This document shows positions 1-64,000 of a DNA stretch of 64,000 bases, one piece after another. This DNA is from Sphingomonadaceae bacterium (GTDB taxonomy: Bacteria > Chloroflexota > UBA6077): positions 1-64,000 of the forward strand of contig JBLNDL010000096.1 in assembly GCA_050261575.1 (NCBI GenBank), written 5' to 3'. The translations under genes were made by a program, and so were the position numbers. How positions within the stretch are numbered: the first letter of the stretch is position 1; the number at the start of each line of letters is the position of its first letter. The notes under the pieces were generated by a model. The model made no database searches and was not told where the DNA came from. It saw only the letters and a program-made list of their open reading frames with translations.

Positions 1-176
1 TGGTCTCCCTCGTCCGGCGAGCTGAAGGGCGGGTTCAGCACGGCGTAGATCACGCCACGCACCAGGGTGAGGGCCAGCAGGACCCACAGGAAGTCCACCG
101 ACGCGTCTCCCGCGCCCGGGAGCCAGCGGCGAACACGCGCACGAGTCGTCGTTTCGGTGGCGGCGTAGCCAATCAA
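1..176 (-). CDS. N-terminal part (runs off window) of a GT-C fold / DUF2142-like membrane glycosyltransferase
   Basis: Not in the ORF track. Hand translation from TTG at 176 (GAGGT RBS upstream) gives ...FLWVLLALTLVRGVIYAVLNPPFSSPDEGD: a TM helix followed by the PPFxxPDE motif typical of GT-C enzymes. Lies downstream of wzm/wzt on the same strand. Confidence 0.7.
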   Translation of the reverse strand, partial: MIGYAATETTTRARVRRWLPGAGDASVDFLWVLLALTLVRGVIYAVLNPPFSSPDEGD

Positions 177-295
177 GGTGGCGTTACCTCGCTATCGTCG
201 GCTGAAAAGAGGCGGATGCTCGAGCGGCATGGCCGAGGCGGCAGCTACTCTACCACCAGGTTGTGCATCGCGCAAGGTGCGGCGGCCGGCGCCAC

Positions 296-1549
296 TCAGT
301 CCTCGGCCCTCAGCCCCGAGTCCTCCGGCGCGCCGGCCGCGACGGGCAGCCACCTGTGCGGCAACACCGCCACGCCGTAGTCGGTCCGGTCGGAGCGCAC
401 CTTGAACATGGCGGCGTGCTCCCGGAAGTCGTAGTGGGTGTGCTTCATCGGCTCGAAGACCGCGGCGTGAACGAAGAAGGTGCCCGGCAGCAGCGTCAGC
501 GGGGCGAAGCTTATCCGCACCTCCCCCTCCTCGTCCACCTCCACCGGCGGGAGGCCGTCGCTCCGCATGTTGGTCGCGTAGCAGTAGGTCCCGTCCGAGC
601 GGGCTATCGTCACCCCGAAGGCGGCGGTGGGCGCGCCGTCCAGCGCGACGTAGCCGATCTTCACCACCAGCTCCTCGCCGGTCCGGAAGAACACCCTCGG
701 CTGGCCGTCGGAGCCGCACAGCTCCACCTTGGTGATCCGCACCGGATGCTCCGCATCCAGTGGCGAGTGATGAGTGTCGAGCGATGAGTCGCCGCCCTGG
801 CTGGTGAACTCCAGGTAGTCGGCCACGATCTGGTTGGCGGCGCCCTGCCCGCGCACCACGCCCTTGTGGAGCCAGACGGCGCCGGAGCAGATCTCCGTGA
901 TGGAGGCCAGGTCGTGGGAGACGATGACGATCGTCCGCCCGGCCCGCTGGAAGGAGCGGATCCGGTCGAAGCACTTCTTCTGGAAGCTGGCATCCCCCAC
1001 GGCGAGCACCTCGTCCACCAGCAGGATGTCGGGCTCCACGCTGGTGGCCACGGAGAAAGCGAGGCGCATGTACATGCCGGAGGAGTAGTGCTTCACTGGC
1101 GTGTCGATGAAGCGCTCCAGCTCGGAGAAGGCCACGATCTCGTCGAAGCGGCGCTTCATCTCCGCCTGGCGCATCCCCAGGATGGTGCCGGCGAGGAAGA
1201 CGTTCTCCCTGCCGGTGAGTTCCGGGTGGAAGCCGGCGCCCAGCTCCAGCAGGGCGGAGACGCGACCGTTCACGAGGATGCCGCCGGAGGTGGGCTTGAG
1301 GATGCCGGAGATCAGCTTGAGCGCGGTGCTCTTGCCGGAGCCGTTGTCGCCGATGATCCCCACGGTCTTCCCCTCGGGCACGTCGAAGGAGACGTCGCGC
1401 AGGGCCCAGAACGTCTCCCTGCGGGCGTCCTGGCCGGGCCGGCGGCGCACCAGGTTGACCAGCATCTCCTGGAAGGTGCGGCTGCGCTCGTGGTCGATCA
1501 CGAAGCGTTTGGATACGTTGTGGAAGGAGACGGCTGCGGCGATAGTCAC
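296..1549 (-). CDS. wzt: Polysaccharide ABC exporter ATP-binding subunit with C-terminal Wzt_C carbohydrate-binding domain
   Basis: Walker A GDNGSGKST, YSSGMYMRLAFS signature, ILLVDEVLAVGD Walker B and a C-terminal Wzt_C-like domain. GTG start at 1549 overlaps the wzm stop (GTGA). Confidence 0.93.
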   Translation of the reverse strand: MTIAAAVSFHNVSKRFVIDHERSRTFQEMLVNLVRRRPGQDARRETFWALRDVSFDVPEGKTVGIIGDNGSGKSTALKLISGILKPTSGGILVNGRVSALLELGAGFHPELTGRENVFLAGTILGMRQAEMKRRFDEIVAFSELERFIDTPVKHYSSGMYMRLAFSVATSVEPDILLVDEVLAVGDASFQKKCFDRIRSFQRAGRTIVIVSHDLASITEICSGAVWLHKGVVRGQGAANQIVADYLEFTSQGGDSSLDTHHSPLDAEHPVRITKVELCGSDGQPRVFFRTGEELVVKIGYVALDGAPTAAFGVTIARSDGTYCYATNMRSDGLPPVEVDEEGEVRISFAPLTLLPGTFFVHAAVFEPMKHTHYDFREHAAMFKVRSDRTDYGVAVLPHRWLPVAAGAPEDSGLRAED

Positions 1550-2355
1550 AACTCCTCGCTGAACCTGGGCGAGAGGGTCCGGAACAGCCAGTAGCCCACG
1601 GCCAGCGCGATGGCCGCCTCCGCCAGCGCGAAGGCGGTGTGGCGGATCGGTGGCAGGCCGTAGAGCAGGATGTATCGGTAGTCGGTGATGATGGCGGCCA
1701 TCGGGTTCAGCATGTACACCCAGCGCCAGACGTCGATCCCCAGGAAGCTGATGCTCTGGGGGATCCGCTCCAACTGGTAGAAGATGGGCGTCAGGAAGAA
1801 CCAGGCGGTGACCCCCACCTCCAGCAGCACCGAGACGTCGCGGTAGAAGACGTTCACGCAGGCCACGGTCAGCGCGATCCCCAGGGTGAGCATGAGCTGT
1901 ATCGCCACGATGGCGGGCAGCAGCAGCGCCATGGGGGTCAGCTCTATCCGGTAGGCCAGGATGAAGCCGAACAGCACCACCAGGGTGAGCAGGAAGTTGA
2001 CCAGGTTGGAGGCCACCAGCGATGCCGGCAGCAGCTCCCGCGGGAAGTACACCTTGTTGATCAGTGTGGAGTTGCCCACCACGGTGAAGGCCGCCCCCGT
2101 GATGGAGTTGGCGAAGAAGTTCCACGCCACCAGTCCGGTGAGGACGAAGACGGGGAAGTTCTCGATGGTGGGCACGGTGAGGATGGTGAAGACGATGGTG
2201 AACACCACCATCATCAGCAGCGGGTTCAGCAGCGACCACACGAAGCCGAGGGCCGACTTCTTGTAGCGGACCTTGAGGTCGCGCACCACCAGGTTGGCGA
2301 AGAGGTCGCGGTAGGCGAACAGGTGGGCGGCGGGCTTGGCGATGGCCATTTGCAT
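1546..2355 (-). CDS. wzm: Polysaccharide ABC exporter permease
   Basis: RDLKVRYKKSALGFVWSLLNPL and FFLTPIFY...LNPMA motifs, multiple TM helices, adjacent to wzt. Confidence 0.93.
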   Translation of the reverse strand: MQMAIAKPAAHLFAYRDLFANLVVRDLKVRYKKSALGFVWSLLNPLLMMVVFTIVFTILTVPTIENFPVFVLTGLVAWNFFANSITGAAFTVVGNSTLINKVYFPRELLPASLVASNLVNFLLTLVVLFGFILAYRIELTPMALLLPAIVAIQLMLTLGIALTVACVNVFYRDVSVLLEVGVTAWFFLTPIFYQLERIPQSISFLGIDVWRWVYMLNPMAAIITDYRYILLYGLPPIRHTAFALAEAAIALAVGYWLFRTLSPRFSEEL

Positions 2356-2439
2356 CGAAAGGGCGTCTGCTTCCGTGTGAGATCGGCCGGCTCCGGTGCG
2401 CGGGTGGGCGGCCGGGAGTTGGTTGTTGAACCAGGGACC

Positions 2440-2468
2440 ATAGTAGCACGCCGGTAGATGCGCGTAAA
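2440..2468 (-). promoter_or_regulatory. Putative sigma70 promoter for wzm-wzt
   Basis: TTTACG-17 nt-TACTAT with extended TG on the minus strand. Confidence 0.55.
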
Positions 2469-2743
2469 GGGCGGGCGGGACCCGCGGGGAGCACGGCCGG
2501 CATCCAGATGATCAACGTCGGCGCGGGCGAACCGTTTCAGGGGGGAGCCCCCCGCAACTTCTACCTCGGGTCGAGAACGCGAAGACGGGCGCGCCCCTCG
2601 ATACCACGGAACCGGCGTTGTCGCTAACGCCGGCACCGCCGAGTGGAGCTCCCGAAAAGGTGTCGCGGGCGGATGCTTCGCCCCTGCACCTGGATGCAGA
2701 CTGGTCGGGGAGTCTCGAGACGCACCCGATTCTGCGCTGGCGC

Positions 2744-2772
2744 TTGACATGGCGCGATGGGGCAGATAAGCT
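2744..2772 (+). promoter_or_regulatory. Putative sigma70 promoter for the cohesin-domain gene
   Basis: TTGACA-17 nt-TAAGCT. Its position implies the ORF-track start at 2757 is not real. Confidence 0.6.
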
Positions 2773-2822
2773 ACGTTGTAGTAGTTGTACTGAGTACCCG
2801 CACGGAATCGACGGAGGTCGCG

Positions 2823-5048
2823 GTGCGCACCGCTCTCGTCTCCGTTGCGCTCCTCCTCGGCCTGCTCGTGCTGGCCGATCCGGGCCCCCAGCCCGCCACG
2901 GCCGGCCCCGACCTTCTCCCCTCGACGGCGCCGGGGGAGGCGGCGCACGCGTCGGCCCAAAAGGGTGTCTCCGCGCAGACGCCGCCGGTGCTCCTCCGCT
3001 TCTGGCCGCTCCACATCCCGCCCATCGAAGTCGGGGAGTCCACGGTCGTGCAGCTCCTGCTGGAGAACACCGATCTCCTCTACGGGGTGGATCTGGCGGT
3101 CACATTCGATCCCAGTCTGGTGGAGGTCGTGGAGATCGTCCCCGGGGACCTGCTGCCGGATGCCCGGGTGGTGGTGCGGGACGTGGACAATGCGGCGGGG
3201 AGGGTCCGCTACGTGGCTACCCTGTTGGGGGACGCGGAGGCCCGGGCCAGCACGGGGTTCGTCGCGTCTGTGCGGTTCCGGGGTGTGGCGGTTGGCACTT
3301 CCCCGCTGGGGTGGGACATGGGGCTGGTGAAGCTCTCCGACCGGGAGTCGAACCCGCTGGTGGGGTCCCCGAGTGTCGCCGCGCTGACGGTGGCGGGCCC
3401 GACCCCGACGGTGACGCCGAGCCCCACCCGCACCCCCACGGCCACGCGGACGCCGACGCCGACCCGCACCCCCACCGCTACGCGCACCCCCACACCCACC
3501 CGCACGCCCAGGCCGGAGGCCACGGAGGAGCCCGAGCCGCCGGCCGCGACCCCCGTGGGCGAGGATCCCACCGCGACCCCGCAGCCTACCGAGGCCCCGA
3601 AGCACGAGTACCTCCGGGCCGAGCCCCTCCCCGCATGGGATACCGAGGGGCGGGCGGCCACCTTCCCTCTCCCCACGTTGGGCCCGCTCGTGGGTGTGGC
3701 CTTCCCGACGGTGCTGCCCGCCGGCATCCCGCCTGTGGAGGGCGGCGGGATCGTGGCGCTGCTGGAGGCGGTGCCGGGGGTGGGGGTGGTGACGGCGGAC
3801 GTCGGCGGGGCCGGCGTCGAGATCCGGGTGGACAACTCGGGCGGGTCCGTCGCGCTGCGCTTCCAGCCTCTCGACAGGCCGCCGGAGGGGTTCGTACTCC
3901 CGGCGGGCAGCGGCGTCGTCCGGTTCTTCAGCCTGGGCCTCTACGGCTACGATGCCCAGTCCCACACCGCACGCAGCATGGAGTACGGTGAGGGCCGCTC
4001 CTCGGCGCCGATCGTGCTGAGGTGGCGGTTGAGTCCGGAAGAGTACGCCCTCACCCTGGACGATCTGGGCGTGCCCCATCCCGACCGGCTCGCGCTATTC
4101 CGGATCACGGCCGAGGGGCTCCCCGCCAGACTCTCGACGGCCTGGAGTCCAGAGCCCGCGCCCTACGGCTCCGTGACGTCGGTCTTCGTGGATCGCTCCA
4201 CCTTCGTGCTGGCGGTGCTGCCGCCAGAGGAGGCGGGTCGCACCGTGCCAGTCGACCCCCGATACTTCGCCGAGACGGGCTTTCGGGTCGGGACCGATCG
4301 GTTCTGGGACTACTTCAGCAGGCGGGGCGGTCTCAGGAGCTTCGGGTACCCAATCTCACGCGTGTTCACGCTGCTCGGCTTCCGGGTGCAGATGTTCCAG
4401 CGGGGCGTCCTGCAGGCCCTGCCCGACGGCTCCGTGACCACCATGAACCTGCTGGATTCCGGCATGATGCCCTACACTCGCATCAACTCCAGCAGCTTTC
4501 CGGCGGCGGAACCGGCGATGGCCCTCGCAGCGCCCTTGCCGTGGGTGCCCGGCTACGCCGAGAGGGCGATCGCGTTCGTAGAGGCGAACGTCCCCGACGA
4601 GTGGGAGGGTCTGCCCGTGGGCTTCCGCCGGGCCTACCTATCGACGGTGCGCTACGAGGACGCGTTCCCGGAGGGCGGGGGCGACCGTTCGCTGGTTCCT
4701 CTGCTGAACCTGGAGCTGTGGGGGCTGCCCACCAGCCGGCCGGCTCGCGATCCCAGCAACCACGACTTCGTCTACCAGCGCTTCCAGCGGGGGATCCTGC
4801 ACTACGATGCGGCGACGGGGACGACCCAGGGGCTGCTGCTGGCGGACTACTTGAAGGGGATCGTGACGGGGGTGGGCCTGCCGCCGGATCTGGATGAGCA
4901 GGCCAGGGGGAGCGTGTTCTACCGCCAGTACGATCGGTCCGTGCCCGGCCACACGGCGCGACCCGAGGAGTTGCCGGGGACCGATTTGGTGGGGGCGTTC
5001 GAGATGGACGTGCCGGTCGAGGTGGCATCCGCCGGCGGCGCGGAGTGA
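2823..5048 (+). CDS. Secreted surface protein: signal peptide, cohesin-like domain, Pro/Thr linker and C-terminal 'RYFAETGF...FGYPIS...FQRG' domain
   Basis: GGAGG then GTG at 2823; hydrophobic N-terminus; cohesin-like segment (LYGVDLAVTFDPSLVEVV...VASVRFRG); TPTPTRTPT repeats; C-terminal domain of a type common in Chloroflexota exoproteins. Confidence 0.75.
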   Translation: MRTALVSVALLLGLLVLADPGPQPATAGPDLLPSTAPGEAAHASAQKGVSAQTPPVLLRFWPLHIPPIEVGESTVVQLLLENTDLLYGVDLAVTFDPSLVEVVEIVPGDLLPDARVVVRDVDNAAGRVRYVATLLGDAEARASTGFVASVRFRGVAVGTSPLGWDMGLVKLSDRESNPLVGSPSVAALTVAGPTPTVTPSPTRTPTATRTPTPTRTPTATRTPTPTRTPRPEATEEPEPPAATPVGEDPTATPQPTEAPKHEYLRAEPLPAWDTEGRAATFPLPTLGPLVGVAFPTVLPAGIPPVEGGGIVALLEAVPGVGVVTADVGGAGVEIRVDNSGGSVALRFQPLDRPPEGFVLPAGSGVVRFFSLGLYGYDAQSHTARSMEYGEGRSSAPIVLRWRLSPEEYALTLDDLGVPHPDRLALFRITAEGLPARLSTAWSPEPAPYGSVTSVFVDRSTFVLAVLPPEEAGRTVPVDPRYFAETGFRVGTDRFWDYFSRRGGLRSFGYPISRVFTLLGFRVQMFQRGVLQALPDGSVTTMNLLDSGMMPYTRINSSSFPAAEPAMALAAPLPWVPGYAERAIAFVEANVPDEWEGLPVGFRRAYLSTVRYEDAFPEGGGDRSLVPLLNLELWGLPTSRPARDPSNHDFVYQRFQRGILHYDAATGTTQGLLLADYLKGIVTGVGLPPDLDEQARGSVFYRQYDRSVPGHTARPEELPGTDLVGAFEMDVPVEVASAGGAE
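3400..3510 (+). repeat. Intragenic Pro/Thr(Arg) tandem-repeat linker
   Basis: Encodes PTPTVTPSPTRTPTATRTPTPTRTPTATRTPTPTRTP. Confidence 0.85.
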
Positions 5049-5229
5049 CGGGCTGCTTCGGCCGTTCGTGGCCTCGTGCGGCGAGGGGGTGGTGAACGAC
5101 GAGCCACGCGCAGGCCGAAGCCTGCGCCTGCAGCAGATCCGCAGATCTCGTCGGCCCTCTTCTGAAAGCAGCGGCCGCCGGCAGAGGCCCGGGCGAACCT
5201 CGGAGGAAGGAGACGGATTCCCGATCCGG

Positions 5230-5598
5230 CTATATACCGGAGAAGTCGATGTCCTCGATCCAGCTCTTGGCTTCGTACCAGTACAGCAGGACCTTCCTTA
5301 TCTTGGAGAAGCGCTCCTCGAAGTCGTCGCTGGGCACGATGTACATGGGGTTGGGCGTCACCACGAAGTGGTCGTTCACCCACACCAGGTTGGACACGCA
5401 GTAGCGGCAATGTGCCCAAAGGGGGTTGAGGTCCGGCTTGGCTGCCTTCACGTGATAGAAAAGGAAGCTGTCCTTGCCCGGGCCCGGGGTAAACGCGAAC
5501 GGCGCTATCGGCTCGATCTCGTGACGAGGGAGGGGCACCAGCTCCTCGTCGGGCACGGCGCTCTCTTGCTCGTGTTCTACGCTCTTGTCTTGCTCCAT
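5230..5598 (-). CDS. Hypothetical protein with a CxxC (HCRYC) motif
   Basis: GC3-biased codons and protein-like composition; GGAGG upstream of ATG 5598. Confidence 0.65.
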   Translation of the reverse strand: MEQDKSVEHEQESAVPDEELVPLPRHEIEPIAPFAFTPGPGKDSFLFYHVKAAKPDLNPLWAHCRYCVSNLVWVNDHFVVTPNPMYIVPSDDFEERFSKIRKVLLYWYEAKSWIEDIDFSGI

Positions 5599-5808
5599 CG
5601 CGGAATTAGCCTCCATCCTAGGCAGACAGAAAGAAAAGAGGAGATCTGGGTCCCTGCGAGCTGCGGCAGGGCTGTGGCAGCATGGGGCGGGCCACCCTGA
5701 CCCACAAAGACCGGGTCCAAGAGCCATTGTACCGCCCCTGTAAATGGCCCGAATTTCCTATTGCGTCCGGCTATCGGCTGCCAGCAGCCGATAGCCGACA
5801 GCTTCCCA

Positions 5809-6042
5809 TCATCCGCCCCCCACCGGCTCGAAGACCTCCACGTCGTCGCCGTCTCTCAGGGGTTGGTCCTCGGAGATCACCTGCCGGTTGGCCCGTACGA
5901 TCCACACCTCGCCTGGGTGGATCCCAACCTGCTGGAAAAGCTGTGCCGGCGTGGAGCCCTCGGGCAACTCCAGTTGGAGCGATTCCTGTCCCTTCGGAAG
6001 GTACTTGCGAAGGTCGCCAAAGAGACGTACGGTGAGTCTCAT
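5809..6042 (-). CDS. MoaD/ThiS family sulfur-carrier protein
   Basis: 77 aa, MRLTVRLFGDLRK...LRDGDDVEVFEPVGGG with C-terminal di-Gly; GGAG RBS before ATG 6042. Confidence 0.9.
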   Translation of the reverse strand: MRLTVRLFGDLRKYLPKGQESLQLELPEGSTPAQLFQQVGIHPGEVWIVRANRQVISEDQPLRDGDDVEVFEPVGGG

Positions 6043-6070
6043 CCGCCGAACTCCAAGATGCCAGGCCGAT

Positions 6071-6147
6071 GCAGGGCGGGGTCTCGTGCCCCGCCGCCCG
6101 ACGCAACCAATGGACCGGGCGGCAGGGCACAAGGCCCTTTCCCGCAC
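6071..6147. repeat. Inverted pair of REP-like palindromes (REPIN-like)
   Basis: GCAGGGCGGGGTCTCGTGCCCCGCCGCCCG followed by an inverted copy CGGGCGGCAGGGCACAAGGCCCT; related copies at 52300, 54895 and 63632. Confidence 0.6.
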
Positions 6148-6154
6148 TCCGCCG

Positions 6155-7072
6155 TTAGCTCGCTTCCTGCACTCCTACTGGCTCCGGCCTCTCCACCGGT
6201 CCCAGGCCGTACTTGGCCGCGTTGGCGTCCGCGATGGCCTGGATCAGGCGGATCTGCTCCTCGCCGCCCGGCTTGAACAGGTGGCGGAAGCGAGCCTGCG
6301 GCTTGAGGTATTCCTCCACCGACACCCTCTTCGCCACAGTCCTCACGCGGGTCACCTGGCCGTTCTCGATCTCGAAGAGCGGGTAGAGGCCGCTCTGGAC
6401 CGCGAGCTTGGCGATCTCGATCGTGAGCCTCGGGTCGAAGCCCCAGCCCAGCGGGCAGGGGACGTGGACCTGCAGGTACTTGGGGCCCTTCACCTTCATC
6501 GCCCGCTTCACCTTGGCCTGTATGTCGTGCGGGTAGGCCACCGACGCCGTCGCCACGTAGGGGGCGCCGTGCGCCACGGCGATGGCGGGGAGGTCCTTCT
6601 TCATGGTGTCGTTGCCCCAGCTCCGCTCGCCCGGAGGGCTGGTGCTGGTCCTGGCGTCGAAGGGCGTGAGCCCCGACCGCTGGATACCGGTGTTCATGTA
6701 GGCTTCGTTGTCGTAGCAGAGGTAGATGATGTTGTGACCTCGCTCGAGCATCCCGGAGAGGGCGCCGAAGCCGATATCCGCGGTCCCGCCGTCGCCACCC
6801 TGTGCGACCACGGTGATCTCATCCGCCTTGCCCAGCGCCTTCAGCCCGGCCTCGATGCCGGAGGCCACGGCGGGGGCGTTCTCGAAGAGGGAGTGGATCC
6901 AGGGCACTCCCCAGGCCGACTCTGGCCACTTGCTAGAGAACACTTCCAGGCAGCCGGTGGCGTTGGCGATTATCACCTTCTCGCCTATCGCGTCGAGGGC
7001 CAGACGAGCGCCGAGCGCCTCGCCGCAACCGGCGCAGGCTCGGTGTCCGGCCATCAGTGCATGCTTATCCAT
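6155..7072 (-). CDS. porB: Pyruvate/2-oxoacid:ferredoxin oxidoreductase beta subunit (TPP-binding)
   Basis: [22 protein letters not shown]...[13 protein letters not shown] and PCPLGW motifs. Confidence 0.93.
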
Positions 7073-7174
7073 TCCTTATCCTCCGTAAGGTCCCGAGTGT
7101 CGGCTGCCGGGTCCTGAGCCCTGGTCCCGAGTGGCAATCGCGCAGGACCTGGCGCCGAGTCCTCAAGTCCTCGT

Positions 7175-8362
7175 CTAGGCCTCACCAACAGTAGCGAGCT
7201 CCTTCAGGAACTCGTCGTCCAGCTCCAGGAAGTGGCTGTCCACGTAGCCCGCCCTGGCCATCTCGATGGCCTTGCGGATGGTGCCGTCGGTGACGTCCTT
7301 GCCGCCCAGCCCCACGATGAAGCTGCTCACCTCGGGCGCCCCCTTGACGGGGTAGAGCGCGGACCGGAGATCCGCAGCCAGTATCCCGACACCGCCGAGG
7401 GAGACCGCCTTCTCCAGCACTACCACCTTCTTGGCACCGGAGAGGGCCTTCCTCAAAGCATCCACTGGGAAGGGTCGGTAGGATACCAGCTTGAGGGCGC
7501 CGACCTTCTGGCCCTCGGCCCGCAACTGGTCCACCACGGCCTTGAGCAGCCCCATGATGGAGCCGGTTGCCATCAGCACCACCTCGGCGTCCTCCAGGCG
7601 GTAGCCCTGGAGCAAGCCGCCGCTGCGGCGCCCGAAGGCGCGCTCGAACTGGTCGGCCACCTCCTCGATCACCGCCTCGGACCGCTTCATGGCCTGGACG
7701 ATGGCGAAGCGGGTCTCGCTGTAGCCCTCCTCGGCGTAGGTGCCGAAGGTCCTGGGGTTGGCGGGGTCCAGCCTGCGGGTGGGGTTGAAGGGCGGGACGA
7801 ATCGATCGACCGCTTCCTGGTCGGGGAGGTCCACCGGCTCGTAGGAGTGGGTCAGCACGAAGCCGTCCATGCAGACCATCACCGGCAGTTGCACCCGCAG
7901 GTCCTCGGCGATCTTGTACGCCTGGAAGTGCAGGTCCACCGCCTCCTGGTTGTCCTCGGCGTGTAGCTGGATCCAGCCCGCGTCGCGGACGGAGTAGGAA
8001 TCCTGCTGATCGTTCCAGATGTTGATAGGGGCGGAAAGCGCGCGGTTCGCGCAGGTCATCACCACCGGCAGGCGCAGGCCGGCGATGTTGAACAGCACCT
8101 CTGCCATGAGCATGATGCCCTGGGAGGAGGATGCGGTGTAGGCTCGCGCCCCCACGGCGCTGGCGCCCAGCACGGCGGAGGCGGCGGAGTGCTCGCTCTC
8201 CACCCTCACGTACTCGGCCTTCAGCTCGCCGTCGGCCACCATCTCCGACAGCTCCTGCACGATGTGGGTCTGCGGAGTGATGGGATAGGCGGCCACCACC
8301 TGGGCGCGGCACAGCTTGATGGCCTCGGCAACAGCGCGAGAGCCCTCTACGACCTTCTTCAT
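7175..8362 (-). CDS. porA: Pyruvate/2-oxoacid:ferredoxin oxidoreductase alpha subunit
   Basis: AAYPITPQT, ESEHSA, SSQG and NRALSAPINIWNDQQD motifs; ATG at 8362 overlaps the porD stop. Confidence 0.93.
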   Translation of the reverse strand: MKKVVEGSRAVAEAIKLCRAQVVAAYPITPQTHIVQELSEMVADGELKAEYVRVESEHSAASAVLGASAVGARAYTASSSQGIMLMAEVLFNIAGLRLPVVMTCANRALSAPINIWNDQQDSYSVRDAGWIQLHAEDNQEAVDLHFQAYKIAEDLRVQLPVMVCMDGFVLTHSYEPVDLPDQEAVDRFVPPFNPTRRLDPANPRTFGTYAEEGYSETRFAIVQAMKRSEAVIEEVADQFERAFGRRSGGLLQGYRLEDAEVVLMATGSIMGLLKAVVDQLRAEGQKVGALKLVSYRPFPVDALRKALSGAKKVVVLEKAVSLGGVGILAADLRSALYPVKGAPEVSSFIVGLGGKDVTDGTIRKAIEMARAGYVDSHFLELDDEFLKELATVGEA

Positions 8363-8628
8363 CAGGCATCTACCTCCGGCACCATCTTGATATCGCCCAC
8401 AGGGCACTCCTGGGCGCAGATGCCGCAGCCCTTGCAGTAGTCGAGGTTGCAGGTGTACTTCTTCTTCTCGAGGGCGTAAACCACGGCGTCGGGGCACACC
8501 ATCTCGCACATCCTGCAGCCGGTGCACTTTTCCTGGAGGAAGCGGGGCTTCTGCGTGCTGCGCCAACTGCCGGTCTTGTTGACGAGGCTGGCTCCAGGCT
8601 CCCCATAGAGCCCCATAGTAACCTTCAT
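8362..8628 (-). CDS. porD: Oxidoreductase delta subunit (2x[4Fe-4S] ferredoxin)
   Basis: KTGSWR, CTGCRMCEMVCP and YCKGCGICAQECP. Confidence 0.93.
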   Translation of the reverse strand: MKVTMGLYGEPGASLVNKTGSWRSTQKPRFLQEKCTGCRMCEMVCPDAVVYALEKKKYTCNLDYCKGCGICAQECPVGDIKMVPEVDA

Positions 8629-8652
8629 CTCTTGACTCTCCTTTGCTGGGAC

Positions 8653-9249
8653 CTAGGACTTGGAGCGAGCGCTGAGAGCCGGGCTCGGCCCTGAGCCCAT
8701 GGACCTCAGCACTAGCTCGTACGCGCGGCGCACGGCCTCGATGTTCTTGGACGCGACCCTGCCCTCGCCGAAGTTGGCGACGATAGCCTTCTCCAGGGCC
8801 GGGAGCTCGATCTCACCTGTGGCGGCGGCGAAGGCTCCGAGGATCGGCATGTTGGCCCTGTCCTGCCCGAGTAGCTCCATCGCGATCTCGGAGGCGGGGA
8901 CGGTGCACACCTTCGCATCGGTCCTGCCGGTGAAGTGGGAGGCGTCGCTGGCGGAGTTGATGATGGCGGCTCCGTCGGCCTTGAGCCCCTGGAAGACGCC
9001 GAACTCCTCGGCCGCGGCGAGGGAGGAGTCCACGACGAGGATGTAGTCGGGTGCGTGGACTCGGCTGCGCAGGTAGACCTTCCCGCTATCGAGCCGGACA
9101 AAGGCGTTCATGGGCGCTCCCATTCGTTCGGCACCGAAGTGTGGGAAGGCCAACGCGTACTTGCCCTGCTCGAAGGCTGCCATAGCCAGGATGCGAGCCG
9201 TGGTAATCGCGCCCTGACCCGCCCGAGCGTGGATACGGATCTCCTTCAT
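8653..9249 (-). CDS. porC: Oxidoreductase gamma subunit
   Basis: EIRIHARAGQGA, FPHFGAERMGAP and RANMPILGA; first gene of a gamma-delta-alpha-beta operon. Confidence 0.9.
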   Translation of the reverse strand: MKEIRIHARAGQGAITTARILAMAAFEQGKYALAFPHFGAERMGAPMNAFVRLDSGKVYLRSRVHAPDYILVVDSSLAAAEEFGVFQGLKADGAAIINSASDASHFTGRTDAKVCTVPASEIAMELLGQDRANMPILGAFAAATGEIELPALEKAIVANFGEGRVASKNIEAVRRAYELVLRSMGSGPSPALSARSKS

Positions 9250-9341
9250 TGGCGGTTTCTCCTTTGAACCGGGCTGTTGATGCCCAGATTATACTCGCAT
9301 GGGAGCGACACCTGCACGGGGGGAGTCCATCGCTCGGCGAC

Positions 9342-9638
9342 TCAATTGGAGTCGACGTTCGGGGTCTCCAGATCCTCGACGCCAGCCGGTTGGTGATGGA
9401 GGATGGCGCGAGCCCTCTCCCCGGCTCCCAGGTCCAGGCAGTCGCAGAAGGTGGAGTAGACGGCCTTGTCCAGGAGCCGGAGGTCCGGGTCGCCAGCCTC
9501 CAGGAGCGGACCCCGCTCGTTGCGGATGGCCACCATGCGCAGCAGACGCTCCAGGAAGAAGCGCTGCAGGTGTTGGGCGGAGCGGTCCTCGTGGCCGCTG
9601 CGGCTGCTATTGTCGCGGGAGGTGGTGTTAGGTTGCAT
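9342..9638 (-). CDS. Small hypothetical protein (AVYSTFCDC motif)
   Basis: 98 aa ORF with GGAG RBS directly downstream of a strong promoter and upstream of porC on the same strand. Confidence 0.65.
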   Translation of the reverse strand: MQPNTTSRDNSSRSGHEDRSAQHLQRFFLERLLRMVAIRNERGPLLEAGDPDLRLLDKAVYSTFCDCLDLGAGERARAILHHQPAGVEDLETPNVDSN

Positions 9639-9678
9639 CGTGCTCTCCAGGCGGCCGGTGCCGTCAAATCACGCACGA

Positions 9679-9707
9679 ATGCTACCACCGGGCGGAAGTT
9701 TTGTCAA
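9679..9707 (-). promoter_or_regulatory. sigma70 promoter for the hypothetical gene and por operon
   Basis: TTGACA-17 nt-TAGCAT with extended TG; AT-rich sequence upstream. Confidence 0.7.
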
Positions 9708-9774
9708 TTATAGTTGTAGGTAGTAGAATAATCTAGCAAAACGCGGCGTCCGGATCCGGGCGCCGCGCCCCACC

Positions 9775-11655
9775 CTATTGGGCCAGTCCGGGAACCGCCC
9801 CGGCCGCCCAGCTAAGGTTCAACTCCGCCAGCTTGGCTGGCGTCGGCACCCCGTCCGCCGTCCAGCCCAGCATCCCGTACAGCGTCACCAGTGCCTCCCG
9901 GTGGAGCCGCTCGTCCATGCCGTGGCCCGCGAGCGGGCCGCGCTCGAAGGGCTGGAAGAGCCGCTGGGGCAGGCTGTCGTCCGCGGCCGTGAACCCTTCC
10001 CGCAGGTTGAACAGCCGTTGCAGGGTGATGCTCCGTTCGCCCACCTTGTGGATTTCCAGGAAGGTGCTGTTCCACCCCGTGATGGCGTTCACCATCTCGG
10101 TGACCTGTGCGGGGGTCCAGGGCACCAGTATGCAGGTTACCAGCGAGTTGGTGAGGTAGCGCCAGATGCCGTCGTAGTAGAAGACGCGCATCTTCCTCTC
10201 GCTGATATCGTGCACCGGCAGCGGGCTCAGGATGCCCATCGACTTCACTCTCTCTAGGGGCGCGCCCGGGCCGGCGTACATCGGGTCGTGGATGTTGTGC
10301 ACGTGGTCGGCCCCCGTGGCGGACAGGGCATAGCCCACCCCGAGCCCTGCCTTCAGACGAGGCTCGTGCATCGGCAGCTCCTGCCCCTTGACGTGCATGG
10401 CGAATCGCTCTGCGCCACGGCCGATCTTCGCGGCCGCGCGCTTGACACCCTCTGCGAGCAGGTCGCCCAGGCCTCGCCGCTGCGCGATCATCTCGACCAT
10501 CCGCACCATGGCCTCGGCGTTGCCAAAGGTGAGGCGCAGTCCGTCGGTGTCCCTCTCCGTCAGCAATCCGTTCTCGAAGCACTCCATGGCGAAGGCTATG
10601 GACGCGCCGGTGGAGATCGTGTCGATCCCGTAGGCGTTGCAGATCTCGCTCGCCTTGGCCACGGCTCCCAGATCGTCGATGCCGCAACAGGACCCCACGG
10701 CGCCTATCGTCTCGTATTCGGGGCCGCCGTACAGCGAGTCCACGTTCCACGGCTCGCCCACCTTCACCTCTCGCTTGCACCGTATGGGGCAGGCGTAGCA
10801 GCTCCCGCGGCCGACCAGGATGGAGTCCTTCATCGCCTCGCCGCTCAGCCGCTCTGCCCCCTCAAAGGAGCCCTCCCTGAAGTTGCGCGTGGGCAGGCCG
10901 CCCGCCGCATCCAGCCCCATCACGATGTTGGCGGTGCCCAGATCGTGGAGTGCGTACGAGTAGTTCTTCCAGTTCTGGGACATCCACCTGCCGAGTTCCT
11001 GCACTCTCTCCGGCGACGCGTACTTCGGGCCGCCGTGGCCGCGCACCGCTATGGCCTTCAATCGCTTGGAGCCCATCACCGCGCCCATGCCGGTCCGCCC
11101 CGCCGCGTGGGTGAGGTCGTTCAGGATGGACGCGTACAGCACCAGCCGCTCGCCGCCGGGGCCGATGGTGGCGAAGCGCAGGTGGCGGTCTCCCACTTCC
11201 TGCCGAATGGCGGCCTCGGCCTGCGCCGTGGTCTTGCCCCAGAGGTCGGCGGCGTCTCGTATCTCCGCCTTGCCGTCCACGACGAGCAGATAGACCGGTG
11301 TCTCGGATCGGCCCTCTACGATGATGGCATCGAAGCCGGCGTGCTTCAGCTCCGCCCCGAAGAAGCCGCCCGCCTGCGAGTCTCCAAACCCGCCCGTCAA
11401 GGGGGACTTGGCGCCGACCCCGTTGCGGCCGCTGCCCGCCACGGGAGCGCCCGTGATGGGACCGGTGGCGAAGATGAGCTTGTTCTCCGGGCCCAGGGGG
11501 TCCACCCCCGGCCTCACCTCGTTCAGGAGGTAACAGGCTATGAGGTTCGTTCCGCCGAAGTGGGTCCGGTAGAAATCCTCGCCCGGCTCCTCTATGGTGA
11601 TGGCCCGTGTGGTCAGATCGACTCTAAGTATCTTGCCGTTGAATCCGTAGTCCAT
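9775..11655 (-). CDS. aor: Tungsten-dependent aldehyde:ferredoxin oxidoreductase family protein
   Basis: AKSPLTGG, GRTGMGAVMGSKRLKAI, CYACPIRC, GPEYET, GIDTIS and VKGQELPMHEPR motifs. Confidence 0.93.
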   Translation of the reverse strand: MDYGFNGKILRVDLTTRAITIEEPGEDFYRTHFGGTNLIACYLLNEVRPGVDPLGPENKLIFATGPITGAPVAGSGRNGVGAKSPLTGGFGDSQAGGFFGAELKHAGFDAIIVEGRSETPVYLLVVDGKAEIRDAADLWGKTTAQAEAAIRQEVGDRHLRFATIGPGGERLVLYASILNDLTHAAGRTGMGAVMGSKRLKAIAVRGHGGPKYASPERVQELGRWMSQNWKNYSYALHDLGTANIVMGLDAAGGLPTRNFREGSFEGAERLSGEAMKDSILVGRGSCYACPIRCKREVKVGEPWNVDSLYGGPEYETIGAVGSCCGIDDLGAVAKASEICNAYGIDTISTGASIAFAMECFENGLLTERDTDGLRLTFGNAEAMVRMVEMIAQRRGLGDLLAEGVKRAAAKIGRGAERFAMHVKGQELPMHEPRLKAGLGVGYALSATGADHVHNIHDPMYAGPGAPLERVKSMGILSPLPVHDISERKMRVFYYDGIWRYLTNSLVTCILVPWTPAQVTEMVNAITGWNSTFLEIHKVGERSITLQRLFNLREGFTAADDSLPQRLFQPFERGPLAGHGMDERLHREALVTLYGMLGWTADGVPTPAKLAELNLSWAAGAVPGLAQ

Positions 11656-11761
11656 CTCGCATCACTTTCCTGCCCGTGTCCTCCGTTTCCACCGGGCCGC
11701 GCCGGCTTTTGCAGGAGCGCGTGCCCTCCGGAGCGGGCGCTGCCCGGCGGAGCGGTCGTGG

Positions 11762-12853
11762 CTATGGGAGTATCACGGCCTTCATCGCCTGTCGTCGATC
11801 GACGGTCTCCAGGGCCTTCGTGGCTTCGTCTAGCGAGAACCTGTGGGTCACCAGCGCGGCGAACCCCTGCGGATCCTGCTTGACCAGACTGATCGATCGC
11901 CGCAGGTGCCTGGTGTCGCTCACCCAGACGCCCTGGAGCTGCAGGTTCTTCCGGGCCAGATCGCGGAACACCTCAAAGGGCACCATCCCCCGCGGCTCGG
12001 CGATGCCGGCCACCGCGTAGGCGCCGCCGATTCGGATCAGCGACGGTCCCTCCTTGAAAGCATCCACGCTGCCCGAGGCCTCGACCGCCAGATCGACGCC
12101 GCGGCCGTTGGTGAGTTCCATGATAAGGGTTTTCCGCTCCTCAAGGGAAGTGGCATTGCGGTCGATGAGGGTGGTCGCCCCCAGGGTCTTGCAGAGCGCC
12201 AGGCGGCTCTCGGTGCCACCGATGACGATGATCTCCTGTGCCCCCCCTGCCCGGGCAAAAGCCACAGCAAAGGCCCCCAGCGGCCCAACGCCCTGCACCA
12301 GGACGGTGTCGCCAGGATGGCAGGGGCAGAGGTCGAAGGCGTGCGCGGTGGTGGCGCCGGAGCAGGAGGCGGCCACCAGGACCTCCGGGGCCACATCGTT
12401 GGGCGCGAGCAGGATGTCGGTGTCGGGGTGGAGCAGCAGGTGGTCGGCGTAGCAGCCGTTCAGGTGAGCGCCCGCGTCGAAGGAGCGGTGGATGCCGTAG
12501 GCCCATCGGTTGGGACAGAGGGCGGGGGTGCGGGCCACGGTGCACCAGTAGCAGTGGCCGCAGACTACTCCGCGGTTCCAGATGACCACATCGCCTGGTT
12601 TGAGGGGCTCTCCATCCACGGTGGACCTGGGACCGGCGACCTCGACCACCTGTCCGACACCCTCGTGGCCGAGGGTGATCGGCAGGGGGGTGCGTGGGTC
12701 CTGCCCGTGCCACATGTGCACGTCCGACCCGCAGACCCCGGCGGCGAGGATGCGAACGAGCACCTCGCCGGGGCGTAGGGTGGGGATAGGGATTTCCTTC
12801 ATGGCTAGTGGTTCGTTGAAAGCCGTGACGACGGCGGCCTTGGCGGCGGTCAT
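11762..12853 (-). CDS. Zinc-binding alcohol dehydrogenase (MDR family)
   Basis: GVCGSD, LGHEGVG, CGHCYWC..C structural Zn site and GVGPLG; GGAGG 6 nt before ATG 12853. Confidence 0.9.
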   Translation of the reverse strand: MTAAKAAVVTAFNEPLAMKEIPIPTLRPGEVLVRILAAGVCGSDVHMWHGQDPRTPLPITLGHEGVGQVVEVAGPRSTVDGEPLKPGDVVIWNRGVVCGHCYWCTVARTPALCPNRWAYGIHRSFDAGAHLNGCYADHLLLHPDTDILLAPNDVAPEVLVAASCSGATTAHAFDLCPCHPGDTVLVQGVGPLGAFAVAFARAGGAQEIIVIGGTESRLALCKTLGATTLIDRNATSLEERKTLIMELTNGRGVDLAVEASGSVDAFKEGPSLIRIGGAYAVAGIAEPRGMVPFEVFRDLARKNLQLQGVWVSDTRHLRRSISLVKQDPQGFAALVTHRFSLDEATKALETVDRRQAMKAVILP

Positions 12854-12954
12854 GTGCATCCTCCATCGTTGGTGGTTCGGAGAGTGGATCGAGCGAGTTG
12901 GGGTGTGGCGGGTGTGCCGTACCCCCGGCAGGTGCATGATAACGGTAGTGGGTG

Positions 12955-12976
12955 TATAATGGCAACCGGTTTCCAT
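12955..12976 (+). promoter_or_regulatory. -10 box (TATAAT) directly followed by LacI-type operator 1
   Basis: ATGGCAACCGGTTTCCAT at 12959-12976, a near-perfect palindrome with central CG, upstream of the acyl-CoA dehydrogenase operon. Confidence 0.8.
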
Positions 12977-13069
12977 CCCACGGATCTCGCCGCGGGAGAC
13001 ACGACGGGGTGCTCTCCCCGCCAGTGACTTACCATAACGTACCTCGAACATCAAGGAGGATCGGCTGCC

Positions 13070-14224
13070 ATGGACTTCCACCCCACCGAAGTAGAACTGA
13101 TGATCCGCGAGACCGCTCGACAGTTCGCCATCGAGCACGTGGAGCCGAGGGCCAAGGAGATCGACGAGAAGGATGAGTTCTTCCACGATCTCATCGAAAT
13201 CGCTGGTGACCTGGGCCTGCTGGGAATGGAACTGCCGGAGTCCGAGGGCGGCGCCGCCTGCGGCACGCTCGCGGCGGTGATGAGCGGCGAGGAGATCGGC
13301 AGAGTGAGCGCGGCCGTCTGCAACGTCATCGGCGCCATCCGGCTGCACGTGAACCTTCTCAGCAAGTTTGGCACCCCCGCCCAAAAGGAGAAGTGGTTGG
13401 AGGTTCTCTGCAGCGGTCGCAAGATCGGCGGCTTCGCCATAACGGAGCCGGGTGCCGGATCCGACGTCGCCAGCCTCAAGACCGTCGCCGTGCGAAAGGG
13501 CGACAAGTGGGTGATCAACGGCCAGAAGATCTTCATCACCCTCGCCCCCGTCTCCGACATGATGATCGTCCTCACCTCCACCGATCCCTCCAAGGGCAGT
13601 CGCGGCCAGACCTGCTTCATCGTCGAGAAGGACGCACCTGGCCTGAAGGTGGGTCCCAAGGAGCCCATGATGGGCCAGCACGGGGTGCCGGTCAGCCAGG
13701 TCTTCTTCGATGACTGCGAGGTGCCCGCCGAGAACATGTTCGGCCAGGAGGGCCAGGGCTTCAAGATCATGATGGCGGGGTTGGACGGCACCCGACTGGA
13801 CATCGCCGCCCTCTCGCTCGGTCTGTCTCAGGCGGCCTTCGAGATGGCCGCCGCCTACGCTGCAACCAGGGAGCAGTTCGGCCAGCCCATAGGCAACTTC
13901 CAGGGTGTCGGCTTCATGCTGGCCGAGATGGCCACCGAGATAGACGCCGGCAGGCTGCTGCTCTATCGTGCGGCGCGGATGCGGGACGAGGGTGTACCGT
14001 TCACCAAGGAAGCGTCTATGGCCAAGTACTATTGCGCCGACAACGCCATGAAGCACACCACCAACGCGGTCCAGATCTTCGGCGGCTACGGCTACAGCAA
14101 GGAGTATCCACTAGAGAGGTTCATGCGGGACACCAAGGTCTGCCAGATCTACGACGGTACCTCGCAGATCCACCGGATGATCATCGCCCGACAGATCCTC
14201 AAGGAGTACAAGGAGCGGGCGTAG
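13070..14224 (+). CDS. Acyl-CoA dehydrogenase family protein
   Basis: FAITEPGAGSD, INGQKIFIT, REQFGQPI, QIFGGYGY and QIYDGTSQI; AAGGAGG RBS. Confidence 0.95.
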   Translation: MDFHPTEVELMIRETARQFAIEHVEPRAKEIDEKDEFFHDLIEIAGDLGLLGMELPESEGGAACGTLAAVMSGEEIGRVSAAVCNVIGAIRLHVNLLSKFGTPAQKEKWLEVLCSGRKIGGFAITEPGAGSDVASLKTVAVRKGDKWVINGQKIFITLAPVSDMMIVLTSTDPSKGSRGQTCFIVEKDAPGLKVGPKEPMMGQHGVPVSQVFFDDCEVPAENMFGQEGQGFKIMMAGLDGTRLDIAALSLGLSQAAFEMAAAYAATREQFGQPIGNFQGVGFMLAEMATEIDAGRLLLYRAARMRDEGVPFTKEASMAKYYCADNAMKHTTNAVQIFGGYGYSKEYPLERFMRDTKVCQIYDGTSQIHRMIIARQILKEYKERA

Positions 14225-14275
14225 CGCGTCAACGAAAGAGACTGAAGGTACTCGCTAGGGGAGGCGGATCTCAAC

Positions 14276-15850
14276 ATGGCAAAGGTCATCGATTACGCCG
14301 AGGCGGCTGCCCTGATTCCCGATGGGGCCACCGTCTGGGTTGGTGGATCGGGCGGTGGACACACCGTCCCCGAAAAACTGCTCAAGGGGCTGGAGGAGCG
14401 CTTCCTATCCACAGGCAGCCCCACTGGTCTCAACATCATCAGCGCCATTGGCATTGGCGACTTCAAAGAGACCGGGCTGGGTCTGCTGGCTCACCCCGGT
14501 CTCGTCAACCGGTGCGTCACCGGCACCTTCAGCAACTCGCCCAAGCTGGGGAAGCTGGCGGTGCAGGGCGAGATCGAAGCCTACACCTTCCCCATGGGCG
14601 TTCTGTCTCAGTTGTCGCGAGAGATGGCTGCCGGCCGTCCAGGACTGATCACCCACGTGGGGCTGCACAGCTTCGTGGATCCCCGGCTGGAGGGCGGGCG
14701 CCAGGGCCCCCGACGGGGCCCGGACCTGGTCGAGGTGGTGCAGTTGGCCGGTCGCGAGTGGCTCTTCTTCAAGTCCCACGACCTGGACGTGGCGCTCATT
14801 CGGGCCACCACCGCCGACGAGAAGGGCAACCTCACGATGGAGAAGGAGCCCGTCTACGCAGAGAACATCTCCGTGGCGCAGGCAGCGCATCGCAGGGGTG
14901 GGATTGTGATCGCCCAGGTGGAGAGGCTGGCCGCGGCCGGCACCCTTCCTGGCAAGCAGGTGAAGGTACCCGGGATTCTGGTCGATTACGTGGTCGTCGA
15001 CCCGGACCCGTGGCAGACCTACGTAACGAAGTACGATCCGGCCTATGCGGGGGAGGTGCGCAGGCCGAATGCGGAGATCCCCGTCTTGCCACTGGACGTG
15101 CGGAAGGTGGTGGCCAGGCGGGCTGCCATGGAGCTCCGACCGGGGGCGGTGGTCAACCTGGGCTTCGGCATAGCCAATGGGATCGCCTTCGTAGCCGCCG
15201 AGGAAGGGATCTACCAGGACGTGACCCTCACCGTCGAGCAGGGACTCATCGGCGGTGTGCCCGCCCTGGGCAACGATGCCGGCGCGGCGGTGAACTTCGA
15301 AGCCATGATCGACACCCCCTACCAGTTCGACTTCTACGATGGCGGGGGGTTGGACCTCGCCTTCCTCTCCTTCGCCGAGGTCGATGCCCAAGGCAACGTG
15401 AACGTCAGCAAGTTCCGCGACAACATCACTGGACCCGGTGGGTTCACCAACATCGCGCAGAACGCGAAGCGGGTGTTCTTCCTGGGCACCTTGACGGCCG
15501 GAAAGCCGGAGCTGAAGCTGACTGAGCGTGGGCTCCAGGTCGTAAGGGAGGGGAGCGTCCGGAAGTTCGTGCCCGAGGTCCAGCAGGTGACGTGGTCGGG
15601 ACCATTCGCGCAGCAACAGGGCCAGCCAGCTAGGTTCATCACCGAGCGAGCGGTGTTCGATCTCACCTCCGACGGAATGGTACTCGTGGAGGTTGCCGAG
15701 GGTATCGATATCCGACGTGATGTGCTCGAGCAGGTGCCTTTCCCGATACTGGTCCCGAGAGAACCGGCGCTAATGGATCCCCGCATCTTCTCTCCTGAGC
15801 CCATGCGGCTCAGGGAGGATCCGATCTGGAAGGAGGGAGGCCGGCGGTGA
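14276..15850 (+). CDS. Family I acyl-CoA:acetate CoA-transferase (fused alpha/beta, YdiF/Pct type)
   Basis: THVGLHSFVDPR, VNLGFGI, catalytic VEQG, QFDFYDGGGLD and GNVNVSKF. Confidence 0.92.
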   Translation: MAKVIDYAEAAALIPDGATVWVGGSGGGHTVPEKLLKGLEERFLSTGSPTGLNIISAIGIGDFKETGLGLLAHPGLVNRCVTGTFSNSPKLGKLAVQGEIEAYTFPMGVLSQLSREMAAGRPGLITHVGLHSFVDPRLEGGRQGPRRGPDLVEVVQLAGREWLFFKSHDLDVALIRATTADEKGNLTMEKEPVYAENISVAQAAHRRGGIVIAQVERLAAAGTLPGKQVKVPGILVDYVVVDPDPWQTYVTKYDPAYAGEVRRPNAEIPVLPLDVRKVVARRAAMELRPGAVVNLGFGIANGIAFVAAEEGIYQDVTLTVEQGLIGGVPALGNDAGAAVNFEAMIDTPYQFDFYDGGGLDLAFLSFAEVDAQGNVNVSKFRDNITGPGGFTNIAQNAKRVFFLGTLTAGKPELKLTERGLQVVREGSVRKFVPEVQQVTWSGPFAQQQGQPARFITERAVFDLTSDGMVLVEVAEGIDIRRDVLEQVPFPILVPREPALMDPRIFSPEPMRLREDPIWKEGGRR

Positions 15851-16629
15851 GAGAGCGGGTGAACTGGACCCTGGAGGAGGGCGTTGCGACCCTGGTGCTG
15901 GACAACCCGCCAGTCAACGTGGTGACGCTTCAACTCACCCGTGAACTGGGCGAATGCCTGTCGGAGCTCGCCACGGATTCGGCGGTTCGGGTCGTCGTCG
16001 TGACTGGGGCGGGCAGCAAGGCGTTCTGCGCGGGATCCGACATCAAGGAGTTCCAGGACCTAATGGATCCGGCGGTGGTCATCGACAAGAAGATGGCCAA
16101 GGAGAATCTGGTCTACGATGCCCTCGATCGCTTCCCCAAGCCGACGATCGCGGCCATCAACGGGCTCGCGCTGGGTGGGGGAGCCGAGCTTGCTCTCTGC
16201 TGTGATCTCCGTGTCATGGACGAGAACAGCAAGATTGGCTTTCCGGAGTGCAAGCTGGGGGTCTTCCCTGGCAGCGGCGGTACCCAGCGATTGCCGCGGT
16301 TGGTAGGAGAGGCGCTTGCCAAGGAGTTGATGTATATCGGAGACCCGATCGGAGCCCAGCGGGCGTACGAGATCGGCCTGGTCAACCGGATCGCGCCGGC
16401 CGGACAGGCGCTCGCGGTGGCTCGCGAGCTGGCTGCCACCATGGCCCAGCGGTCTGGGGTTGCCCTGGAGTGCATCAAACAGGCGGTGGACTACGGGTTG
16501 ACTGCCGGCTTCGCCGAGGGGCAGGCACTAGCACTTCAGCTTACCGGCCGGGTGTTCGGCAGCGAGGACATCAAGGAGGGGGTGCGAGCTTTCCTGGAGA
16601 AGCGAGCGCCTCGATTCGAGCACAGGTAG
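15847..16629 (+). CDS. Enoyl-CoA hydratase/isomerase (crotonase family)
   Basis: FCAGSDI, GGGAEL and FPECKLG (both catalytic Glu present), GGTQRLPRLVG. Confidence 0.93.
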   Translation: MRERVNWTLEEGVATLVLDNPPVNVVTLQLTRELGECLSELATDSAVRVVVVTGAGSKAFCAGSDIKEFQDLMDPAVVIDKKMAKENLVYDALDRFPKPTIAAINGLALGGGAELALCCDLRVMDENSKIGFPECKLGVFPGSGGTQRLPRLVGEALAKELMYIGDPIGAQRAYEIGLVNRIAPAGQALAVARELAATMAQRSGVALECIKQAVDYGLTAGFAEGQALALQLTGRVFGSEDIKEGVRAFLEKRAPRFEHR

Positions 16630-16643
16630 GGGCGTGGCGAACC

Positions 16644-17390
16644 GTGGGTGAATGGCAAGACAGGGTAGTGCTGGTCACTGGCGGCAACTCGGGCATGGGG
16701 CTGGCGACGGCCAGGCTGTTCGCAGCCGAGGGCGCCAGGGTTGCGGCCGGAGATCTGGATCTCGGAACGGTGCGTTCTCTCCAATCCGAGCGGGTGACGG
16801 GGTTCGCCCTGGACGTCGGCGACGAGAGATCGGTGGCTGCCTGCGTCGAGCGCGTGGAAGCGGAGTTGGGTCCCATCGCCGTGTTGGTCAATTGCGCCGG
16901 CATCACGGTGCTGGCCGACGCTCCGCACACCAGCGTCGAGGATCTCGATCGTGTGCTGGGGGTTAACCTCAAGGGTGTCTTCCTGACCTGCAAGCACGTG
17001 ATCCCGTTGATGGCGAAACGGGGGGGCGGTGCCATCGTCAACGTGGCATCCCACGCCGGTCTCGTCGGCATGCGCCAGAGGGCCGCCTACTGCGCCTCCA
17101 AGGGGGGTGTGGTGGCGTTGACCAAGGCCCTAGCTTTGGACCACGTAGCGCAAGGGATCCGAGTGAACGCTGTCTGTCCTGGCACCACCGATACCCCTTG
17201 GATGGAGAGGGTGGCCCAGGCGGCTCCCGATCCGGAGGAGGCGAGGCGGCAGTTTGCCGCGCGGCAGCCTATGGGGCGCATGGGCCGTCCGGAGGAGATC
17301 GCCAACGCGATCGAGTTCCTGGCATCGAGCCGAGCCTCGTTCATCACCGGCACGACGTTGCTGGTGGACGGAGGCTGGACCGCGGAGTAG
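16644..17390 (+). CDS. SDR family NAD(P)-dependent oxidoreductase
   Basis: TGGNSGMG, YCASK, IRVNAVCPG and VDGG; GTG start at 16644. Confidence 0.92.
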   Translation: MGEWQDRVVLVTGGNSGMGLATARLFAAEGARVAAGDLDLGTVRSLQSERVTGFALDVGDERSVAACVERVEAELGPIAVLVNCAGITVLADAPHTSVEDLDRVLGVNLKGVFLTCKHVIPLMAKRGGGAIVNVASHAGLVGMRQRAAYCASKGGVVALTKALALDHVAQGIRVNAVCPGTTDTPWMERVAQAAPDPEEARRQFAARQPMGRMGRPEEIANAIEFLASSRASFITGTTLLVDGGWTAE

Positions 17391-17419
17391 CCAGCTCCAA
17401 CAGACGTCGCCGTGCAGAT

Positions 17420-17455
17420 AGAAGGCCCCGAGCCTCTAGAGGCTCGGGGCCTTCT
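17420..17455. terminator. Perfect 36-bp palindrome between convergent operons (probable bidirectional terminator)
   Basis: AGAAGGCCCCGAGCCTCT|AGAGGCTCGGGGCCTTCT. Confidence 0.75.
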
Positions 17456-17644
17456 TCGTAGCCTTCTTGCGGGTGATGCACGTTGGCGTCGCCAGCCCAT
17501 TTGGCGAGGGCGCGCCTACGTGTGCACACCCCGTCGCCTGCGCCCGGGCCGGGCGGGCAAGCCGACTCGCCCCTACAGCCGCCCGCGGGCTCTGATTGCG
17601 CTGCGTGGCATCGGGCATCGCCCGATGCTCGAGTGCGTCCTTGA

Positions 17645-18523
17645 TCAGTGTTGCCTCGCTCTGCGCAGGGCCTCGTCCATCACTTTGACGTCGGGGTCCA
17701 CTCCGGTCCAGAACTTGAAGGCATCCACCGCCTGGTACAGCAGCATCTCGTGGCCGCTCACCGCCTTCGAGCCTCCCCTCTCCGCCAGTTGGAGGAGGCG
17801 GGTCTTTGGAGGCATGTAGATCATGTCCGCCACGCCGCAGGTGGCAGGTATCTCCACCCCCTCGGGTAAGGGACACTGCTGGTCGTTCGGGTGCATGCCG
17901 ACGCTGGTGGTGTTGACCAGGAGGTCGGCGTCGCCGATCTCGGCGGCGATCCTCTCGCGTTCCAGCGGCAGAGCCCGCCAGCGGCCCTCCCCCCTGAAGG
18001 GGGCGAGCGATTCGAGCAACTCTTCGGAGCGGCGCGGAGTACGATTGAAGACGACCACCTCTCTGGACACCTGGCCGAGGGCGTAGAGCGCGGCCCTCGC
18101 GGCTCCACCCGCACCCAGCATCAGGGCCTTCATCCCCTTCTTGTACAGCCCGTTGATTTCGAGCATTCGACGGAAGCCTGTGGCGTCGGTGTTGGTCCCT
18201 ATCCACTTTCCGTCGCGGTTCGCCACCGTGTTCACCGCCCCGATGGCGCGAGCCTCCTCGGTGAGGCCGTCCAGCAGCGGGATGACGGTTTCCTTGTGGG
18301 GGGCAGTCAGCGTGATACCCGCGAAGTTCACCGCCCTCAGGCCGCGCACGGCTACCTCGATGTCCTCTGGACGAACCTCCAGCGCGAGGTAGCAGTAGTC
18401 TAGGCCCGCGGCGGCGAAGGCCGCATTGTGGATGACGGGGGAAAGGGAGTGGTGCACCGGGTAGCCGAGAATGGCGATAGCCTGAGTGGATCCCGTAATC
18501 CTATCCAAATCTTGGTGTCTCAA
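17645..18523 (-). CDS. aroE: Shikimate/quinate dehydrogenase (AroE/YdiB family)
   Basis: GYPVHHSLSP, TAPHKE, IGAVNT, GTNTD, GAGGAARA, NTTSVGM and MLLYQA. Confidence 0.9.
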   Translation of the reverse strand: MRHQDLDRITGSTQAIAILGYPVHHSLSPVIHNAAFAAAGLDYCYLALEVRPEDIEVAVRGLRAVNFAGITLTAPHKETVIPLLDGLTEEARAIGAVNTVANRDGKWIGTNTDATGFRRMLEINGLYKKGMKALMLGAGGAARAALYALGQVSREVVVFNRTPRRSEELLESLAPFRGEGRWRALPLERERIAAEIGDADLLVNTTSVGMHPNDQQCPLPEGVEIPATCGVADMIYMPPKTRLLQLAERGGSKAVSGHEMLLYQAVDAFKFWTGVDPDVKVMDEALRRARQH

Positions 18524-18619
18524 CGTCCTACCTCTGATGAACGGGCCAGGCAGGGTAACGTGCCTGCCTGGCCCGAGAACTGGTGTAGCGGCCGTATGAG
18601 GGAGGCGTGTCGCCCGCTC

Positions 18620-19363
18620 TCAGTACTTGCCGCCGTCGACGAAGATGGTCTGTCCCGCAATGAAGGCAGCGTACTCGGAGGCCAGGAAGGCAGCCAACCC
18701 GGCCACGTCGCTCGGACGGCCGATTCTCCCCACGGGGGCAGGGGCTCGGAGTCTGGCCTGGACCTCCTGCGGCAATCCGGCGATCATTTCGGTTTCGGTC
18801 ACCCCAGGGGCGATGGCGTTGACCCTGATCCCGTAGGGGGCGAGATCCTTGCCCAGGGACCGAGTGAAACCCTGGACGCCCGCCTTGCTGGCGGCGTAGG
18901 CGGGACCGGAGCCACCCCCGGTGGAGATGACGTTGGAGGCGACGTTGATTATGGCGCCGCCCCCGTGCTCCTTCATGAACCTTGCCGCCGGACGGGTGAC
19001 GTTGTACATGGATGTCAGGTTGGTTGCGATGATACGATGCCACACCTCGGGCGACATGTCGAGTATGTTGTGCGGCGGGATGTTTATCCCGGCGTTGTTG
19101 ACCAGCACATCCAGCGCTCCGAAGTGTGCTGTCACCCTCTCGACCGTCCCCTCCGCAGCCTCGTAGTCGGACACGTCGGCTTTGAAGAGGGCGACCTCGG
19201 CTCCCACGTCCCGCATCTCCTTCGCCAGTGCTTCCGCAGCCTGGTCGTTGCGCGCGTAGTTTACCGCCACTCGGGCGCCCAACTGGCCAAACAGCAGTGA
19301 GATGCCCTTCCCGATCCCCCTGGCACCGCCGGTGACCAACACCACTTTGCCGTCGAAACGCAT
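18620..19363 (-). CDS. SDR family oxidoreductase (FabG-like)
   Basis: TGGARGIG, NNAG, YAASK and VNAIAPG; AAGGGAG RBS before ATG 19363. Confidence 0.9.
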   Translation of the reverse strand: MRFDGKVVLVTGGARGIGKGISLLFGQLGARVAVNYARNDQAAEALAKEMRDVGAEVALFKADVSDYEAAEGTVERVTAHFGALDVLVNNAGINIPPHNILDMSPEVWHRIIATNLTSMYNVTRPAARFMKEHGGGAIINVASNVISTGGGSGPAYAASKAGVQGFTRSLGKDLAPYGIRVNAIAPGVTETEMIAGLPQEVQARLRAPAPVGRIGRPSDVAGLAAFLASEYAAFIAGQTIFVDGGKY

Positions 19364-19397
19364 TGCTCGACTCCCTTCTCTGAGCGCCTGGTGTGTC

Positions 19398-20681
19398 TTA
19401 TCCCTCGTAGCCGAACATCCTCGGGATGAACAGAGTGACATCCGGCAGGTAGGTGATGACCAACAGCGTCAGGATCAGCGCGGCGAAGAAGGGTAGCAGA
19501 TACTTGAAGACCTCTTCTATGGTGGTCTTCCCGATACTCGCCGCGACGTACAGGACGACGCCCACCGGTGGCGTGACCAGACCGATGCCCAGGTTTGCCA
19601 CCAGGACCGTACCGAAGTGGATCTCGTCGATGCCCAACTGCTTGGCCACCGGAAGGAGGATCGGCACCAGGATGATGACGGCGGGGGTCGGGTCCATGAT
19701 GCAGCCAACAAACAGGAACAGGATGTTCACGAGGAACAGGAACACTATTGGGCTCGAAGAGATCGACAGCATCCCCTCGGTCACCATTTGGGGTATCCTC
19801 TGCGAGGCCACCACCCAGGCGAAGGTGGAAGACATGCCCACCAGCAGCATGACGATCCCCGTGAGCTTGGCCGAGGTGACCAGTATGCCGGGAAGATCTC
19901 GGAGGTGCAGTTCGCGATAGATCAGCAGAGAGAGGACCGCGCTGTAGGCCACGGCGACGATAGCCCCTTCGGTAGGGGTGAAGGCGCCGGCCCTGATGCC
20001 GCCCAGGACCATCACCGGCATCAGGAGGGGGGGTATGGCGGAGATGGCGGCGCTGGCTATCTGCCCGCACGAAGCTTTCGGCTCCATAGGAAGATCGTAG
20101 TGGCGGGCCATAAAGTACATCACCACCATCATCGCTACGCCCATCATCCCCGCCGGCAGGAAACCGGCGAAGAAGAGGTGACCGATGGACACGTTGGCCA
20201 CCACGCCGAAGATGATCATGGTGATGGCGGGTGGGATCAGGATCGCGAAGCCACCGGAGGCAGCTACCACCGCGGTCGCCAGGCCTCTAGCGTAGCCCTT
20301 CTTGGTCATCTCGGGGATCATGATGGAGCCGATGGCGGCGGTGTCTGCGGCGGACGAGCCCGACAGTCCCGAGAACAGCATGGTGGAGAGCACGACCACC
20401 ATGCCGAGGCCGCCTCGGATGTGGCCGACCAGCACGCTGGCTAGCCGGATGAGGCGGGCGGAGATCCCTCCCGTCTCCATGAGGCCGCCCGCCAGGATGA
20501 AGAAGGGCACGGCCAGCAGCGGAAAGGAGTCCAGTCCGGTGAACATCCTCTGCGCGAGGATCGTGACGGGGATCCCGCCCTTGTAGACCAGGGCCGCCAG
20601 GGAGGAGAGCCCTAGTGCATAAGAGACGGGCACAGCGAACAACAGTAGAAGAACGAAGGTCGCGAAAAGCACAGTAGCCAT
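19398..20681 (-). CDS. dctM: TRAP transporter large permease
   Basis: DSFPLLAVPFFILAG, SGSSAADTAA and IGLVTPPVG. Confidence 0.95.
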   Translation of the reverse strand: MATVLFATFVLLLLFAVPVSYALGLSSLAALVYKGGIPVTILAQRMFTGLDSFPLLAVPFFILAGGLMETGGISARLIRLASVLVGHIRGGLGMVVVLSTMLFSGLSGSSAADTAAIGSIMIPEMTKKGYARGLATAVVAASGGFAILIPPAITMIIFGVVANVSIGHLFFAGFLPAGMMGVAMMVVMYFMARHYDLPMEPKASCGQIASAAISAIPPLLMPVMVLGGIRAGAFTPTEGAIVAVAYSAVLSLLIYRELHLRDLPGILVTSAKLTGIVMLLVGMSSTFAWVVASQRIPQMVTEGMLSISSSPIVFLFLVNILFLFVGCIMDPTPAVIILVPILLPVAKQLGIDEIHFGTVLVANLGIGLVTPPVGVVLYVAASIGKTTIEEVFKYLLPFFAALILTLLVITYLPDVTLFIPRMFGYEG

Positions 20682-20692
20682 ATCGGCACCCC

Positions 20693-21208
20693 CTAATCCG
20701 CCACCATGGGCCCCGAAGGCTCACCGGCGGAGGCTCCTTGACCGCTCTTTCCCGTCCAGTGCAATACCAAGTCGGCCCAGGTGAAGTAGAGCATCAGGAG
20801 CCCACTGATCGGGATGACCAGGTAGGGGATGCTCATAACGAGTCCGAGGGCTGGCGATTCCTGGTTTCGGTTGAGGAGGACCAGCATCCACCCCTCGGTG
20901 ATCATGATGTAGAAAATGTAGCTGCCGCCCAGGGCGATCAGGACCCGCACCACCTCGCGGACTTTCCGCGGGAACCGATCCACCGCCATAGTGATGGCGA
21001 AATGCGCCCTGTCTTTCACACCAAGTGCTGCTCCCAGCAGCGCCACCCAAATGAACAGAAAACGAGCGCCCTCCTCCGCCCAGGCCAGCGGCATGTACAA
21101 GAAGTAGCGGAAGACAACCTGCAAGAAGACCACGACGGAAGCTATCACCAGCAGAGTCCCAGCGGTGAATGCGGTAATGAAGGCCAGGAAATCGGTTAAC
21201 CTTCTGAT
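20693..21208 (-). CDS. dctQ: TRAP transporter small permease (start uncertain; best RBS precedes an ATC codon)
   Basis: QVVFRY, WAEEGARFLFIW, HFAI and SPALG motifs with 4 TM helices; AAGGAGG lies 6 nt before ATC 21208. Confidence 0.85.
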   Translation of the reverse strand: MRRLTDFLAFITAFTAGTLLVIASVVVFLQVVFRYFLYMPLAWAEEGARFLFIWVALLGAALGVKDRAHFAITMAVDRFPRKVREVVRVLIALGGSYIFYIMITEGWMLVLLNRNQESPALGLVMSIPYLVIPISGLLMLYFTWADLVLHWTGKSGQGASAGEPSGPMVAD

Positions 21209-21247
21209 GGTACACCTCCTTGGTACGGACGGGTCGCGGTAGACATA

Positions 21248-21287
21248 TCGTCTTCCTGGAGGCGAGCGCTCGCCCCCAGGAAGACGA
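21248..21287. other. Intercistronic stem-loop after dctP1
   Basis: TCGTCTTCCTGGAGGCGAGC|GCTCGCCCCCAGGAAGACGA, near-perfect inverted repeat. Confidence 0.7.
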
Positions 21288-21298
21288 CCTGCCGTCAA

Positions 21299-22378
21299 CT
21301 ACTGGGAGTTGCGGGCCTTGTCCATCAACTCCTTGCCGATCTTTCCCTCGAACTCCTTGTAGATGGGCTCCACCATCTTGGCGAACGCATCCTTGTCAGC
21401 CTCGTTGAACTGCACGCCCTTGGATTTCAGGTCGTCACCGACGACCTTCTCGTATTCCAGCCAGTACTGCCGCTCTTTCTGGATCAACTCCTTGCCGGCC
21501 TGATCGATGGCCTGCTGGATCTCCTTGGGCTGGGCGTTGTACCACTTGAGGCTGACGGTGGCGATGTCCGGCGTCATGAAGTGCTCGGTGAGAGAGAAGT
21601 ACTTGGCGACCTCGTAGAACTTCTGGGATCGGTAGAACACCGTGGAGTTCTCGGCACCGTCGATGACGCCCTGCTGCAGGGCGGAGTACAGTTCGCCTGC
21701 TGCCATTGGGGTCGCTTGGGCACCCATGGAGTTGAAGGTCTGGATCATGAGAGGGCTCTCCATGACCCGGATCTTCATGCCCTTCAGGTCGGCGGGGGTC
21801 TTGATGGGCTTCTTGGAGTTGAAGATGCTGCGGGATCCCGCATCGAAGAAGCCGATGATCTTGATGCCCAGCTTATCGGCCAGCAGCTTGCTCAACTCCT
21901 GCCCGGCCTCGCCATCGACCGTCTTGAGCAGGTGTTCTCGGCTCTTGAACACGTAGGGCAGGTCGAAGACCTGGAACTGGGGAACGAAGCCGCCCAGGGC
22001 GGCGGTGGACATCTTCATGAACTCGAGCTGCCCGATCTGCATCTGCTCGATGTTCTCGCGGGGGCTGCCGAGTACCGAGTTGGGGAACAGGTCGATGATG
22101 ACCGCCCCCTTCGTTAGTTCCTGGACCCTGGCGGCGAAGTCTCGGAATGCCTTCTGCTGCGGATGATCCTCGGCCGCCTGGTCACTCAGCTTCACCCGCT
22201 GGACATTTGTCGGCGGTACGGCCTTGCCCGACGAGTCGGCGCTTGCGCTGGAAGCCGCTGTCGGCTGTGCCGTAGGGGCGGAGCCGCTGCAGGCGGCAGC
22301 GAGGATCAACAGCCCTGCCATCGCCACCGATAGCGCCATCAGCATCGTGAATCTCTGCCAGTGTCTACGCTTGGACAT
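21299..22378 (-). CDS. dctP: TRAP substrate-binding lipoprotein (copy 1)
   Basis: Lipobox-like LAAAC, FDLPYVF, DLKGMKIRV and LYSALQQGVIDGAEN. Confidence 0.95.
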   Translation of the reverse strand: MSKRRHWQRFTMLMALSVAMAGLLILAAACSGSAPTAQPTAASSASADSSGKAVPPTNVQRVKLSDQAAEDHPQQKAFRDFAARVQELTKGAVIIDLFPNSVLGSPRENIEQMQIGQLEFMKMSTAALGGFVPQFQVFDLPYVFKSREHLLKTVDGEAGQELSKLLADKLGIKIIGFFDAGSRSIFNSKKPIKTPADLKGMKIRVMESPLMIQTFNSMGAQATPMAAGELYSALQQGVIDGAENSTVFYRSQKFYEVAKYFSLTEHFMTPDIATVSLKWYNAQPKEIQQAIDQAGKELIQKERQYWLEYEKVVGDDLKSKGVQFNEADKDAFAKMVEPIYKEFEGKIGKELMDKARNSQ

Positions 22379-22446
22379 CCCTGATTACTCCTTAATGGCG
22401 GCTTCGTGCTATGAGCCGTAACCTGAAAGTGGTGGCCTATTACCGA

Positions 22447-22479
22447 CTCGCGAGGGGTGGCCCGGCCACCCCTCGCGAG
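22447..22479. other. Intercistronic stem-loop after dctP2
   Basis: CTCGCGAGGGGTGGCC-C-GGCCACCCCTCGCGAG. Confidence 0.7.
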
Positions 22480-22495
22480 CATGCGTGACTCGTCT

Positions 22496-23587
22496 CTACT
22501 GAGCCGTGGCCTTCTGGATCAGATCCTTGCCGATCTTGCCCTCGAACTGACCGTAGATCCCCTCCACCAGCTTGGCAAAGGCGGCCTTGTCCTCGACCTC
22601 GTTGAACAGTATTCCCTTGGACTTGAGGTCGTCAACCACGAACTTCTCGTACTCCAGCCAGAGCTCCCGCTCCTTCTTGATCATCTCCTTGCCGGCCTGA
22701 TCGATAGCCTGCTGGATCTCCTTGGGCTGGGCGTTGTACCACTTCAGGCTGACCATCGGGGTATCTGGAGTCATGAAGTGCTCGGTGTACGAGTAGTACT
22801 TGGCGACCTCGTAGAACTTCTGCGATCGGTAGAACACGGGGGAGTTTTCGGCCCCATCCAGCACGCCCTGCTGGATGGCAGAGTACTGCTCGCCCACCGC
22901 CAGGGGGGTTGCCTGGGCGCCCATGGCGTTGAGGGTCTGGATCATGAGCGGGTTCTCCATAACCCGGATCTTCATCCCCTTCAGGTCGGCGGGGGTCTTC
23001 ACGGGCTTCTTGGAGTTGAAGATGCTGCGGGTGCCGGCATCGAAGAAGCCGAACACGCGGATGCCGAGCTTGTCCTCTGCCAGCTTGATCAGTGTCTGGC
23101 CGACCTCACCGTCGGTGTGCTTGAACAGTTGATCTTTGCTCTTGAACACGTAGGGCAGGTCGAAGACCTGGAACTGAGGAACGAAGGGGCCTAGCACGGC
23201 GGCAGAGCTCTTGGCGAACTCGATCTGGCCGATCTGAAGCTGCTCGATGTACTCCCTCTCGTTTCCAAGCTGCGAGTTGGGGAAGACCTGGACGACGAGT
23301 TTCCCGTTCGTCAGCTCCTTCACGCGATCGGCGAAGAAGACGAACGACTTGTGGTGCGGATGGTCCTCGGCTGCCACGGATGCGAACTTGGCCGTTATGG
23401 TGCCCGCGGGAGCTGCCGCCTCTTTCTGAGCCGGAGCGGACGTCGCGGCCGGGGCCGCCCCGCCAGAGGCAGGGGCTGGCTGTGCGGGAGCGGAGCTTGA
23501 ACAGGCGGCGGCAAAGACCAGGATGCCTGCTGCCGCCATCGACACTGGGATCATCGCGATGGAACGTCGCGAAAAGAAGCCCATCAT
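22496..23587 (-). CDS. dctP: TRAP substrate-binding lipoprotein (copy 2)
   Basis: FAAAC lipobox, Ala/Pro linker and the same DctP motifs; close paralog of copy 1. Confidence 0.95.
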   Translation of the reverse strand: MMGFFSRRSIAMIPVSMAAAGILVFAAACSSSAPAQPAPASGGAAPAATSAPAQKEAAAPAGTITAKFASVAAEDHPHHKSFVFFADRVKELTNGKLVVQVFPNSQLGNEREYIEQLQIGQIEFAKSSAAVLGPFVPQFQVFDLPYVFKSKDQLFKHTDGEVGQTLIKLAEDKLGIRVFGFFDAGTRSIFNSKKPVKTPADLKGMKIRVMENPLMIQTLNAMGAQATPLAVGEQYSAIQQGVLDGAENSPVFYRSQKFYEVAKYYSYTEHFMTPDTPMVSLKWYNAQPKEIQQAIDQAGKEMIKKERELWLEYEKFVVDDLKSKGILFNEVEDKAAFAKLVEGIYGQFEGKIGKDLIQKATAQ

Positions 23588-23684
23588 TCTAGACCTCCGT
23601 TTCTTGAGTGCGCTGGGAGTATCTCGACACGACGAGAAGGACTGTTTCTTTGGGATCGCACCTCCTTCGATCTAGGTATCCGCT

Positions 23685-25076
23685 CTACCTATGCGAATCG
23701 GAGCCGAAGAACGTGAGGTAGGGGTCTCCTGTCGCTTCCCGCAACAGCATCAGTGCCAGCTCCCGCAGATGGTAGTCGCCCCACATGCAAGACTCGCCTC
23801 GCGGGATCTTGGAGCCGGCAGGCACGTGGTCCCAACCGTTGGGCCGGTGGTAGATGGAGTGCAGCAGCAGACCCTGGTGATCCTCCCGCTCCGAGAGATA
23901 TGGAGCCTGCAGCAGGGTGTTGGCGGTGGTCAGTCCGGCTGAGCGGTACCTGGCGGCCGACTCCGTTTCACCCCTGCGCTCGAGGTAGTGCCCGAGGCGG
24001 AGCAACCCCTGCGCGGTGATGGCTGCTGCGGAGCTGTCCACGGGCTCGTATTCGTTGAAGGGATCAGCCGGTTGGTTGAGGTAGTCGCCGAGCTTGTGCA
24101 GGTTTGGCGCGCCCGTGTCCCAGTACGGCACCCCGTCAGTGGGCGTGTACTCCAGGTAGAAGTCGGCGGTCGCGCGCGCGGCACGGAGCATGAACGCCTC
24201 GACCGATGCCCGTCCGCCTACTGTGGCCAGATCCTGGTCGGGGACGGTGTCCAGATACTCCAACTGCTCGGCGTAGCCCAGGATCGCCCAGGCCAGCCCC
24301 CGGGTCCAGGTGCTGAAGGGAGCGTAGCCTTGCTGGGTCGCGGGGCAACGGAAGCTGCCGTCGTTCAGGTTGAAGATCGCCTCGTGGGCAGTTCGGCCGC
24401 GCACGTCGTAGGCGTCCCGACCCTCGCCGTAGTAGACGATGAAGCGTGCGTTGGCGTCGGCGTGCTTGACCAGCCGATCCAGCAGCGAGATCTTGCGATC
24501 CCGCTCCCCCATGAGTACGTGCCCCAGCTTGTTCGCCAGCGCCAGGGAACGCAGGGAGCGCATGGTGTCGACGAAGAGGGAGTGGGGGCCGTTGAAGGAG
24601 TAGATGAAGCCCCCGCCGTCGGCGATGTTGGTCCAGCGGGCGGCCTGGACCGCTCCGGAGACCTTGAGAGCGAGGACGTAGAATTCCCTCTCCCAGCCGT
24701 TCTCCTCGATCTTGCCCTCGTTCATCAGCCGGAGCAGGTTTCCGTAGGTGGAGACGTTGTTGAAGCCGTGGTCGTGGACTCCGACGTGGCTGACGTGGGG
24801 GGCCATCAGTTCGATGGTCTGGCGGCGGCCAAGATCGAGCATCTCTCGATCGCCGGTGGCATCGAACTGCAGTATTGCCGCACCGACCTGGAACCCCTGC
24901 GTCCATTCGGTCCAGCCGCGGGTGGTGTACCGGCCCTGCACCGTATAGACAGGAGTCCCCTGGGAGGGATCCCAGGACTTCTGGAGCAGGTGGATCTTCC
25001 GAGCGGAGAGCTCGAAGAGCCGCTCCAGTTTGGGGCGAAGCGCCGCCGGGGTGATGGTGCTATCACTCTTGATCAA
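23685..25076 (-). CDS. Glycoside hydrolase family 88-like (unsaturated glucuronyl hydrolase-like) protein, no signal peptide
   Basis: EWTQGF, HDHGF, DTM, WTRGLAWAILG, VPYWD, DSSAAAI and WGDY motifs; GGAGGT RBS before TTG 25076. Confidence 0.8.
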   Translation of the reverse strand: MIKSDSTITPAALRPKLERLFELSARKIHLLQKSWDPSQGTPVYTVQGRYTTRGWTEWTQGFQVGAAILQFDATGDREMLDLGRRQTIELMAPHVSHVGVHDHGFNNVSTYGNLLRLMNEGKIEENGWEREFYVLALKVSGAVQAARWTNIADGGGFIYSFNGPHSLFVDTMRSLRSLALANKLGHVLMGERDRKISLLDRLVKHADANARFIVYYGEGRDAYDVRGRTAHEAIFNLNDGSFRCPATQQGYAPFSTWTRGLAWAILGYAEQLEYLDTVPDQDLATVGGRASVEAFMLRAARATADFYLEYTPTDGVPYWDTGAPNLHKLGDYLNQPADPFNEYEPVDSSAAAITAQGLLRLGHYLERRGETESAARYRSAGLTTANTLLQAPYLSEREDHQGLLLHSIYHRPNGWDHVPAGSKIPRGESCMWGDYHLRELALMLLREATGDPYLTFFGSDSHR

Positions 25077-25183
25077 ATGGCTACCTCCAGCAAAGACCGT
25101 ACTTGGGGCTGCCCGGAGGAGGTGTGCACCTCCTCCGGAAAACTCTGCGGTGTCGTCATCCAAGTCTAGGTGCTATCCGCCAC

Positions 25184-26461
25184 CTAGAAGCCCATCAGTC
25201 GGGGCAGGAACAGGGTAACCTCGGGCAGGTATGTAATGACCAGCAAGGTGGCGAACAGGGCAAGAACGTACGGGAGGACCGGTCGTACCACCTCCTCCAG
25301 TTTCACACGCGCGATACCCGAGGCGATGTAGAGGGTGAGACCCACAGGTGGGGTGATCAGGCCTATGCCCAGGTTCGCCACCACCACGATCCCATAGTGC
25401 ACGGGGTCGATGCCTAGTTTGGTCGCGATAGGTGCCAGGATGGGTACCAAGATGATCAACGCCGCGGCGCCATCCAGGAAGCATCCCGCGACAAACAGGA
25501 CGATGTTGGTCAGGAGCAGGAAGACCCACGGGGCACTCGATACCTGGAGCATGAAGCCCGCCAGCTTCTGGGGGATCTGATCGGCGGCCAACAGCCAGGC
25601 GAAGATGCTGGACATCGAGAGCAGGAGCATGACGATGCCCACGGTCTTGCAGCTCATCAGCAGGATGCGAGGGATGTCCTGTAGCTTGATCTCCCGATAT
25701 ATCAGTACCGAGAGCACGAACGCGTACAGCACCGCCACCCCTGCTGCCTCGGTAGCCGTGAAGACACCGCCGAGGATGCCACCCAGGATGATCAGGGGCA
25801 TCATCATGGGCAGGATGGAGCGGAGGACGACGCGCCCTGCCTCGCCGCAGGCTACCGGAGGTTCGGTAGGCAGCCCCATTTGCCTGGCTTTCACGTAGGT
25901 GAGGACCAGAATCGACGCCCCCATGATGAACCCGGGGATGAACCCGGCTGCGAAGAGGGCGCCTATGGACGTGTTGGCGATGACGCCGTACAGGATCATG
26001 TTGATGCAGGGAGGGATCAGTATTCCCGTTCCCCCCGCGGCAGCCACTATGGCGGCTGCCAGGGATGGGGGATAGCCCTTCTTCAGCATCGCCGGTATGG
26101 TCACGGAGCCGATCGCCGCAGTGTCGGCGTTGGAGGAGCCCGAGAGACCGGAGAACAAGATGGTGGAGACGATAACGGTGAGCCCCAGCCCGCCCCTGAT
26201 GCGCCCCACCAACACGTTGGCGAGGGCAACTAGTCGCTGGGATATGCCACCGGTCTCCATCAGGTTGCCCGCCAGGATGAACAGCGGGACAGCCAGGAGG
26301 GGGAAGGAGTCCAGGCTGGCGTACATCCGCTGCGGTATCACGAGGTAGGGGATAGAAGAGAAGAAGGGCAGCGTGGCAACGGATGCCACCCCGATGGCGA
26401 AGGCGATCGGTATTCCGAGCAGCATGCTCAGGATGAAGACCGCAAACAGAACAGGGCCCAT
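25184..26461 (-). CDS. dctM: TRAP transporter large permease (second system)
   Basis: DSFPLLAVPLFILAG, SGSSNADTAA and IGLITPPVG. Confidence 0.95.
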   Translation of the reverse strand: MGPVLFAVFILSMLLGIPIAFAIGVASVATLPFFSSIPYLVIPQRMYASLDSFPLLAVPLFILAGNLMETGGISQRLVALANVLVGRIRGGLGLTVIVSTILFSGLSGSSNADTAAIGSVTIPAMLKKGYPPSLAAAIVAAAGGTGILIPPCINMILYGVIANTSIGALFAAGFIPGFIMGASILVLTYVKARQMGLPTEPPVACGEAGRVVLRSILPMMMPLIILGGILGGVFTATEAAGVAVLYAFVLSVLIYREIKLQDIPRILLMSCKTVGIVMLLLSMSSIFAWLLAADQIPQKLAGFMLQVSSAPWVFLLLTNIVLFVAGCFLDGAAALIILVPILAPIATKLGIDPVHYGIVVVANLGIGLITPPVGLTLYIASGIARVKLEEVVRPVLPYVLALFATLLVITYLPEVTLFLPRLMGF

Positions 26462-26635
26462 TCTTGGTTCCTTGCTAAGAGGTTGGGATCAACAGGATCC
26501 TCGATCTCCTGGGGCGGCGAGTAGGACTATTCCATTGTGGCCTAGGCAGGTATCTCTAGGTAGAGCGCATGCTTCCCACCAGAGAAGTCGACATGAACCA
26601 GAGATACCTGCTTAGGCCTCCTCGCCGCCAGCCGA

Positions 26636-27154
26636 TTAGTCAGGCATAAACTCCGGGCGCTCCACCTGCTGCGTGTTTCGGAGGATTCCAGTCCACAGGT
26701 AGATCAGCATCAACGCACACGACACCGGAACCGACAAGTAGGGGATGCTCATGGGTATGCCGAGAACCGACGAGATCTGCGAGGTGTTCGCAAGGACGAG
26801 TTGTATCCCGTACCAGATCAAGACGAGCAGTAACCAGGTGATGGCCAGGCTTGTAACCAGGTTGACGATTCGGCGAAGCCCGCCCGGCAGGCGGTTTACT
26901 CCCGCTTCGATGGCGAAGTGCAGCCCGTACTTGACTCCGAGGGCGGCGCTCAGTGTGGAGAGCCAGACGAAGGTGTAGTTGGCAACCTCCTCCGACCACG
27001 AGATGGGCGCCTTCATGATATAGCGGAAGAACACCTGAAGTACCACGACGCTTGCCATCACCACCAGCAAGCCGCCCGCGGCGATCTCCGGCAGGTTGGC
27101 AAGGACGAACAGCACCCTGCTTCTCCGCTTTGCCGTGACCCCGTTGGTGGCCAT
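26636..27154 (-). CDS. dctQ: TRAP transporter small permease (second system)
   Basis: QVFFRY, WSEEVANYTFVW and HFAI; 172 aa. Confidence 0.92.
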   Translation of the reverse strand: MATNGVTAKRRSRVLFVLANLPEIAAGGLLVVMASVVVLQVFFRYIMKAPISWSEEVANYTFVWLSTLSAALGVKYGLHFAIEAGVNRLPGGLRRIVNLVTSLAITWLLLVLIWYGIQLVLANTSQISSVLGIPMSIPYLSVPVSCALMLIYLWTGILRNTQQVERPEFMPD

Positions 27155-27158
27155 CGGG

Positions 27159-28268
27159 CTATGCCTTCGTCGCCAGGATCTTGGCGATCAGATCCTGCTT
27201 GTCTTTGCCCTCGATGGTCGGGAAGACCTGCTCGCGAACCACCTTCGCCAGGGGAGCGGTATCTATCTCGATGATCTCCATGCCCTTGGACTTCAGATCC
27301 GCCAGCGCTTTGCCCTCCACCTCCTCGAAGTACTTGCGCTCGAGGTCGGTGGCCTCCTTGCCGAACTGGAGGACCAGCTTCTGGATGTCGGCCGGAAGGC
27401 TCTCGAAGAACGACTTGTTCATGACGAAGGGGCGACCCATGCCCTCAATGAAGTGCTTGGTCAAGGTGTAGTACTTGCACACCTCGTTGAACTTCATGTC
27501 CAGGATGGCGGTGGGGTCGTTCTCGGCTCCGTCCACCACACCCTGCTGGAGTGCTGAATAAAGCTCGTTGTAGGCCAACGGGGTGGAGATGGCGCCGAGT
27601 GCGTTGAAGGCGGCAATGTGCACCTTGTTCTGCTGGACGCGGATCTTCAGACCCTTCAAGTCGTCCAGGGATCGCACCGGCTTCTTGGCCGTGAAGACGC
27701 TACGGGTTCCACCGCTGAAGAAGCCGATCAGCTTGAAGCCTGCAGCGTCGAGCTTCTGCTCGTAGAACTTGCCGACCTCGCCGTCGCCCACCTTGTAGCA
27801 CTGGGCGTAGCTGTCGTACAGGTAGGGAAGGGAAATGACGTCCCATTCGGGCACGAACTGAGTGAGCTCGCTGGAGGCGACTGTCATCTGAATGGTGCCG
27901 AGCTTAACACCCTCGGTGAGGTCGCGATTGCTGCCGAGCTGGCCGTTGGGGAAGCTCTGCCACTCCACGGCCCCGTTGGTGGCCTCCACGAGCTTCTTTC
28001 CGAAGTACTCGTAGCCCTGGTGGAAGGGGTAGTCCACGTTGGTGGGGACACCGCACTTGATGAGGAACTTCTTTCCCGAGGCGACGGCCGGGGCCGCGGC
28101 TTTGGTGGGCTCGGCGGCGGACTTGGCACCCTCGGGGGCCTTGGTTGGGGCGGCGGAAGGTGCGGAAGGCGAGCTGCAGGCAGTGAGCGCGGCTCCGGCC
28201 ACCACGCCTCCAGCCAGCTTGAGGAACGAGCGCCTGTCGAGACTCCTCTTGGTTAGTTTTTCGTCCAT
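27159..28268 (-). CDS. dctP: TRAP substrate-binding protein with Tat-lipoprotein signal (copy 3)
   Basis: DRRSFLK twin-arginine motif, ALTAC lipobox, DLKGLKIRV and LYSALQQGVVDGAEN. Confidence 0.93.
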   Translation of the reverse strand: MDEKLTKRSLDRRSFLKLAGGVVAGAALTACSSPSAPSAAPTKAPEGAKSAAEPTKAAAPAVASGKKFLIKCGVPTNVDYPFHQGYEYFGKKLVEATNGAVEWQSFPNGQLGSNRDLTEGVKLGTIQMTVASSELTQFVPEWDVISLPYLYDSYAQCYKVGDGEVGKFYEQKLDAAGFKLIGFFSGGTRSVFTAKKPVRSLDDLKGLKIRVQQNKVHIAAFNALGAISTPLAYNELYSALQQGVVDGAENDPTAILDMKFNEVCKYYTLTKHFIEGMGRPFVMNKSFFESLPADIQKLVLQFGKEATDLERKYFEEVEGKALADLKSKGMEIIEIDTAPLAKVVREQVFPTIEGKDKQDLIAKILATKA

Positions 28269-28442
28269 CACCCTGAACAATCCCTTTCCATCTTTGGATT
28301 GAGGTTCTGCTCTGGTACCAAGACTATTCCAGGGAACGCTGCTAACCGTGCGAGTGATTGGTCTGGCTGGGCTCCCGCCCGCAGAGGGTGTCTGGGTCGG
28401 AGCCGCATCGCGAAAACCGACCGCTGTACTTGCCACCGCGCA

Positions 28443-28500
28443 GGAAACCGGTTTCCGTTTCTGGCGGCGCAATAATAAGGTGGGCGGGCGGCCTTGTCAA
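28443..28500 (-). promoter_or_regulatory. sigma70 promoter of the TRAP/GH88/SDR/aroE operon with LacI-type operator 2
   Basis: TTGACA (28500-28495)-17 nt-TATTAT (28477-28472); perfect palindrome GGAAACCGGTTTCC at 28443-28456 just downstream. Confidence 0.85.
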
Positions 28501-28529
28501 TGGTGCCGATCCCGTCGAGCCGGTGGCGC

Positions 28530-28958
28530 TCAGACGAACTTCAGTATGTGCGTGGCTGCGGCGACCACCTCGCCGTGCTGATTGGTTGCGGTTACCTGGG
28601 ACAGCAACTGGCCCTTCTCTGGAACCTTCTCCGCGACGCGGTACTCGATGGTGATGGTGTCCCCGATGAACACCGGCTTCACGAAGCGGATGCGGTCGTA
28701 ACCGTACGACACGCAGGGGTAGGGTATGCCCTCCAGTATCTTCGTGGAGGCGGTGGACATGTAGCCCACCATCAAGACCCCGTGGGCGATCCGCCGCCCG
28801 TACGGGGTGCCCTTCATGTACTCCTCGTCGACGTGGTTGGGGCTGAAGTCCCCGGTGATGCCGGCGAACTGGTAGACGTCGAACTCGCCGACCGTCTTGC
28901 TGAACCGCACGGAGCGGCCGATCTCGATCGCCTCCGTGGCTTCCCTTGGTGTGGTCAT
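28530..28958 (-). CDS. MaoC/PhaJ-type (R)-specific dehydratase (hot-dog fold) 1
   Basis: FAGITGDFSPNHVD, RIAHGVL and RFVKPVFIGDTI. Confidence 0.9.
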   Translation of the reverse strand: MTTPREATEAIEIGRSVRFSKTVGEFDVYQFAGITGDFSPNHVDEEYMKGTPYGRRIAHGVLMVGYMSTASTKILEGIPYPCVSYGYDRIRFVKPVFIGDTITIEYRVAEKVPEKGQLLSQVTATNQHGEVVAAATHILKFV

Positions 28959-29001
28959 GATTCCTCTCTCCTTTCGGTGGGCTGCGGCGTCTCGGGGCGC
29001 G

Positions 29002-29019
29002 GTGGCAACCGGTTGCCAC
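29002..29019. promoter_or_regulatory. LacI-type operator 3
   Basis: Perfect 18-bp palindrome GTGGCAACCGGTTGCCAC upstream of maoC1. Confidence 0.8.
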
Positions 29020-29283
29020 GGGCCGTGCTGTATTGTCCCCCCCAAACGGGTGTAGCCGTCAAGCCCCCAAGCCGCCGACCGGAGATCTCCAATCGTCACC
29101 CGAGCTGCAGGCGACGGGTCTCCACTCGGCGGCGCGGGAGCATCCCCCACGAGGAGATGCCGCGCGAACGCACGGCACGACGGCCGTACTGGATCCCTTG
29201 CGGGGCCTCGACAGGGCCACACGATGCCCGGCACGACCGTCCGGACGGCTTTGAAAACGCCCCAGGCCGTCTGCGCAGCCAGA

Positions 29284-29340
29284 TTGACAGGGTGACCGTT
29301 CCACTCTATCATGGCTCTGCTCCCGTGGAAACCGGTTTCC
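29284..29340 (+). promoter_or_regulatory. sigma70 promoter of the cupin-maoC-CoA transferase-maoC-etfBA operon with LacI-type operator 4
   Basis: TTGACA (29284)-17 nt-TATCAT (29307); GGAAACCGGTTTCC at 29327-29340. Confidence 0.85.
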
Positions 29341-29419
29341 TAAAGGCGATGGCGTCCCGAGGCTGGCCGGTCCGGCGCCCGGCCTCGCGCCCATCTCTTC
29401 ATGTCGGAGGTACCACACC

Positions 29420-29794
29420 GTGGATCTCGTCCGATTGCAGGACGTCGAAGGCACCCGCTTCCCGGCCGGCCGCTGGACCCGTCTGCTCGTTGGGCAGGGC
29501 GCTCTCCAAGCCGAAAACTTCGTCATTGGCCACTCCACCCAGTCCCCTGGAGGAGGTATCCCTCGCCACGCCCACCACAACGAGGAGGTCTACCTCTGCC
29601 TGGCCGGCCGCGTGGAGGTCACCGTTGGCGAGGAGACCCAGATCATGGAGCCGGTCAGCGCGGTCTACATTCCTTCCAACGTTCCTCATTCCCTGCGCAA
29701 CCTGGCAGATGGTGAGAGCGTGATCCTCTTCGTGTACTCGCCAGCCGGCCTGGTGGACCACTGGCAGGAGGAGTTGGAGGGCACGCTCAAGTAG
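29420..29794 (+). CDS. Cupin domain protein
   Basis: HAHHNEE...IPSNVPH metal-binding cupin motifs; GGAGG RBS. Confidence 0.9.
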   Translation: MDLVRLQDVEGTRFPAGRWTRLLVGQGALQAENFVIGHSTQSPGGGIPRHAHHNEEVYLCLAGRVEVTVGEETQIMEPVSAVYIPSNVPHSLRNLADGESVILFVYSPAGLVDHWQEELEGTLK

Positions 29795-29863
29795 CCCCAT
29801 CGTGTCGAAGACAAAGGTCGGGCGGGACCTCTCCCGCCCGACCGAAACGTGAGGAGGCGTCCC

Positions 29864-30304
29864 ATGGCTTTTCGTTTCGTGGACAAGACTATCGATGACT
29901 TCAAGGTTGGCGACCGGTACTCCTTCTCGAAGACGGTCACCGAGGCTGACGTGGTGGTCTTCGCGGCCATCTCGGGCGACATGTCGCCGCTACACGTGAA
30001 CGCCGAGTATGCCAAGACCACCCCGTACGGTGAGAGGATTGCTCACGGGCTGTTGACCGCATCGCTCGTCTCCGCCGCCCTGGGCAGAATGGTGTCTCCC
30101 GGTTTCCTTCTCGAATCGTGCCAGTTCCAGTTCGTAGCTCCAGTCCGGCTCGGAGACACCGTCGTCGCGACCGCGGAGGTGCTGGAGAAGGATCCGCAGC
30201 AGTCGAAGCTGAAGCTGCGGGTCGTCTGCACCAACCAGAGGGACGAGGTGGTGCTGGAGGGGAGCGCCATCCAAGCCGCTGTGAAAGCGAAGCAAGCGGG
30301 CTAG
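29864..30304 (+). CDS. MaoC/PhaJ-type dehydratase 2
   Basis: FAAISGDMSPLHVN, RIAHGLL and FVAPVRLGDTV; GAGGAGG RBS. Confidence 0.9.
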   Translation: MAFRFVDKTIDDFKVGDRYSFSKTVTEADVVVFAAISGDMSPLHVNAEYAKTTPYGERIAHGLLTASLVSAALGRMVSPGFLLESCQFQFVAPVRLGDTVVATAEVLEKDPQQSKLKLRVVCTNQRDEVVLEGSAIQAAVKAKQAG

Positions 30305-30320
30305 TTACCCGGAGGGGCGA

Positions 30321-31931
30321 ATGACGAAACCTATTCTGAGCCCAGACGATGCCGTTGCGTTGCTGAAGGATGGGGATACCCTGGCGATCGATGGCTCTGG
30401 CGGCGGGCTAGGAGAGCCCGATGCCCTGATCGCAGCTCTGCACAGGCGCTTCGAGCAGACGGGGCACCCTCGCGACCTCACGGTGATACACGCAACCGGC
30501 ATCGGGGATAGAGGGAGCCGAGGGATCTCCCTCCTGGCCATGGAGGGTCTATGTCGCCGTGTGATTGGCGGGCATTGGGGGCAGGGCCCGGAGATGGCCA
30601 AGCTGGCCGCCGAAAACAAGGTCGAGGCCTACAACTTCCCTCAGGGAGTCCTGAACCAACTCTATCGAGAGATTGCCGCGGGCAGACCGGGCGTCATCAC
30701 CCACGTGGGGCTCGGCACCTTCGTGGATCCGCGGATGGAGGGCGGCAAGCTCAACGACGTCACCAAAGAGGATCTGGTCGAGGTGGTGACGATCGGGGGG
30801 CGGGAATGGCTCTTCTACAAGGCGTTCCCGATCGACATGGCGTGGATCCGAGGCACAACAGCCGACGAGGATGGGTACATCTCCCAGGAGCAGGAGGCTG
30901 CCACCCTCGGCGCCCTCGCGGTGGCCCAGGCGGGCCGCAACTCGGGGGGCGTGGTTATCGCCCAGGTCAAGCGGCTCGCGGTGGCCGGATCGTTGCCCGG
31001 CAAGTGCGTCCGTATCCCCGGCCCCATGGTGGATGCTCTGGTGATCCACGATGGGCAGTGGCAGACCTACGAGGCGGAGTACAATCCCGCGTTCGCCGGT
31101 GAGGTCCGGGTCCCCCTCCAGCGGCTCAAGCCGCTGCCCCTGGGCGTCCGGAAGGTGGTGGCCCGGAGGGCAGCGATGGAGATCGCCCCCGGGGCGCTCC
31201 TCAACCTGGGGGTGGGAATGCCGGACGGAGTCGCCGCTGTGGCCGCGGAGGAGGGGATCAGCGAGGCTTTCACCCTCACCGTCGAGCAGGGCGGCTACGG
31301 GGGGATCCCGGCAGGAGGGGTCATCTTCGGCGCGGTGTCAAACCCCAAGGCGATTCTCGACGCGCCGAGCCAGTTCGACTTCTACGACGGTGGCGGTCTA
31401 GATGTCACGTGCTTGGGTATGGCTCAGGCGGATCGGGACGGCAACGTCAACGTGAGCAAGTTTGGCCCGACCATAATCGGCACGGGGGGATTCGTGGATA
31501 TCTCCCAGGGCGCCAGGACGGTGGTGTTCTGCGCCACGTTCACGGCAGGTGGCCTACAGGCGGAGATTCGAGATGGCCGGCTGACGATAGTCCGGGAGGG
31601 CACTCACCGGAAGTTCCTTGAGAGGGTGGATCAGATCACCTTCTCGGGAGCGCACGCCCGAGAGCGCGGGCAGAGGGTGCTGTACGTGACCGAGCGGGCG
31701 GTGCTGGAGCTTCAGCCGGAGGGAGTGGTCCTCACCGAGATCGCCCCCGGGATCGATCTGCGGCGGGACGTACTGGACCTAATGGAGTTCGAGCCGGTGG
31801 TCTCCCGCGATCTCAAGCTGATGGATGCGCGGCTATTCGACTCCGCCCCAATGGGGTTGGCGGATGATCTTCGCGCGAAGGGCAGCGCCGACATGAGGCC
31901 AGCTTTTCGCCAAAGGCTAGAGGCGCTGTGA
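30321..31931 (+). CDS. Family I CoA-transferase (YdiF/Pct type), second paralog
   Basis: THVGLGTFVDPR, NLGVGMP, VEQG and QFDFYDGGGLD. Confidence 0.92.
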   Translation: MTKPILSPDDAVALLKDGDTLAIDGSGGGLGEPDALIAALHRRFEQTGHPRDLTVIHATGIGDRGSRGISLLAMEGLCRRVIGGHWGQGPEMAKLAAENKVEAYNFPQGVLNQLYREIAAGRPGVITHVGLGTFVDPRMEGGKLNDVTKEDLVEVVTIGGREWLFYKAFPIDMAWIRGTTADEDGYISQEQEAATLGALAVAQAGRNSGGVVIAQVKRLAVAGSLPGKCVRIPGPMVDALVIHDGQWQTYEAEYNPAFAGEVRVPLQRLKPLPLGVRKVVARRAAMEIAPGALLNLGVGMPDGVAAVAAEEGISEAFTLTVEQGGYGGIPAGGVIFGAVSNPKAILDAPSQFDFYDGGGLDVTCLGMAQADRDGNVNVSKFGPTIIGTGGFVDISQGARTVVFCATFTAGGLQAEIRDGRLTIVREGTHRKFLERVDQITFSGAHARERGQRVLYVTERAVLELQPEGVVLTEIAPGIDLRRDVLDLMEFEPVVSRDLKLMDARLFDSAPMGLADDLRAKGSADMRPAFRQRLEAL

Positions 31932-32016
31932 ACGGCTTCGTGGTGCGGCGCCTGGTGGGGTTTGGGGAGTTCCCAAGCCGACTATAGACTTCGTTTCGAG
32001 GCCAGGGGGTACCGAG

Positions 32017-32472
32017 ATGATCCTACATAAGACCATGGACGATCTGCACGTTGGCGACTCCGCCTACTTCTCGAAGACGGTTACCGAGGCCGATGCCCTC
32101 ATGTACATCGGCGCCACCGGGGACTTCAGCCCTATCCACGTGGACGAGCACTACTCTCAGGGCACGCGCTTCGGCCACCGGATCGCCCCGGGCATCATGG
32201 TGGCCGGCATGATCACGGCGGTGCTGGGAAACGATCTCGTTGGCTGCGAGCCGATCTCGGTGGCGGACGAGTTCCAGTTCAAGGCGCCGGTCTACTATGG
32301 TGATACGATCACGGCGGAGATGCGGATCGTCGAAAAGATCCCAGAGAAGAGGGTTCTCAAGCTGGAGGCAACCTGCACCAACCAGGACGGCGTGGTGGTG
32401 CTGACTGCCAAGGCGGTCATGGTCTTCCCGAAACCTGTCCCTGTGCCTGCAGACGGGGGGAAGCAAGGATAG
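32017..32472 (+). CDS. MaoC/PhaJ-type dehydratase 3
   Basis: GATGDFSPIHVD, RIAPGI and FKAPVYYGDTI. Confidence 0.9.
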   Translation: MILHKTMDDLHVGDSAYFSKTVTEADALMYIGATGDFSPIHVDEHYSQGTRFGHRIAPGIMVAGMITAVLGNDLVGCEPISVADEFQFKAPVYYGDTITAEMRIVEKIPEKRVLKLEATCTNQDGVVVLTAKAVMVFPKPVPVPADGGKQG

Positions 32473-32482
32473 GAGGCTTTTC

Positions 32483-33283
32483 GTGCATATCGTCGTGTGC
32501 GTCAACCACATCCCCGATCCTGAGGCTCCCGCGAAGCAGTTCAAGTTGGACGAGCAGACCAACCGGCCGATGCTGCAGCGGGTGAATCGGGTTGTCGGGC
32601 CGTTCGACGAGAACGCCCTGGAAACCGGCCTGCGTCTCAAGGACGGTGTGGGGGCGAAGGTGACTGCCCTTTCCGTGGGGCCTGCGACCAACGTGGAGGC
32701 CCTGCGCAGGGCGATGGCGACGCGCAGCGATGCTGCCGTCCACGTGAAGGAGGAAGGCGCCACCGAGCTGGACTCCGCCGGTGTGGCCCGGTTGCTGAGC
32801 GCGGCCATCCGGAAGCTGGGAGACGTGACCCTGGTGCTGTGCGGTCGCCAGGTGGGTGACTGGGACAGTGGCCAGGTGGGTCAGTTGGTGGCGGAGGAGT
32901 TGGGGTTGCCCTGCGTTACCCTGGCCCGGCAGATCCAGCCGGCCGAAGACGGGGTCGTACGGATCGAGCGGGAGGTCCCGGGTGGGATCGCTGTGGTGGA
33001 GGTGGACCTGCCGGCGGTGGTGACGGTGACGAACGCCCCCACAAACCAGTTGCGCATCCCGAAGGTGAAGGACGTCATGGCAGCCCATCGGGCGCCGATC
33101 ACCACCTGGACGGCGGCCGATCTGGGCCTGGGCGTGGCCGACCTGTTGGGCGAGGCGCGCGTTCAGGTGCGTCGCATGTTCGTCCCCGAGAGTCAGGTCC
33201 AGGTAGAGTTGATCAAGGGGGAGACCGACGAAGAGGTGGCCGAGACTCTGGCCCGGCGCATTCTAGGTATGAAGGTCCTGTAA
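32483..33283 (+). CDS. etfB: Electron transfer flavoprotein beta subunit
   Basis: IVVCVNHIPD, FDENALE, LCGRQVGDWDSGQVG and LPAVVTV. Confidence 0.93.
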   Translation: MHIVVCVNHIPDPEAPAKQFKLDEQTNRPMLQRVNRVVGPFDENALETGLRLKDGVGAKVTALSVGPATNVEALRRAMATRSDAAVHVKEEGATELDSAGVARLLSAAIRKLGDVTLVLCGRQVGDWDSGQVGQLVAEELGLPCVTLARQIQPAEDGVVRIEREVPGGIAVVEVDLPAVVTVTNAPTNQLRIPKVKDVMAAHRAPITTWTAADLGLGVADLLGEARVQVRRMFVPESQVQVELIKGETDEEVAETLARRILGMKVL

Positions 33284-33295
33284 TAGGGGGTCGCC

Positions 33296-34270
33296 ATGGA
33301 TTTCCTGATAGTGGCATTGCCAGCCGGGGCGCGGCTTCCGTCAGCCTCGGCGGAACTGATAGGCGGGGCCAAGGGCCTCGCTTCCTCCGGCGGAACTGTG
33401 TCGGTCGCAGTCCTGGGGAGGGATCTGGACGACGCCTGCCGCGATGCCGTGTCCTTCGGGGCCGACAGGGTGTACCGGATGGACGCGCCGCACCTGGCCG
33501 ATTTCGACTCGGAGGCATACCTCCAGGCGCTCGAGGTCGCCGTCAAAGAGATCGGACCTGGCGCGGTGCTCTTTCCTTCCGACGCCTTCGCCGCCGAGCT
33601 TGCCCCGCGGCTGGCCTACCGCCTGGGCACCGGGGTAGCGTCCGGATGCACTTCCATCACCTGGTCGGACGATGGCCGGTTGCTGTTCGGCTGCCCCGTC
33701 TACGGTGGAAAGGCGATGGCCGAGGTCGTCGTGACGGGCTCACCAAGTATCGCGACCGTGGCGGGCGGCAGCTTTCAGCCGTTGCCCCGAGACGATGCCA
33801 GGCGGGCGGAGATCGTGTCGTTGGCCGCCCCCGCGCCCGCTGCGCGCCGCGCCAGGACCCTCGAGGTGCGACCCGAGGAGGTCCAGGGTGTCCGATTGGA
33901 GGATGCCAGGGTAATCGTGACCGGGGGGCGCGGGCTCGGGGATGCCGCGGGTTTCCAGTGCGTGGAGGAGCTTGCCGCGGTGTTGGGAGCGGCCGTAGGC
34001 GCCTCGCGACCGGCCGTGGATGCCGGCTGGGTGCCAGCTAGCCTGCAGATCGGCCAAACTGGCAAGACGGTCTCTCCCGAGCTCTACATCGCCGTGGGCG
34101 TCTCAGGGGCAAGCCAGCATCTGGCGGGGATGGGGCGCTCCAAGCACGTGATCGTGATCAACAAGGACCCCGAGGCTCCCTTCTTCAAAGCTGCGGAGTT
34201 GGGGGTGGTGGCGGACTACCGGAAGGTGGTGCCGCTCCTGACGCAGAAGCTGAAGGCACTGCTCGGCTGA
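33296..34270 (+). CDS. etfA: Electron transfer flavoprotein alpha subunit
   Basis: GGRG, GASRPAVDAGW, QIGQTGKTVSPELYIAVGVSGASQHLAGM and INKDPEAP. Confidence 0.95.
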   Translation: MDFLIVALPAGARLPSASAELIGGAKGLASSGGTVSVAVLGRDLDDACRDAVSFGADRVYRMDAPHLADFDSEAYLQALEVAVKEIGPGAVLFPSDAFAAELAPRLAYRLGTGVASGCTSITWSDDGRLLFGCPVYGGKAMAEVVVTGSPSIATVAGGSFQPLPRDDARRAEIVSLAAPAPAARRARTLEVRPEEVQGVRLEDARVIVTGGRGLGDAAGFQCVEELAAVLGAAVGASRPAVDAGWVPASLQIGQTGKTVSPELYIAVGVSGASQHLAGMGRSKHVIVINKDPEAPFFKAAELGVVADYRKVVPLLTQKLKALLG

Positions 34271-34295
34271 GGAAGCTCGACCGATCAGTAGATGT

Positions 34296-34339
34296 CGCAG
34301 ATCGAAGCGGATGTGGATCCCCATCCGCTTCGATCTGCG
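34296..34339. terminator. 18-bp perfect stem between convergent etfA and emo-like genes
   Basis: CGCAGATCGAAGCGGATG ... CATCCGCTTCGATCTGCG. Confidence 0.7.
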
Positions 34340-34364
34340 TAGATAGATCTGCGGATCGGCGCCG

Positions 34365-36416
34365 TCAGTCGCTGCTGGCGGGCCGAGTGGCCTGCTCCAG
34401 CAGCTCGGCCACGTCCAGCACGGGCACCTCGCGTTCGCCACCCCGCATCTTCACCCCGTCGGACAGCATGATCATGCAGAAGGGGCAGGAGCTGGCAATT
34501 GCCGCGGGGGAGAGCGCCAGCGCCTGGTCGGCCCGCGCGTAGTTGATCCTCTTGCCCTCTGCCTCCTCGAACCACAGGTGCCCTCCGCCAGCGCCGCAGC
34601 AGAAGGTCTCCTCTCGGCTTCTCGGCATCTCCAGCAGATCGAGACCATCCATCGCACTCAGGATCTCGCGTGGCGGATCGGCGATGCCGTTGTAGCGAGC
34701 CAGGTAGCAGGAGTCGTGGAAGGTGACGCTCTCGACCGTGGCGGCGGTGGGTCGAAGCTTGCCCTCCTTGAGCAATCGTGCCAGCAGCTCGGTGTGGTGG
34801 TAGACCTCGAAGCTGCCGCCGAACTGTGGGTACTCGTTCTTGAGGGTGTTGAAGCAGTGGGGGCAGGTGGTGACGATCTTCTTGACCCCGTAGCGGTTGA
34901 GCGTCTCCACGTTGGCCTGTGCCATCATCTGGAAGAGGTACTCGTTGCCGATGCGGCGGGCCACATCGCCCGTGCACTGCTCCTCTTCACCCAGGATCGC
35001 GAAGTCGACCCCCGCGCGCTGCAGCAGCCGTGCGAAGGCTTTTGCCACCCGCTGGTTGCGGTCGTCGAAGGCGGCGGCGCACCCCACCCAGTAGAGCCAC
35101 TCGGCGGGCCCCGCTTCCCCCACGATCTTGACGCCGAGCCCCTCGCACCAGTCGGTGCGGGAGGCCATCGTTCCCCTGAAGGGATGCCCCCTGGCCTCCA
35201 TGCTGCCGAGGGCCTCCTGCATCAGCTCGGGATACTCCGCACGCTCCATCACCAGGTAGCGGCGCAGGTCCACGATGGTCGGCACGTGCTCAACGAAGAT
35301 GGGGCATTGCTGCATGCAGCTTCCGCAGGTCACGCAGCTCCACAGCGCCTCGGGGGTCACTGCTGCGATGGTGGGGCATTCCTCCATGCCCTCACGGGCG
35401 GCATCCGGAGGGCTCTTGCGAGCGAGGGAGAGGGCCGCCGCGGGGCGCCTGGACCGGTAGAGTTGGTTGCGGAGATCGAGGATCAACGCCTTCGGCGAAA
35501 GGGGCTGGCCGGTGCTGTAGGCAGGGCATGCCGCCTGGCATCGGCCGCACTCCGTGCAGGCGAGGCAATCCAGCAACTGCTTCCAGGTGAGGTCCTCGAG
35601 CTTCGGGGTCCCCAGGGTCTCGGCCGACTCGATGTCGATCGGCTTGAGGGCGCCCATCGGCTGGAGAGAGCGGAAGTAGATGTTGGCCGGGGAGAGCACG
35701 AGGTGGCGCAGCTTCGAGTAAGGGATGTAGGCGATGAATGCGAAGGCGATCAGCAGGTGGAACCACCAGAGGAAACGATGGGCTTCCTGCAGCGATCGCA
35801 CGTCGAAGCCGAGGCCGGTTAGGGCTGATCCCACGGCGAGGCCGACGGGGGACCAGGCGGCCCAGGGGTCGGAGGTGGCGACGATGCGGATGCCTTCCAC
35901 GACGAAGCCGGTTATCAGGATGGCGAGGATGAGGCCGAGCACCACCCCATCGTCCAAGAGGGTGCGGTGGCGAGGGGGGTTGAGGAGCCTATCCGGGCGG
36001 AGGAGGTGTCTCTTGATGATCGCCATCAGCACGCCGACGATGGCCAGCAGCCCGAGGACGTCCAGAGCGAGGGACTGGAAGTAGAGGTAGAACGGTCCAT
36101 GCATGATCTGGAGCCCGAGGTCGGCCTGCAGGAAGACCACGACGGTTCCGAGGAAGAGGACCGCGAAGCCCCAGAAGAAGAGGAGGTGCATCACTCCAGA
36201 GTATCTGTCCCTGAGGCTTCGTATCTGCGCGAGGCCGTGCAAGAGCACACCGGTCCTCCGCTCACCTGGGCGGTCGAAACGGTTCTCGGCTTTCCCCAAG
36301 GCCAGGAGACGGTAGTGCTGGTAGGCTCCGTAGCCGAACACCGCAAGTGTGAGGCCGAAGAGGGCGTACATGATCCAGATGCCCTGGATGTTCCAGTAGA
36401 TCTCGCGGGTTTCCAA
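34365..36416 (-). CDS. Membrane-anchored Fe-S oxidoreductase (FadF/DUF224/EMO type; putative ETF:quinone oxidoreductase)
   Basis: N-terminal cytochrome-b-like TM domain with His residues (VMHLL, WWFHLL, KLRH); CTECGRCQAACP and CVTCGSCMQQCP; CCG domains (TTCPHC, FHDSC, FCCGAGGG, CPFC). Confidence 0.88.
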   Translation of the reverse strand: METREIYWNIQGIWIMYALFGLTLAVFGYGAYQHYRLLALGKAENRFDRPGERRTGVLLHGLAQIRSLRDRYSGVMHLLFFWGFAVLFLGTVVVFLQADLGLQIMHGPFYLYFQSLALDVLGLLAIVGVLMAIIKRHLLRPDRLLNPPRHRTLLDDGVVLGLILAILITGFVVEGIRIVATSDPWAAWSPVGLAVGSALTGLGFDVRSLQEAHRFLWWFHLLIAFAFIAYIPYSKLRHLVLSPANIYFRSLQPMGALKPIDIESAETLGTPKLEDLTWKQLLDCLACTECGRCQAACPAYSTGQPLSPKALILDLRNQLYRSRRPAAALSLARKSPPDAAREGMEECPTIAAVTPEALWSCVTCGSCMQQCPIFVEHVPTIVDLRRYLVMERAEYPELMQEALGSMEARGHPFRGTMASRTDWCEGLGVKIVGEAGPAEWLYWVGCAAAFDDRNQRVAKAFARLLQRAGVDFAILGEEEQCTGDVARRIGNEYLFQMMAQANVETLNRYGVKKIVTTCPHCFNTLKNEYPQFGGSFEVYHHTELLARLLKEGKLRPTAATVESVTFHDSCYLARYNGIADPPREILSAMDGLDLLEMPRSREETFCCGAGGGHLWFEEAEGKRINYARADQALALSPAAIASSCPFCMIMLSDGVKMRGGEREVPVLDVAELLEQATRPASSD

Positions 36417-36514
36417 GCTGTATCACGCTCCCTGTAGGTTTCTCTTAGCCGTTGCCGTGTATCGGCGCGGCAGTCGGCTTCCGGCAGAGGCGTGCCCCCC
36501 TCAGGCCTCTGGCC

Positions 36515-37516
36515 TTACGTCGTGGTCACGGTGGATTCTCGCACCACCAGCCGGCCCTGGACGAGGACCGACGTGCGCTCCCCATCTCGGCTCTTGAGCT
36601 CGCGGAGGAGCATCTCCGTCGCCATCTTGCCGATCTGGCGCAGGGAGAAATGGATGGTGCTGAGGGGCGGATCCGTCTGTTCGGCTCCGGCGATGCCGTT
36701 GAACCCTATGACGGCCAGATCCCTCGGGACACAGATCCCCATCTGGTGGGCCTCGCGGAGGACGCCCATTGCCATAGCGTCGTTGGCGACGAATATGGCC
36801 TGAGGAGGGGAGGGGTTGTCCCAGAGCCGCCTGAGAGCCGCGGCACCTCCCTCGAAGGTGAAGTCGCTCTCCACGACGAGCGACTCATCCACCGGCAGCC
36901 CGTGCTCTGCCATGGCCTGTCTGAACCCAAGCAGGCGGTCTGTCGCGGTGGCAGAGGCGAGGGGACCGGTGATGTGGGCGATCCTTCGGTGGCCGAGGCT
37001 GATGAGGTGCTCGGTGGCATCGATGGCCCCGCGGACGTTGTCGATCTGGACGCAGGAGCAGGGGATCTCGTGGCGGCCGATGACGACGACCGGCGCCGGG
37101 TGGCTGACGAGGTCCGCGAGGTGGGCCTCGCGGTCGACGCCGCCGCCGGTGAGGATGATGCCCGCGCGCATCGCGCGCAACTCCTCGACGTACTTGCGCT
37201 CCTTGTCTGGGATGCGGTCGGTGTTGCAGAGGACGACCATGTAGCCTTCCTGGCTGGCGACGTCCTCGGTGCCGCGTGCGATCTCGACGAAGTAGGGGTC
37301 ACGGATGTCTGGGATCATCAGTCCGACGATGCGGAACTCTCGCTTGGAGAGGCCTCTGGCGAAGGCATTGGGAGTGAAGTCGAGCTCCTCGGCTGCCTGG
37401 AGGACGCGCTTGCGTACCCCCGCGGCGACAGGGTGGTCGCTGCCGCTGAGGACGCGTGAAGCGGTGGTAATGGAAACGCCTGCTCGTTGCGCGACGTCCC
37501 GAAGGGTAGGATTCAT
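36515..37516 (-). CDS. LacI family transcriptional regulator
   Basis: TLRDVAQRAGVSITTASRVLS HTH, PNAFARGL hinge, NDAMAMG and VPRDLAVIGF. Confidence 0.95.
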   Translation of the reverse strand: MNPTLRDVAQRAGVSITTASRVLSGSDHPVAAGVRKRVLQAAEELDFTPNAFARGLSKREFRIVGLMIPDIRDPYFVEIARGTEDVASQEGYMVVLCNTDRIPDKERKYVEELRAMRAGIILTGGGVDREAHLADLVSHPAPVVVIGRHEIPCSCVQIDNVRGAIDATEHLISLGHRRIAHITGPLASATATDRLLGFRQAMAEHGLPVDESLVVESDFTFEGGAAALRRLWDNPSPPQAIFVANDAMAMGVLREAHQMGICVPRDLAVIGFNGIAGAEQTDPPLSTIHFSLRQIGKMATEMLLRELKSRDGERTSVLVQGRLVVRESTVTTT

Positions 37517-37575
37517 CTCGGCTCCTCTGAGGTGGTGTGGCTGGAGCGCCGCGGGTGGGGCTTCCCCTGTAGCCA

Positions 37576-37618
37576 CGGCAACCGGTTGCCGGAAACCGTT
37601 TGCCATGCTATTCTAGCA
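37576..37618 (-). promoter_or_regulatory. Tandem LacI operators 5 and 6 immediately downstream of an extended -10 of the lacI gene
   Basis: CGGCAACCGGTTGCCG (37576-37591) and GGAAACCGTTTGCC (37591-37604); TGcTAGAAT on the minus strand at 37618-37610. Confidence 0.8.
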
Positions 37619-37723
37619 TTCGCCGCCTCCCGGCGCCACATCCGACTTCCAGGTCCCTGGCATCGAGTCCATGCGTAGCTGCCGGGGGTTGGCGGGCGGC
37701 CGCTCTCGCTTGCCACCCCGCCC

Positions 37724-37751
37724 TTGACAGGATGCAGGGGTAGGCTACCAT
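37724..37751 (+). promoter_or_regulatory. sigma70 promoter for kdgK-eda
   Basis: TTGACA-16 nt-TACCAT. Confidence 0.6.
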
Positions 37752-37884
37752 GTAGTTTATCACCGATGGGCTCACAGCGCCTGAGGGCGGCGAGGTGCGC
37801 GTGGGAGCCCAACCGCGCCGGGAGGTCCGACCTGGCTCCCACAGTCCGTTGCGGCTCTACTCTTTCATACTTGGAGGATGCGTC

Positions 37885-38919
37885 ATGGCTAAGAAGGTGG
37901 TGACCTTTGGGGAGATCATGCTTCGGCTGTCGCCGCCCGGCTTCCAGCGGTTCAGCCAGGCACGCAGCTTCGACGTCGAGTTCGGGGGTGGTGAGGCCAA
38001 CGTCGCCATCTCGCTGGCGCAGTTCGGGGTGCCGGTCGAGTACGTGACGCGGCTGCCGAAGAACGAGATCGCCGACGCCTGCCTGATGACCGTTCGGCGT
38101 TTTGGCGTCGGGGTAGACCACGTGGTGCGCGGGGGCGACAGGATCGGGATCTACTTCCTGGAGAACGGGGCCGTCCAGCGTGGCAGCAAGGTGGTCTACG
38201 ATCGCGCGGGCAGCTCGATCAGCACGATCGAGAAGGGGATGGTGGACTGGAAGGCGGCGTTCGAGGGCGCCGAGTGGTTCCACGTGACGGGGATCACGCC
38301 GGCCATCTCGCGGGGTGCCGCGGAGGCTTCGATCGAGGCGGCGGAGACGGCGAAGGCGATGGGGCTCACCGTGAGCTGCGACCTGAACTACCGGGCGAAG
38401 CTGTGGAAGTGGGGCAAGACTGCCGGCGAGGTGATGGCCGAGCTGGTGCGCTACGCCGACGTGGCCATCGGCAACGAGGAGGACGCGGACAAGGTATTCG
38501 GGATCAAGGCGGTGGACACCGACGTGACGAGCGGGAAGGTGGAGGCGAGCAAGTACGAGTCGGTGTGCGAGCAGCTCGTGCAACGCTTCCCGAACCTGCG
38601 GCGAGTGGCGATCACGCTGCGCGGGTCGAAATCGGCGAGCCACAACACGTGGTCCGGGGTGCTGTACGAGGGCGGGAAGCTGTACACGACGCGGACCTAC
38701 GACATCACCCACATCGTGGACCGTGTTGGTGGTGGTGACAGCTTCGCGGCGGGGCTGATCTATGGCATTCGGAGATACGGGGAGCCGCAGAAGGCGCTGG
38801 ACTTCGCGGTTGCGGCGTCCTGCCTGAAGCACACCATCTTCGGGGACTACAACATCGTCAGCGTGGACGAGGTCGAGAAGCTGATGGGCGGGGACGCCTC
38901 GGGACGCGTATCCCGGTAA
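37885..38919 (+). CDS. kdgK: 2-dehydro-3-deoxygluconokinase (PfkB family)
   Basis: VVTFGEIMLRL, GGGEANVA, YDRAGS, DLNYRAKLW, DRVGGGDSFAAG and C-terminal SGRVSR. Confidence 0.9.
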   Translation: MAKKVVTFGEIMLRLSPPGFQRFSQARSFDVEFGGGEANVAISLAQFGVPVEYVTRLPKNEIADACLMTVRRFGVGVDHVVRGGDRIGIYFLENGAVQRGSKVVYDRAGSSISTIEKGMVDWKAAFEGAEWFHVTGITPAISRGAAEASIEAAETAKAMGLTVSCDLNYRAKLWKWGKTAGEVMAELVRYADVAIGNEEDADKVFGIKAVDTDVTSGKVEASKYESVCEQLVQRFPNLRRVAITLRGSKSASHNTWSGVLYEGGKLYTTRTYDITHIVDRVGGGDSFAAGLIYGIRRYGEPQKALDFAVAASCLKHTIFGDYNIVSVDEVEKLMGGDASGRVSR

Positions 38920-38975
38920 GGACTGAGCTGTGAGGACTGAGGACTGAGGGAGCCAGATTCGGTCCTCAGTCCTTC
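38920..38975. repeat. Heptamer (GGACTGA) short tandem repeats with inverted copies
   Basis: GGACTGA GCTGTGA GGACTGA GGACTGA ... GTCCTCA GTCCTTC. Confidence 0.7.
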
Positions 38976-39014
38976 GTATCCATCCACAGAAGAAGACAGG
39001 GGGAGAAAGGAAAG

Positions 39015-40037
39015 ATGGCTCGCTTCAGTCGGCTGGACGTACTGAACAAGATGCTCGCGATCGGCGTGGTGCCGGTCTTCTACCACCAGGACGTGGAGGT
39101 GGCGAAGCAGATCGTCGCCGCCTGCTCGGGAGGTGGTGCCAAGGTGATTGAGTTCACCAACCGAGGGGACGGGGCGTACGAGGTGTTCAGCGAGCTGGTG
39201 AGGCACTTCGCGAAGGCGGATCCGACGGTGGTGCTGGGTGTGGGGTCCGTGATCGATGCGCCGACGGCTGCGCTGTACATTGGGTCGGGGGCGAACTTCG
39301 TGGTGGGGCCGACGCTGGTCCCCGAGGTGGCGAGGCTGTGCAACCGGCGGAAGGTGCCCTACTCGCCTGGGTGCGGGAGCGCGAGCGAGATCAGCGAGGC
39401 CGAGGAACTGGGCGTGGAGATCGTCAAGGTGTTCCCCGGTGGTGAGGTAGGGGGACCGGCCTTCGTGAAGGCGGTGCTGGCGCCTATGCCCTGGACGCGG
39501 ATCATGCCGACTGGCGGAGTGCAGGCGACCGAGGAGAGCGTGACGGCGTGGATCAAGGCCGGGGTGGCCTGCCTTGGGATGGGGTCTGACCTGATTAAGA
39601 AGGATCTGGTGGCAGCCGGGGACTTCGAGGCCATCAAGGCGAAGGTGTCGCAGGTGGTCGGCTGGGTGCAGAAGGCGCGAGGCAAGCCGCTGTACGAGGC
39701 GATCGAGCACGTGGGGGTGTACCCTGCGGATCGAGAGGGCTCGGACGTGATAGCCGAGTGGTACAGCAAGGCCTTCGGGTGGCCGATCACGAGGGCCGGG
39801 AGCACGGGCTACTTTGCCAACGAGGGTCGCATGGGGTGGATCGAGGCGATGGCGAAGCCCGCTGGGGAGAAGACGCACATCGGGGTGAAGGTGTCGAACT
39901 TCGAGGCGGCGATGGAGGATCTGAAGGCTCGCGGGTTCGAGCTGGAGACGCCGAGGATCGAGGCCACCTACAAGCTGGTGTACCTGAAGCAGCGAGACCC
40001 CGGAGGCAACCTGGTCCACATCGTCTGGCGGCCGTAG
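39015..40037 (+). CDS. eda: KDPG/KHG aldolase fused to a C-terminal VOC (glyoxalase-like) domain
   Basis: IEFTNRG, GVGSVID, VKVFPG and IMPTGGV, followed by IEHVGVY...THIGVKV...RDPGGNLVHIV. Confidence 0.88.
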   Translation: MARFSRLDVLNKMLAIGVVPVFYHQDVEVAKQIVAACSGGGAKVIEFTNRGDGAYEVFSELVRHFAKADPTVVLGVGSVIDAPTAALYIGSGANFVVGPTLVPEVARLCNRRKVPYSPGCGSASEISEAEELGVEIVKVFPGGEVGGPAFVKAVLAPMPWTRIMPTGGVQATEESVTAWIKAGVACLGMGSDLIKKDLVAAGDFEAIKAKVSQVVGWVQKARGKPLYEAIEHVGVYPADREGSDVIAEWYSKAFGWPITRAGSTGYFANEGRMGWIEAMAKPAGEKTHIGVKVSNFEAAMEDLKARGFELETPRIEATYKLVYLKQRDPGGNLVHIVWRP

Positions 40038-40051
40038 CGGGCGAGGACACG

Positions 40052-40097
40052 GAGACGGGGGGCGCGGAGTTGCTTACAGCTCTGCGCCCCCCGTCTC
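40052..40097. terminator. GC-rich hairpin between convergent eda and trxB
   Basis: GAGACGGGGGGCGCGGAG ... CTCTGCGCCCCCCGTCTC. Confidence 0.65.
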
Positions 40098-40113
40098 TGC
40101 GCGACTACGTCTC

Positions 40114-41052
40114 CTATGGGTAGGTCTCCGACACCTCGTCCGGCAGGCTCTCGACGAAGTGCTGGGCCGCGATGGCGGCGGTGGTGCCGTCGCCGACGGC
40201 GGTGGTGATCTGGCGGGTGAGCTGCGACCGGAGATCGCCTGCAGCGTAGATCCCCTTTACCGAGGTCTCCATGTTGGGGCTGGTCAGGACGTAGCCGTAC
40301 TTGTCGTGGTCGACGTGGCCGCAGAAAAGTTGGGTGTTGGGCACGAAGCCCGCGAAGACGAAGACCCCCGCGGCGTCCAGCCTCTCCTCCCTTCCGTCCC
40401 TTTCGACGGTGATGTACTCCACCTGGTTGGTGCCGTGGATCGCCTTCACCACTGTGTTCAAGAGGATGCGGATCTTTCGGTTCTCCCTCGCCCTCTCCAC
40501 CAGAGTCGGCTGAGCGCGGAACTGGGCCCTTCGATGGATCAGGTACACCTTGCTGGCGTAGCGGGTGAGGAAGACGCTCTCCTCCATCGCCGCGTCGCCA
40601 CCCCCGACCACGGCCACCACCTGGTCCTGGAAGAAGGCCCCATCGCAGATGGCGCAGTAGGAGACACCGCGTCCCGTGAGTTCCGCCTCACCCGGGACCC
40701 CCAGCTTGCGGGGCTCGCCTCCAGCGCAGACGATGACCGCCCTTGCCAGGTACCCCCGCCCGCTCTCGGTCTCCACAAGCTTCTGGTTGCCCTTCGGCCG
40801 CACGCAGGTGACTGCGTCGATCTCGATACGCAGCCCCAGCTTCCGCACCTGCTGCTCCATTCTATGCGCCAATTCGGCGCCGGAGATGCTCTCGAACCCG
40901 GGGTAATCCTCCACCCTTTCGGTGTTGAGAAGCTGTCCTCCCGGCCACTTCTTCTCAATGAGCACGGCATTCAGTTTGGCTCTAGAGGCGTAGAGGCCCG
41001 CGGTGAGGCCCGCCGGACCGCCCCCCACGATCACCACGTCGTACTCATCCAT
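40114..41052 (-). CDS. trxB: Thioredoxin-disulfide reductase
   Basis: GGGPAGLTAG, GVSYCAICDG, GGGDAAMEE, HRR and GIYAAGD. Confidence 0.93.
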   Translation of the reverse strand: MDEYDVVIVGGGPAGLTAGLYASRAKLNAVLIEKKWPGGQLLNTERVEDYPGFESISGAELAHRMEQQVRKLGLRIEIDAVTCVRPKGNQKLVETESGRGYLARAVIVCAGGEPRKLGVPGEAELTGRGVSYCAICDGAFFQDQVVAVVGGGDAAMEESVFLTRYASKVYLIHRRAQFRAQPTLVERARENRKIRILLNTVVKAIHGTNQVEYITVERDGREERLDAAGVFVFAGFVPNTQLFCGHVDHDKYGYVLTSPNMETSVKGIYAAGDLRSQLTRQITTAVGDGTTAAIAAQHFVESLPDEVSETYP

Positions 41053-41264
41053 TGCGGTCAAGACCTCCACCGCGAGACTGCTTTCACCTCGAGTAGCTGC
41101 ACCCCTTGTGCCAGTCCGACAACCACCAAAGCAGAAAGACACGAAGGTACGCCGAGGCCGTTACAGGCTCTCTCTTCGTGTCCTTCGTGTCTTCGTGGTT
41201 AGGTTCTCGGATGGGTTCTGAGCCAGATCCCCTTCGACGCATCCGGCTATCGCCGGGTGCTAGC

Positions 41265-42401
41265 TCACCTCCCGGCCGGCTCGGGTTCCTGTTCTCCCGA
41301 TGGGCGCTCTGCACCGAGTACACTGATCCTGGCGGCCAGCCTCCCGGCGATCTCGCGGAGGGACTCGGACGCTGGCGAGTGGGGATCGACGATCAAGATG
41401 GGCTCGCCCAGGTCGCCCCCGGCCCGCACCTTCGGATCCAGGGGCAGCTCGCCCAGCAGCGGGACCCCGTTCTCCTCGGCCATCCTGCGCGCTCCACCCT
41501 CGCCGAAGATGCTCGTCCGCTCGTTGCAGTGGGAACAGACGAAGTAGCTCATGTTCTCCACGATCCCGAGGATCGGCACGTTGAGCCGCCGGAACATGGA
41601 GAGGGCCTTGAGGGCGTCCGCAACTGCCACCTGCTGGGGGGTGACCACCACGACGAGGCCGCTCAATGGGATAGCCTGGGCGAGGGTGAGGGAGGCGTCG
41701 CCCGTCCCCGGGGGGAGGTCCACCACCAGGTAATCCAGCTCGCCCCACTCCACGTCGGTGAGCAACTGCTCCACCATCTTGCCCACCATCGGACCTCGCC
41801 AGATCACCGGGGTGCTCTCGTCCACGAAGAAGCCCATGGAGATCATCTTCACACCGTGGCTGAGGGCGGGGATGATCCTGTCGCCGTTGTGCTGAGGAGG
41901 GGACTGAACGCCCATCATCTGTGGGATGTTCGGACCCCAGATGTCCGCGTCCAGGAGGCCGACCCTGGCACCGCTCTCTGCGAGGGCCAGGGCGAGCCCG
42001 ACGGAGATGGTGGACTTGCCCACTCCCCCTTTGCCGCTTCCGACCGCGATCACGTTGCGAACCTCCGGGATCACCGCCTTTTGCCGGTGCGGTGCGCGGA
42101 CGCGGGAGGCGAGCCTGATACTGACCTCCTGCACCCCCGGGAGCTTCATGACGGCCTCCCGGGCCTCTCGCTCGATCTGGCCTCTGAGAGGGCAGGCCGG
42201 GGTGGTGAGAACGACGGAGAAGCTGACCTTCGAGCCCTCTATCTGGATCTCCTCTACCATGCCCAGGCTGACCAGGTCGCGACGCAACTCGGGGTCCTGG
42301 ACGGTGCTGAGGGCCTTGAGCACGTCCTCTCGGGTGATTGCCTTCTTGCCGAACAACACTGAACGCTCCTCCTCGATGCCTTGGGGCGGCCGATTCGACA
42401 C
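41265..42401 (-). CDS. mrp: Mrp/ApbC/NBP35 Fe-S cluster carrier ATPase with N-terminal DUF59-like domain
   Basis: VQDPEL...TTPACPL, GSGKGGVGKST, WRGPM, DLPPGTGD and ENMSYFVCSHC. Confidence 0.93.
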   Translation of the reverse strand: MSNRPPQGIEEERSVLFGKKAITREDVLKALSTVQDPELRRDLVSLGMVEEIQIEGSKVSFSVVLTTPACPLRGQIEREAREAVMKLPGVQEVSIRLASRVRAPHRQKAVIPEVRNVIAVGSGKGGVGKSTISVGLALALAESGARVGLLDADIWGPNIPQMMGVQSPPQHNGDRIIPALSHGVKMISMGFFVDESTPVIWRGPMVGKMVEQLLTDVEWGELDYLVVDLPPGTGDASLTLAQAIPLSGLVVVVTPQQVAVADALKALSMFRRLNVPILGIVENMSYFVCSHCNERTSIFGEGGARRMAEENGVPLLGELPLDPKVRAGGDLGEPILIVDPHSPASESLREIAGRLAARISVLGAERPSGEQEPEPAGR

Positions 42402-42587
42402 ATTCTACCTCCATCGGGGGAGTTGTGCAATTGGCTAGCATAAAAATGGAAAATAGCGCGCTACGAGGCAAGGATAAAGCTATAGCAACTATCTCTACTG
42501 TCCATTAGTCAAGCGTTATGTTATGATCGGGATACAACGTGGCGCGGCCGGGATGCCGCGCGCCCGGCGGTCTGGGAGGATGGACCG

Positions 42588-43223
42588 GTGGAGGGGACGG
42601 CAACGATGCAGTCGACCCGATGGGAGATACTCCAGCTCCTGAAGAAGCGTGGTAGGGCCACGGTGGACGAACTGTCCCGGGCCCTAGGCCTGACCCTGAT
42701 GGGAGTCCGCCTCCACCTGGTGGTGCTGGACCGCGACGGCTACGTTCGCCGGAGCACGGTGCGGGAGAAGCCCGGCCGGCCAGCCCTCGTCTACTCCCTC
42801 ACGCAGAAGGCGGAGGAGCTCTTCCCCAAGCGGTACGATCTCCTGGCCGAGAAGCTGCTGGAGGCGCTGCATCTGGAGTGCGACGAATCATTTGCGGCCG
42901 TTCTCGTGAGGGCCGCCCGCTCCATGGCGGCCCCGCTGGCCGGGCAGATGGCGGGGGCACCGCTGGCCCAGCGGGTGGAGGAGATAGGGCGAGTCCTGGA
43001 TGGGGCCGGATCATTCGCCTGTTGGGAGAAGGTGGAAGGCGGCTACCTCCTCCACAGCCACAACTGCCTGTTCTACTCCGTGGCACAGCGGAATCGCGAG
43101 GTGTGCTCCATCGACGAGGTCTTCCTCGGGGAGATCCTCGGGGGAGAGGTCACGCGGACGGAGTGCCTGCTGGACGGCTCCCTGCGATGCAGCTTCTTCG
43201 TGCCCGAGACCGCCCAGGAATAG
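42588..43223 (+). CDS. SufR-like ArsR/DeoR HTH regulator with Cys-containing C-terminal domain (copy 1; start may be ATG 42606)
   Basis: TRWEILQLLK, VRLHL, PGRP..YSLT...FP..Y and HNC...EVC...RC. Confidence 0.82.
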   Translation: MEGTATMQSTRWEILQLLKKRGRATVDELSRALGLTLMGVRLHLVVLDRDGYVRRSTVREKPGRPALVYSLTQKAEELFPKRYDLLAEKLLEALHLECDESFAAVLVRAARSMAAPLAGQMAGAPLAQRVEEIGRVLDGAGSFACWEKVEGGYLLHSHNCLFYSVAQRNREVCSIDEVFLGEILGGEVTRTECLLDGSLRCSFFVPETAQE

Positions 43224-43348
43224 CAGACCTCGACCGATCCGCGGATGTCGCGGGCGGACGCAGACGAACGCCCTCCGGACGCGCACCTGCGTGCATCTGT
43301 GCGCATCTGCGGGTCGGCTCTGTTCGAAGTTGCAGAGGGGTGTCGACC

Positions 43349-44398
43349 ATGAGGCGAGAGGCGATCCTCTACGAACGGTTGGGCGGCGACGCGGTCCGAT
43401 GCCACGTGTGCCAATGGAACTGCCGCATCGCGGAAGGGAGACTTGGGATCTGCCGAACCCGCTTGAACGAGCGGGGCACCCTCTACACCCTCCTGTACGA
43501 AGAAGCCTCCTCCATCAACGTCGATCCCATCGAGAAGAAGCCCCTCTTCCACTTCTTTCCCACCAGCAGGGTCTTCTCTCTGGGCACGTGGGGCTGCAAC
43601 TTCCACTGCAAGCACTGCCAGAACTGGCAGATCTCCTACGCCCGCCCCTCTGACGGGGGATGGGTAGCTCGTGGTGCCCACCAGGAGAGAGGCCAACGGA
43701 TCACTCCGGCGGAGACGGTGGAGCTCGCCCGCCGGAATCGCTGTGCCGGCATCGCCTGGACCTACAACGAGCCGGGCATCTGGCTGGAGCAGACCGTGGA
43801 ATCGGCCAGGCTGGCCAGGGAGGAGGGCCTCTACACCGTCTACGTCACCAACGGGTACCTCACCGAGGCGGCGCTGGATGTGGTAGGGCCCCACCTGGAC
43901 GGCTACCGAGTCGACATAAAGGGCTTCAGCGACGCCGTGTACCGGGGGCTGGCCGGCGTGCCTGAGTGGAAGGGGATCCTGAGGGTGGCGGAGCGGGCCC
44001 GCCACCACTGGGGGATGCACCTGGAGGTGGTGACCAACGTGGTGCCCACCCTGAACGACGACTCCGCACAACTCTCAGCCATCGCTCGATGGATAGCCGG
44101 ATGCTTGGGGCCGGAGACTCCCTGGCACGTCACCCGCTTCTTCCCGCACGCCGACATGAGTCACCTGCCGCCCACGTCTGTCGCCAGCCTCCTGCGAGCC
44201 AGGGAGATCGGGCTAGAGGCAGGACTCTCCTTCGTCTACGTGGGCAATCTGCCCGGGACCGACGCCGAGAACACCCTGTGTCCCGGTTGTGGGGAACTGG
44301 CTATCCGACGCAGCGGTTACCGGACGGAGTTGGTGGGGGTGGCTCCGGGCGGCAGGTGCCGCCGCTGCGGCGCTGACCTGAACCTGCGGGGATGCTGA
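43349..44398 (+). CDS. AmmeMemoRadiSam system radical SAM enzyme
   Basis: CHVCQWNC, VDPIEKKPLFHFFP, GCNFHCKHCQNWQIS, WTYNEP, PWHVTRFFP and terminal CxxC pairs. Confidence 0.9.
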   Translation: MRREAILYERLGGDAVRCHVCQWNCRIAEGRLGICRTRLNERGTLYTLLYEEASSINVDPIEKKPLFHFFPTSRVFSLGTWGCNFHCKHCQNWQISYARPSDGGWVARGAHQERGQRITPAETVELARRNRCAGIAWTYNEPGIWLEQTVESARLAREEGLYTVYVTNGYLTEAALDVVGPHLDGYRVDIKGFSDAVYRGLAGVPEWKGILRVAERARHHWGMHLEVVTNVVPTLNDDSAQLSAIARWIAGCLGPETPWHVTRFFPHADMSHLPPTSVASLLRAREIGLEAGLSFVYVGNLPGTDAENTLCPGCGELAIRRSGYRTELVGVAPGGRCRRCGADLNLRGC

Positions 44399-44493
44399 GG
44401 CTGGGGGCATGGCTCTTGCCCCTCGAGTGCCGATGAACCGGACGGGTGCGACGGATGGATCGTCCGATGCCGGTCCGAGGAGGTGTCGCTGGC

Positions 44494-45156
44494 ATGCCCG
44501 AAGTGAGCATCCCTCTCCGCATTCCGAACTCCCGGGGGTTCCGGCTGGCGGCCGACCTGCTGTTGCCATCGGGTCCCGGCCCCTTCCCCGCGGTCGTCTG
44601 CACCCACGACCCGCTGGTCGACCGAACCAGCCCTCTCAACCGGCTCCTGGCGGACATGCTGGTTGGGGAGGGGATCGCCGTTCTGCTGCTGGATCTGACG
44701 GGCCAGGGGGAGAGCGAAGGGATGCCAGAGGACGGCACTCCGGAGCAGCAGATGGAGGACGTGGGCGCGGCCCTGGACGAGCTGGCACGAAGGCCGGATG
44801 TGGATGTGAGGAGGATCGGGGCCTTCGGTGGCGGCGGCGGTGCCCTCGCAGTGGCCCTTCGGGCGGAGCGAGACCCTCGCTTAAGGGCACTGGTGCTCCA
44901 GAGTCCCAGGTCGGATGAGCTGTTCGACGCCATCCGCAGGACGGCGCTGCCGACCCTGTTGCTGGTGGGGATCGAAGACCGCAAGGCGCTCGAGGACTCG
45001 ATCGCGCTGGACGAGGCCCTGGTCGGGGAGAAGAGGTCGACGGTGGTGCCGGGCATGGAACCCCTCCGGGGAGACCCTGCGTTACTGCGGCAGGTGGCGA
45101 TCCCAGCGGTTGACTGGTTCAAGCAGCACCTGCAGCCAAACCCTTCGGATACGTGA
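44494..45156 (+). CDS. Alpha/beta-hydrolase fold protein, apparently lacking catalytic Ser/His
   Basis: GPFPAVV, LDLTGQGESEG and PTLLLVG; nucleophile elbow reads GAFGGGGG; GGAGGTG RBS before ATG 44494. Confidence 0.75.
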   Translation: MPEVSIPLRIPNSRGFRLAADLLLPSGPGPFPAVVCTHDPLVDRTSPLNRLLADMLVGEGIAVLLLDLTGQGESEGMPEDGTPEQQMEDVGAALDELARRPDVDVRRIGAFGGGGGALAVALRAERDPRLRALVLQSPRSDELFDAIRRTALPTLLLVGIEDRKALEDSIALDEALVGEKRSTVVPGMEPLRGDPALLRQVAIPAVDWFKQHLQPNPSDT

Positions 45157-45393
45157 TGCACACCGGCGCACAGCGCAAACAGACGCCCCTGGCGGTCTTA
45201 GGGGCGGATACGCAGGTCCGTCCACCGGGGGTGCAGGTGGCGCGGGCGCACACGCGCCCCCGCGGGAATAGCCAGAAGGTCGTGTTGCCCTGGCTCCGTG
45301 GGTGCTGGTACAGTCTAGCCAAGTCTTATGGATCGTGGACGGGCAGGCTGCCGCGGTCCTCTACCCTGCCGCATTTCACCCTTGGGAGGGCGT

Positions 45394-46779
45394 GTGAGAG
45401 CAGCAATTCTCGGTGGCGGCATCGCCGGATTGACCGCTGCCCACGAACTGGCAAGGGCGGGCCACACCGTCACTGTCTACGAGGCCGCTCCGCAGGCTGG
45501 GGGGCTCGCCTCGGGGTTCCGGGACGACCCGTGGGAATACCCGCTGGAGCGCTTCTACCACCACCTGTTCACGACGGACAGGGCGATCCGCGACCTCGTC
45601 GACGAGATCGGGTATGGCGGCAAGCTGGCCTTCTACCGACAGATCACCGCGCAGTGGTGGAACGGCCGGCCGCACGCCCTCCAGGGCGGGTCGGACGCCC
45701 TCGGACTCCAGTTAGGCCCGCTGCAGGCCCGGCTTCCCCTGCCCGACATCGTGGCCACCGGCCTCTCCGTCGTGGCTTTCCCCGGCATGCCGCTGCCGCA
45801 TCGCATGAGGATGGGCGCGGTGTCCGCCTACCTCAAGTACCTGGTGCGGGATTGGCGTCCGCTGGAGAGGTGGACGGCAGCCGACTGGACCCGGCGATGG
45901 ATGGGGGAGAGGGTGTACGCGGCATTCGTCCATCCGTTGTTGGAGGGGAAGTTCGGGCGGTACGCGGAACAGGTGAACATGGCCTGGCTCTGGGCTCGGC
46001 TGAAGACACGCAGCTTCAGGCTGGGCTACTTCGAGGGTGGCTTCCAGGGCTTCGTCGATGCGTTGGTGGCGCACGTGCGGCGTGCCGGCGTTCGAGTGGA
46101 GCTGGACACCCCGGTTGTCGCCCTAACGCCGCTCCCGGCGGGGGAGTGGCGGGTCGCCGCCGTCCCCAACCGTGGCTCCCGCGAGCCGGTCTCGGAGGAC
46201 TTCGACGCGGTGGTGGTCACGGGGTCTCCAGAGCTGCTGGCCAGGCTGCTGCCCCAGTTGCCCGTGGGTTACCTCGGCCAGGTGAAGAAGCTGAAATCCC
46301 TGGGCGCCGTGGTGATGACCATCGCACTGCGCCGGCCGCTCACCAAGAACGTCTACTGGATGAACCTGCCCAAGGACGAGTTCCCCTTCCTGGCCCTGGT
46401 GGAGCACACGAACATGATCTCCCCGAGGCACTACGGTGGGGACCACCTGGTCTACTGCGGCGACTACCTGGAGCCCGCGCACGAGTATTTCCAGTTGAGT
46501 CAGGAGGAGCTGCTGGAGCGCTTCCTGCCCGCGCTGAAGAAGGTGAACCCCGGTTTCGATCGGTCGTGGGTGAGGGCGAGCTGGCTGCATCGGGAGACCT
46601 ACGCGCAGCCGATCGTACCCGTGGACCACTCGCGGAACGTCCCGCCGCTATCCACACCCCTGCCTGGGGTTTTCTGGGCGAGCATGAGTCAGGTGTACCC
46701 GTGGGATCGGGGGACCAACTTCGCCGTGGAGCTGGGTCAGAGGGTGGCGAGAGAGGTGGTGCGGTCACCGAGGCCGTGA
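45394..46779 (+). CDS. FAD-dependent oxidoreductase (amine oxidase / protoporphyrinogen oxidase-like family)
   Basis: GGGIAGL..A, YEA...GGLA, ERFYHHLF and YPWDRGTN; GGGAGG RBS before GTG 45394. Confidence 0.85.
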   Translation: MRAAILGGGIAGLTAAHELARAGHTVTVYEAAPQAGGLASGFRDDPWEYPLERFYHHLFTTDRAIRDLVDEIGYGGKLAFYRQITAQWWNGRPHALQGGSDALGLQLGPLQARLPLPDIVATGLSVVAFPGMPLPHRMRMGAVSAYLKYLVRDWRPLERWTAADWTRRWMGERVYAAFVHPLLEGKFGRYAEQVNMAWLWARLKTRSFRLGYFEGGFQGFVDALVAHVRRAGVRVELDTPVVALTPLPAGEWRVAAVPNRGSREPVSEDFDAVVVTGSPELLARLLPQLPVGYLGQVKKLKSLGAVVMTIALRRPLTKNVYWMNLPKDEFPFLALVEHTNMISPRHYGGDHLVYCGDYLEPAHEYFQLSQEELLERFLPALKKVNPGFDRSWVRASWLHRETYAQPIVPVDHSRNVPPLSTPLPGVFWASMSQVYPWDRGTNFAVELGQRVAREVVRSPRP

Positions 46780-46786
46780 CTGCGTC

Positions 46787-47875
46787 TCACTGTCTCTCCT
46801 GCTCCCAGCGCTGGATCTCCTCCAGGAGAGCCTTGCCGGCCTCGGCCTCAGGCACTCGTCGGAGGAACTTGCCCTTTCGGTAGATCGCGATGGCCCCCTG
46901 ACCCCCGACCACCGCGAGGTCGGCCTCGGCGGCCTCGCCTGGCCCGTTCACCACGCAGCACATGACCGCCACGTGCAGCTCGGTCCTCACGTCCGCCAGC
47001 ACCTCCTCCACCTGCCTGACCAGCTTCAGGAGGTCGACCTCCGTCCGGCCACAGGTGGGGCAGGAGGTGAGCACCGGGCCCCGGGCGCGAAGCTCCAACC
47101 CCTTCAGGATCTCGTAGGCGACCCTGACCTCCTCGGCCTTGTCGGGCGTGGTGAGGGACACCCGCACGGTATCACCTATCCCCTCGGCCAGCAGAGTGCC
47201 GATGCCCACCGAGGACTTGATGGTTCCGGCCCAGGAGGTGCCCGACTCGGTGACACCCAGATGCAATGGGTAATCGGTGGCCTGAGACAGCAGCCGGTAG
47301 GCGGCGATTGTCCGGGGGACATCGCTGAACTTCACGGAGATCACGATGTCCCGAAACTCCAGCTTCTCGAGCAGTCGCACGTGGCCCATGGCGGACTCTA
47401 CCGCGGCCTCGGGTGTCGGGTAGCCGTACTTCTTGAGCAGTGGGGCCTCGATGGAGCCGCTGTTGACGCCGATCCGGATGGGCACGCGGCGGGCGCTGGC
47501 GGCCTCCACCACGGCCTCGACCCCCTTCCAGCCCTGCTTCATCAGGACGTTGCCGGGGTTCAGCCTCACCTTGTCGACGCCTGCCTCGATCGCCGCCAGA
47601 GCCAACTCGTAATCGAAGTGTATGTCCGCCACCAGCGGTATGTGGATCCGCTGCCTGATTGCTGCCAGCGCCTTGGCAGCGGCTCGGTCCGGCACCGCGA
47701 CTCGGACGATCTCGCAGCCGGCCTCCTCCAGCCGGAGGATCTGATCGACGGTGGCCTGCACGTCGCCGGTGTCCGTGCTGCACATCGACTGCACGCGGAT
47801 CGGCGCGTTGCCGCCCACGATGACGCCGCCCACGTCGACCTGTCTGGTTGTCCTTCTCTGTTGTTTCAATCCCAC
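46787..47875 (-). CDS. ispG: 4-hydroxy-3-methylbut-2-en-1-yl diphosphate synthase
   Basis: VQSM, PLVADIHF, RLNPGN, IRIGVNSGS, YPLHLGVTE, GIGDTVRVSL, SCPTCGR and CVVNGPGE. Confidence 0.96.
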   Translation of the reverse strand: MGLKQQRRTTRQVDVGGVIVGGNAPIRVQSMCSTDTGDVQATVDQILRLEEAGCEIVRVAVPDRAAAKALAAIRQRIHIPLVADIHFDYELALAAIEAGVDKVRLNPGNVLMKQGWKGVEAVVEAASARRVPIRIGVNSGSIEAPLLKKYGYPTPEAAVESAMGHVRLLEKLEFRDIVISVKFSDVPRTIAAYRLLSQATDYPLHLGVTESGTSWAGTIKSSVGIGTLLAEGIGDTVRVSLTTPDKAEEVRVAYEILKGLELRARGPVLTSCPTCGRTEVDLLKLVRQVEEVLADVRTELHVAVMCCVVNGPGEAAEADLAVVGGQGAIAIYRKGKFLRRVPEAEAGKALLEEIQRWEQERQ

Positions 47876-47881
47876 GGGCCC

Positions 47882-48745
47882 TCACCCCTGCCCTGCTTGG
47901 TGCTCAGTCCTCATCGCTTCCAGCCGGGCGACCACCTCGTCGATGTCCCGGTCCCGGGTGGAGGCGCCTGCCGCCACCCCGATCCGAGTCACCCCCTCGA
48001 TCCACTCGGGCTGCAGGTCCTCGGCGGTCTCCACCTGATAGGTGGGGCAGTGCTCCAGGCATACCTCCACCAGCCGCCGGGTGTTGGAGCTGTCCCGCCC
48101 GCCGACCACCACCATCGCATCGACCTGCCGGGCGATCTCCGCGGCCTCCTCCTGGGCCCTTTGCGTGAAGTCGCAGATATGGCCCTGATCCTCGAAGCGA
48201 TCGCACCTCTCTCTGAGAACGCGGCACACCTCGGCATACTCGCGCTGCGAGGAGGTGGTCTGGGCGATGGCCGCGATCTTGGGGTAGTAGCTCAGTCCCG
48301 CCGCCTCCTCGGCGGACTCGACGATGATCCCGCGCTGCGTGTGAGCCACGGTGGCCCTCGCCTCGGGGTGGTTCTTGTGGCCGAAGAGCACCACCTGGAA
48401 CCCTTGTTCCTCCAGGGCTCGAGCCCGCCGCTGGACGTTGCGCACGATGCCGCAGGTGCCGTCTATCAGCCGGAGCCCCAGTTGCTGGGAACGCTCGTAG
48501 ACTGCCGGGCCCTCTCCGTGTGCTCTCAGGATGAAAGGGGTTCCCGGCTGCACTCCGTCGGCCTGGGACAGATCCAGGAGACGGATGCCCATCTCCTCCA
48601 GTTCGTTCATTGCCGGGGTGTTGTGGATCAGCTTGCCCGATATGTAGACCGGGGTGCCGGAGGCGGCTTCCCTCGTCGCCAGCTTCCAAGCCCTCTTCAC
48701 CCCACCGCAGAAGCCCGCGTACCGGGTGGCCCGGATTACCTCCAC
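47882..48745 (-). CDS. ispH: 4-hydroxy-3-methylbut-2-enyl diphosphate reductase
   Basis: GFCGGVKRA, IHN, RAHG, DGTC, HPE, QTT, IC, SSNT and AGAST. Confidence 0.92.
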   Translation of the reverse strand: MEVIRATRYAGFCGGVKRAWKLATREAASGTPVYISGKLIHNTPAMNELEEMGIRLLDLSQADGVQPGTPFILRAHGEGPAVYERSQQLGLRLIDGTCGIVRNVQRRARALEEQGFQVVLFGHKNHPEARATVAHTQRGIIVESAEEAAGLSYYPKIAAIAQTTSSQREYAEVCRVLRERCDRFEDQGHICDFTQRAQEEAAEIARQVDAMVVVGGRDSSNTRRLVEVCLEHCPTYQVETAEDLQPEWIEGVTRIGVAAGASTRDRDIDEVVARLEAMRTEHQAGQG

Positions 48746-48878
48746 ACTCTACCTCTATTCTAGGGTGCCACAGCTACTGGGCTGGGCATAGGCCCGTGCA
48801 AACGGTTTGGTCTCTTGTAGATTCTAACTCCCGTTTCTGCTAGCATCAACGTGTTGTGGTGTAGGGAGGACGCTCGCT

Positions 48879-50777
48879 TTGTCAGACTACTCCGTGTTGA
48901 ACCGCATAGACGATCCGCGTCAGCTAGTGGCTCTCTCCTCGGCGGAGTTGAAGCAACTGGCGGCGGAGATACGGCAGTTCCTCTTGGAGGCTGTTCCCAT
49001 CACCGGAGGGCACCTCTCCTCGAACCTTGGTGTCGTGGAATTGACCATAGCGCTGCATCGAGTCTTCGAGAGCCCTCGGGACAAGATCGTGTGGGACGTG
49101 GGGCATCAGGGCTACGTCCACAAGCTGCTGACCGGGCGCCGGGACAGCTTCCTGACCCAACGCCAGCACGGCGGCATCTCCGGTTTCCTGGTGAGGGAGG
49201 AGAGTCCGCACGACCATTTCGGGGCCGGCCACGCCGGTACCTCCGTCTCGGCGGCCCTCGGGATGGCCGTGGCGCGAGACCAGAAGCGGGAGAACCACCA
49301 CGTGGTGGCGGTGATCGGTGACGGATCGCTGACCTGCGGGATGGCGTTGGAGGCGATGAATCACGCTGGGCACCTGGGCACCCGCCTGATCGTGGTGCTG
49401 AACGACAACGAGATGTCCATCGCCCACAACGTGGGCGCCATCTCCCGGGCCCTGAACCGGTTGCGTGTGGACCCGCGCTACCACAAGGCGAAGGAGGAGA
49501 TGGATCAGTTGCTGCAGCGGCTGCCGGGAGGCAGTGGGGCGACCGATGCCGGGCGGAAGGTGCTCCACGGCCTGAAGGCACTGGTGCTGCCCAACCTCCT
49601 GTGGGAGGAGCTGGGCTTTACGTTCGTCGGCCCGGTGGACGGTCACAATCTGGCGGAGTTGGAGGAGGCGCTGGAGCGTGCCAAGGAGTACGCGAAGCCG
49701 TGCGTCATCCACGTGCGGACCCAGAAGGGGCACGGTTACGGGCCAGCCGAGGAGGACGCGACCAAGTGGCACGGCGTGGCGCCGAACGGCTCCGGCAAGA
49801 GGATCGGCCCCAGCTACACGGAGGTCTTCGGAAACACCATCCTCCGCGAGATGCGGTCGAACCCCCGGGTGGTGGCCGTCACCGCCGCCATGCCCGACGG
49901 GACCGGGCTGTCCATCGCGGCGAAGGAGTACCCGACCCGGGTCTACGACGTCGGGATCGCGGAGCAGCACGCCGTGACCTTCGCAGCGGGGTTGGCCAGC
50001 CAGGGCCTGGTGCCCGTTACCGCCATCTACTCCACCTTCCTGCAGCGCTCCTTCGACCAACTGATCCACGACGTGTGCATCCAGAGGCTGCCCGTATTCT
50101 TCGGGATCGATAGAGCGGGGATCGTGGGCGACGACGGGAAAACCCACCAGGGGCTGTTCGACCTCAGCTACCTGCGGATGATCCCTGACCTGGTGGTGGC
50201 CGCGCCGAGGAACGAGAACGAGTTGCAGCATCTCGTGCACACGGGCATCCAGTACGTGGCCGAGGGGCGAGGGGCTTTCGCCGTGCGGTATCCCCGCGGA
50301 GCTGGCACGGGCGAGCCGATGGACGAGGAGCCTCGTGTGTTGCCCATCGGAAGGGGGGAGCTGCTGCGGGACGGAAGCGACCTGGCGATCCTGGCCATCG
50401 GCAACGTGGTTCCGGCGGCCTTGGAGGCTGCTGGCCTGCTAGAGGAGCGGGGGATCAAGTGTGCCGTGGTGGATGCCCGATTCCTGAAGCCGCTGGACGA
50501 GGACCTCATCCTGGAGACGGTCCGGCGCTGCCGCTGGGCGATGACGGTGGAGGAGAACGTGGTGGCCGGAGGCTTCGGAGCCGCCGTGCTCGAACTCCTG
50601 TCGGCCAGGCAGGTGACGGGGGTTCAGGTGGAGGTAGTGGGGATCCCCGATGCCTTCGTGGAGCACGGGCAGCCGTCGCTGCTGCGGGAGAAGTATGGTC
50701 TGGATAGCGCGGGCATCGCCAGGCGGGCCATGGATCGCTTCCCCCTGGTGAGCCCAACCGTGAAGGTGGGGGCCTGA
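48879..50777 (+). CDS. dxs: 1-deoxy-D-xylulose-5-phosphate synthase
   Basis: GGHLSSNLG, WDVGHQ, IGDGSLT..LNDN, DVGIAEQHA, DGKTHQG and RYPRG. Confidence 0.96.
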   Translation: MSDYSVLNRIDDPRQLVALSSAELKQLAAEIRQFLLEAVPITGGHLSSNLGVVELTIALHRVFESPRDKIVWDVGHQGYVHKLLTGRRDSFLTQRQHGGISGFLVREESPHDHFGAGHAGTSVSAALGMAVARDQKRENHHVVAVIGDGSLTCGMALEAMNHAGHLGTRLIVVLNDNEMSIAHNVGAISRALNRLRVDPRYHKAKEEMDQLLQRLPGGSGATDAGRKVLHGLKALVLPNLLWEELGFTFVGPVDGHNLAELEEALERAKEYAKPCVIHVRTQKGHGYGPAEEDATKWHGVAPNGSGKRIGPSYTEVFGNTILREMRSNPRVVAVTAAMPDGTGLSIAAKEYPTRVYDVGIAEQHAVTFAAGLASQGLVPVTAIYSTFLQRSFDQLIHDVCIQRLPVFFGIDRAGIVGDDGKTHQGLFDLSYLRMIPDLVVAAPRNENELQHLVHTGIQYVAEGRGAFAVRYPRGAGTGEPMDEEPRVLPIGRGELLRDGSDLAILAIGNVVPAALEAAGLLEERGIKCAVVDARFLKPLDEDLILETVRRCRWAMTVEENVVAGGFGAAVLELLSARQVTGVQVEVVGIPDAFVEHGQPSLLREKYGLDSAGIARRAMDRFPLVSPTVKVGA

Positions 50778-50784
50778 GACGTCG

Positions 50785-51150
50785 ATGGCCGAGGACAAGA
50801 TCATCCTGCAGGGCATGACCTTCTACGGGTTTCACGGCGTGAATCCGGAGGAGCGGGAGCTGGGTCAACGGTTCGTGGTGGACCTGGAGCTGAGCAAGGA
50901 CCTATCCGCAGCCGGCCTCTCGGACGACCTGGGGATGACGGTCAACTACGCGGCGGTGTTCAAGGTGGCCCGTGAGGTGGTGGAGGGGGATGCCTGCCGG
51001 TTGATCGAGACGGTGGCCGAGCGGCTCGCCGCCGCCATCCTGGCGCGGTTTCCGGTGGAGGCAGTGCGGGTGCGGGTCCGGAAGCCGTGGGCGCCGATCA
51101 AGGGTAGCGTCCTCGACTTCGTGGCCGTCGAGATCCACCGGAAACGTTGA
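50785..51150 (+). CDS. folB: Dihydroneopterin aldolase
   Basis: FYGFHGV..EERELGQRF, TVNYA, LIETVAE and VRKP. Confidence 0.95.
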   Translation: MAEDKIILQGMTFYGFHGVNPEERELGQRFVVDLELSKDLSAAGLSDDLGMTVNYAAVFKVAREVVEGDACRLIETVAERLAAAILARFPVEAVRVRVRKPWAPIKGSVLDFVAVEIHRKR

Positions 51151-51166
51151 TATCTATGATTGCTAA

Positions 51167-51195
51167 TTGACAAAACCCCGCTGCTTTGGTACCAT
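51167..51195 (+). promoter_or_regulatory. sigma70 promoter for SufR-like regulator 2
   Basis: TTGACA-17 nt-TACCAT with extended TG. Overlaps the ORF-track start at 51160, so the true start is downstream. Confidence 0.75.
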
Positions 51196-51273
51196 AGCGG
51201 GCACCACCCCCTTTTCACCCGGCTGCCTGCTTACCGGGTTGGCGGCTGCCTGGAATCCTCAGCGGAGGCAGTG

Positions 51274-51882
51274 GTGCAGAAGACACGTCGGCAGATCCTC
51301 GACCTCTTGAAGCTGAGGGGTCGGGCGACCCTCGAAGACCTGGCAAGGGAGATCGGCCTCTCGGGGGTGACTATCCGATCCCACCTTTCAGTGCTGGAGC
51401 GAGACGACCTCATCACCTCCGAGGAGGTCCGCGGCAAGGTTGGTCGTCCCCATTTCGTCTACTCCTTGGCCAGCAGAGCCGAGGAGGTGTTCCCCACTTC
51501 CTACCACACGGTGGCCAACCGTTTCCTGGAGGGTTTCAGACGCGTCGCAAGCCCCGAGCAGATGAGTCGGCTGGTGGAGTTGGTGGCCGAGCAATGGGCT
51601 GCCGAGAAGGCGGGGCGGCTGGCGGGAAAGCACCTGAAGGAGCGGGTCGCCGAAGTGGTTCGGATCCGCACCGAAGAGGGGGCCATCGCCGAGTGGGAAC
51701 AGACCGAAGATGGCTACCTCGTGCGGCAGCACCACTGTCCGGCCAGTCGCGTTGCCCAGGGGAACCCTGAGGTGTGCCAGGCCGAACTGAGGTACCTGGA
51801 GCTACTCCTCGGGGTGCCGGTGGAGCGAGAGAACCACCGTCGCGACGGCGACATCAAGTGCGTCTACCGAATCAGAGGCTGA
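51274..51882 (+). CDS. SufR-like HTH regulator (copy 2)
   Basis: TRRQILDLLK, IRSHL, VGRP..YSL...FP..Y and HHCP...EVC...KC; GGAGG before GTG 51271/51274. Confidence 0.82.
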   Translation: MQKTRRQILDLLKLRGRATLEDLAREIGLSGVTIRSHLSVLERDDLITSEEVRGKVGRPHFVYSLASRAEEVFPTSYHTVANRFLEGFRRVASPEQMSRLVELVAEQWAAEKAGRLAGKHLKERVAEVVRIRTEEGAIAEWEQTEDGYLVRQHHCPASRVAQGNPEVCQAELRYLELLLGVPVERENHRRDGDIKCVYRIRG

Positions 51883-51986
51883 ACTCTCCCTCCCTTCTCT
51901 CGCGTCTGCGTGCCCCAGGGGGAACCGCCCCGCTAGCAGGGCATTTGCCCGTGGAACGGCATGCAGAGGGGGCCATCGCTTGGCGT

Positions 51987-52015
51987 TTGACGCGCTCTAC
52001 GTCTACTGTTAGCAT
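51987..52015 (+). promoter_or_regulatory. sigma70 promoter for nfu
   Basis: TTGACG-17 nt-TAGCAT with extended TG. Confidence 0.65.
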
Positions 52016-52056
52016 TTCGTTGGGGCTTCCCGATTGTGCTGAAAGGGGTACGGACG

Positions 52057-52281
52057 TTGGAGGATAGAGTCACCAAGGTGCTGGACGCGATCCGGCCGGG
52101 CTTGCAGATGGATGGTGGTGACATCGAGTTGGTTGGCATCGAGGATGGCGTGGTCAAGGTTCGGCTGACGGGGGCCTGCGCCGGCTGCCCCATGTCGATG
52201 ATGACGCTGCAAATGGGCGTCGAGCGGGCCATCAAGCGCGAGGTTCCGGAAGTCGTCAGAGTAGAGGCGGTACCTTTCTAA
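52057..52281 (+). CDS. NifU-C/Nfu family Fe-S carrier
   Basis: IRPGLQMDGGDIELV and GACAGCPMSMMTL. Confidence 0.93.
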   Translation: MEDRVTKVLDAIRPGLQMDGGDIELVGIEDGVVKVRLTGACAGCPMSMMTLQMGVERAIKREVPEVVRVEAVPF

Positions 52282-52299
52282 TACTCCGCCAACCTGGTC

Positions 52300-52328
52300 G
52301 TAGGGCAGGGGACAAGCCCCTGCCCTAC
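52300..52328. repeat. GTAG-type REP-like palindrome between convergent genes
   Basis: GTAGGGCAGGGG-ACAAG-CCCCTGCCCTAC. Confidence 0.7.
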
Positions 52329-52331
52329 TCG

Positions 52332-53756
52332 TCACTTCTGCCGCCAGAAGTGGAGCGCCTGGCCGATCACGATGTCGTCGGCTGCCTCGCCCAGGGCCTC
52401 GCTCCCAGTCGGGTGGGGATACACGTTCAAGGCGAGTTCCTCGGGCGTCGCCTCCAGCAGCCGTGCCAGGGCCGGACCCTGGATCATCTCGGTGACCCTG
52501 GGGCCGATGAGGTGTACGCCCAGGATCTCCATGCTATCCTCGTCGGCCACGATCTTGGCGAAGCCCTCCCGCTCCCCGAGGATCGTCGCCATGCTGTTCG
52601 CCGAGAAGGGGAAGTGGCCCACCTTGACCCGGTGACCCTGTGCCGTCGCCTCGGCCTCGCTCAGCCCAATGGAGGCCACCTGCGGCCGGCAGTAGGTGCA
52701 GCGTGGGATGCGGTTGTAGTCCAGGGGATGGGGGTTCCGGCCGAGGATGGTCTCCACGGCCACGAATCCCTCGTGGGTGGCCTTGTGGGCTAGCATCAAC
52801 CCCCCTACCACGTCACCGATGGCATAGAGGTGGGGCACGCCCGTGCGCATCTGCCCGTCCACCTGGATGAAGCCTCGCTCGATCCTCACCCCGAGACTCT
52901 CCAGCCCGATGCCGCTCGTCACGGGCGCCCGGCCCGTGGCCACCAGCAGTCGCTCGCCCGACAGCCGCTCCCTGGAGCCGTCGGCCTTCTCCACCTCCAG
53001 TTCCACGTGGTCGGAGAAGGTGCGGACGCTGTCCAGCACCGCCTTGGTGCCTGTCAGCACACGGATGCCTCTCCGGTTGAACAGCTTCGCCACCTCCTCG
53101 CCGATCTCCGCATCCTCCAGGGGCAGCACCCTGGGCAGCACCTCGACCAGGCTGATCTCGACGCCCATGTCGTTCCAGCCGGAGGCGAACTCCACCCCGA
53201 TGGCACCTGCCCCGAGGATGATCACCGAGCGGGGAAGCACCGCCATGGTGGCAGCGTGGTCGCTATTGATCAGCCGATCGCCGTCGATGTTCAGCCCAGG
53301 GAGACCCTTGGGCGTGGATCCCGTGGCGACGATGATGTCGGTTGCCGTCACCTGGGTGCTGCTACCCCCTTCGGCCGGTTGGACGCTGATGGTCGTGGGG
53401 GACGTGATCTTCCCCTCTCCGCGAATCAACGTGACCCCATTCTTCTTGAAGAGCCACTCGATCCCGCCCGTGTGTTGGGCGACGACCTTCTCCCTCCGTT
53501 TGGACACCTGAGCGTAGTCCAGGGATACGTCGGAGGCCCGAACTCCGTACTCCGCCCCGCCCTGGGTGTGCTTGAGGACCTCGGCGCTCTCCAGGATCAC
53601 CTTCGTGGGGATGCAGCCCCAGTGCAGGCAGGTCCCTCCCAACTTGTACTTCTCGACGACGGCTACCTTCAGGCCCAACTGGGCGGCTCGAATTGCCGCC
53701 GGGTAACCCCCGGGTCCGCCGCCAAGGATCGCCAAGTCGAAGCGTTCCCCGTTCAT
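52332..53756 (-). CDS. lpdA: Dihydrolipoyl dehydrogenase
   Basis: GGGPGGY, GGTCLHWGCIP, GAGAIGVE, YAIGDV and HPTGSE. Confidence 0.92.
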   Translation of the reverse strand: MNGERFDLAILGGGPGGYPAAIRAAQLGLKVAVVEKYKLGGTCLHWGCIPTKVILESAEVLKHTQGGAEYGVRASDVSLDYAQVSKRREKVVAQHTGGIEWLFKKNGVTLIRGEGKITSPTTISVQPAEGGSSTQVTATDIIVATGSTPKGLPGLNIDGDRLINSDHAATMAVLPRSVIILGAGAIGVEFASGWNDMGVEISLVEVLPRVLPLEDAEIGEEVAKLFNRRGIRVLTGTKAVLDSVRTFSDHVELEVEKADGSRERLSGERLLVATGRAPVTSGIGLESLGVRIERGFIQVDGQMRTGVPHLYAIGDVVGGLMLAHKATHEGFVAVETILGRNPHPLDYNRIPRCTYCRPQVASIGLSEAEATAQGHRVKVGHFPFSANSMATILGEREGFAKIVADEDSMEILGVHLIGPRVTEMIQGPALARLLEATPEELALNVYPHPTGSEALGEAADDIVIGQALHFWRQK

Positions 53757-53970
53757 CGTTCCTCCCGTTACTCCCGTCGCAAGCGTTCAGCCTCGGGTGA
53801 TCTCACCGTTCCCGGGCCAAACGCTGAGGTGTCATGGCTGATCGTCCCCAATGGTATCACTTTTCAGGGGGTTGTTGCCCGCTGGGGTAGTTGGCCCAGT
53901 GCAACCTCATGGACTATGATAGAGCCGCCAATCGGTAGCCGATGGTTGCCCAAACAGGCGGGAGGAAGGT

Positions 53971-54879
53971 ATGAGCCAAGCAACGAAGCAGACTGTTGGT
54001 TTCATCGGTCTTGGGATCATGGGGCGGCCCATGTCCCAGCACCTACTGAAGGCGGGATACCCGTTGGTGGTCTACGACATCGTTCCTGCGGGCGTCCAGG
54101 AGTTGGTGGCGGCTGGGGCGAAGGCTGCGGGCTCGTCCGCCGAGGTCGCCGCCCAGTCCGACCTGGTGATCACCATGCTGCCCGATTCGCCCGACGTGGA
54201 GTTGGCCTACATGGGGCCCAATGGGGTGCTGCAGGGCGCCAGGAAGGGCACCATTCTGGTTGACATGAGTACCATCTCCCCGACGGTGGCCAAGAAGGTC
54301 GCGGAGGCGGCGGAGAAGCAGGGCTGCCCCATGCTGGACGCGCCGGTGAGCGGAGGCGACGTGGGCGCCAAGAACGCCACCCTATCGATCATGGTCGGCG
54401 GCAAGCCCGAGGTCTTCGAGAAGGTGAAACCGGTCTTCGACGTGATGGGCAAGCCTACCCTGTGCGGGGAGAGCGGCGCCGGTCAGGTGGTGAAGGCATG
54501 TAACCAGATCCTCGTCGCGGTGACCCTGGTGGGGATGGGTGAGGCGTTGGTGCTTGGCGCCAAGGCCGGCGTGGATCCGGAGATCGTGGTCAAGGTGCTC
54601 AGCGGCGGCCTGGCTCGGTGCGGCGTGCTCGAGAACCGCGGTGTACGGGTGACGAAGAGGGACTTCGCCCCCGGCTTCCGGAGCCGACTCCACTACAAGG
54701 ACCTGAACATCATCCGCGAGGCGGGCAGGGCGTACAACTGCACGCTGCCGGCCTCCGCCCTCGCCCACGAGCTGTTCGGGGCCATGCAGGCCCTCGGCTG
54801 GGGAGAACTGGACCACTCCGCCGTGGTGAAGGTGATCGAGACCCTCTCCAACACCGAGGTCAAGGCCCACAACGGGTAG
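53971..54879 (+). CDS. 2-hydroxy-3-oxopropionate reductase (GarR/GlxR family beta-hydroxyacid dehydrogenase)
   Basis: GFIGLGIMG, DMSTISP, LDAPVSGG, GQVVKACNQI and FAPGF...HYKDL. Confidence 0.88.
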   Translation: MSQATKQTVGFIGLGIMGRPMSQHLLKAGYPLVVYDIVPAGVQELVAAGAKAAGSSAEVAAQSDLVITMLPDSPDVELAYMGPNGVLQGARKGTILVDMSTISPTVAKKVAEAAEKQGCPMLDAPVSGGDVGAKNATLSIMVGGKPEVFEKVKPVFDVMGKPTLCGESGAGQVVKACNQILVAVTLVGMGEALVLGAKAGVDPEIVVKVLSGGLARCGVLENRGVRVTKRDFAPGFRSRLHYKDLNIIREAGRAYNCTLPASALAHELFGAMQALGWGELDHSAVVKVIETLSNTEVKAHNG

Positions 54880-55025
54880 GGATATCCGAGAGAAGTAGGG
54901 CAGGGCCGTGTGCCCTCCCGTCCGGTCCCTCGGGTGTGACGGAGGGGGACAGGTGACGCGAGCCCGCGAGGCGAACTGGCGCAGCCTCGCGGGCTCGCCT
55001 GCCCTACACATCGAATGCTCGCTCC

Positions 55026-57749
55026 CTACCGCGTGGCGGGAGTGTCTATGGCGCCGGTCCGCCTGCGGATCGCCTTCTCGATCTCCACCAGCACCAGGGC
55101 CAGGGAGGAGATGGCAATGATCTCCACCCAGTCGGTTGCATCCAGCGATACGGTCTGGAGCACGGGCTGGATGAACGGGACGTAGATCACCGAGAGTTGG
55201 AGCAGCAGCCCGACGAGGATTCCCGCGACCATGTAGCGGTTGGTGGTGAGCCCCTTGGTGAAGATGGACTGGTTCACCGACCTGGCGTTCAGGGCGTCGA
55301 AGAACTGGTACATCACCAGGGTCGTGAAGGCCATGGTGCGGGCCTCCTGGAGACTGGCTCCGCTGGCCAGTTGCGCGGCGAACAGCCCCAAGGTGCCGAT
55401 AGCCATCGCGGTCGAGACCAGCAGAATGCGCAACTGGAGCACTCTCGAAAGCATCTCGCTCTTCGGATGGCGGGGTGGCCTCAGCAGGTACTCCCTTTCG
55501 CCCGGCTCGAAGCCGAGGGCGATCACCGGGGCGCTGTCGGTCACCAGGTTCACCCAGAGGATCTGTACCGGCACCAGGGGCAGCGGCAGTCCTACCAGGA
55601 GGGCCACCAGGATCGTCGCCACCTCTCCGGCGTTGGTGGCCAGAAGGAAGTAGATTGCCTTCCGGATGTTCTCGAAGACTACCCGCCCCTCCTCGATCGC
55701 CGCGACGATGCTGGCGAAGTTGTCGTCCGCCAGCACCATGTCGGCCGTCTCCTTGCTGACGTCGGTGCCGGTGATGCCCATGGAGATTCCGATGTCGGCT
55801 GCCCGTAGCGCAGGAGCATCGTTCACCCCATCACCGGTCACCGCCACGATGTGGCCCCGGGCCTTCAGCCGATCGACGATGCGCAGCTTGTGCTCGGGTG
55901 CCGCCCGGGCGTAGACGGCCACCTCCTCCACGATCTCGTCCAGTTGATCGTCGGACATCGACTCGAGCTCGCGGCCCGTCAGCACCCTCTGGCCGGGATG
56001 CAGGATGTGCAGTTGCCGGGCGATGGCGGCGGCCGTCTGCTTGTGGTCGCCGGTAACCATCGCCACCCGGACGCCCGCCCTATTGGCGGCCTCAACTGCC
56101 TCGGCTGCCTCCGGTCTGGGTGGATCGATGATCCCCACCAGGCCGGCGAAGACGAGCCCGGTGGTAGCCTCCTCCGGGGTAAGTGACCGGCTCTGGGTGG
56201 GCCTGTAGGCCAGCGCCAGGACGCGGTGCCCTTGATCCGCCATGCGGCGGGCTACCGTCAGCACCTCCTCGCGGTTGAGGGGTGCCCGGCCCGTGTCCAG
56301 CAACTCGCTGGAGCACATCTCAAGGACCCGTCCCGGGGCGCCCTTAACGAGGATCATCGGCTGAGCATCGAATCGATTGAGCGTGGCCATGTACTGCTGC
56401 TCAGACTCGAACGGGATCTCCCCCAGGCGTGGGCGGCTGCGGTGCAGTTGGGAGATGTGGAGACCCGCTTTCTCCGCCGCAACCAGGAGGGCACCCTCGG
56501 TGGGGTCGCCCAGCACCTTCACCGTGCCGTCCTGCCGGCTCAGACGGGCATCGTTGGCCAGGGCGCCGATCGTGAGCAGCATCTCCAGCGAGGGACTGTC
56601 GGAGGCTCTGACCTGGCGGCCGTCCAGCAGCACCTGCCCCTTTGGCGTGTAGCCGGAGCCGGTGACCTCGTAGTCGCGCCGGCCGGCGTAGATGGCTCGC
56701 ACCGTCATCTCGTTGCGGGTGAGGGTGCCGGTCTTGTCGGTGGCGATGAAGTCCGCCGTGCCGAGCGTCTCCACCGCGGGCAGCTTGCGAATGATGGCGT
56801 GCCGCCTCGCCATCCTCTGGGTGCCGATGGCGAGGATGATGGTGACGGTCGCGGGCAGTCCCTCCGGGATGGCGGAGACCGCCAGGGTCACAGCGGTGAG
56901 GAACATCTCGAGCAGCCCGAATCCCGCCAGCACCCCCAGGAGGAACACCAGGACCACGAGGGCGAAGACCACGACTCCGAGGAACCGGCTGAAGGCGTGC
57001 AGACGGGCCTGCAGCGGCGTTTCGATCGTCTCCAGGCCGGTCACCTGCTGTGAGATCTTGCCGAGTTCGGTGTGGCTTCCGGTGGCAACCGCGATCCCGA
57101 CGCCTCTCCCCACCGTCACCGTCGTGCCGGCAAAGGCCATGTTCGACTGGTCGGCGGGGGGAAGGTTGGTCTCCCTAATGGGGCTGGTGGTCTTGGCAAC
57201 CGGCACCGACTCGCCCGTCAGGGGCGCCTCGTCGATCTGCAGGCTGTGAGCCTCCAGGAGCCGCAGGTCGGCGGGGACCTTGTCGCCGCTGGCGAGGATG
57301 ACGATATCCCCAGGGACCACCTGCTCGATCGGTACCTCCATGTGTACTCCACCTCGCACCACCGTGGCGGTCGGTGCCGTCATCTTCAGCAGGGCCTCTA
57401 TGGCGGCAGCCGCCTTGGTCTCCTGTACGTAGCCGATGACGGCATTGGCCACGACCACCACGAGGATCACGGCCGTATCGACGTACTCACCCAGGAGGGC
57501 CGTGATGATGCCGGCGACCAGGAGCACGTAGACGAGCGGGTTCTGGAACTGGCGCAGGAAGAGGACGAAGGGGCTCGGCCCCTTCGTCCGCTCCAGTTGG
57601 TTGGGGCCGAAACGACGCAGCCTCTCCTCGGCTTCATGCTGGCTGAGGCCGTCCCTACTGCTGTGCAGCCGACGGATGGCCTCCTCGGCCTCCAGGTGAT
57701 ACCACGGTTCGGTCGTGGCGGTGGTGGCGTAGGAGGGGAGGGTGGCCAC
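55026..57749 (-). CDS. Cation-translocating P-type ATPase (P2A, Ca2+-type)
   Basis: TGES, IPEGL, DKTGTLT, KGAP, TGDGVNDAPAL and QILWVNLVTD; GGAGG before GTG 57749. Confidence 0.94.
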   Translation of the reverse strand: MATLPSYATTATTEPWYHLEAEEAIRRLHSSRDGLSQHEAEERLRRFGPNQLERTKGPSPFVLFLRQFQNPLVYVLLVAGIITALLGEYVDTAVILVVVVANAVIGYVQETKAAAAIEALLKMTAPTATVVRGGVHMEVPIEQVVPGDIVILASGDKVPADLRLLEAHSLQIDEAPLTGESVPVAKTTSPIRETNLPPADQSNMAFAGTTVTVGRGVGIAVATGSHTELGKISQQVTGLETIETPLQARLHAFSRFLGVVVFALVVLVFLLGVLAGFGLLEMFLTAVTLAVSAIPEGLPATVTIILAIGTQRMARRHAIIRKLPAVETLGTADFIATDKTGTLTRNEMTVRAIYAGRRDYEVTGSGYTPKGQVLLDGRQVRASDSPSLEMLLTIGALANDARLSRQDGTVKVLGDPTEGALLVAAEKAGLHISQLHRSRPRLGEIPFESEQQYMATLNRFDAQPMILVKGAPGRVLEMCSSELLDTGRAPLNREEVLTVARRMADQGHRVLALAYRPTQSRSLTPEEATTGLVFAGLVGIIDPPRPEAAEAVEAANRAGVRVAMVTGDHKQTAAAIARQLHILHPGQRVLTGRELESMSDDQLDEIVEEVAVYARAAPEHKLRIVDRLKARGHIVAVTGDGVNDAPALRAADIGISMGITGTDVSKETADMVLADDNFASIVAAIEEGRVVFENIRKAIYFLLATNAGEVATILVALLVGLPLPLVPVQILWVNLVTDSAPVIALGFEPGEREYLLRPPRHPKSEMLSRVLQLRILLVSTAMAIGTLGLFAAQLASGASLQEARTMAFTTLVMYQFFDALNARSVNQSIFTKGLTTNRYMVAGILVGLLLQLSVIYVPFIQPVLQTVSLDATDWVEIIAISSLALVLVEIEKAIRRRTGAIDTPATR

Positions 57750-58110
57750 GCGCTGCCTCCATTCTCTGCCCGGTATTCGGGCCAACTCCGCCCAAAGGGG
57801 GTTGTCGCTCGAGTCCCCTCGGTTGGCGCGTCAGGAAAGGCAGGATGCTGGCAGGTTATATGCCACAGGAGGAGTCCCGGGCGTGGCTCGCGAGAGCGAG
57901 GTGGCGGTCGTAAGCCGTTGAGTCGGGGCCTGTCTCCGGCGTACGCATCGCAGCTTGCCTGCGATGCGTACCACGTGGCGGCGGCAAGTCGCACGCGAGC
58001 CGCGACGTCACATCGTGACGATGCCCTGGACCATGCCGCGGCGAGGCGCGCCGAAATCGAGGGTAAGCAGGTCTGGAGGGCGAGCCTTAAGGCAGGCGGA
58101 GGGAGTCAGG

Positions 58111-58590
58111 ATGGCGAAGTCGAGGATCGACAAGGTGTTGGTGGCCGTCGACGGGTCGGCCGAGTCGCTGGAAGCTGCCAAATACGCTGCGGAGTTGGTG
58201 AGGGCGTTGAACCCGAAGGTCGCGGTGATGCACGTGGTGCCGAATCCGGACATTCCGGTGAGCGCTTCCCCCGTGGGCACAAGTACGTTGGGTCCCGACG
58301 ACGAGGTGGCCATCGAGAGGGCTCTCTGGGATGGTGCACAGGCTATACTGGACAGGAATATGGAACCTTTCCGGCAGGCGGGGGTGCAGGTGGAGGGGGT
58401 GATGGCCAGCGGGGACCCTGCGAGAGAGATCGTGGACTTTGCCAGGAAAGGGCGGTACGATCTGCTGGTGGTGGGGAGCCGGGGTGAGGGTGCGGTGGAG
58501 AGGGCCCTCTTGGGCAGCACCAGCGATGCAGTGGTGAGGGAATCACCATGCCCGGTTCTGGTGGTGAGAAGAGGGGCACGTGCCCGGTAG
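58111..58590 (+). CDS. Universal stress protein
   Basis: VLVAVDGS, GDPAREI, VVGSRG...LLGSTS and PCPVLVVR. Confidence 0.92.
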   Translation: MAKSRIDKVLVAVDGSAESLEAAKYAAELVRALNPKVAVMHVVPNPDIPVSASPVGTSTLGPDDEVAIERALWDGAQAILDRNMEPFRQAGVQVEGVMASGDPAREIVDFARKGRYDLLVVGSRGEGAVERALLGSTSDAVVRESPCPVLVVRRGARAR

Positions 58591-58728
58591 CGGCGAGTTT
58601 GAGACGCTGGGACGGGGCGACGCGGGAAACCCGGCTGGGGACTCAGGACTGAGAAGCCAGTACTCAGCGACCAGCAACTGGTGCCCAGCACTCAGCAGAA
58701 CTCGAGACTCAGAAGTGGAGGCATAGCG

Positions 58729-59007
58729 ATGGAGAACAGGACGGGCGTGAGTCTGGCGGAGGAGCTGCTATCCCACATCGGTGGCACCGAGGTGGAGGAT
58801 GTGTACATCGACGAGGACGAAAACGGCCGCTACCTCGGACTGGTGTTCAGCGATGGTGAGACCGAGTACCACCTCACCTTCGAGGAGGATGGGACCATCC
58901 AACTGGCGGAGGGGCCCTTGGAAGGCGAGGGTCTCGAAGAGGTCACGACCTTCAGCATAAACGAGGTGGTGCCGCCCTACTCCGAGGACGGCGTGGAGGA
59001 GGGCTAA
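58729..59007 (+). CDS. Small, very acidic hypothetical protein
   Basis: GGAGG RBS, coding-like codon bias, D/E-rich. Confidence 0.7.
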   Translation: MENRTGVSLAEELLSHIGGTEVEDVYIDEDENGRYLGLVFSDGETEYHLTFEEDGTIQLAEGPLEGEGLEEVTTFSINEVVPPYSEDGVEEG

Positions 59008-59086
59008 GAAGGCATCTCCAGTCCGTATCGATCTCTGTGGTGGGAAGAGTGTACTCTATCCGGAGAAGCCTGTTAGCGGGCGAACG

Positions 59087-59115
59087 TTGACGCTAACACG
59101 CGGCCACGTTATGCT
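59087..59115 (+). promoter_or_regulatory. sigma70 promoter
   Basis: TTGACG-17 nt-TATGCT upstream of 59169. Confidence 0.6.
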
Positions 59116-59168
59116 ACGGCCGTTCCACATCCCAGTTCCCATCGTGTGAAGAGCTTCCGGAGGCCACC

Positions 59169-59975
59169 TTGTCTCGCACCTTGTTCGCTTTCGCCGCGGC
59201 GGGCGCGATCGTGCTGTGTGTTGGTGTCGGCTGGGTGGTGGCGGCTGCCAACGGAGTTGTCCCTGCCGGTCCCTCTCCCCTCGCGCTCGACCCAGCGCTT
59301 CTCTCAAGTAGTGAGCGCATCCGAAGCCTCATTCTCGATCCAGGACTGCCGGCGGCCGCGATGGTGCTGTTGGCTGTTCTCTCTACGGTGGCCTTGGTAT
59401 TCCGGCGTCGACGCAGGCGGGATCGTGAGATTCCGGCGGCTGGCCCATCGGCCGACGTCGTGGCCGCGGGTGACGCGCTGGCCGTCGTGGAGGGCCATGT
59501 GGGCGTGGAGAGCGTCCCGGCGTTGGATGAGGTGCCGGCCCCTGATTCCCATGAGCCGATCGGGCGGGCACCTGAGGCGACAGATTCGGTGGATGTGGCC
59601 TCCACCCCGGCGGCCGGCGATCCGACGGAGGCGGAGCCGACCCCCACTGAGGAGCGCGCGAGCGTGATGGACTCGACCGTAGCGCACTGCACGGGAGAGA
59701 GTCGATCGAGCCTGGCGGCCAACCTGGTAGCCATGGGGCGGCAGGCGGCCGAAGAAGGGGACAGGGAGACGACCTACCGATTGATGCGCCAGGCGCTGGA
59801 GATGGACTCTCGAAACGTGGACGCCTGGATCTGGAGGGCGGCCGCGTCGGAATCGGTCCAAGAATCGTTGGTTTGCCTGAAGACTGCACTGCTGCTGGAT
59901 CCGGAGAACGAAAAGGCGAAACGGGGGCTGGCTTTCTTCCAGTCCCGCCCAGTGGATGACAGGGGGAATCGATGA
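59169..59975 (+). CDS. Membrane protein with acidic linker and C-terminal TPR
   Basis: Two hydrophobic segments, RRRRRR stop-transfer and ALEMDSRNVDAWIW...ALLLDPENEKAKRGL TPR; GGAGG RBS. Confidence 0.72.
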   Translation: MSRTLFAFAAAGAIVLCVGVGWVVAAANGVVPAGPSPLALDPALLSSSERIRSLILDPGLPAAAMVLLAVLSTVALVFRRRRRRDREIPAAGPSADVVAAGDALAVVEGHVGVESVPALDEVPAPDSHEPIGRAPEATDSVDVASTPAAGDPTEAEPTPTEERASVMDSTVAHCTGESRSSLAANLVAMGRQAAEEGDRETTYRLMRQALEMDSRNVDAWIWRAAASESVQESLVCLKTALLLDPENEKAKRGLAFFQSRPVDDRGNR

Positions 59976-60757
59976 GCGCAGGATCGGATCACGCCCCTTT
60001 CTCGGTGGATCCCGGACAGGGTCCTGAACTCCGATCGAGTTCCGGTCTCGTCGATTGGGAACAAGAAGATAGTCCAGGAGGAGGCCTGTCCGCGAGAGTC
60101 CTCCGGATTGCCCTCAATGAGGCGATGCACGTCCGACTGGAGGCGTTCCACGCCGGCGAGAGGGTCTATGACGAGCTGGTGAGAGAGGCTGAGGCGCGAT
60201 CCAGCCAGATCCTGGCCGAGGCCCAGGCGGAAGCCGACCGGATCCTGGCGAGTGCCCGATCGGAGGCGGAGCGGACCCTATCCGAAGCGATTCGGCAGGC
60301 CAAGGCGCTGCACGACGAAGCTGCGCGCCAGGCCTTGGAGACCAGGGCAGCCCTGGCGGAGCTGCGCTCGCAACGTTCAACCGCGGTCCGGCGACTGTGG
60401 AGCAGACTGGCAGGCAGCAAGAGCGAGGACAGTGCGGATACGTCGGCCGGGCTTTCGGCTGCCGCGTCTGTCTTCCCCCCGGACCCGGCTCCCCCGCGCG
60501 ACCGAGCGGCCCAGTCGCCGTCTACCACCGGGCCCCAGCCGGAGCAGGCGGCACCCCCGAGCGCACCGCTCCCCTTTGCCGAGACCGTTGCGTCTCCGGC
60601 GGCTGGAAAGGAGCCCCCGAGGCCTGAGCCGAGGGGTGGCGAAGCCCCCACCGGCGCGATCCCCCCGCGTGGGGACGGGCAGCCGCGCGAGTCCTCGGTG
60701 GCCGGCGCGGCCTCGCCACGAAAGCACTCCTGGGTTATCCCCGATTGGCTCAAGTAG
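59972..60757 (+). CDS. Coiled-coil (DivIVA/ATP synthase b-like repeat) protein with Pro-rich tail
   Basis: EAEARSSQILAEAQAEADRILASARSEAER repeats; ATGA overlap with the upstream gene. Confidence 0.62.
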   Translation: MSAGSDHAPFSVDPGQGPELRSSSGLVDWEQEDSPGGGLSARVLRIALNEAMHVRLEAFHAGERVYDELVREAEARSSQILAEAQAEADRILASARSEAERTLSEAIRQAKALHDEAARQALETRAALAELRSQRSTAVRRLWSRLAGSKSEDSADTSAGLSAAASVFPPDPAPPRDRAAQSPSTTGPQPEQAAPPSAPLPFAETVASPAAGKEPPRPEPRGGEAPTGAIPPRGDGQPRESSVAGAASPRKHSWVIPDWLK

Positions 60758-61010
60758 CACGCGGCAGACTCCCCCATCCTCCATTCACAAGATTTTTCTC
60801 ACTAAATGTAGTACAATAGCTCGCGAGTAGCCGGACCCGGCAACATGTGGCATCGAGGCTGGCCCGGCCTCCTGCCATCGCGTGGTGGGCGGCAGGTCGG
60901 CCGACACGGTGACTGGAGCAGCAGCGCAGCTTGCCCCTGGCTGGGTGGCCCAAGGGGTGTCCAGGCTGGAGAGAGGGGCTCCGGCCCCGGATTGGATGGG
61001 AGATGCCGCT

Positions 61011-62756
61011 ATGGCAAGTGGAGACTTAGTGGTCAGGATCGCCGGTGAGTCGGGTGAGGGTGTCATAAGCACCGGCGAGCTGGTCGCGCAGGCCGCTGCG
61101 CGCGCGGGTTTCGAGCTGTTGACCTTCAAGACCTACCCTGCCGAGATCAAGGGTGGGCACGCCCTGATCCAGCTCAGGCTGAGCGATCGGCGACTCCACA
61201 CGCAGGGAGACCAGCTCGACGTCCTTCTGGCGTTCAACCAGGAGGCCTGCGACAGGAACATCGCCGATCTGAAGCCCGGCGGGCTGCTCATCTACGACTC
61301 CGCCGCGTGCGCTCCGCCCGAGAGCGGCGAGCGGCTGCAGTACGCGGTTCCCCTGACGGAGATCGCCAGGACCCAGCTCAGGTTCGAGCTGGGGAAGAAC
61401 ATGGTGGCCGTGGGGGTAGTGGCCGCGCTGTTCGACCTGTCCAGGGAGCACTTGGTCCGGCTGCTTCAGGAGAAGTTCGGGAGCAAAGGCGAGGACGTCG
61501 TCGCCAAGAACCTGGCCGCCCTGGATGCCGGCATCGGTTACGTGCGGGAGCGGATGGGTGGCCGCATCGGCTTCTCTGTCAAGCCGGGGGATGGGCGCGG
61601 GGAGGTCGTCGTCGTTTCGGGCAACCAGGCGCTGGCCATGGGGGCGATGGCCGCTGGGTGCCGCAACTACTTCGGGTACCCCATCACGCCGGCCACGGAC
61701 ATCATGGAGTTCCTGGCAGCCAACCTGCCCAGGGTCGGCGGATCGGTGGTGCAGGCAGAGGACGAGATTGCGGCGGCCGGGATGGTGTTGGGCGCCTCCT
61801 ACGGTGGTGCCAGGGCCATGACCGCAACGTCCGGCCCCGGTCTCAGTCTGATGGTGGAGATGCTGGGGTTGGGGGCCATGGCGGAGCTGCCGGCGGTGAT
61901 CGTCGACGTGCAGCGGGCGGGGCCATCGACCGGGATGCCCACCAAGCACGAGCAAGGGGACCTGAACCTGGCCGTGTCGGGGGCCCACGGGGAGGTTCAG
62001 CGGATCGTTCTAGCTCCAACGTCGGTGGAAGACTGCTTCTATCAGGCGGTGAACGCCTTCAACCTGGCGGAGCGGTTCCAGATGCCCGTGATACTGCTCT
62101 CAGACACCTTGCTCGCGACCCGCACCGAGAGGATCCCGCGCCCAGACCTATCCAGGGTGGAGCGGAAGGAGCGCGAGCTGTACCGTCCCGTCGGAAACGG
62201 CAGTGGCGGCGGGGCGAGGTTCCTGAGGTACGCTTTGACCCCGACCGGGGTGTCGCCCATGAGCATACCTGGGCAGGCCGGCGGCGAGTACGTGGCGACC
62301 GGGCTGGAGCACAGCGAGCTGGGCCGCCCTCGTTACGATCCCGATACCCATCAGAAGATGACGGAGAAACGGTTCAGAAAGCTGGAGACGGCCGTGTCCG
62401 AGGCACCCCCCGCCGAGCGGTACGGTGATCGCGGTGCGGAGGTAGGCGTCGTGACCTGGGGCTCGACCATGGGCGCCGTGGTGGAGGCCGTCGACCTGGC
62501 CGCGGAGAAGGGCATCGCGGTGGAGGCCATCGCCCCCAGGATGCTCTGGCCGATCCCGGACCATCAGGTGGGGGAGTTCATACGGGGCAAGCGGGTGGTG
62601 ATCGTGCCCGAGGTCAATTACAGCGGCCAGTTCGCGGAGCTGCTGGCCGCTCGGTACAGGCGTGATCTGGTGAAGGTGAACAGCTACGGTGGGGTGTCCA
62701 TCAAGGCCGCCAGGATCGTGGAGGCGATCGAGGAGGTGGGGCATAATGTTGGGTAG
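61011..62756 (+). CDS. korA: 2-oxoacid:ferredoxin oxidoreductase alpha subunit (gamma-alpha fusion)
   Basis: GESGEG, YPAEIKGG, GYPITPAT, QAEDEIAA, TSGPG and QRAGPSTGMPTK. Confidence 0.92.
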   Translation: MASGDLVVRIAGESGEGVISTGELVAQAAARAGFELLTFKTYPAEIKGGHALIQLRLSDRRLHTQGDQLDVLLAFNQEACDRNIADLKPGGLLIYDSAACAPPESGERLQYAVPLTEIARTQLRFELGKNMVAVGVVAALFDLSREHLVRLLQEKFGSKGEDVVAKNLAALDAGIGYVRERMGGRIGFSVKPGDGRGEVVVVSGNQALAMGAMAAGCRNYFGYPITPATDIMEFLAANLPRVGGSVVQAEDEIAAAGMVLGASYGGARAMTATSGPGLSLMVEMLGLGAMAELPAVIVDVQRAGPSTGMPTKHEQGDLNLAVSGAHGEVQRIVLAPTSVEDCFYQAVNAFNLAERFQMPVILLSDTLLATRTERIPRPDLSRVERKERELYRPVGNGSGGGARFLRYALTPTGVSPMSIPGQAGGEYVATGLEHSELGRPRYDPDTHQKMTEKRFRKLETAVSEAPPAERYGDRGAEVGVVTWGSTMGAVVEAVDLAAEKGIAVEAIAPRMLWPIPDHQVGEFIRGKRVVIVPEVNYSGQFAELLAARYRRDLVKVNSYGGVSIKAARIVEAIEEVGHNVG

Positions 62757-63612
62757 CACTGCCTTGATCGAGCGAACTGTGGACGACTACAAGAGCGACG
62801 AGAAGCCTACCTGGTGCCCAGGGTGCGGCGATTTCGGCGTGTTGAACGCCGTGTACAACGCCATGAAGGAGAAGAGGCTCGATCCGAAGGATGTGGTGGT
62901 GGTGTCCGGTATCGGCTGCTCCAGCCGCCTGCCCTTCTTCGTCTCCACCTACGGCTTTCACGGTGTGCATGGGCGGACCATGCCGATCGCGACCGGGCTG
63001 AAGGTAGCCAGGCCCGATCTGGCCGTCCTGGTCATGGGGGGCGACGGCGATGCCCTTGCGATAGGCGGCGGCCATTTCATCCACGCCGCCAGGCGAAACG
63101 TCAACCTCACCTACGTGATCATGGATAACAGCATCTACGGTCTGACCAAGGGCCAGACATCGCCCACCAGCCGGGCCGGCTTCACCACCAAGACCACCCC
63201 TCGCGGGAGTGTGGACCGCTCGGTGAACCCACTGCTGCTGGCCCTCAGCGCGGGCGCAACCTTCGTGGCCAGGGGCTTTTCCGGGCAGCCAAAGGAGTTG
63301 GCCGACCTGATCGTGCAGGGGATGGAGCACAGGGGATTCTCGGTGATCGACGTTTACAGCCCCTGCCCCACCTTCAACAAGGTCAACACCTTCAAGTTCT
63401 ATCGTGAGATGGTGAGGTCGCTGCCTCCGAACCACCCTACGGGCGACCTGGGTGAGGCGATTCGGGCGGCCCGCAGCGAGGATCCGCTGTACGTGGGGCT
63501 GTTCTACCGCGAGGAGGGCGCGAGCTTCGAGGAGGGGCTGGAGCTTCAGAATTCCGGCGGCGAGGAGGACTGCCACACCGTCCTGGAGGATCTGTTCGAC
63601 CGGTTCAGCTAG
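62746..63612 (+). CDS. korB: 2-oxoacid:ferredoxin oxidoreductase beta subunit
   Basis: WCPGCGDFG, SGIGCSSR, GGDGD, DNSIYGLTKGQTSPT and SPCPTFN. Confidence 0.93.
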   Translation: MLGSTALIERTVDDYKSDEKPTWCPGCGDFGVLNAVYNAMKEKRLDPKDVVVVSGIGCSSRLPFFVSTYGFHGVHGRTMPIATGLKVARPDLAVLVMGGDGDALAIGGGHFIHAARRNVNLTYVIMDNSIYGLTKGQTSPTSRAGFTTKTTPRGSVDRSVNPLLLALSAGATFVARGFSGQPKELADLIVQGMEHRGFSVIDVYSPCPTFNKVNTFKFYREMVRSLPPNHPTGDLGEAIRAARSEDPLYVGLFYREEGASFEEGLELQNSGGEEDCHTVLEDLFDRFS

Positions 63613-63787
63613 CACCAGGTCCTGAGATGACGTGGGGCAGGGTCTTGTGCCCCGCCGCATGCCCTACTTCGGGAGCGATGCGCGATGCCCCCTCCTCGAA
63701 GGGAGAGGGGATTCCACCTGAGCAGGTATCTCCAGATAGAGCACACGCTTCCCGCGCGAGAAGTTGACATGAACCGGAGACACCTGC

Positions 63788-64000
63788 TTAGTACCGCCTT
63801 CCCCGTTGGCGGGCGATGTCGAACTTGGCAGTGCTGGCGACGTGCATCACCGTCATCACCCCCGCCTGGACCGGGTCGGAGACGACCAGGTCGGCCACAT
63901 CGGGCACACTGCCCGCCATGTTGAGGGATACCACTACGATCCCCTTCTGCTGAACCTCTCGGACGGCTTCGGTGATCTCTCCGCCCATCAGGGAGCCCGC
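63788..64000 (-). CDS. C-terminal part of a DUF5612-like (AF1403-type) protein; start outside window
   Basis: [12 protein letters not shown]...[25 protein letters not shown]...FDI; family recognised from memory. Confidence 0.7.

Follow-up and report, generated by a model that had tools for sequence, protein, structure and literature searches.

A LacI-type regulon of a Chloroflexota bacterium predicted to link the import of an acidic, sugar-like compound to CoA chemistry

The stretch of DNA analysed here (the window; 64 kb of contig JBLNDL010000096.1) carries an island of around 25 genes that reads as the regulon of a single LacI-family repressor for the import and breakdown of an acidic, sugar-like ring compound (Table 1). 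The island is hallmarked by a 14-bp palindrome, GGAAACCGGTTTCC, that occurs six times in the window at up to two mismatches, always at island promoters and, as read from the sequence, immediately downstream of a -10-like box or a short way past it. Only 0.22 sites would be expected in the window, and none of 100 shuffles reached six. The strict form GGMAACCGGTTKCC is found at five places in the 3.72-Mb genome, every one of them inside the island, and its reversed control pattern has no occurrence across the same 3.72 Mb. With up to two mismatches, the whole genome holds 20 sites, of which the 14 outside the island are scattered over 13 other contigs and match the chance number of ca. 13 extrapolated from the rate in the window. 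The tandem sites in the lacI leader suggest autoregulation. An earlier note had placed five transcription units under one shared operator, which these sites bear out, though five should be taken as a minimum since the 10.6-kb minus-strand operon has intergenic gaps of ca. 100 to 175 bp, long enough for internal promoters.

Table 1. Genes and operators of the island and its surroundings (operators match GGAAACCGGTTTCC at up to two mismatches; G002, genome of the sister genus)
Feature	Position	Strand	Basis and remarks
Tungsten-type aldehyde:ferredoxin oxidoreductase (AOR)	9775..11655	-	Pfam AFOR_N + AFOR_C; downstream of Zn-ADH
Zn-dependent alcohol dehydrogenase (Zn-ADH)	11762..12853	-	Pfam ADH_N + ADH_zinc_N; divergent from ACAD operon
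Operator O1 (GGCAACCGGTTTCC)	12961..12974		directly after TATAAT box; common to divergent ADH and ACAD promoters; kept in G002 (L174 4984-4997)
Acyl-CoA dehydrogenase (ACAD)	13070..14224	+	Pfam
YdiF/Pct-type family I CoA-transferase 1	14276..15850	+	Pfam CoA_trans
Crotonase-family enoyl-CoA hydratase	15847..16629	+	Pfam ECH_1
SDR oxidoreductase 1	16640..17390 (start approximate)	+	Pfam adh_short from residue 139 of ORF 16248-17390
AroE-type shikimate dehydrogenase, island-specific paralogue	17645..18523	-	above cut-off of NF001319, NF001314, TIGR00507
SDR oxidoreductase 2	18620..19363 (start approximate)	-	Pfam adh_short
TRAP system 2: DctM2, DctQ2, DctP3 (21299-22378), DctP2 (22496-23587)	19398..23587	-	Pfam
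GH88-like protein, large orphan family	23685..25076	-	distant from solved unsaturated glucuronyl hydrolases
TRAP system 1: DctM1, DctQ1, DctP1	25184..28268	-	Pfam DctM, DctQ, DctP, TAT_signal; twin-arginine signal of DctP1 from N-terminus read
Operator O2, perfect palindrome	28443..28456		just downstream of TTGACA-17-TATTAT promoter of long minus-strand operon; kept in G002 (L172 1540)
MaoC-type (R)-hydratase 1 (MaoC1), monocistronic	28530..28958	-	Pfam; catalytic GD..P.H stretch present
Operator O3	29004..29017		upstream of maoC1; kept in G002 (L172 2102)
Operator O4, perfect palindrome	29327..29340		just downstream of TTGACA-17-TATCAT promoter of cupin operon; kept in G002 (L172 2379)
Small single-domain cupin	29420..29794	+	Pfam Cupin_2
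MaoC2	29864-30304	+	Pfam; GD..P.H stretch kept
YdiF-type CoA-transferase 2	30321-31931	+	Pfam; PDB 2ahu (YdiF) E=1.9e-163
MaoC3	32017-32472	+	Pfam; GD..P.H stretch kept
Electron-transfer flavoprotein EtfB + EtfA	32483..34270	+	Pfam ETF, ETF_alpha
EtfD/EMO-type membrane Fe-S oxidoreductase	34365..36416	-	Pfam Nitrate_red_gam-like N-terminus (NarI-like TM), Fer4 (4Fe-4S), 2x CCG; one operon with lacI
LacI-family repressor	36515..37516	-	Pfam LacI + Peripla_BP_3; true start MNPTLRDVA... read from sequence
Operators O5 + O6, tandem (starts 37577, 37591)	37577..37604		lacI leader, after TAGAAT box; kept in G002 (L173 13322)
KDG-type kinase, neighbour	37887-38919	+	own TTGACA/TACCAT promoter
KDPG/KHG aldolase fused to glyoxalase-like domain, neighbour	39015-40037	+	above its NCBIfam cut-off

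Pfam and NCBIfam searches confirmed most of the gene list of the earlier note, with four corrections that concern the GH88-like protein, AroE, the Zn-ADH/AOR pair, and the KDG kinase with the KDPG aldolase. The best NCBIfam models of the ACAD all stay below their cut-offs (acryloyl-CoA reductase AcrC, 421 bits against 640; cyclohexane-1-carbonyl-CoA dehydrogenase, 336 against 650), as do the AcrA/AcrB partners that are the best or near-best models of the Etf subunits. The two CoA-transferases share 52% identity, and the match of the second to 2ahu confirms the kinship with YdiF that had been claimed for them. All three MaoC proteins retain the catalytic Asp/His stretch, and MaoC1 is the MaoC that accompanies the CoA-transferase in other lineages.

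The EtfD-type protein has a 36% identical paralogue on contig C95 beside a second ACAD-Etf set; this separate, generic array (two ACADs, EtfBA, EtfD, and a crotonase) argues that the set in the island is a dedicated one. No thiolase was found in the island by Pfam search, so its enzymes do not form a full beta-oxidation set. It is very improbable that the locus is an ordinary beta-oxidation cluster for fatty or short-chain acids that merely adjoins sugar-acid transport genes. While such clusters are typically built from the families seen here (ACAD, crotonase, SDR, EtfBA, EtfD-type protein) and YdiF-type transferases occur in very varied contexts (80 loci, mostly without other island genes), the absent thiolase and the C95 set speak against it, as does the single operator that ties all units together. 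The MaoC-CoA-transferase-Etf operon, moreover, opens with a cupin of the kind that travels with the GH88-like family (a ca. 42% identical cupin at 18 of 80 loci), and the adjacency of GH88-like and CoA-transferase genes is seen again in other lineages.

The GH88-like reading frame matches no Pfam or NCBIfam model at E<=0.001, Pfam GH88 included, and a relative reaches 20.2 bits against the Pfam GH88 cut-off of 26.6. Compared with solved unsaturated glucuronyl hydrolases, the protein matches 1vd5 at E=1.2e-12 and the family profile gives E=8.7e-19; the invariant HDHGF of the family aligns with HHDIGF of 1vd5, and the Asp of HDxGF is kept. DctP2 and DctP3 are 67.6% identical, both with lipoprotein-like N-termini, and find their best solved relative in 4x8r (E=4.6e-63 and 6.5e-65, respectively), with a further match to 4n8y. 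PMC11668362 describes these structures as glucuronate-bound and galacturonate-bound, respectively, and warns that many crystallised TRAP ligands were co-purified; a uronate ligand for the DctP proteins would be a weak assignment at ca. 40% similarity. The 25 best models for SDR2 do not mark it as KduD-like, and nothing named KdgF is found among the 34 solved matches of the cupin. The island AroE, the sole PF08501 match in the genome, groups in the tree with the G002 island copy (support 93/92) and shares 67-70% identity with the one AroE present in island-free relatives. It is of canonical type and may have a biosynthetic role, either as its sole function or next to one in the island.

A regulon of these families exists and is kept in one sister genus, as far as sequence comparison goes. 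The G002 genome carries the CoA core in two copies, unit 1 as ACAD-CoA-transferase-crotonase, and the palindrome at matching promoters (three sites at L172, four at L173, one at L174); its second island copy adjoins genes of the altronate/galactarate-dehydratase and FAH families. The combination of families described in the earlier note is kept in this genus and recurs in partial sets elsewhere. Conservation is narrow: a search of 41 related genomes found homologues of the CoA-transferase in 4, and a search of 401 genomes of the phylum found homologues of MaoC1 in 11. Neighbours of the GH88-like family at 80 loci include SDRs (57), GFO/IDH/MocA proteins (43), xylose-isomerase-like TIM barrels (26), KDPG aldolases (18), small cupins (16), and PfkB kinases (8). 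Of the 80 loci retained for the GH88-like family, only 2 carry a CoA-transferase, which makes the coupling rare. The adjacency of a GH88-like gene, a YdiF-type CoA-transferase, and a hydratase was found in three separate lineages, two of them with an aldehyde-oxidising enzyme alongside: the family of our organism and G002; another Chloroflexota family (G204 and G260, with IclR, CoA-transferase, MaoC, ALDH, GH88-like, and GMC genes, plus PfkB and Eda at L204); and a Spirochaetaceae contig (L033, with GH88-like, CoA-transferase, and crotonase genes).

The promoter of the adjoining KDG kinase and KDPG aldolase carries no operator, and the two genes are treated here as neighbours of the regulon. 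A third TRAP-crotonase-CoA-transferase-MaoC module of the genome, on contig C103, comes after an 828-aa protein akin to oligo-alginate lyase, dermatan-sulfate epimerase, and heparinase II/III. Eight AOR paralogues in the genome and 2-oxoacid:ferredoxin oxidoreductases within the window mark the host as a predicted anaerobe.

We suggest, at a probability of about 45%, that an uncultured, anaerobic soil bacterium, probably a member of the Chloroflexota, uses this LacI-repressed regulon to break down a ring-shaped acidic carbohydrate from polyuronides. The most likely substrate is a uronate with a 4,5 double bond or the corresponding 5-keto-4-deoxyuronate. The evidence leans toward such a sugar acid over quinate or shikimate because of the uronate-type TRAP binding proteins, the GH88-like/CoA-transferase/hydratase adjacency, the lyase-like gene by the C103 module, the kinship of the GH88-like protein with unsaturated glucuronyl hydrolases and the neighbours of its family, the adjoining KDG kinase and KDPG aldolase, and the altronate/galactarate-dehydratase-family gene in G002. 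Import of the acid or acids would fall to the two TRAP systems and their three binding proteins, and the GH88-like enzyme would hydrate an enol-ether or enoate function; SDR2, the AroE paralogue, Zn-ADH, and AOR may adjust keto, hydroxyl, and aldehyde groups, with at least part of the carbon bypassing the textbook KduI/KduD route. A CoA thioester would then be made by the YdiF-type CoA-transferases, (de)hydrated by the MaoC and crotonase hydratases, and oxidised or reduced by the ACAD, which EtfBA and the EtfD-type protein would link to the quinone pool; that four (de)hydratases act one after another in dehydration, and which way the electrons run, are points of inference. Because a thiolase is absent, any cleavage of the carbon chain would require an aldol or retro-aldol step with an aldehyde product for AOR/ADH, or else the KDG kinase and KDPG aldolase next to the island. 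The ligand that releases LacI would be the substrate or an early intermediate.

The earlier note had proposed a CoA-dependent pathway for a sugar or cyclitol acid, of which the joining of TRAP, GH88-like, dehydrogenase, CoA-transferase, hydratase, ACAD, and Etf/EtfD genes in one regulon stands, whereas the substrate leans to the uronate side. Its statement that no characterised pathway has such a combination agrees with our literature searches, in which no paper describing the pathway or the gene combination was found; a little-studied sugar-acid enzyme would be coupled here to CoA chemistry in a combination that we found described nowhere.

Some points weigh against a uronate. We see no chemically compelling CoA route from 5-keto-4-deoxyuronate, and the missing Pfam GH88 and KdgF matches, the rarity of the GH88-like/CoA-transferase coupling, the weak TRAP ligand assignments, the character of SDR2, and the operator-free kinase and aldolase do not favour it. 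Furthermore, the canonical AroE in the island of both genomes and a metagenome locus, L081, point to hydroaromatic acids. At L081, a CoA-transferase (53%) and a MaoC1-like gene (50%) are set among two AroE/YdiB-like genes, dehydroquinases of both type I and type II, and a BaiCD-like flavoenzyme (ene-reductase), together with LysR, AraC, TRAP, two MFS, and ApbA-type reductase genes. This locus and the island AroE clade, which stays inside the operon in our genome and the G002 copy despite rearrangement, keep a cyclitol acid open as substrate. Shikimate or quinate would be imported by TRAP, AroE would interconvert shikimate and 3-dehydroshikimate, and the enoate would be CoA-activated, (de)hydrated by MaoC/crotonase, and subjected to redox chemistry by ACAD/ETF/EtfD, a route resembling cyclohexanecarboxyl-CoA formation or a Bad-type ring pathway. 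YdiF, to which the 2ahu match relates our transferases, is found together with YdiB and AroD in the ydi cluster of E. coli, and ACAD and SDR1 show sub-threshold matches to cyclohexane-carbonyl-CoA dehydrogenase, BadH, and 4-hydroxy-CHC dehydrogenase. Shikimate can also be seen as the carbocyclic counterpart of a 4,5-unsaturated uronate, so the uronate-like binding proteins would not exclude it. We nevertheless regard a hydroaromatic substrate as unlikely: AroE, as the only one of the genome and with its close counterparts in island-free relatives, may simply be biosynthetic, and the island contains no dehydroquinase (in the genome, type II lies on contig C14 with chorismate synthase and type I was not found). 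The GH88-like/CoA-transferase clusters of G204, G260, and L033 likewise have no AroE, just 1 of 80 CoA-transferase loci has one, all Bad/Ali model scores fall far under cut-off, and the GH88-like protein, cupin, and neighbouring KDG kinase/aldolase would be left with no role.

The NCBIfam ranking of ACAD and Etf subunits on Acr models could also mean that one repressor controls two pathways. The GH88-like protein, cupin, and SDR would yield a KDG-type product for the kinase and aldolase, and unit 1 with EtfBA/EtfD would form a reductive branch disposing of a 3-oxo or 3-hydroxy acid fragment, for example from 3-oxopropionate via 3-hydroxypropionyl-CoA, acryloyl-CoA, and propionyl-CoA to propionate, as proposed for Anaerostipes. 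Unit 1, an operon of its own whose first three genes are kept in G002, resembles in its gene families a set described in PMC8355322, where an oxcT-ecdH-acaD operon (Pct-type CoA-transferase, enoyl-CoA hydratase, dehydrogenase) and an acryloyl-CoA dehydrogenase/Etf complex are strongly induced by inositol. Such a division of labour seems quite improbable, however, since the Acr scores are all under cut-off, no aldolase yielding 3-oxopropionate is present (the one beside the island belongs to the KDPG/KHG type), CoA-transferase 2 and the three MaoC proteins would be left unexplained, and uronate fermentation should need no extra electron sink.

The Zn-ADH and AOR, absent from the gene list of the earlier note, use the first operator, which is overlapped by the -35-like TTGCCA of the Zn-ADH promoter. 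Zn-ADH is 82% identical to the gene at the same divergent position in G002. AOR starts 106 bp past it on the same strand and probably lies within the regulon, and an OYE-type gene takes its place in G002. Aldehyde-oxidising enzymes recur beside the CoA-transferase, as AOR in our genome and as ALDH at L203, L204, L086, and L151.

Pfam and NCBIfam searches bore out the gene list that the earlier note had read from the sequence of the island, a predicted LacI regulon, while its call of a GH88-like protein stood in part: the protein is related to solved UGLs (1vd5, E = 1.2e-12) but has no Pfam or NCBIfam match. The functions listed in the table are assigned from family membership and gene neighborhood. 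The window, with ca. 65% G+C, belongs to one contig of a 3.72-Mb genome (G000; 103 contigs in all), direct repeats within the island are paralogous genes only, and no Rfam element matched at gathering score within positions 9000-41000.

Genes and predicted operator copies (O1-O6) of the island, with its kinase and aldolase neighbors.
Feature	Position	Strand	Basis or context
Tungsten-type AOR	9775-11655		after Zn-ADH; absent from the earlier list
Zn-ADH	11762-12853		served by the divergent promoter at O1; absent from the earlier list
O1	12961		directly behind TATAAT; also overlaps a -35-like box of the divergent Zn-ADH/AOR promoter
ACAD, YdiF-type CoA-transferase, crotonase, SDR (unit 1)	13070-17390	+	Pfam/NCBIfam
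DctP1-DctQ1-DctM1, GH88-like, DctP2, DctP3, DctQ2-DctM2, SDR (SDR2), AroE	28268 back to 17645	-	Pfam/NCBIfam; GH88-like by sequence relation to solved UGLs
O2	28443		behind TTGACA-17-TATTAT
Lone MaoC gene (maoC1)	28530-28958	-	Pfam
O3	29004		ahead of maoC1
O4	29327		behind TTGACA-17-TATCAT
Cupin, MaoC2, CoA-transferase 2, MaoC3, EtfB, EtfA	29420-34270	+	Pfam
lacI, then membrane Fe-S protein (NarI-like part, 4Fe-4S motifs, two CCG)	37516 back to 34365	-	Pfam
O5 and O6, in tandem	lacI leader		behind TAGAAT
KDG-type kinase and KDPG/KHG aldolase fused to a glyoxalase-like domain	37887-40037		neighbors of the island

The repressor combines a Pfam LacI HTH at its N-terminus with a Peripla_BP_1 and Peripla_BP_3 effector domain, and its true start, read from the sequence, is MNPTLRDVA at 37516. 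Operators of the LacI/GalR family are typically palindromes with a central CG. At up to two mismatches, the palindrome GGAAACCGGTTTCC occurs six times in the window against 0.22 copies expected, and none of 100 shuffles gave six. Across the whole genome the same search returned 20 sites, the six of the island plus 14 scattered ones that approximate the number extrapolated from the chance rate, and the degenerate form GGMAACCGGTTKCC was found at five places, every one of them in the island. The proposal of the earlier note that all units share a single operator thus holds given this excess, the confinement of the latter form to the island, and the retention of the operator in the sister genus represented by genome G002.

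The Zn-ADH and AOR genes probably belong to the regulon. We left out the 2-oxoacid:ferredoxin oxidoreductase (OFOR) encoded at 6158-9288 because it lies behind a 487-bp gap after the AOR gene, has its own TATAAT box, and is without an operator; within this gap, a 98-aa ORF (9342-9638, - strand) of no assigned function follows an A+T-rich stretch. The PfkB-Eda pair likewise has its own promoter and no operator and is therefore kept as neighbors only. Its KDG-type kinase matches one half, the kinase part, of a fusion model with 528 bits, the cut-off of 700 being set for the whole fusion, and its aldolase scores 334.6 on the NCBIfam KDPG aldolase model (cut-off 275). This aldolase (39015-40037, + strand) carries a C-terminal glyoxalase/VOC-like domain at residues ca. 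241-336, an unusual fusion. Farther along, the MEP pathway genes ispG (GcpE), ispH (LytB), and dxs lie together at 46790-50774 as ordinary housekeeping genes, which marks the end of the catabolic neighborhood.

The regulon is narrowly distributed, and homologs of CoA-transferase 2 (E<=1e-50) were found in 4 of 41 related genomes including the window's own. The gene combination is nevertheless conserved in another of these genomes, G002 (a different genus of this family), which carries it in three pieces: (a) an orthologous stretch (64-97% identity) of DctQ1-DctP1 / MaoC1 / cupin-MaoC2-CoA-transferase 2-MaoC3; (b) a further copy, more divergent (61-87%), that reads GFO/IDH/MocA-MaoC-GH88-like-AroE-DctP / cupin-MaoC-CoA-transferase-MaoC-EtfBA / EtfD-LacI and continues with IclR, an altronate/galactarate-dehydratase-family gene, and a FAH-family gene; and (c) OYE with a Zn-ADH of 82% identity / ACAD-CoA-transferase 1-crotonase (84-85%), together with a TRAP system. 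Corresponding promoters carry 3, 4, and 1 operator sites in pieces (a), (b), and (c), respectively, which argues that the regulon is real and older than one species. The six operators of the window and their conservation in a second genus define the predicted LacI regulon sharply. On G002 contig C107 (loci L162/L172, ca. 3380-4987), the 90%-identical ortholog of CoA-transferase 2 holds one in-frame TAG, which may stem from a sequencing error, mark a pseudogene, or reflect recoding.

Among the uptake proteins, DctP2 and DctP3 are 67.6% identical, and for both the nearest solved relative is 4x8r, with a further match to 4n8y. Ligands of TRAP structures were checked for 4X8R, 4N8Y, and 7BBR; the accessible text of PMC11668362 gives 4x8r as glucuronate-bound and 4n8y as galacturonate-bound and itself warns that many such crystal ligands were co-purified. 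The two genes (dctP3/dctP2, 21299-23587) share up to 85-88% DNA identity over stretches of 300 and 112 nt and are a recent tandem duplicate, so that one membrane unit serves two binding proteins.

The GH88-like protein has no Pfam Glyco_hydro_88 match at gathering score, and a relative at locus L024 reaches 20.2 bits against the cut-off of 26.6. A profile of 23 family members, built after leaving out L062 (internal stop) and L056, matches the UGL structure 1vd5 with E = 8.7e-19. The catalytic aspartates of Bacillus UGL are D88 and D149; the invariant HDHGF of the family aligns with HHDIGF of 1vd5, and the stretch of the second aspartate lies outside the alignment. With 510 of 598 candidate stretches confirmed, this is an orphan family with hundreds of members across phyla. 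Neighbor counts cover the 80 top-ranking loci per scan, which for the GH88-like family span many phyla at 56-82% identity and feature SDR (57 loci), GFO/IDH/MocA (43), xylose-isomerase-like TIM barrel (26), KDPG aldolase (18), small cupin (16), and PfkB (8) genes. Two clusters lacking a Pfam hit, in 45 and 20 of these loci, were not counted as neighbors, and the representative of the 45-locus cluster is antisense inside the GH88-like gene. We dropped the name KdgF for the island cupin since none of its 34 solved relatives (E<=0.01) is so named, the best being BacB and generic Cupin_2 proteins.

CoA-transferase 2 is a family I enzyme of the YdiF type (E. coli YdiF, 2ahu, E = 1.9e-163 over residues 4-513). 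All three MaoC proteins, with the hot-dog MaoC domain, keep the Asp/His hydratase stretch (TGDFSPNH, SGDMSPLH, and TGDFSPIH) and fail to match a strict PROSITE-like pattern because S replaces N. Genes for a GH88-like protein, a YdiF-type transferase, and a hydratase also adjoin in other families: G204 and G260, two genomes of one genus in another Chloroflexota family, have the gene order IclR, CoA-transferase (54-55%), MaoC (45-46%), ALDH, a GH88-like gene (57%), and a GMC oxidoreductase, to which locus L204 adds PfkB and Eda, and a Spirochaetaceae contig (L033) has the gene order GH88-like, CoA-transferase, crotonase. In the metagenome loci L151 and L086, the transferase lies with sugar-type ABC transporters, SDR, MaoC or crotonase, and ALDH genes, together with LacI or IclR and either a KDG kinase with Eda or a glycerate kinase. 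An aldehyde-oxidizing enzyme accompanies the transferase repeatedly (AOR in the island; ALDH in L203, L204, L086, and L151). On contig C103 of G000, a third module (L175, 252-12402, - strand) encodes an 828-aa lyase-like protein, an 898-aa protein without a Pfam hit, DctPQM, a crotonase, a YdiF-type CoA-transferase (49%), and a MaoC1-like protein (64%). The 828-aa protein has oligo-alginate lyase (E = 7.4e-24), dermatan-sulfate epimerase, and heparinase II/III among its relatives. The module has no operator copy and thus stands outside this regulon. The DctP matches, the neighbors of GH88-like genes, the adjacency of GH88-like and transferase genes, the lyase-like protein of C103, and the L151 and L086 loci are evidence that leans toward a uronate-type sugar acid as the class of substrate.

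The island AroE scores above the cut-offs of three shikimate-dehydrogenase models and reaches 152 bits on the YdiB model, whose cut-off is 349. No other Shikimate_dh_N match occurs in G000, which carries chorismate synthase and type II dehydroquinase together on another contig and has no match to type I dehydroquinase (PF01487). In relatives lacking the island, a single AroE occurs in unrelated surroundings, with 67-70% identity to that of the island, and G002 has such a copy besides its island copy. Since the two island AroEs pair in a small tree (93/92) apart from the others, AroE was recruited into the island by duplication; the G000 enzyme may serve both roles, or a housekeeping copy may be unassembled. 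This island-specific clade, like the gene composition of E. coli ydi, favors the import of a hydroaromatic acid of the quinate/shikimate type, which the earlier note had put forward alongside a sugar acid. So does metagenome contig L081, where two AroE/YdiB-like genes, type I and type II dehydroquinases, a BaiCD-like flavoenzyme, and transporters of the MFS and TRAP kinds surround a MaoC1-like gene (50%) and a YdiF-type transferase (53%). Yet only 1 of the 80 best transferase loci has an AroE; we consider a hydroaromatic substrate of the island the less likely of the two readings. The quinate/shikimate-type cluster of L081 (2703-18793) is itself a candidate for a CoA-dependent hydroaromatic pathway; its AroE/YdiB-like genes score identically, it also encodes an ApbA-type reductase and a 126-aa protein without assigned function, and 12.1 kb of it gave no megablast match to E. 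coli genomes.

If the substrate is an unsaturated-uronate-type sugar acid, the TRAP systems would import it and the GH88-like enzyme would hydrate it, with SDR, the AroE paralog, Zn-ADH, and AOR adjusting keto, hydroxyl, and aldehyde groups. The two YdiF-type enzymes would then load the acid with CoA, MaoC1, MaoC2, MaoC3, and the crotonase would (de)hydrate the thioester, and an ACAD redox step would be linked to the quinone pool via EtfBA and the EtfD-type protein. As no thiolase domain was detected by Pfam in any island ORF scanned and AOR or ALDH recurs, the exit may be a cleavage of the hydratase/lyase type that yields an aldehyde, on the pattern of Fcs/Ech/Vdh in ferulate breakdown, or may run through the neighboring KDG kinase and aldolase. 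The main weakness of this explanation is that no compelling CoA route could be drawn from 5-keto-4-deoxyuronate.

For unit 1, a reductive branch from 3-oxopropionate to propionate is a fair alternative, with AcrC as the best NCBIfam model of its ACAD (421 bits, below the cut-off of 640). In the accessible text of PMC8355322, such a branch with OxcT, EcdH, AcaD, and AcaD-Etf is proposed for Anaerostipes. As far as that text goes, the two share a Pct/YdiF-type transferase, enoyl-CoA hydratase, dehydrogenase, and ACAD/Etf acting after a cyclitol or sugar pathway, a likeness at the level of gene families; the island has no iol genes, and its extra CoA-transferase, three MaoCs, EtfD, and GH88-like protein have no counterparts in the branch as described there.

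Shikimate can be viewed as a carbocyclic analog of a 4,5-unsaturated uronate, both having a ring of six members with three hydroxyls and a C=C bond that bears the carboxylate, a likeness that would reconcile the sugar-acid and hydroaromatic evidence. Such alpha,beta-unsaturated acids are typically CoA-activated before hydration or reduction. Anaerobic Chloroflexota and a few other lineages might load cyclic hydroxy-enoates, namely 4,5-unsaturated uronates and shikimate, with CoA by YdiF-type enzymes, hydrate them by MaoC or crotonase, and then either cleave them without thiolase, passing the aldehyde to AOR or ALDH, or reduce them via ACAD/EtfBA/EtfD; we give this doubtful route roughly one chance in four. 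If true, KduI/KduD would be joined by an alternative pathway that depends on CoA and is linked to quinone, and the orphan GH88-like family and YdiF-type clusters such as E. coli ydi would gain a function.

The classical UGL (GH88)/GH105-KduI-KduD-KdgK-Eda route has counterparts in the GH88-related enzyme of the island, its SDR, its uptake proteins of uronate type, and the adjoining kinase and aldolase. The island falls outside this route because the locus has no KduI (the sole PF04962 match of the genome lies on contig C63) and SDR2 is not KduD-like, with no KduD model among its 25 best. Its GH88-like protein is also outside Pfam GH88, uptake is by TRAP, the cupin is a single Cupin_2 domain, and the co-regulated CoA-transferase/hydratase/ACAD/ETF set of the island has no equivalent in the classical route. 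The likeness to E. coli ydi, which comprises ydiB-aroD-ydiF-ydiO-ydiQRST and is of unsettled function, stood for the ortholog-level YdiF match and for an AroE-family dehydrogenase, ACAD, and EtfBA-like genes in one neighborhood, but not for YdiB or AroD, whose absence sets the island apart from that cluster. The membrane partner of the island is moreover EtfD/CCG-type and not FixC/FixX-like, and three MaoCs, TRAP systems, the GH88-like protein, and LacI come in addition.

In working, the island is closest to CoA-transferase/hydratase/ACAD/ETF systems of the cai/fix type. The carnitine genes caiTABCDE/fixABCX handle a hydroxy-acid only as a transferase-recycled CoA thioester that is dehydrated and then reduced by an ETF-fed ACAD. 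The island follows the same logic and has matches to CaiA, CaiD, FixA, and FixB models, but all of these are below cut-off, the substrate class is another, and its transferases are of family I whereas CaiB is of family III. Bad/Ali and shikimate-derived cyclohexanecarboxyl-CoA formation are likewise based on CoA-level hydration and oxidation or reduction of a six-membered ring acid, but the island lies outside Bad/Ali because its scores are far below cut-off (TIGR03207, 247/575; NF043006, 336/650; BadH, 192/431); no ring-opening BadI-type enzyme was identified in it. Without a thiolase, it also differs from the beta-oxidation cycle. The membrane Fe-S protein, encoded convergently with etfA, has a weak Nitrate_red_gam match (E = 6.6e-4), Fer4 families, and two CCG domains. 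EtfD, or ETF:(methyl)menaquinone oxidoreductase, combines a NarI-like membrane part, 4Fe-4S, and two CCG domains, and the island protein has the same layout and a gene beside etfBA, though this gene shares its operon with lacI, which encodes the repressor of a carbohydrate-type regulon.

A limited literature search found no described pathway that matches the island, and the coupling of a GH88-like enzyme to CoA chemistry is undescribed as far as this literature shows. Judged from sequence, the island would represent a repressor-controlled type of acid-sugar catabolism with a well-defined regulon and a proposed chemistry. Among the major plant-derived carbon sources of soils are polyuronides (pectin, alginate, microbial exopolymers) and hydroaromatic acids. 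Anaerobic Chloroflexota are abundant and mostly uncultured. If real, the coupling would extend sugar-acid catabolism by a branch based on thioesters and linked to ETF and quinone, offer a testable function for the orphan GH88-like family, and give a lead on long-unexplained YdiF/ACAD/ETF clusters beside shikimate-dehydrogenase genes.

The only KduI/IolB-family gene of G000, on C63 (L206, 8922-14023), has an RraA-like aldolase and a tricarboxylate-type transporter (TctCBA) as its neighbors, apart from KduD and KdgK. G000 further encodes eight AOR paralogs with 31-55% identity on eight contigs, and the window holds two 2-oxoacid:ferredoxin oxidoreductase sets (6158-9288 and 60831-63609), which together indicate a ferredoxin-centered anaerobic metabolism.
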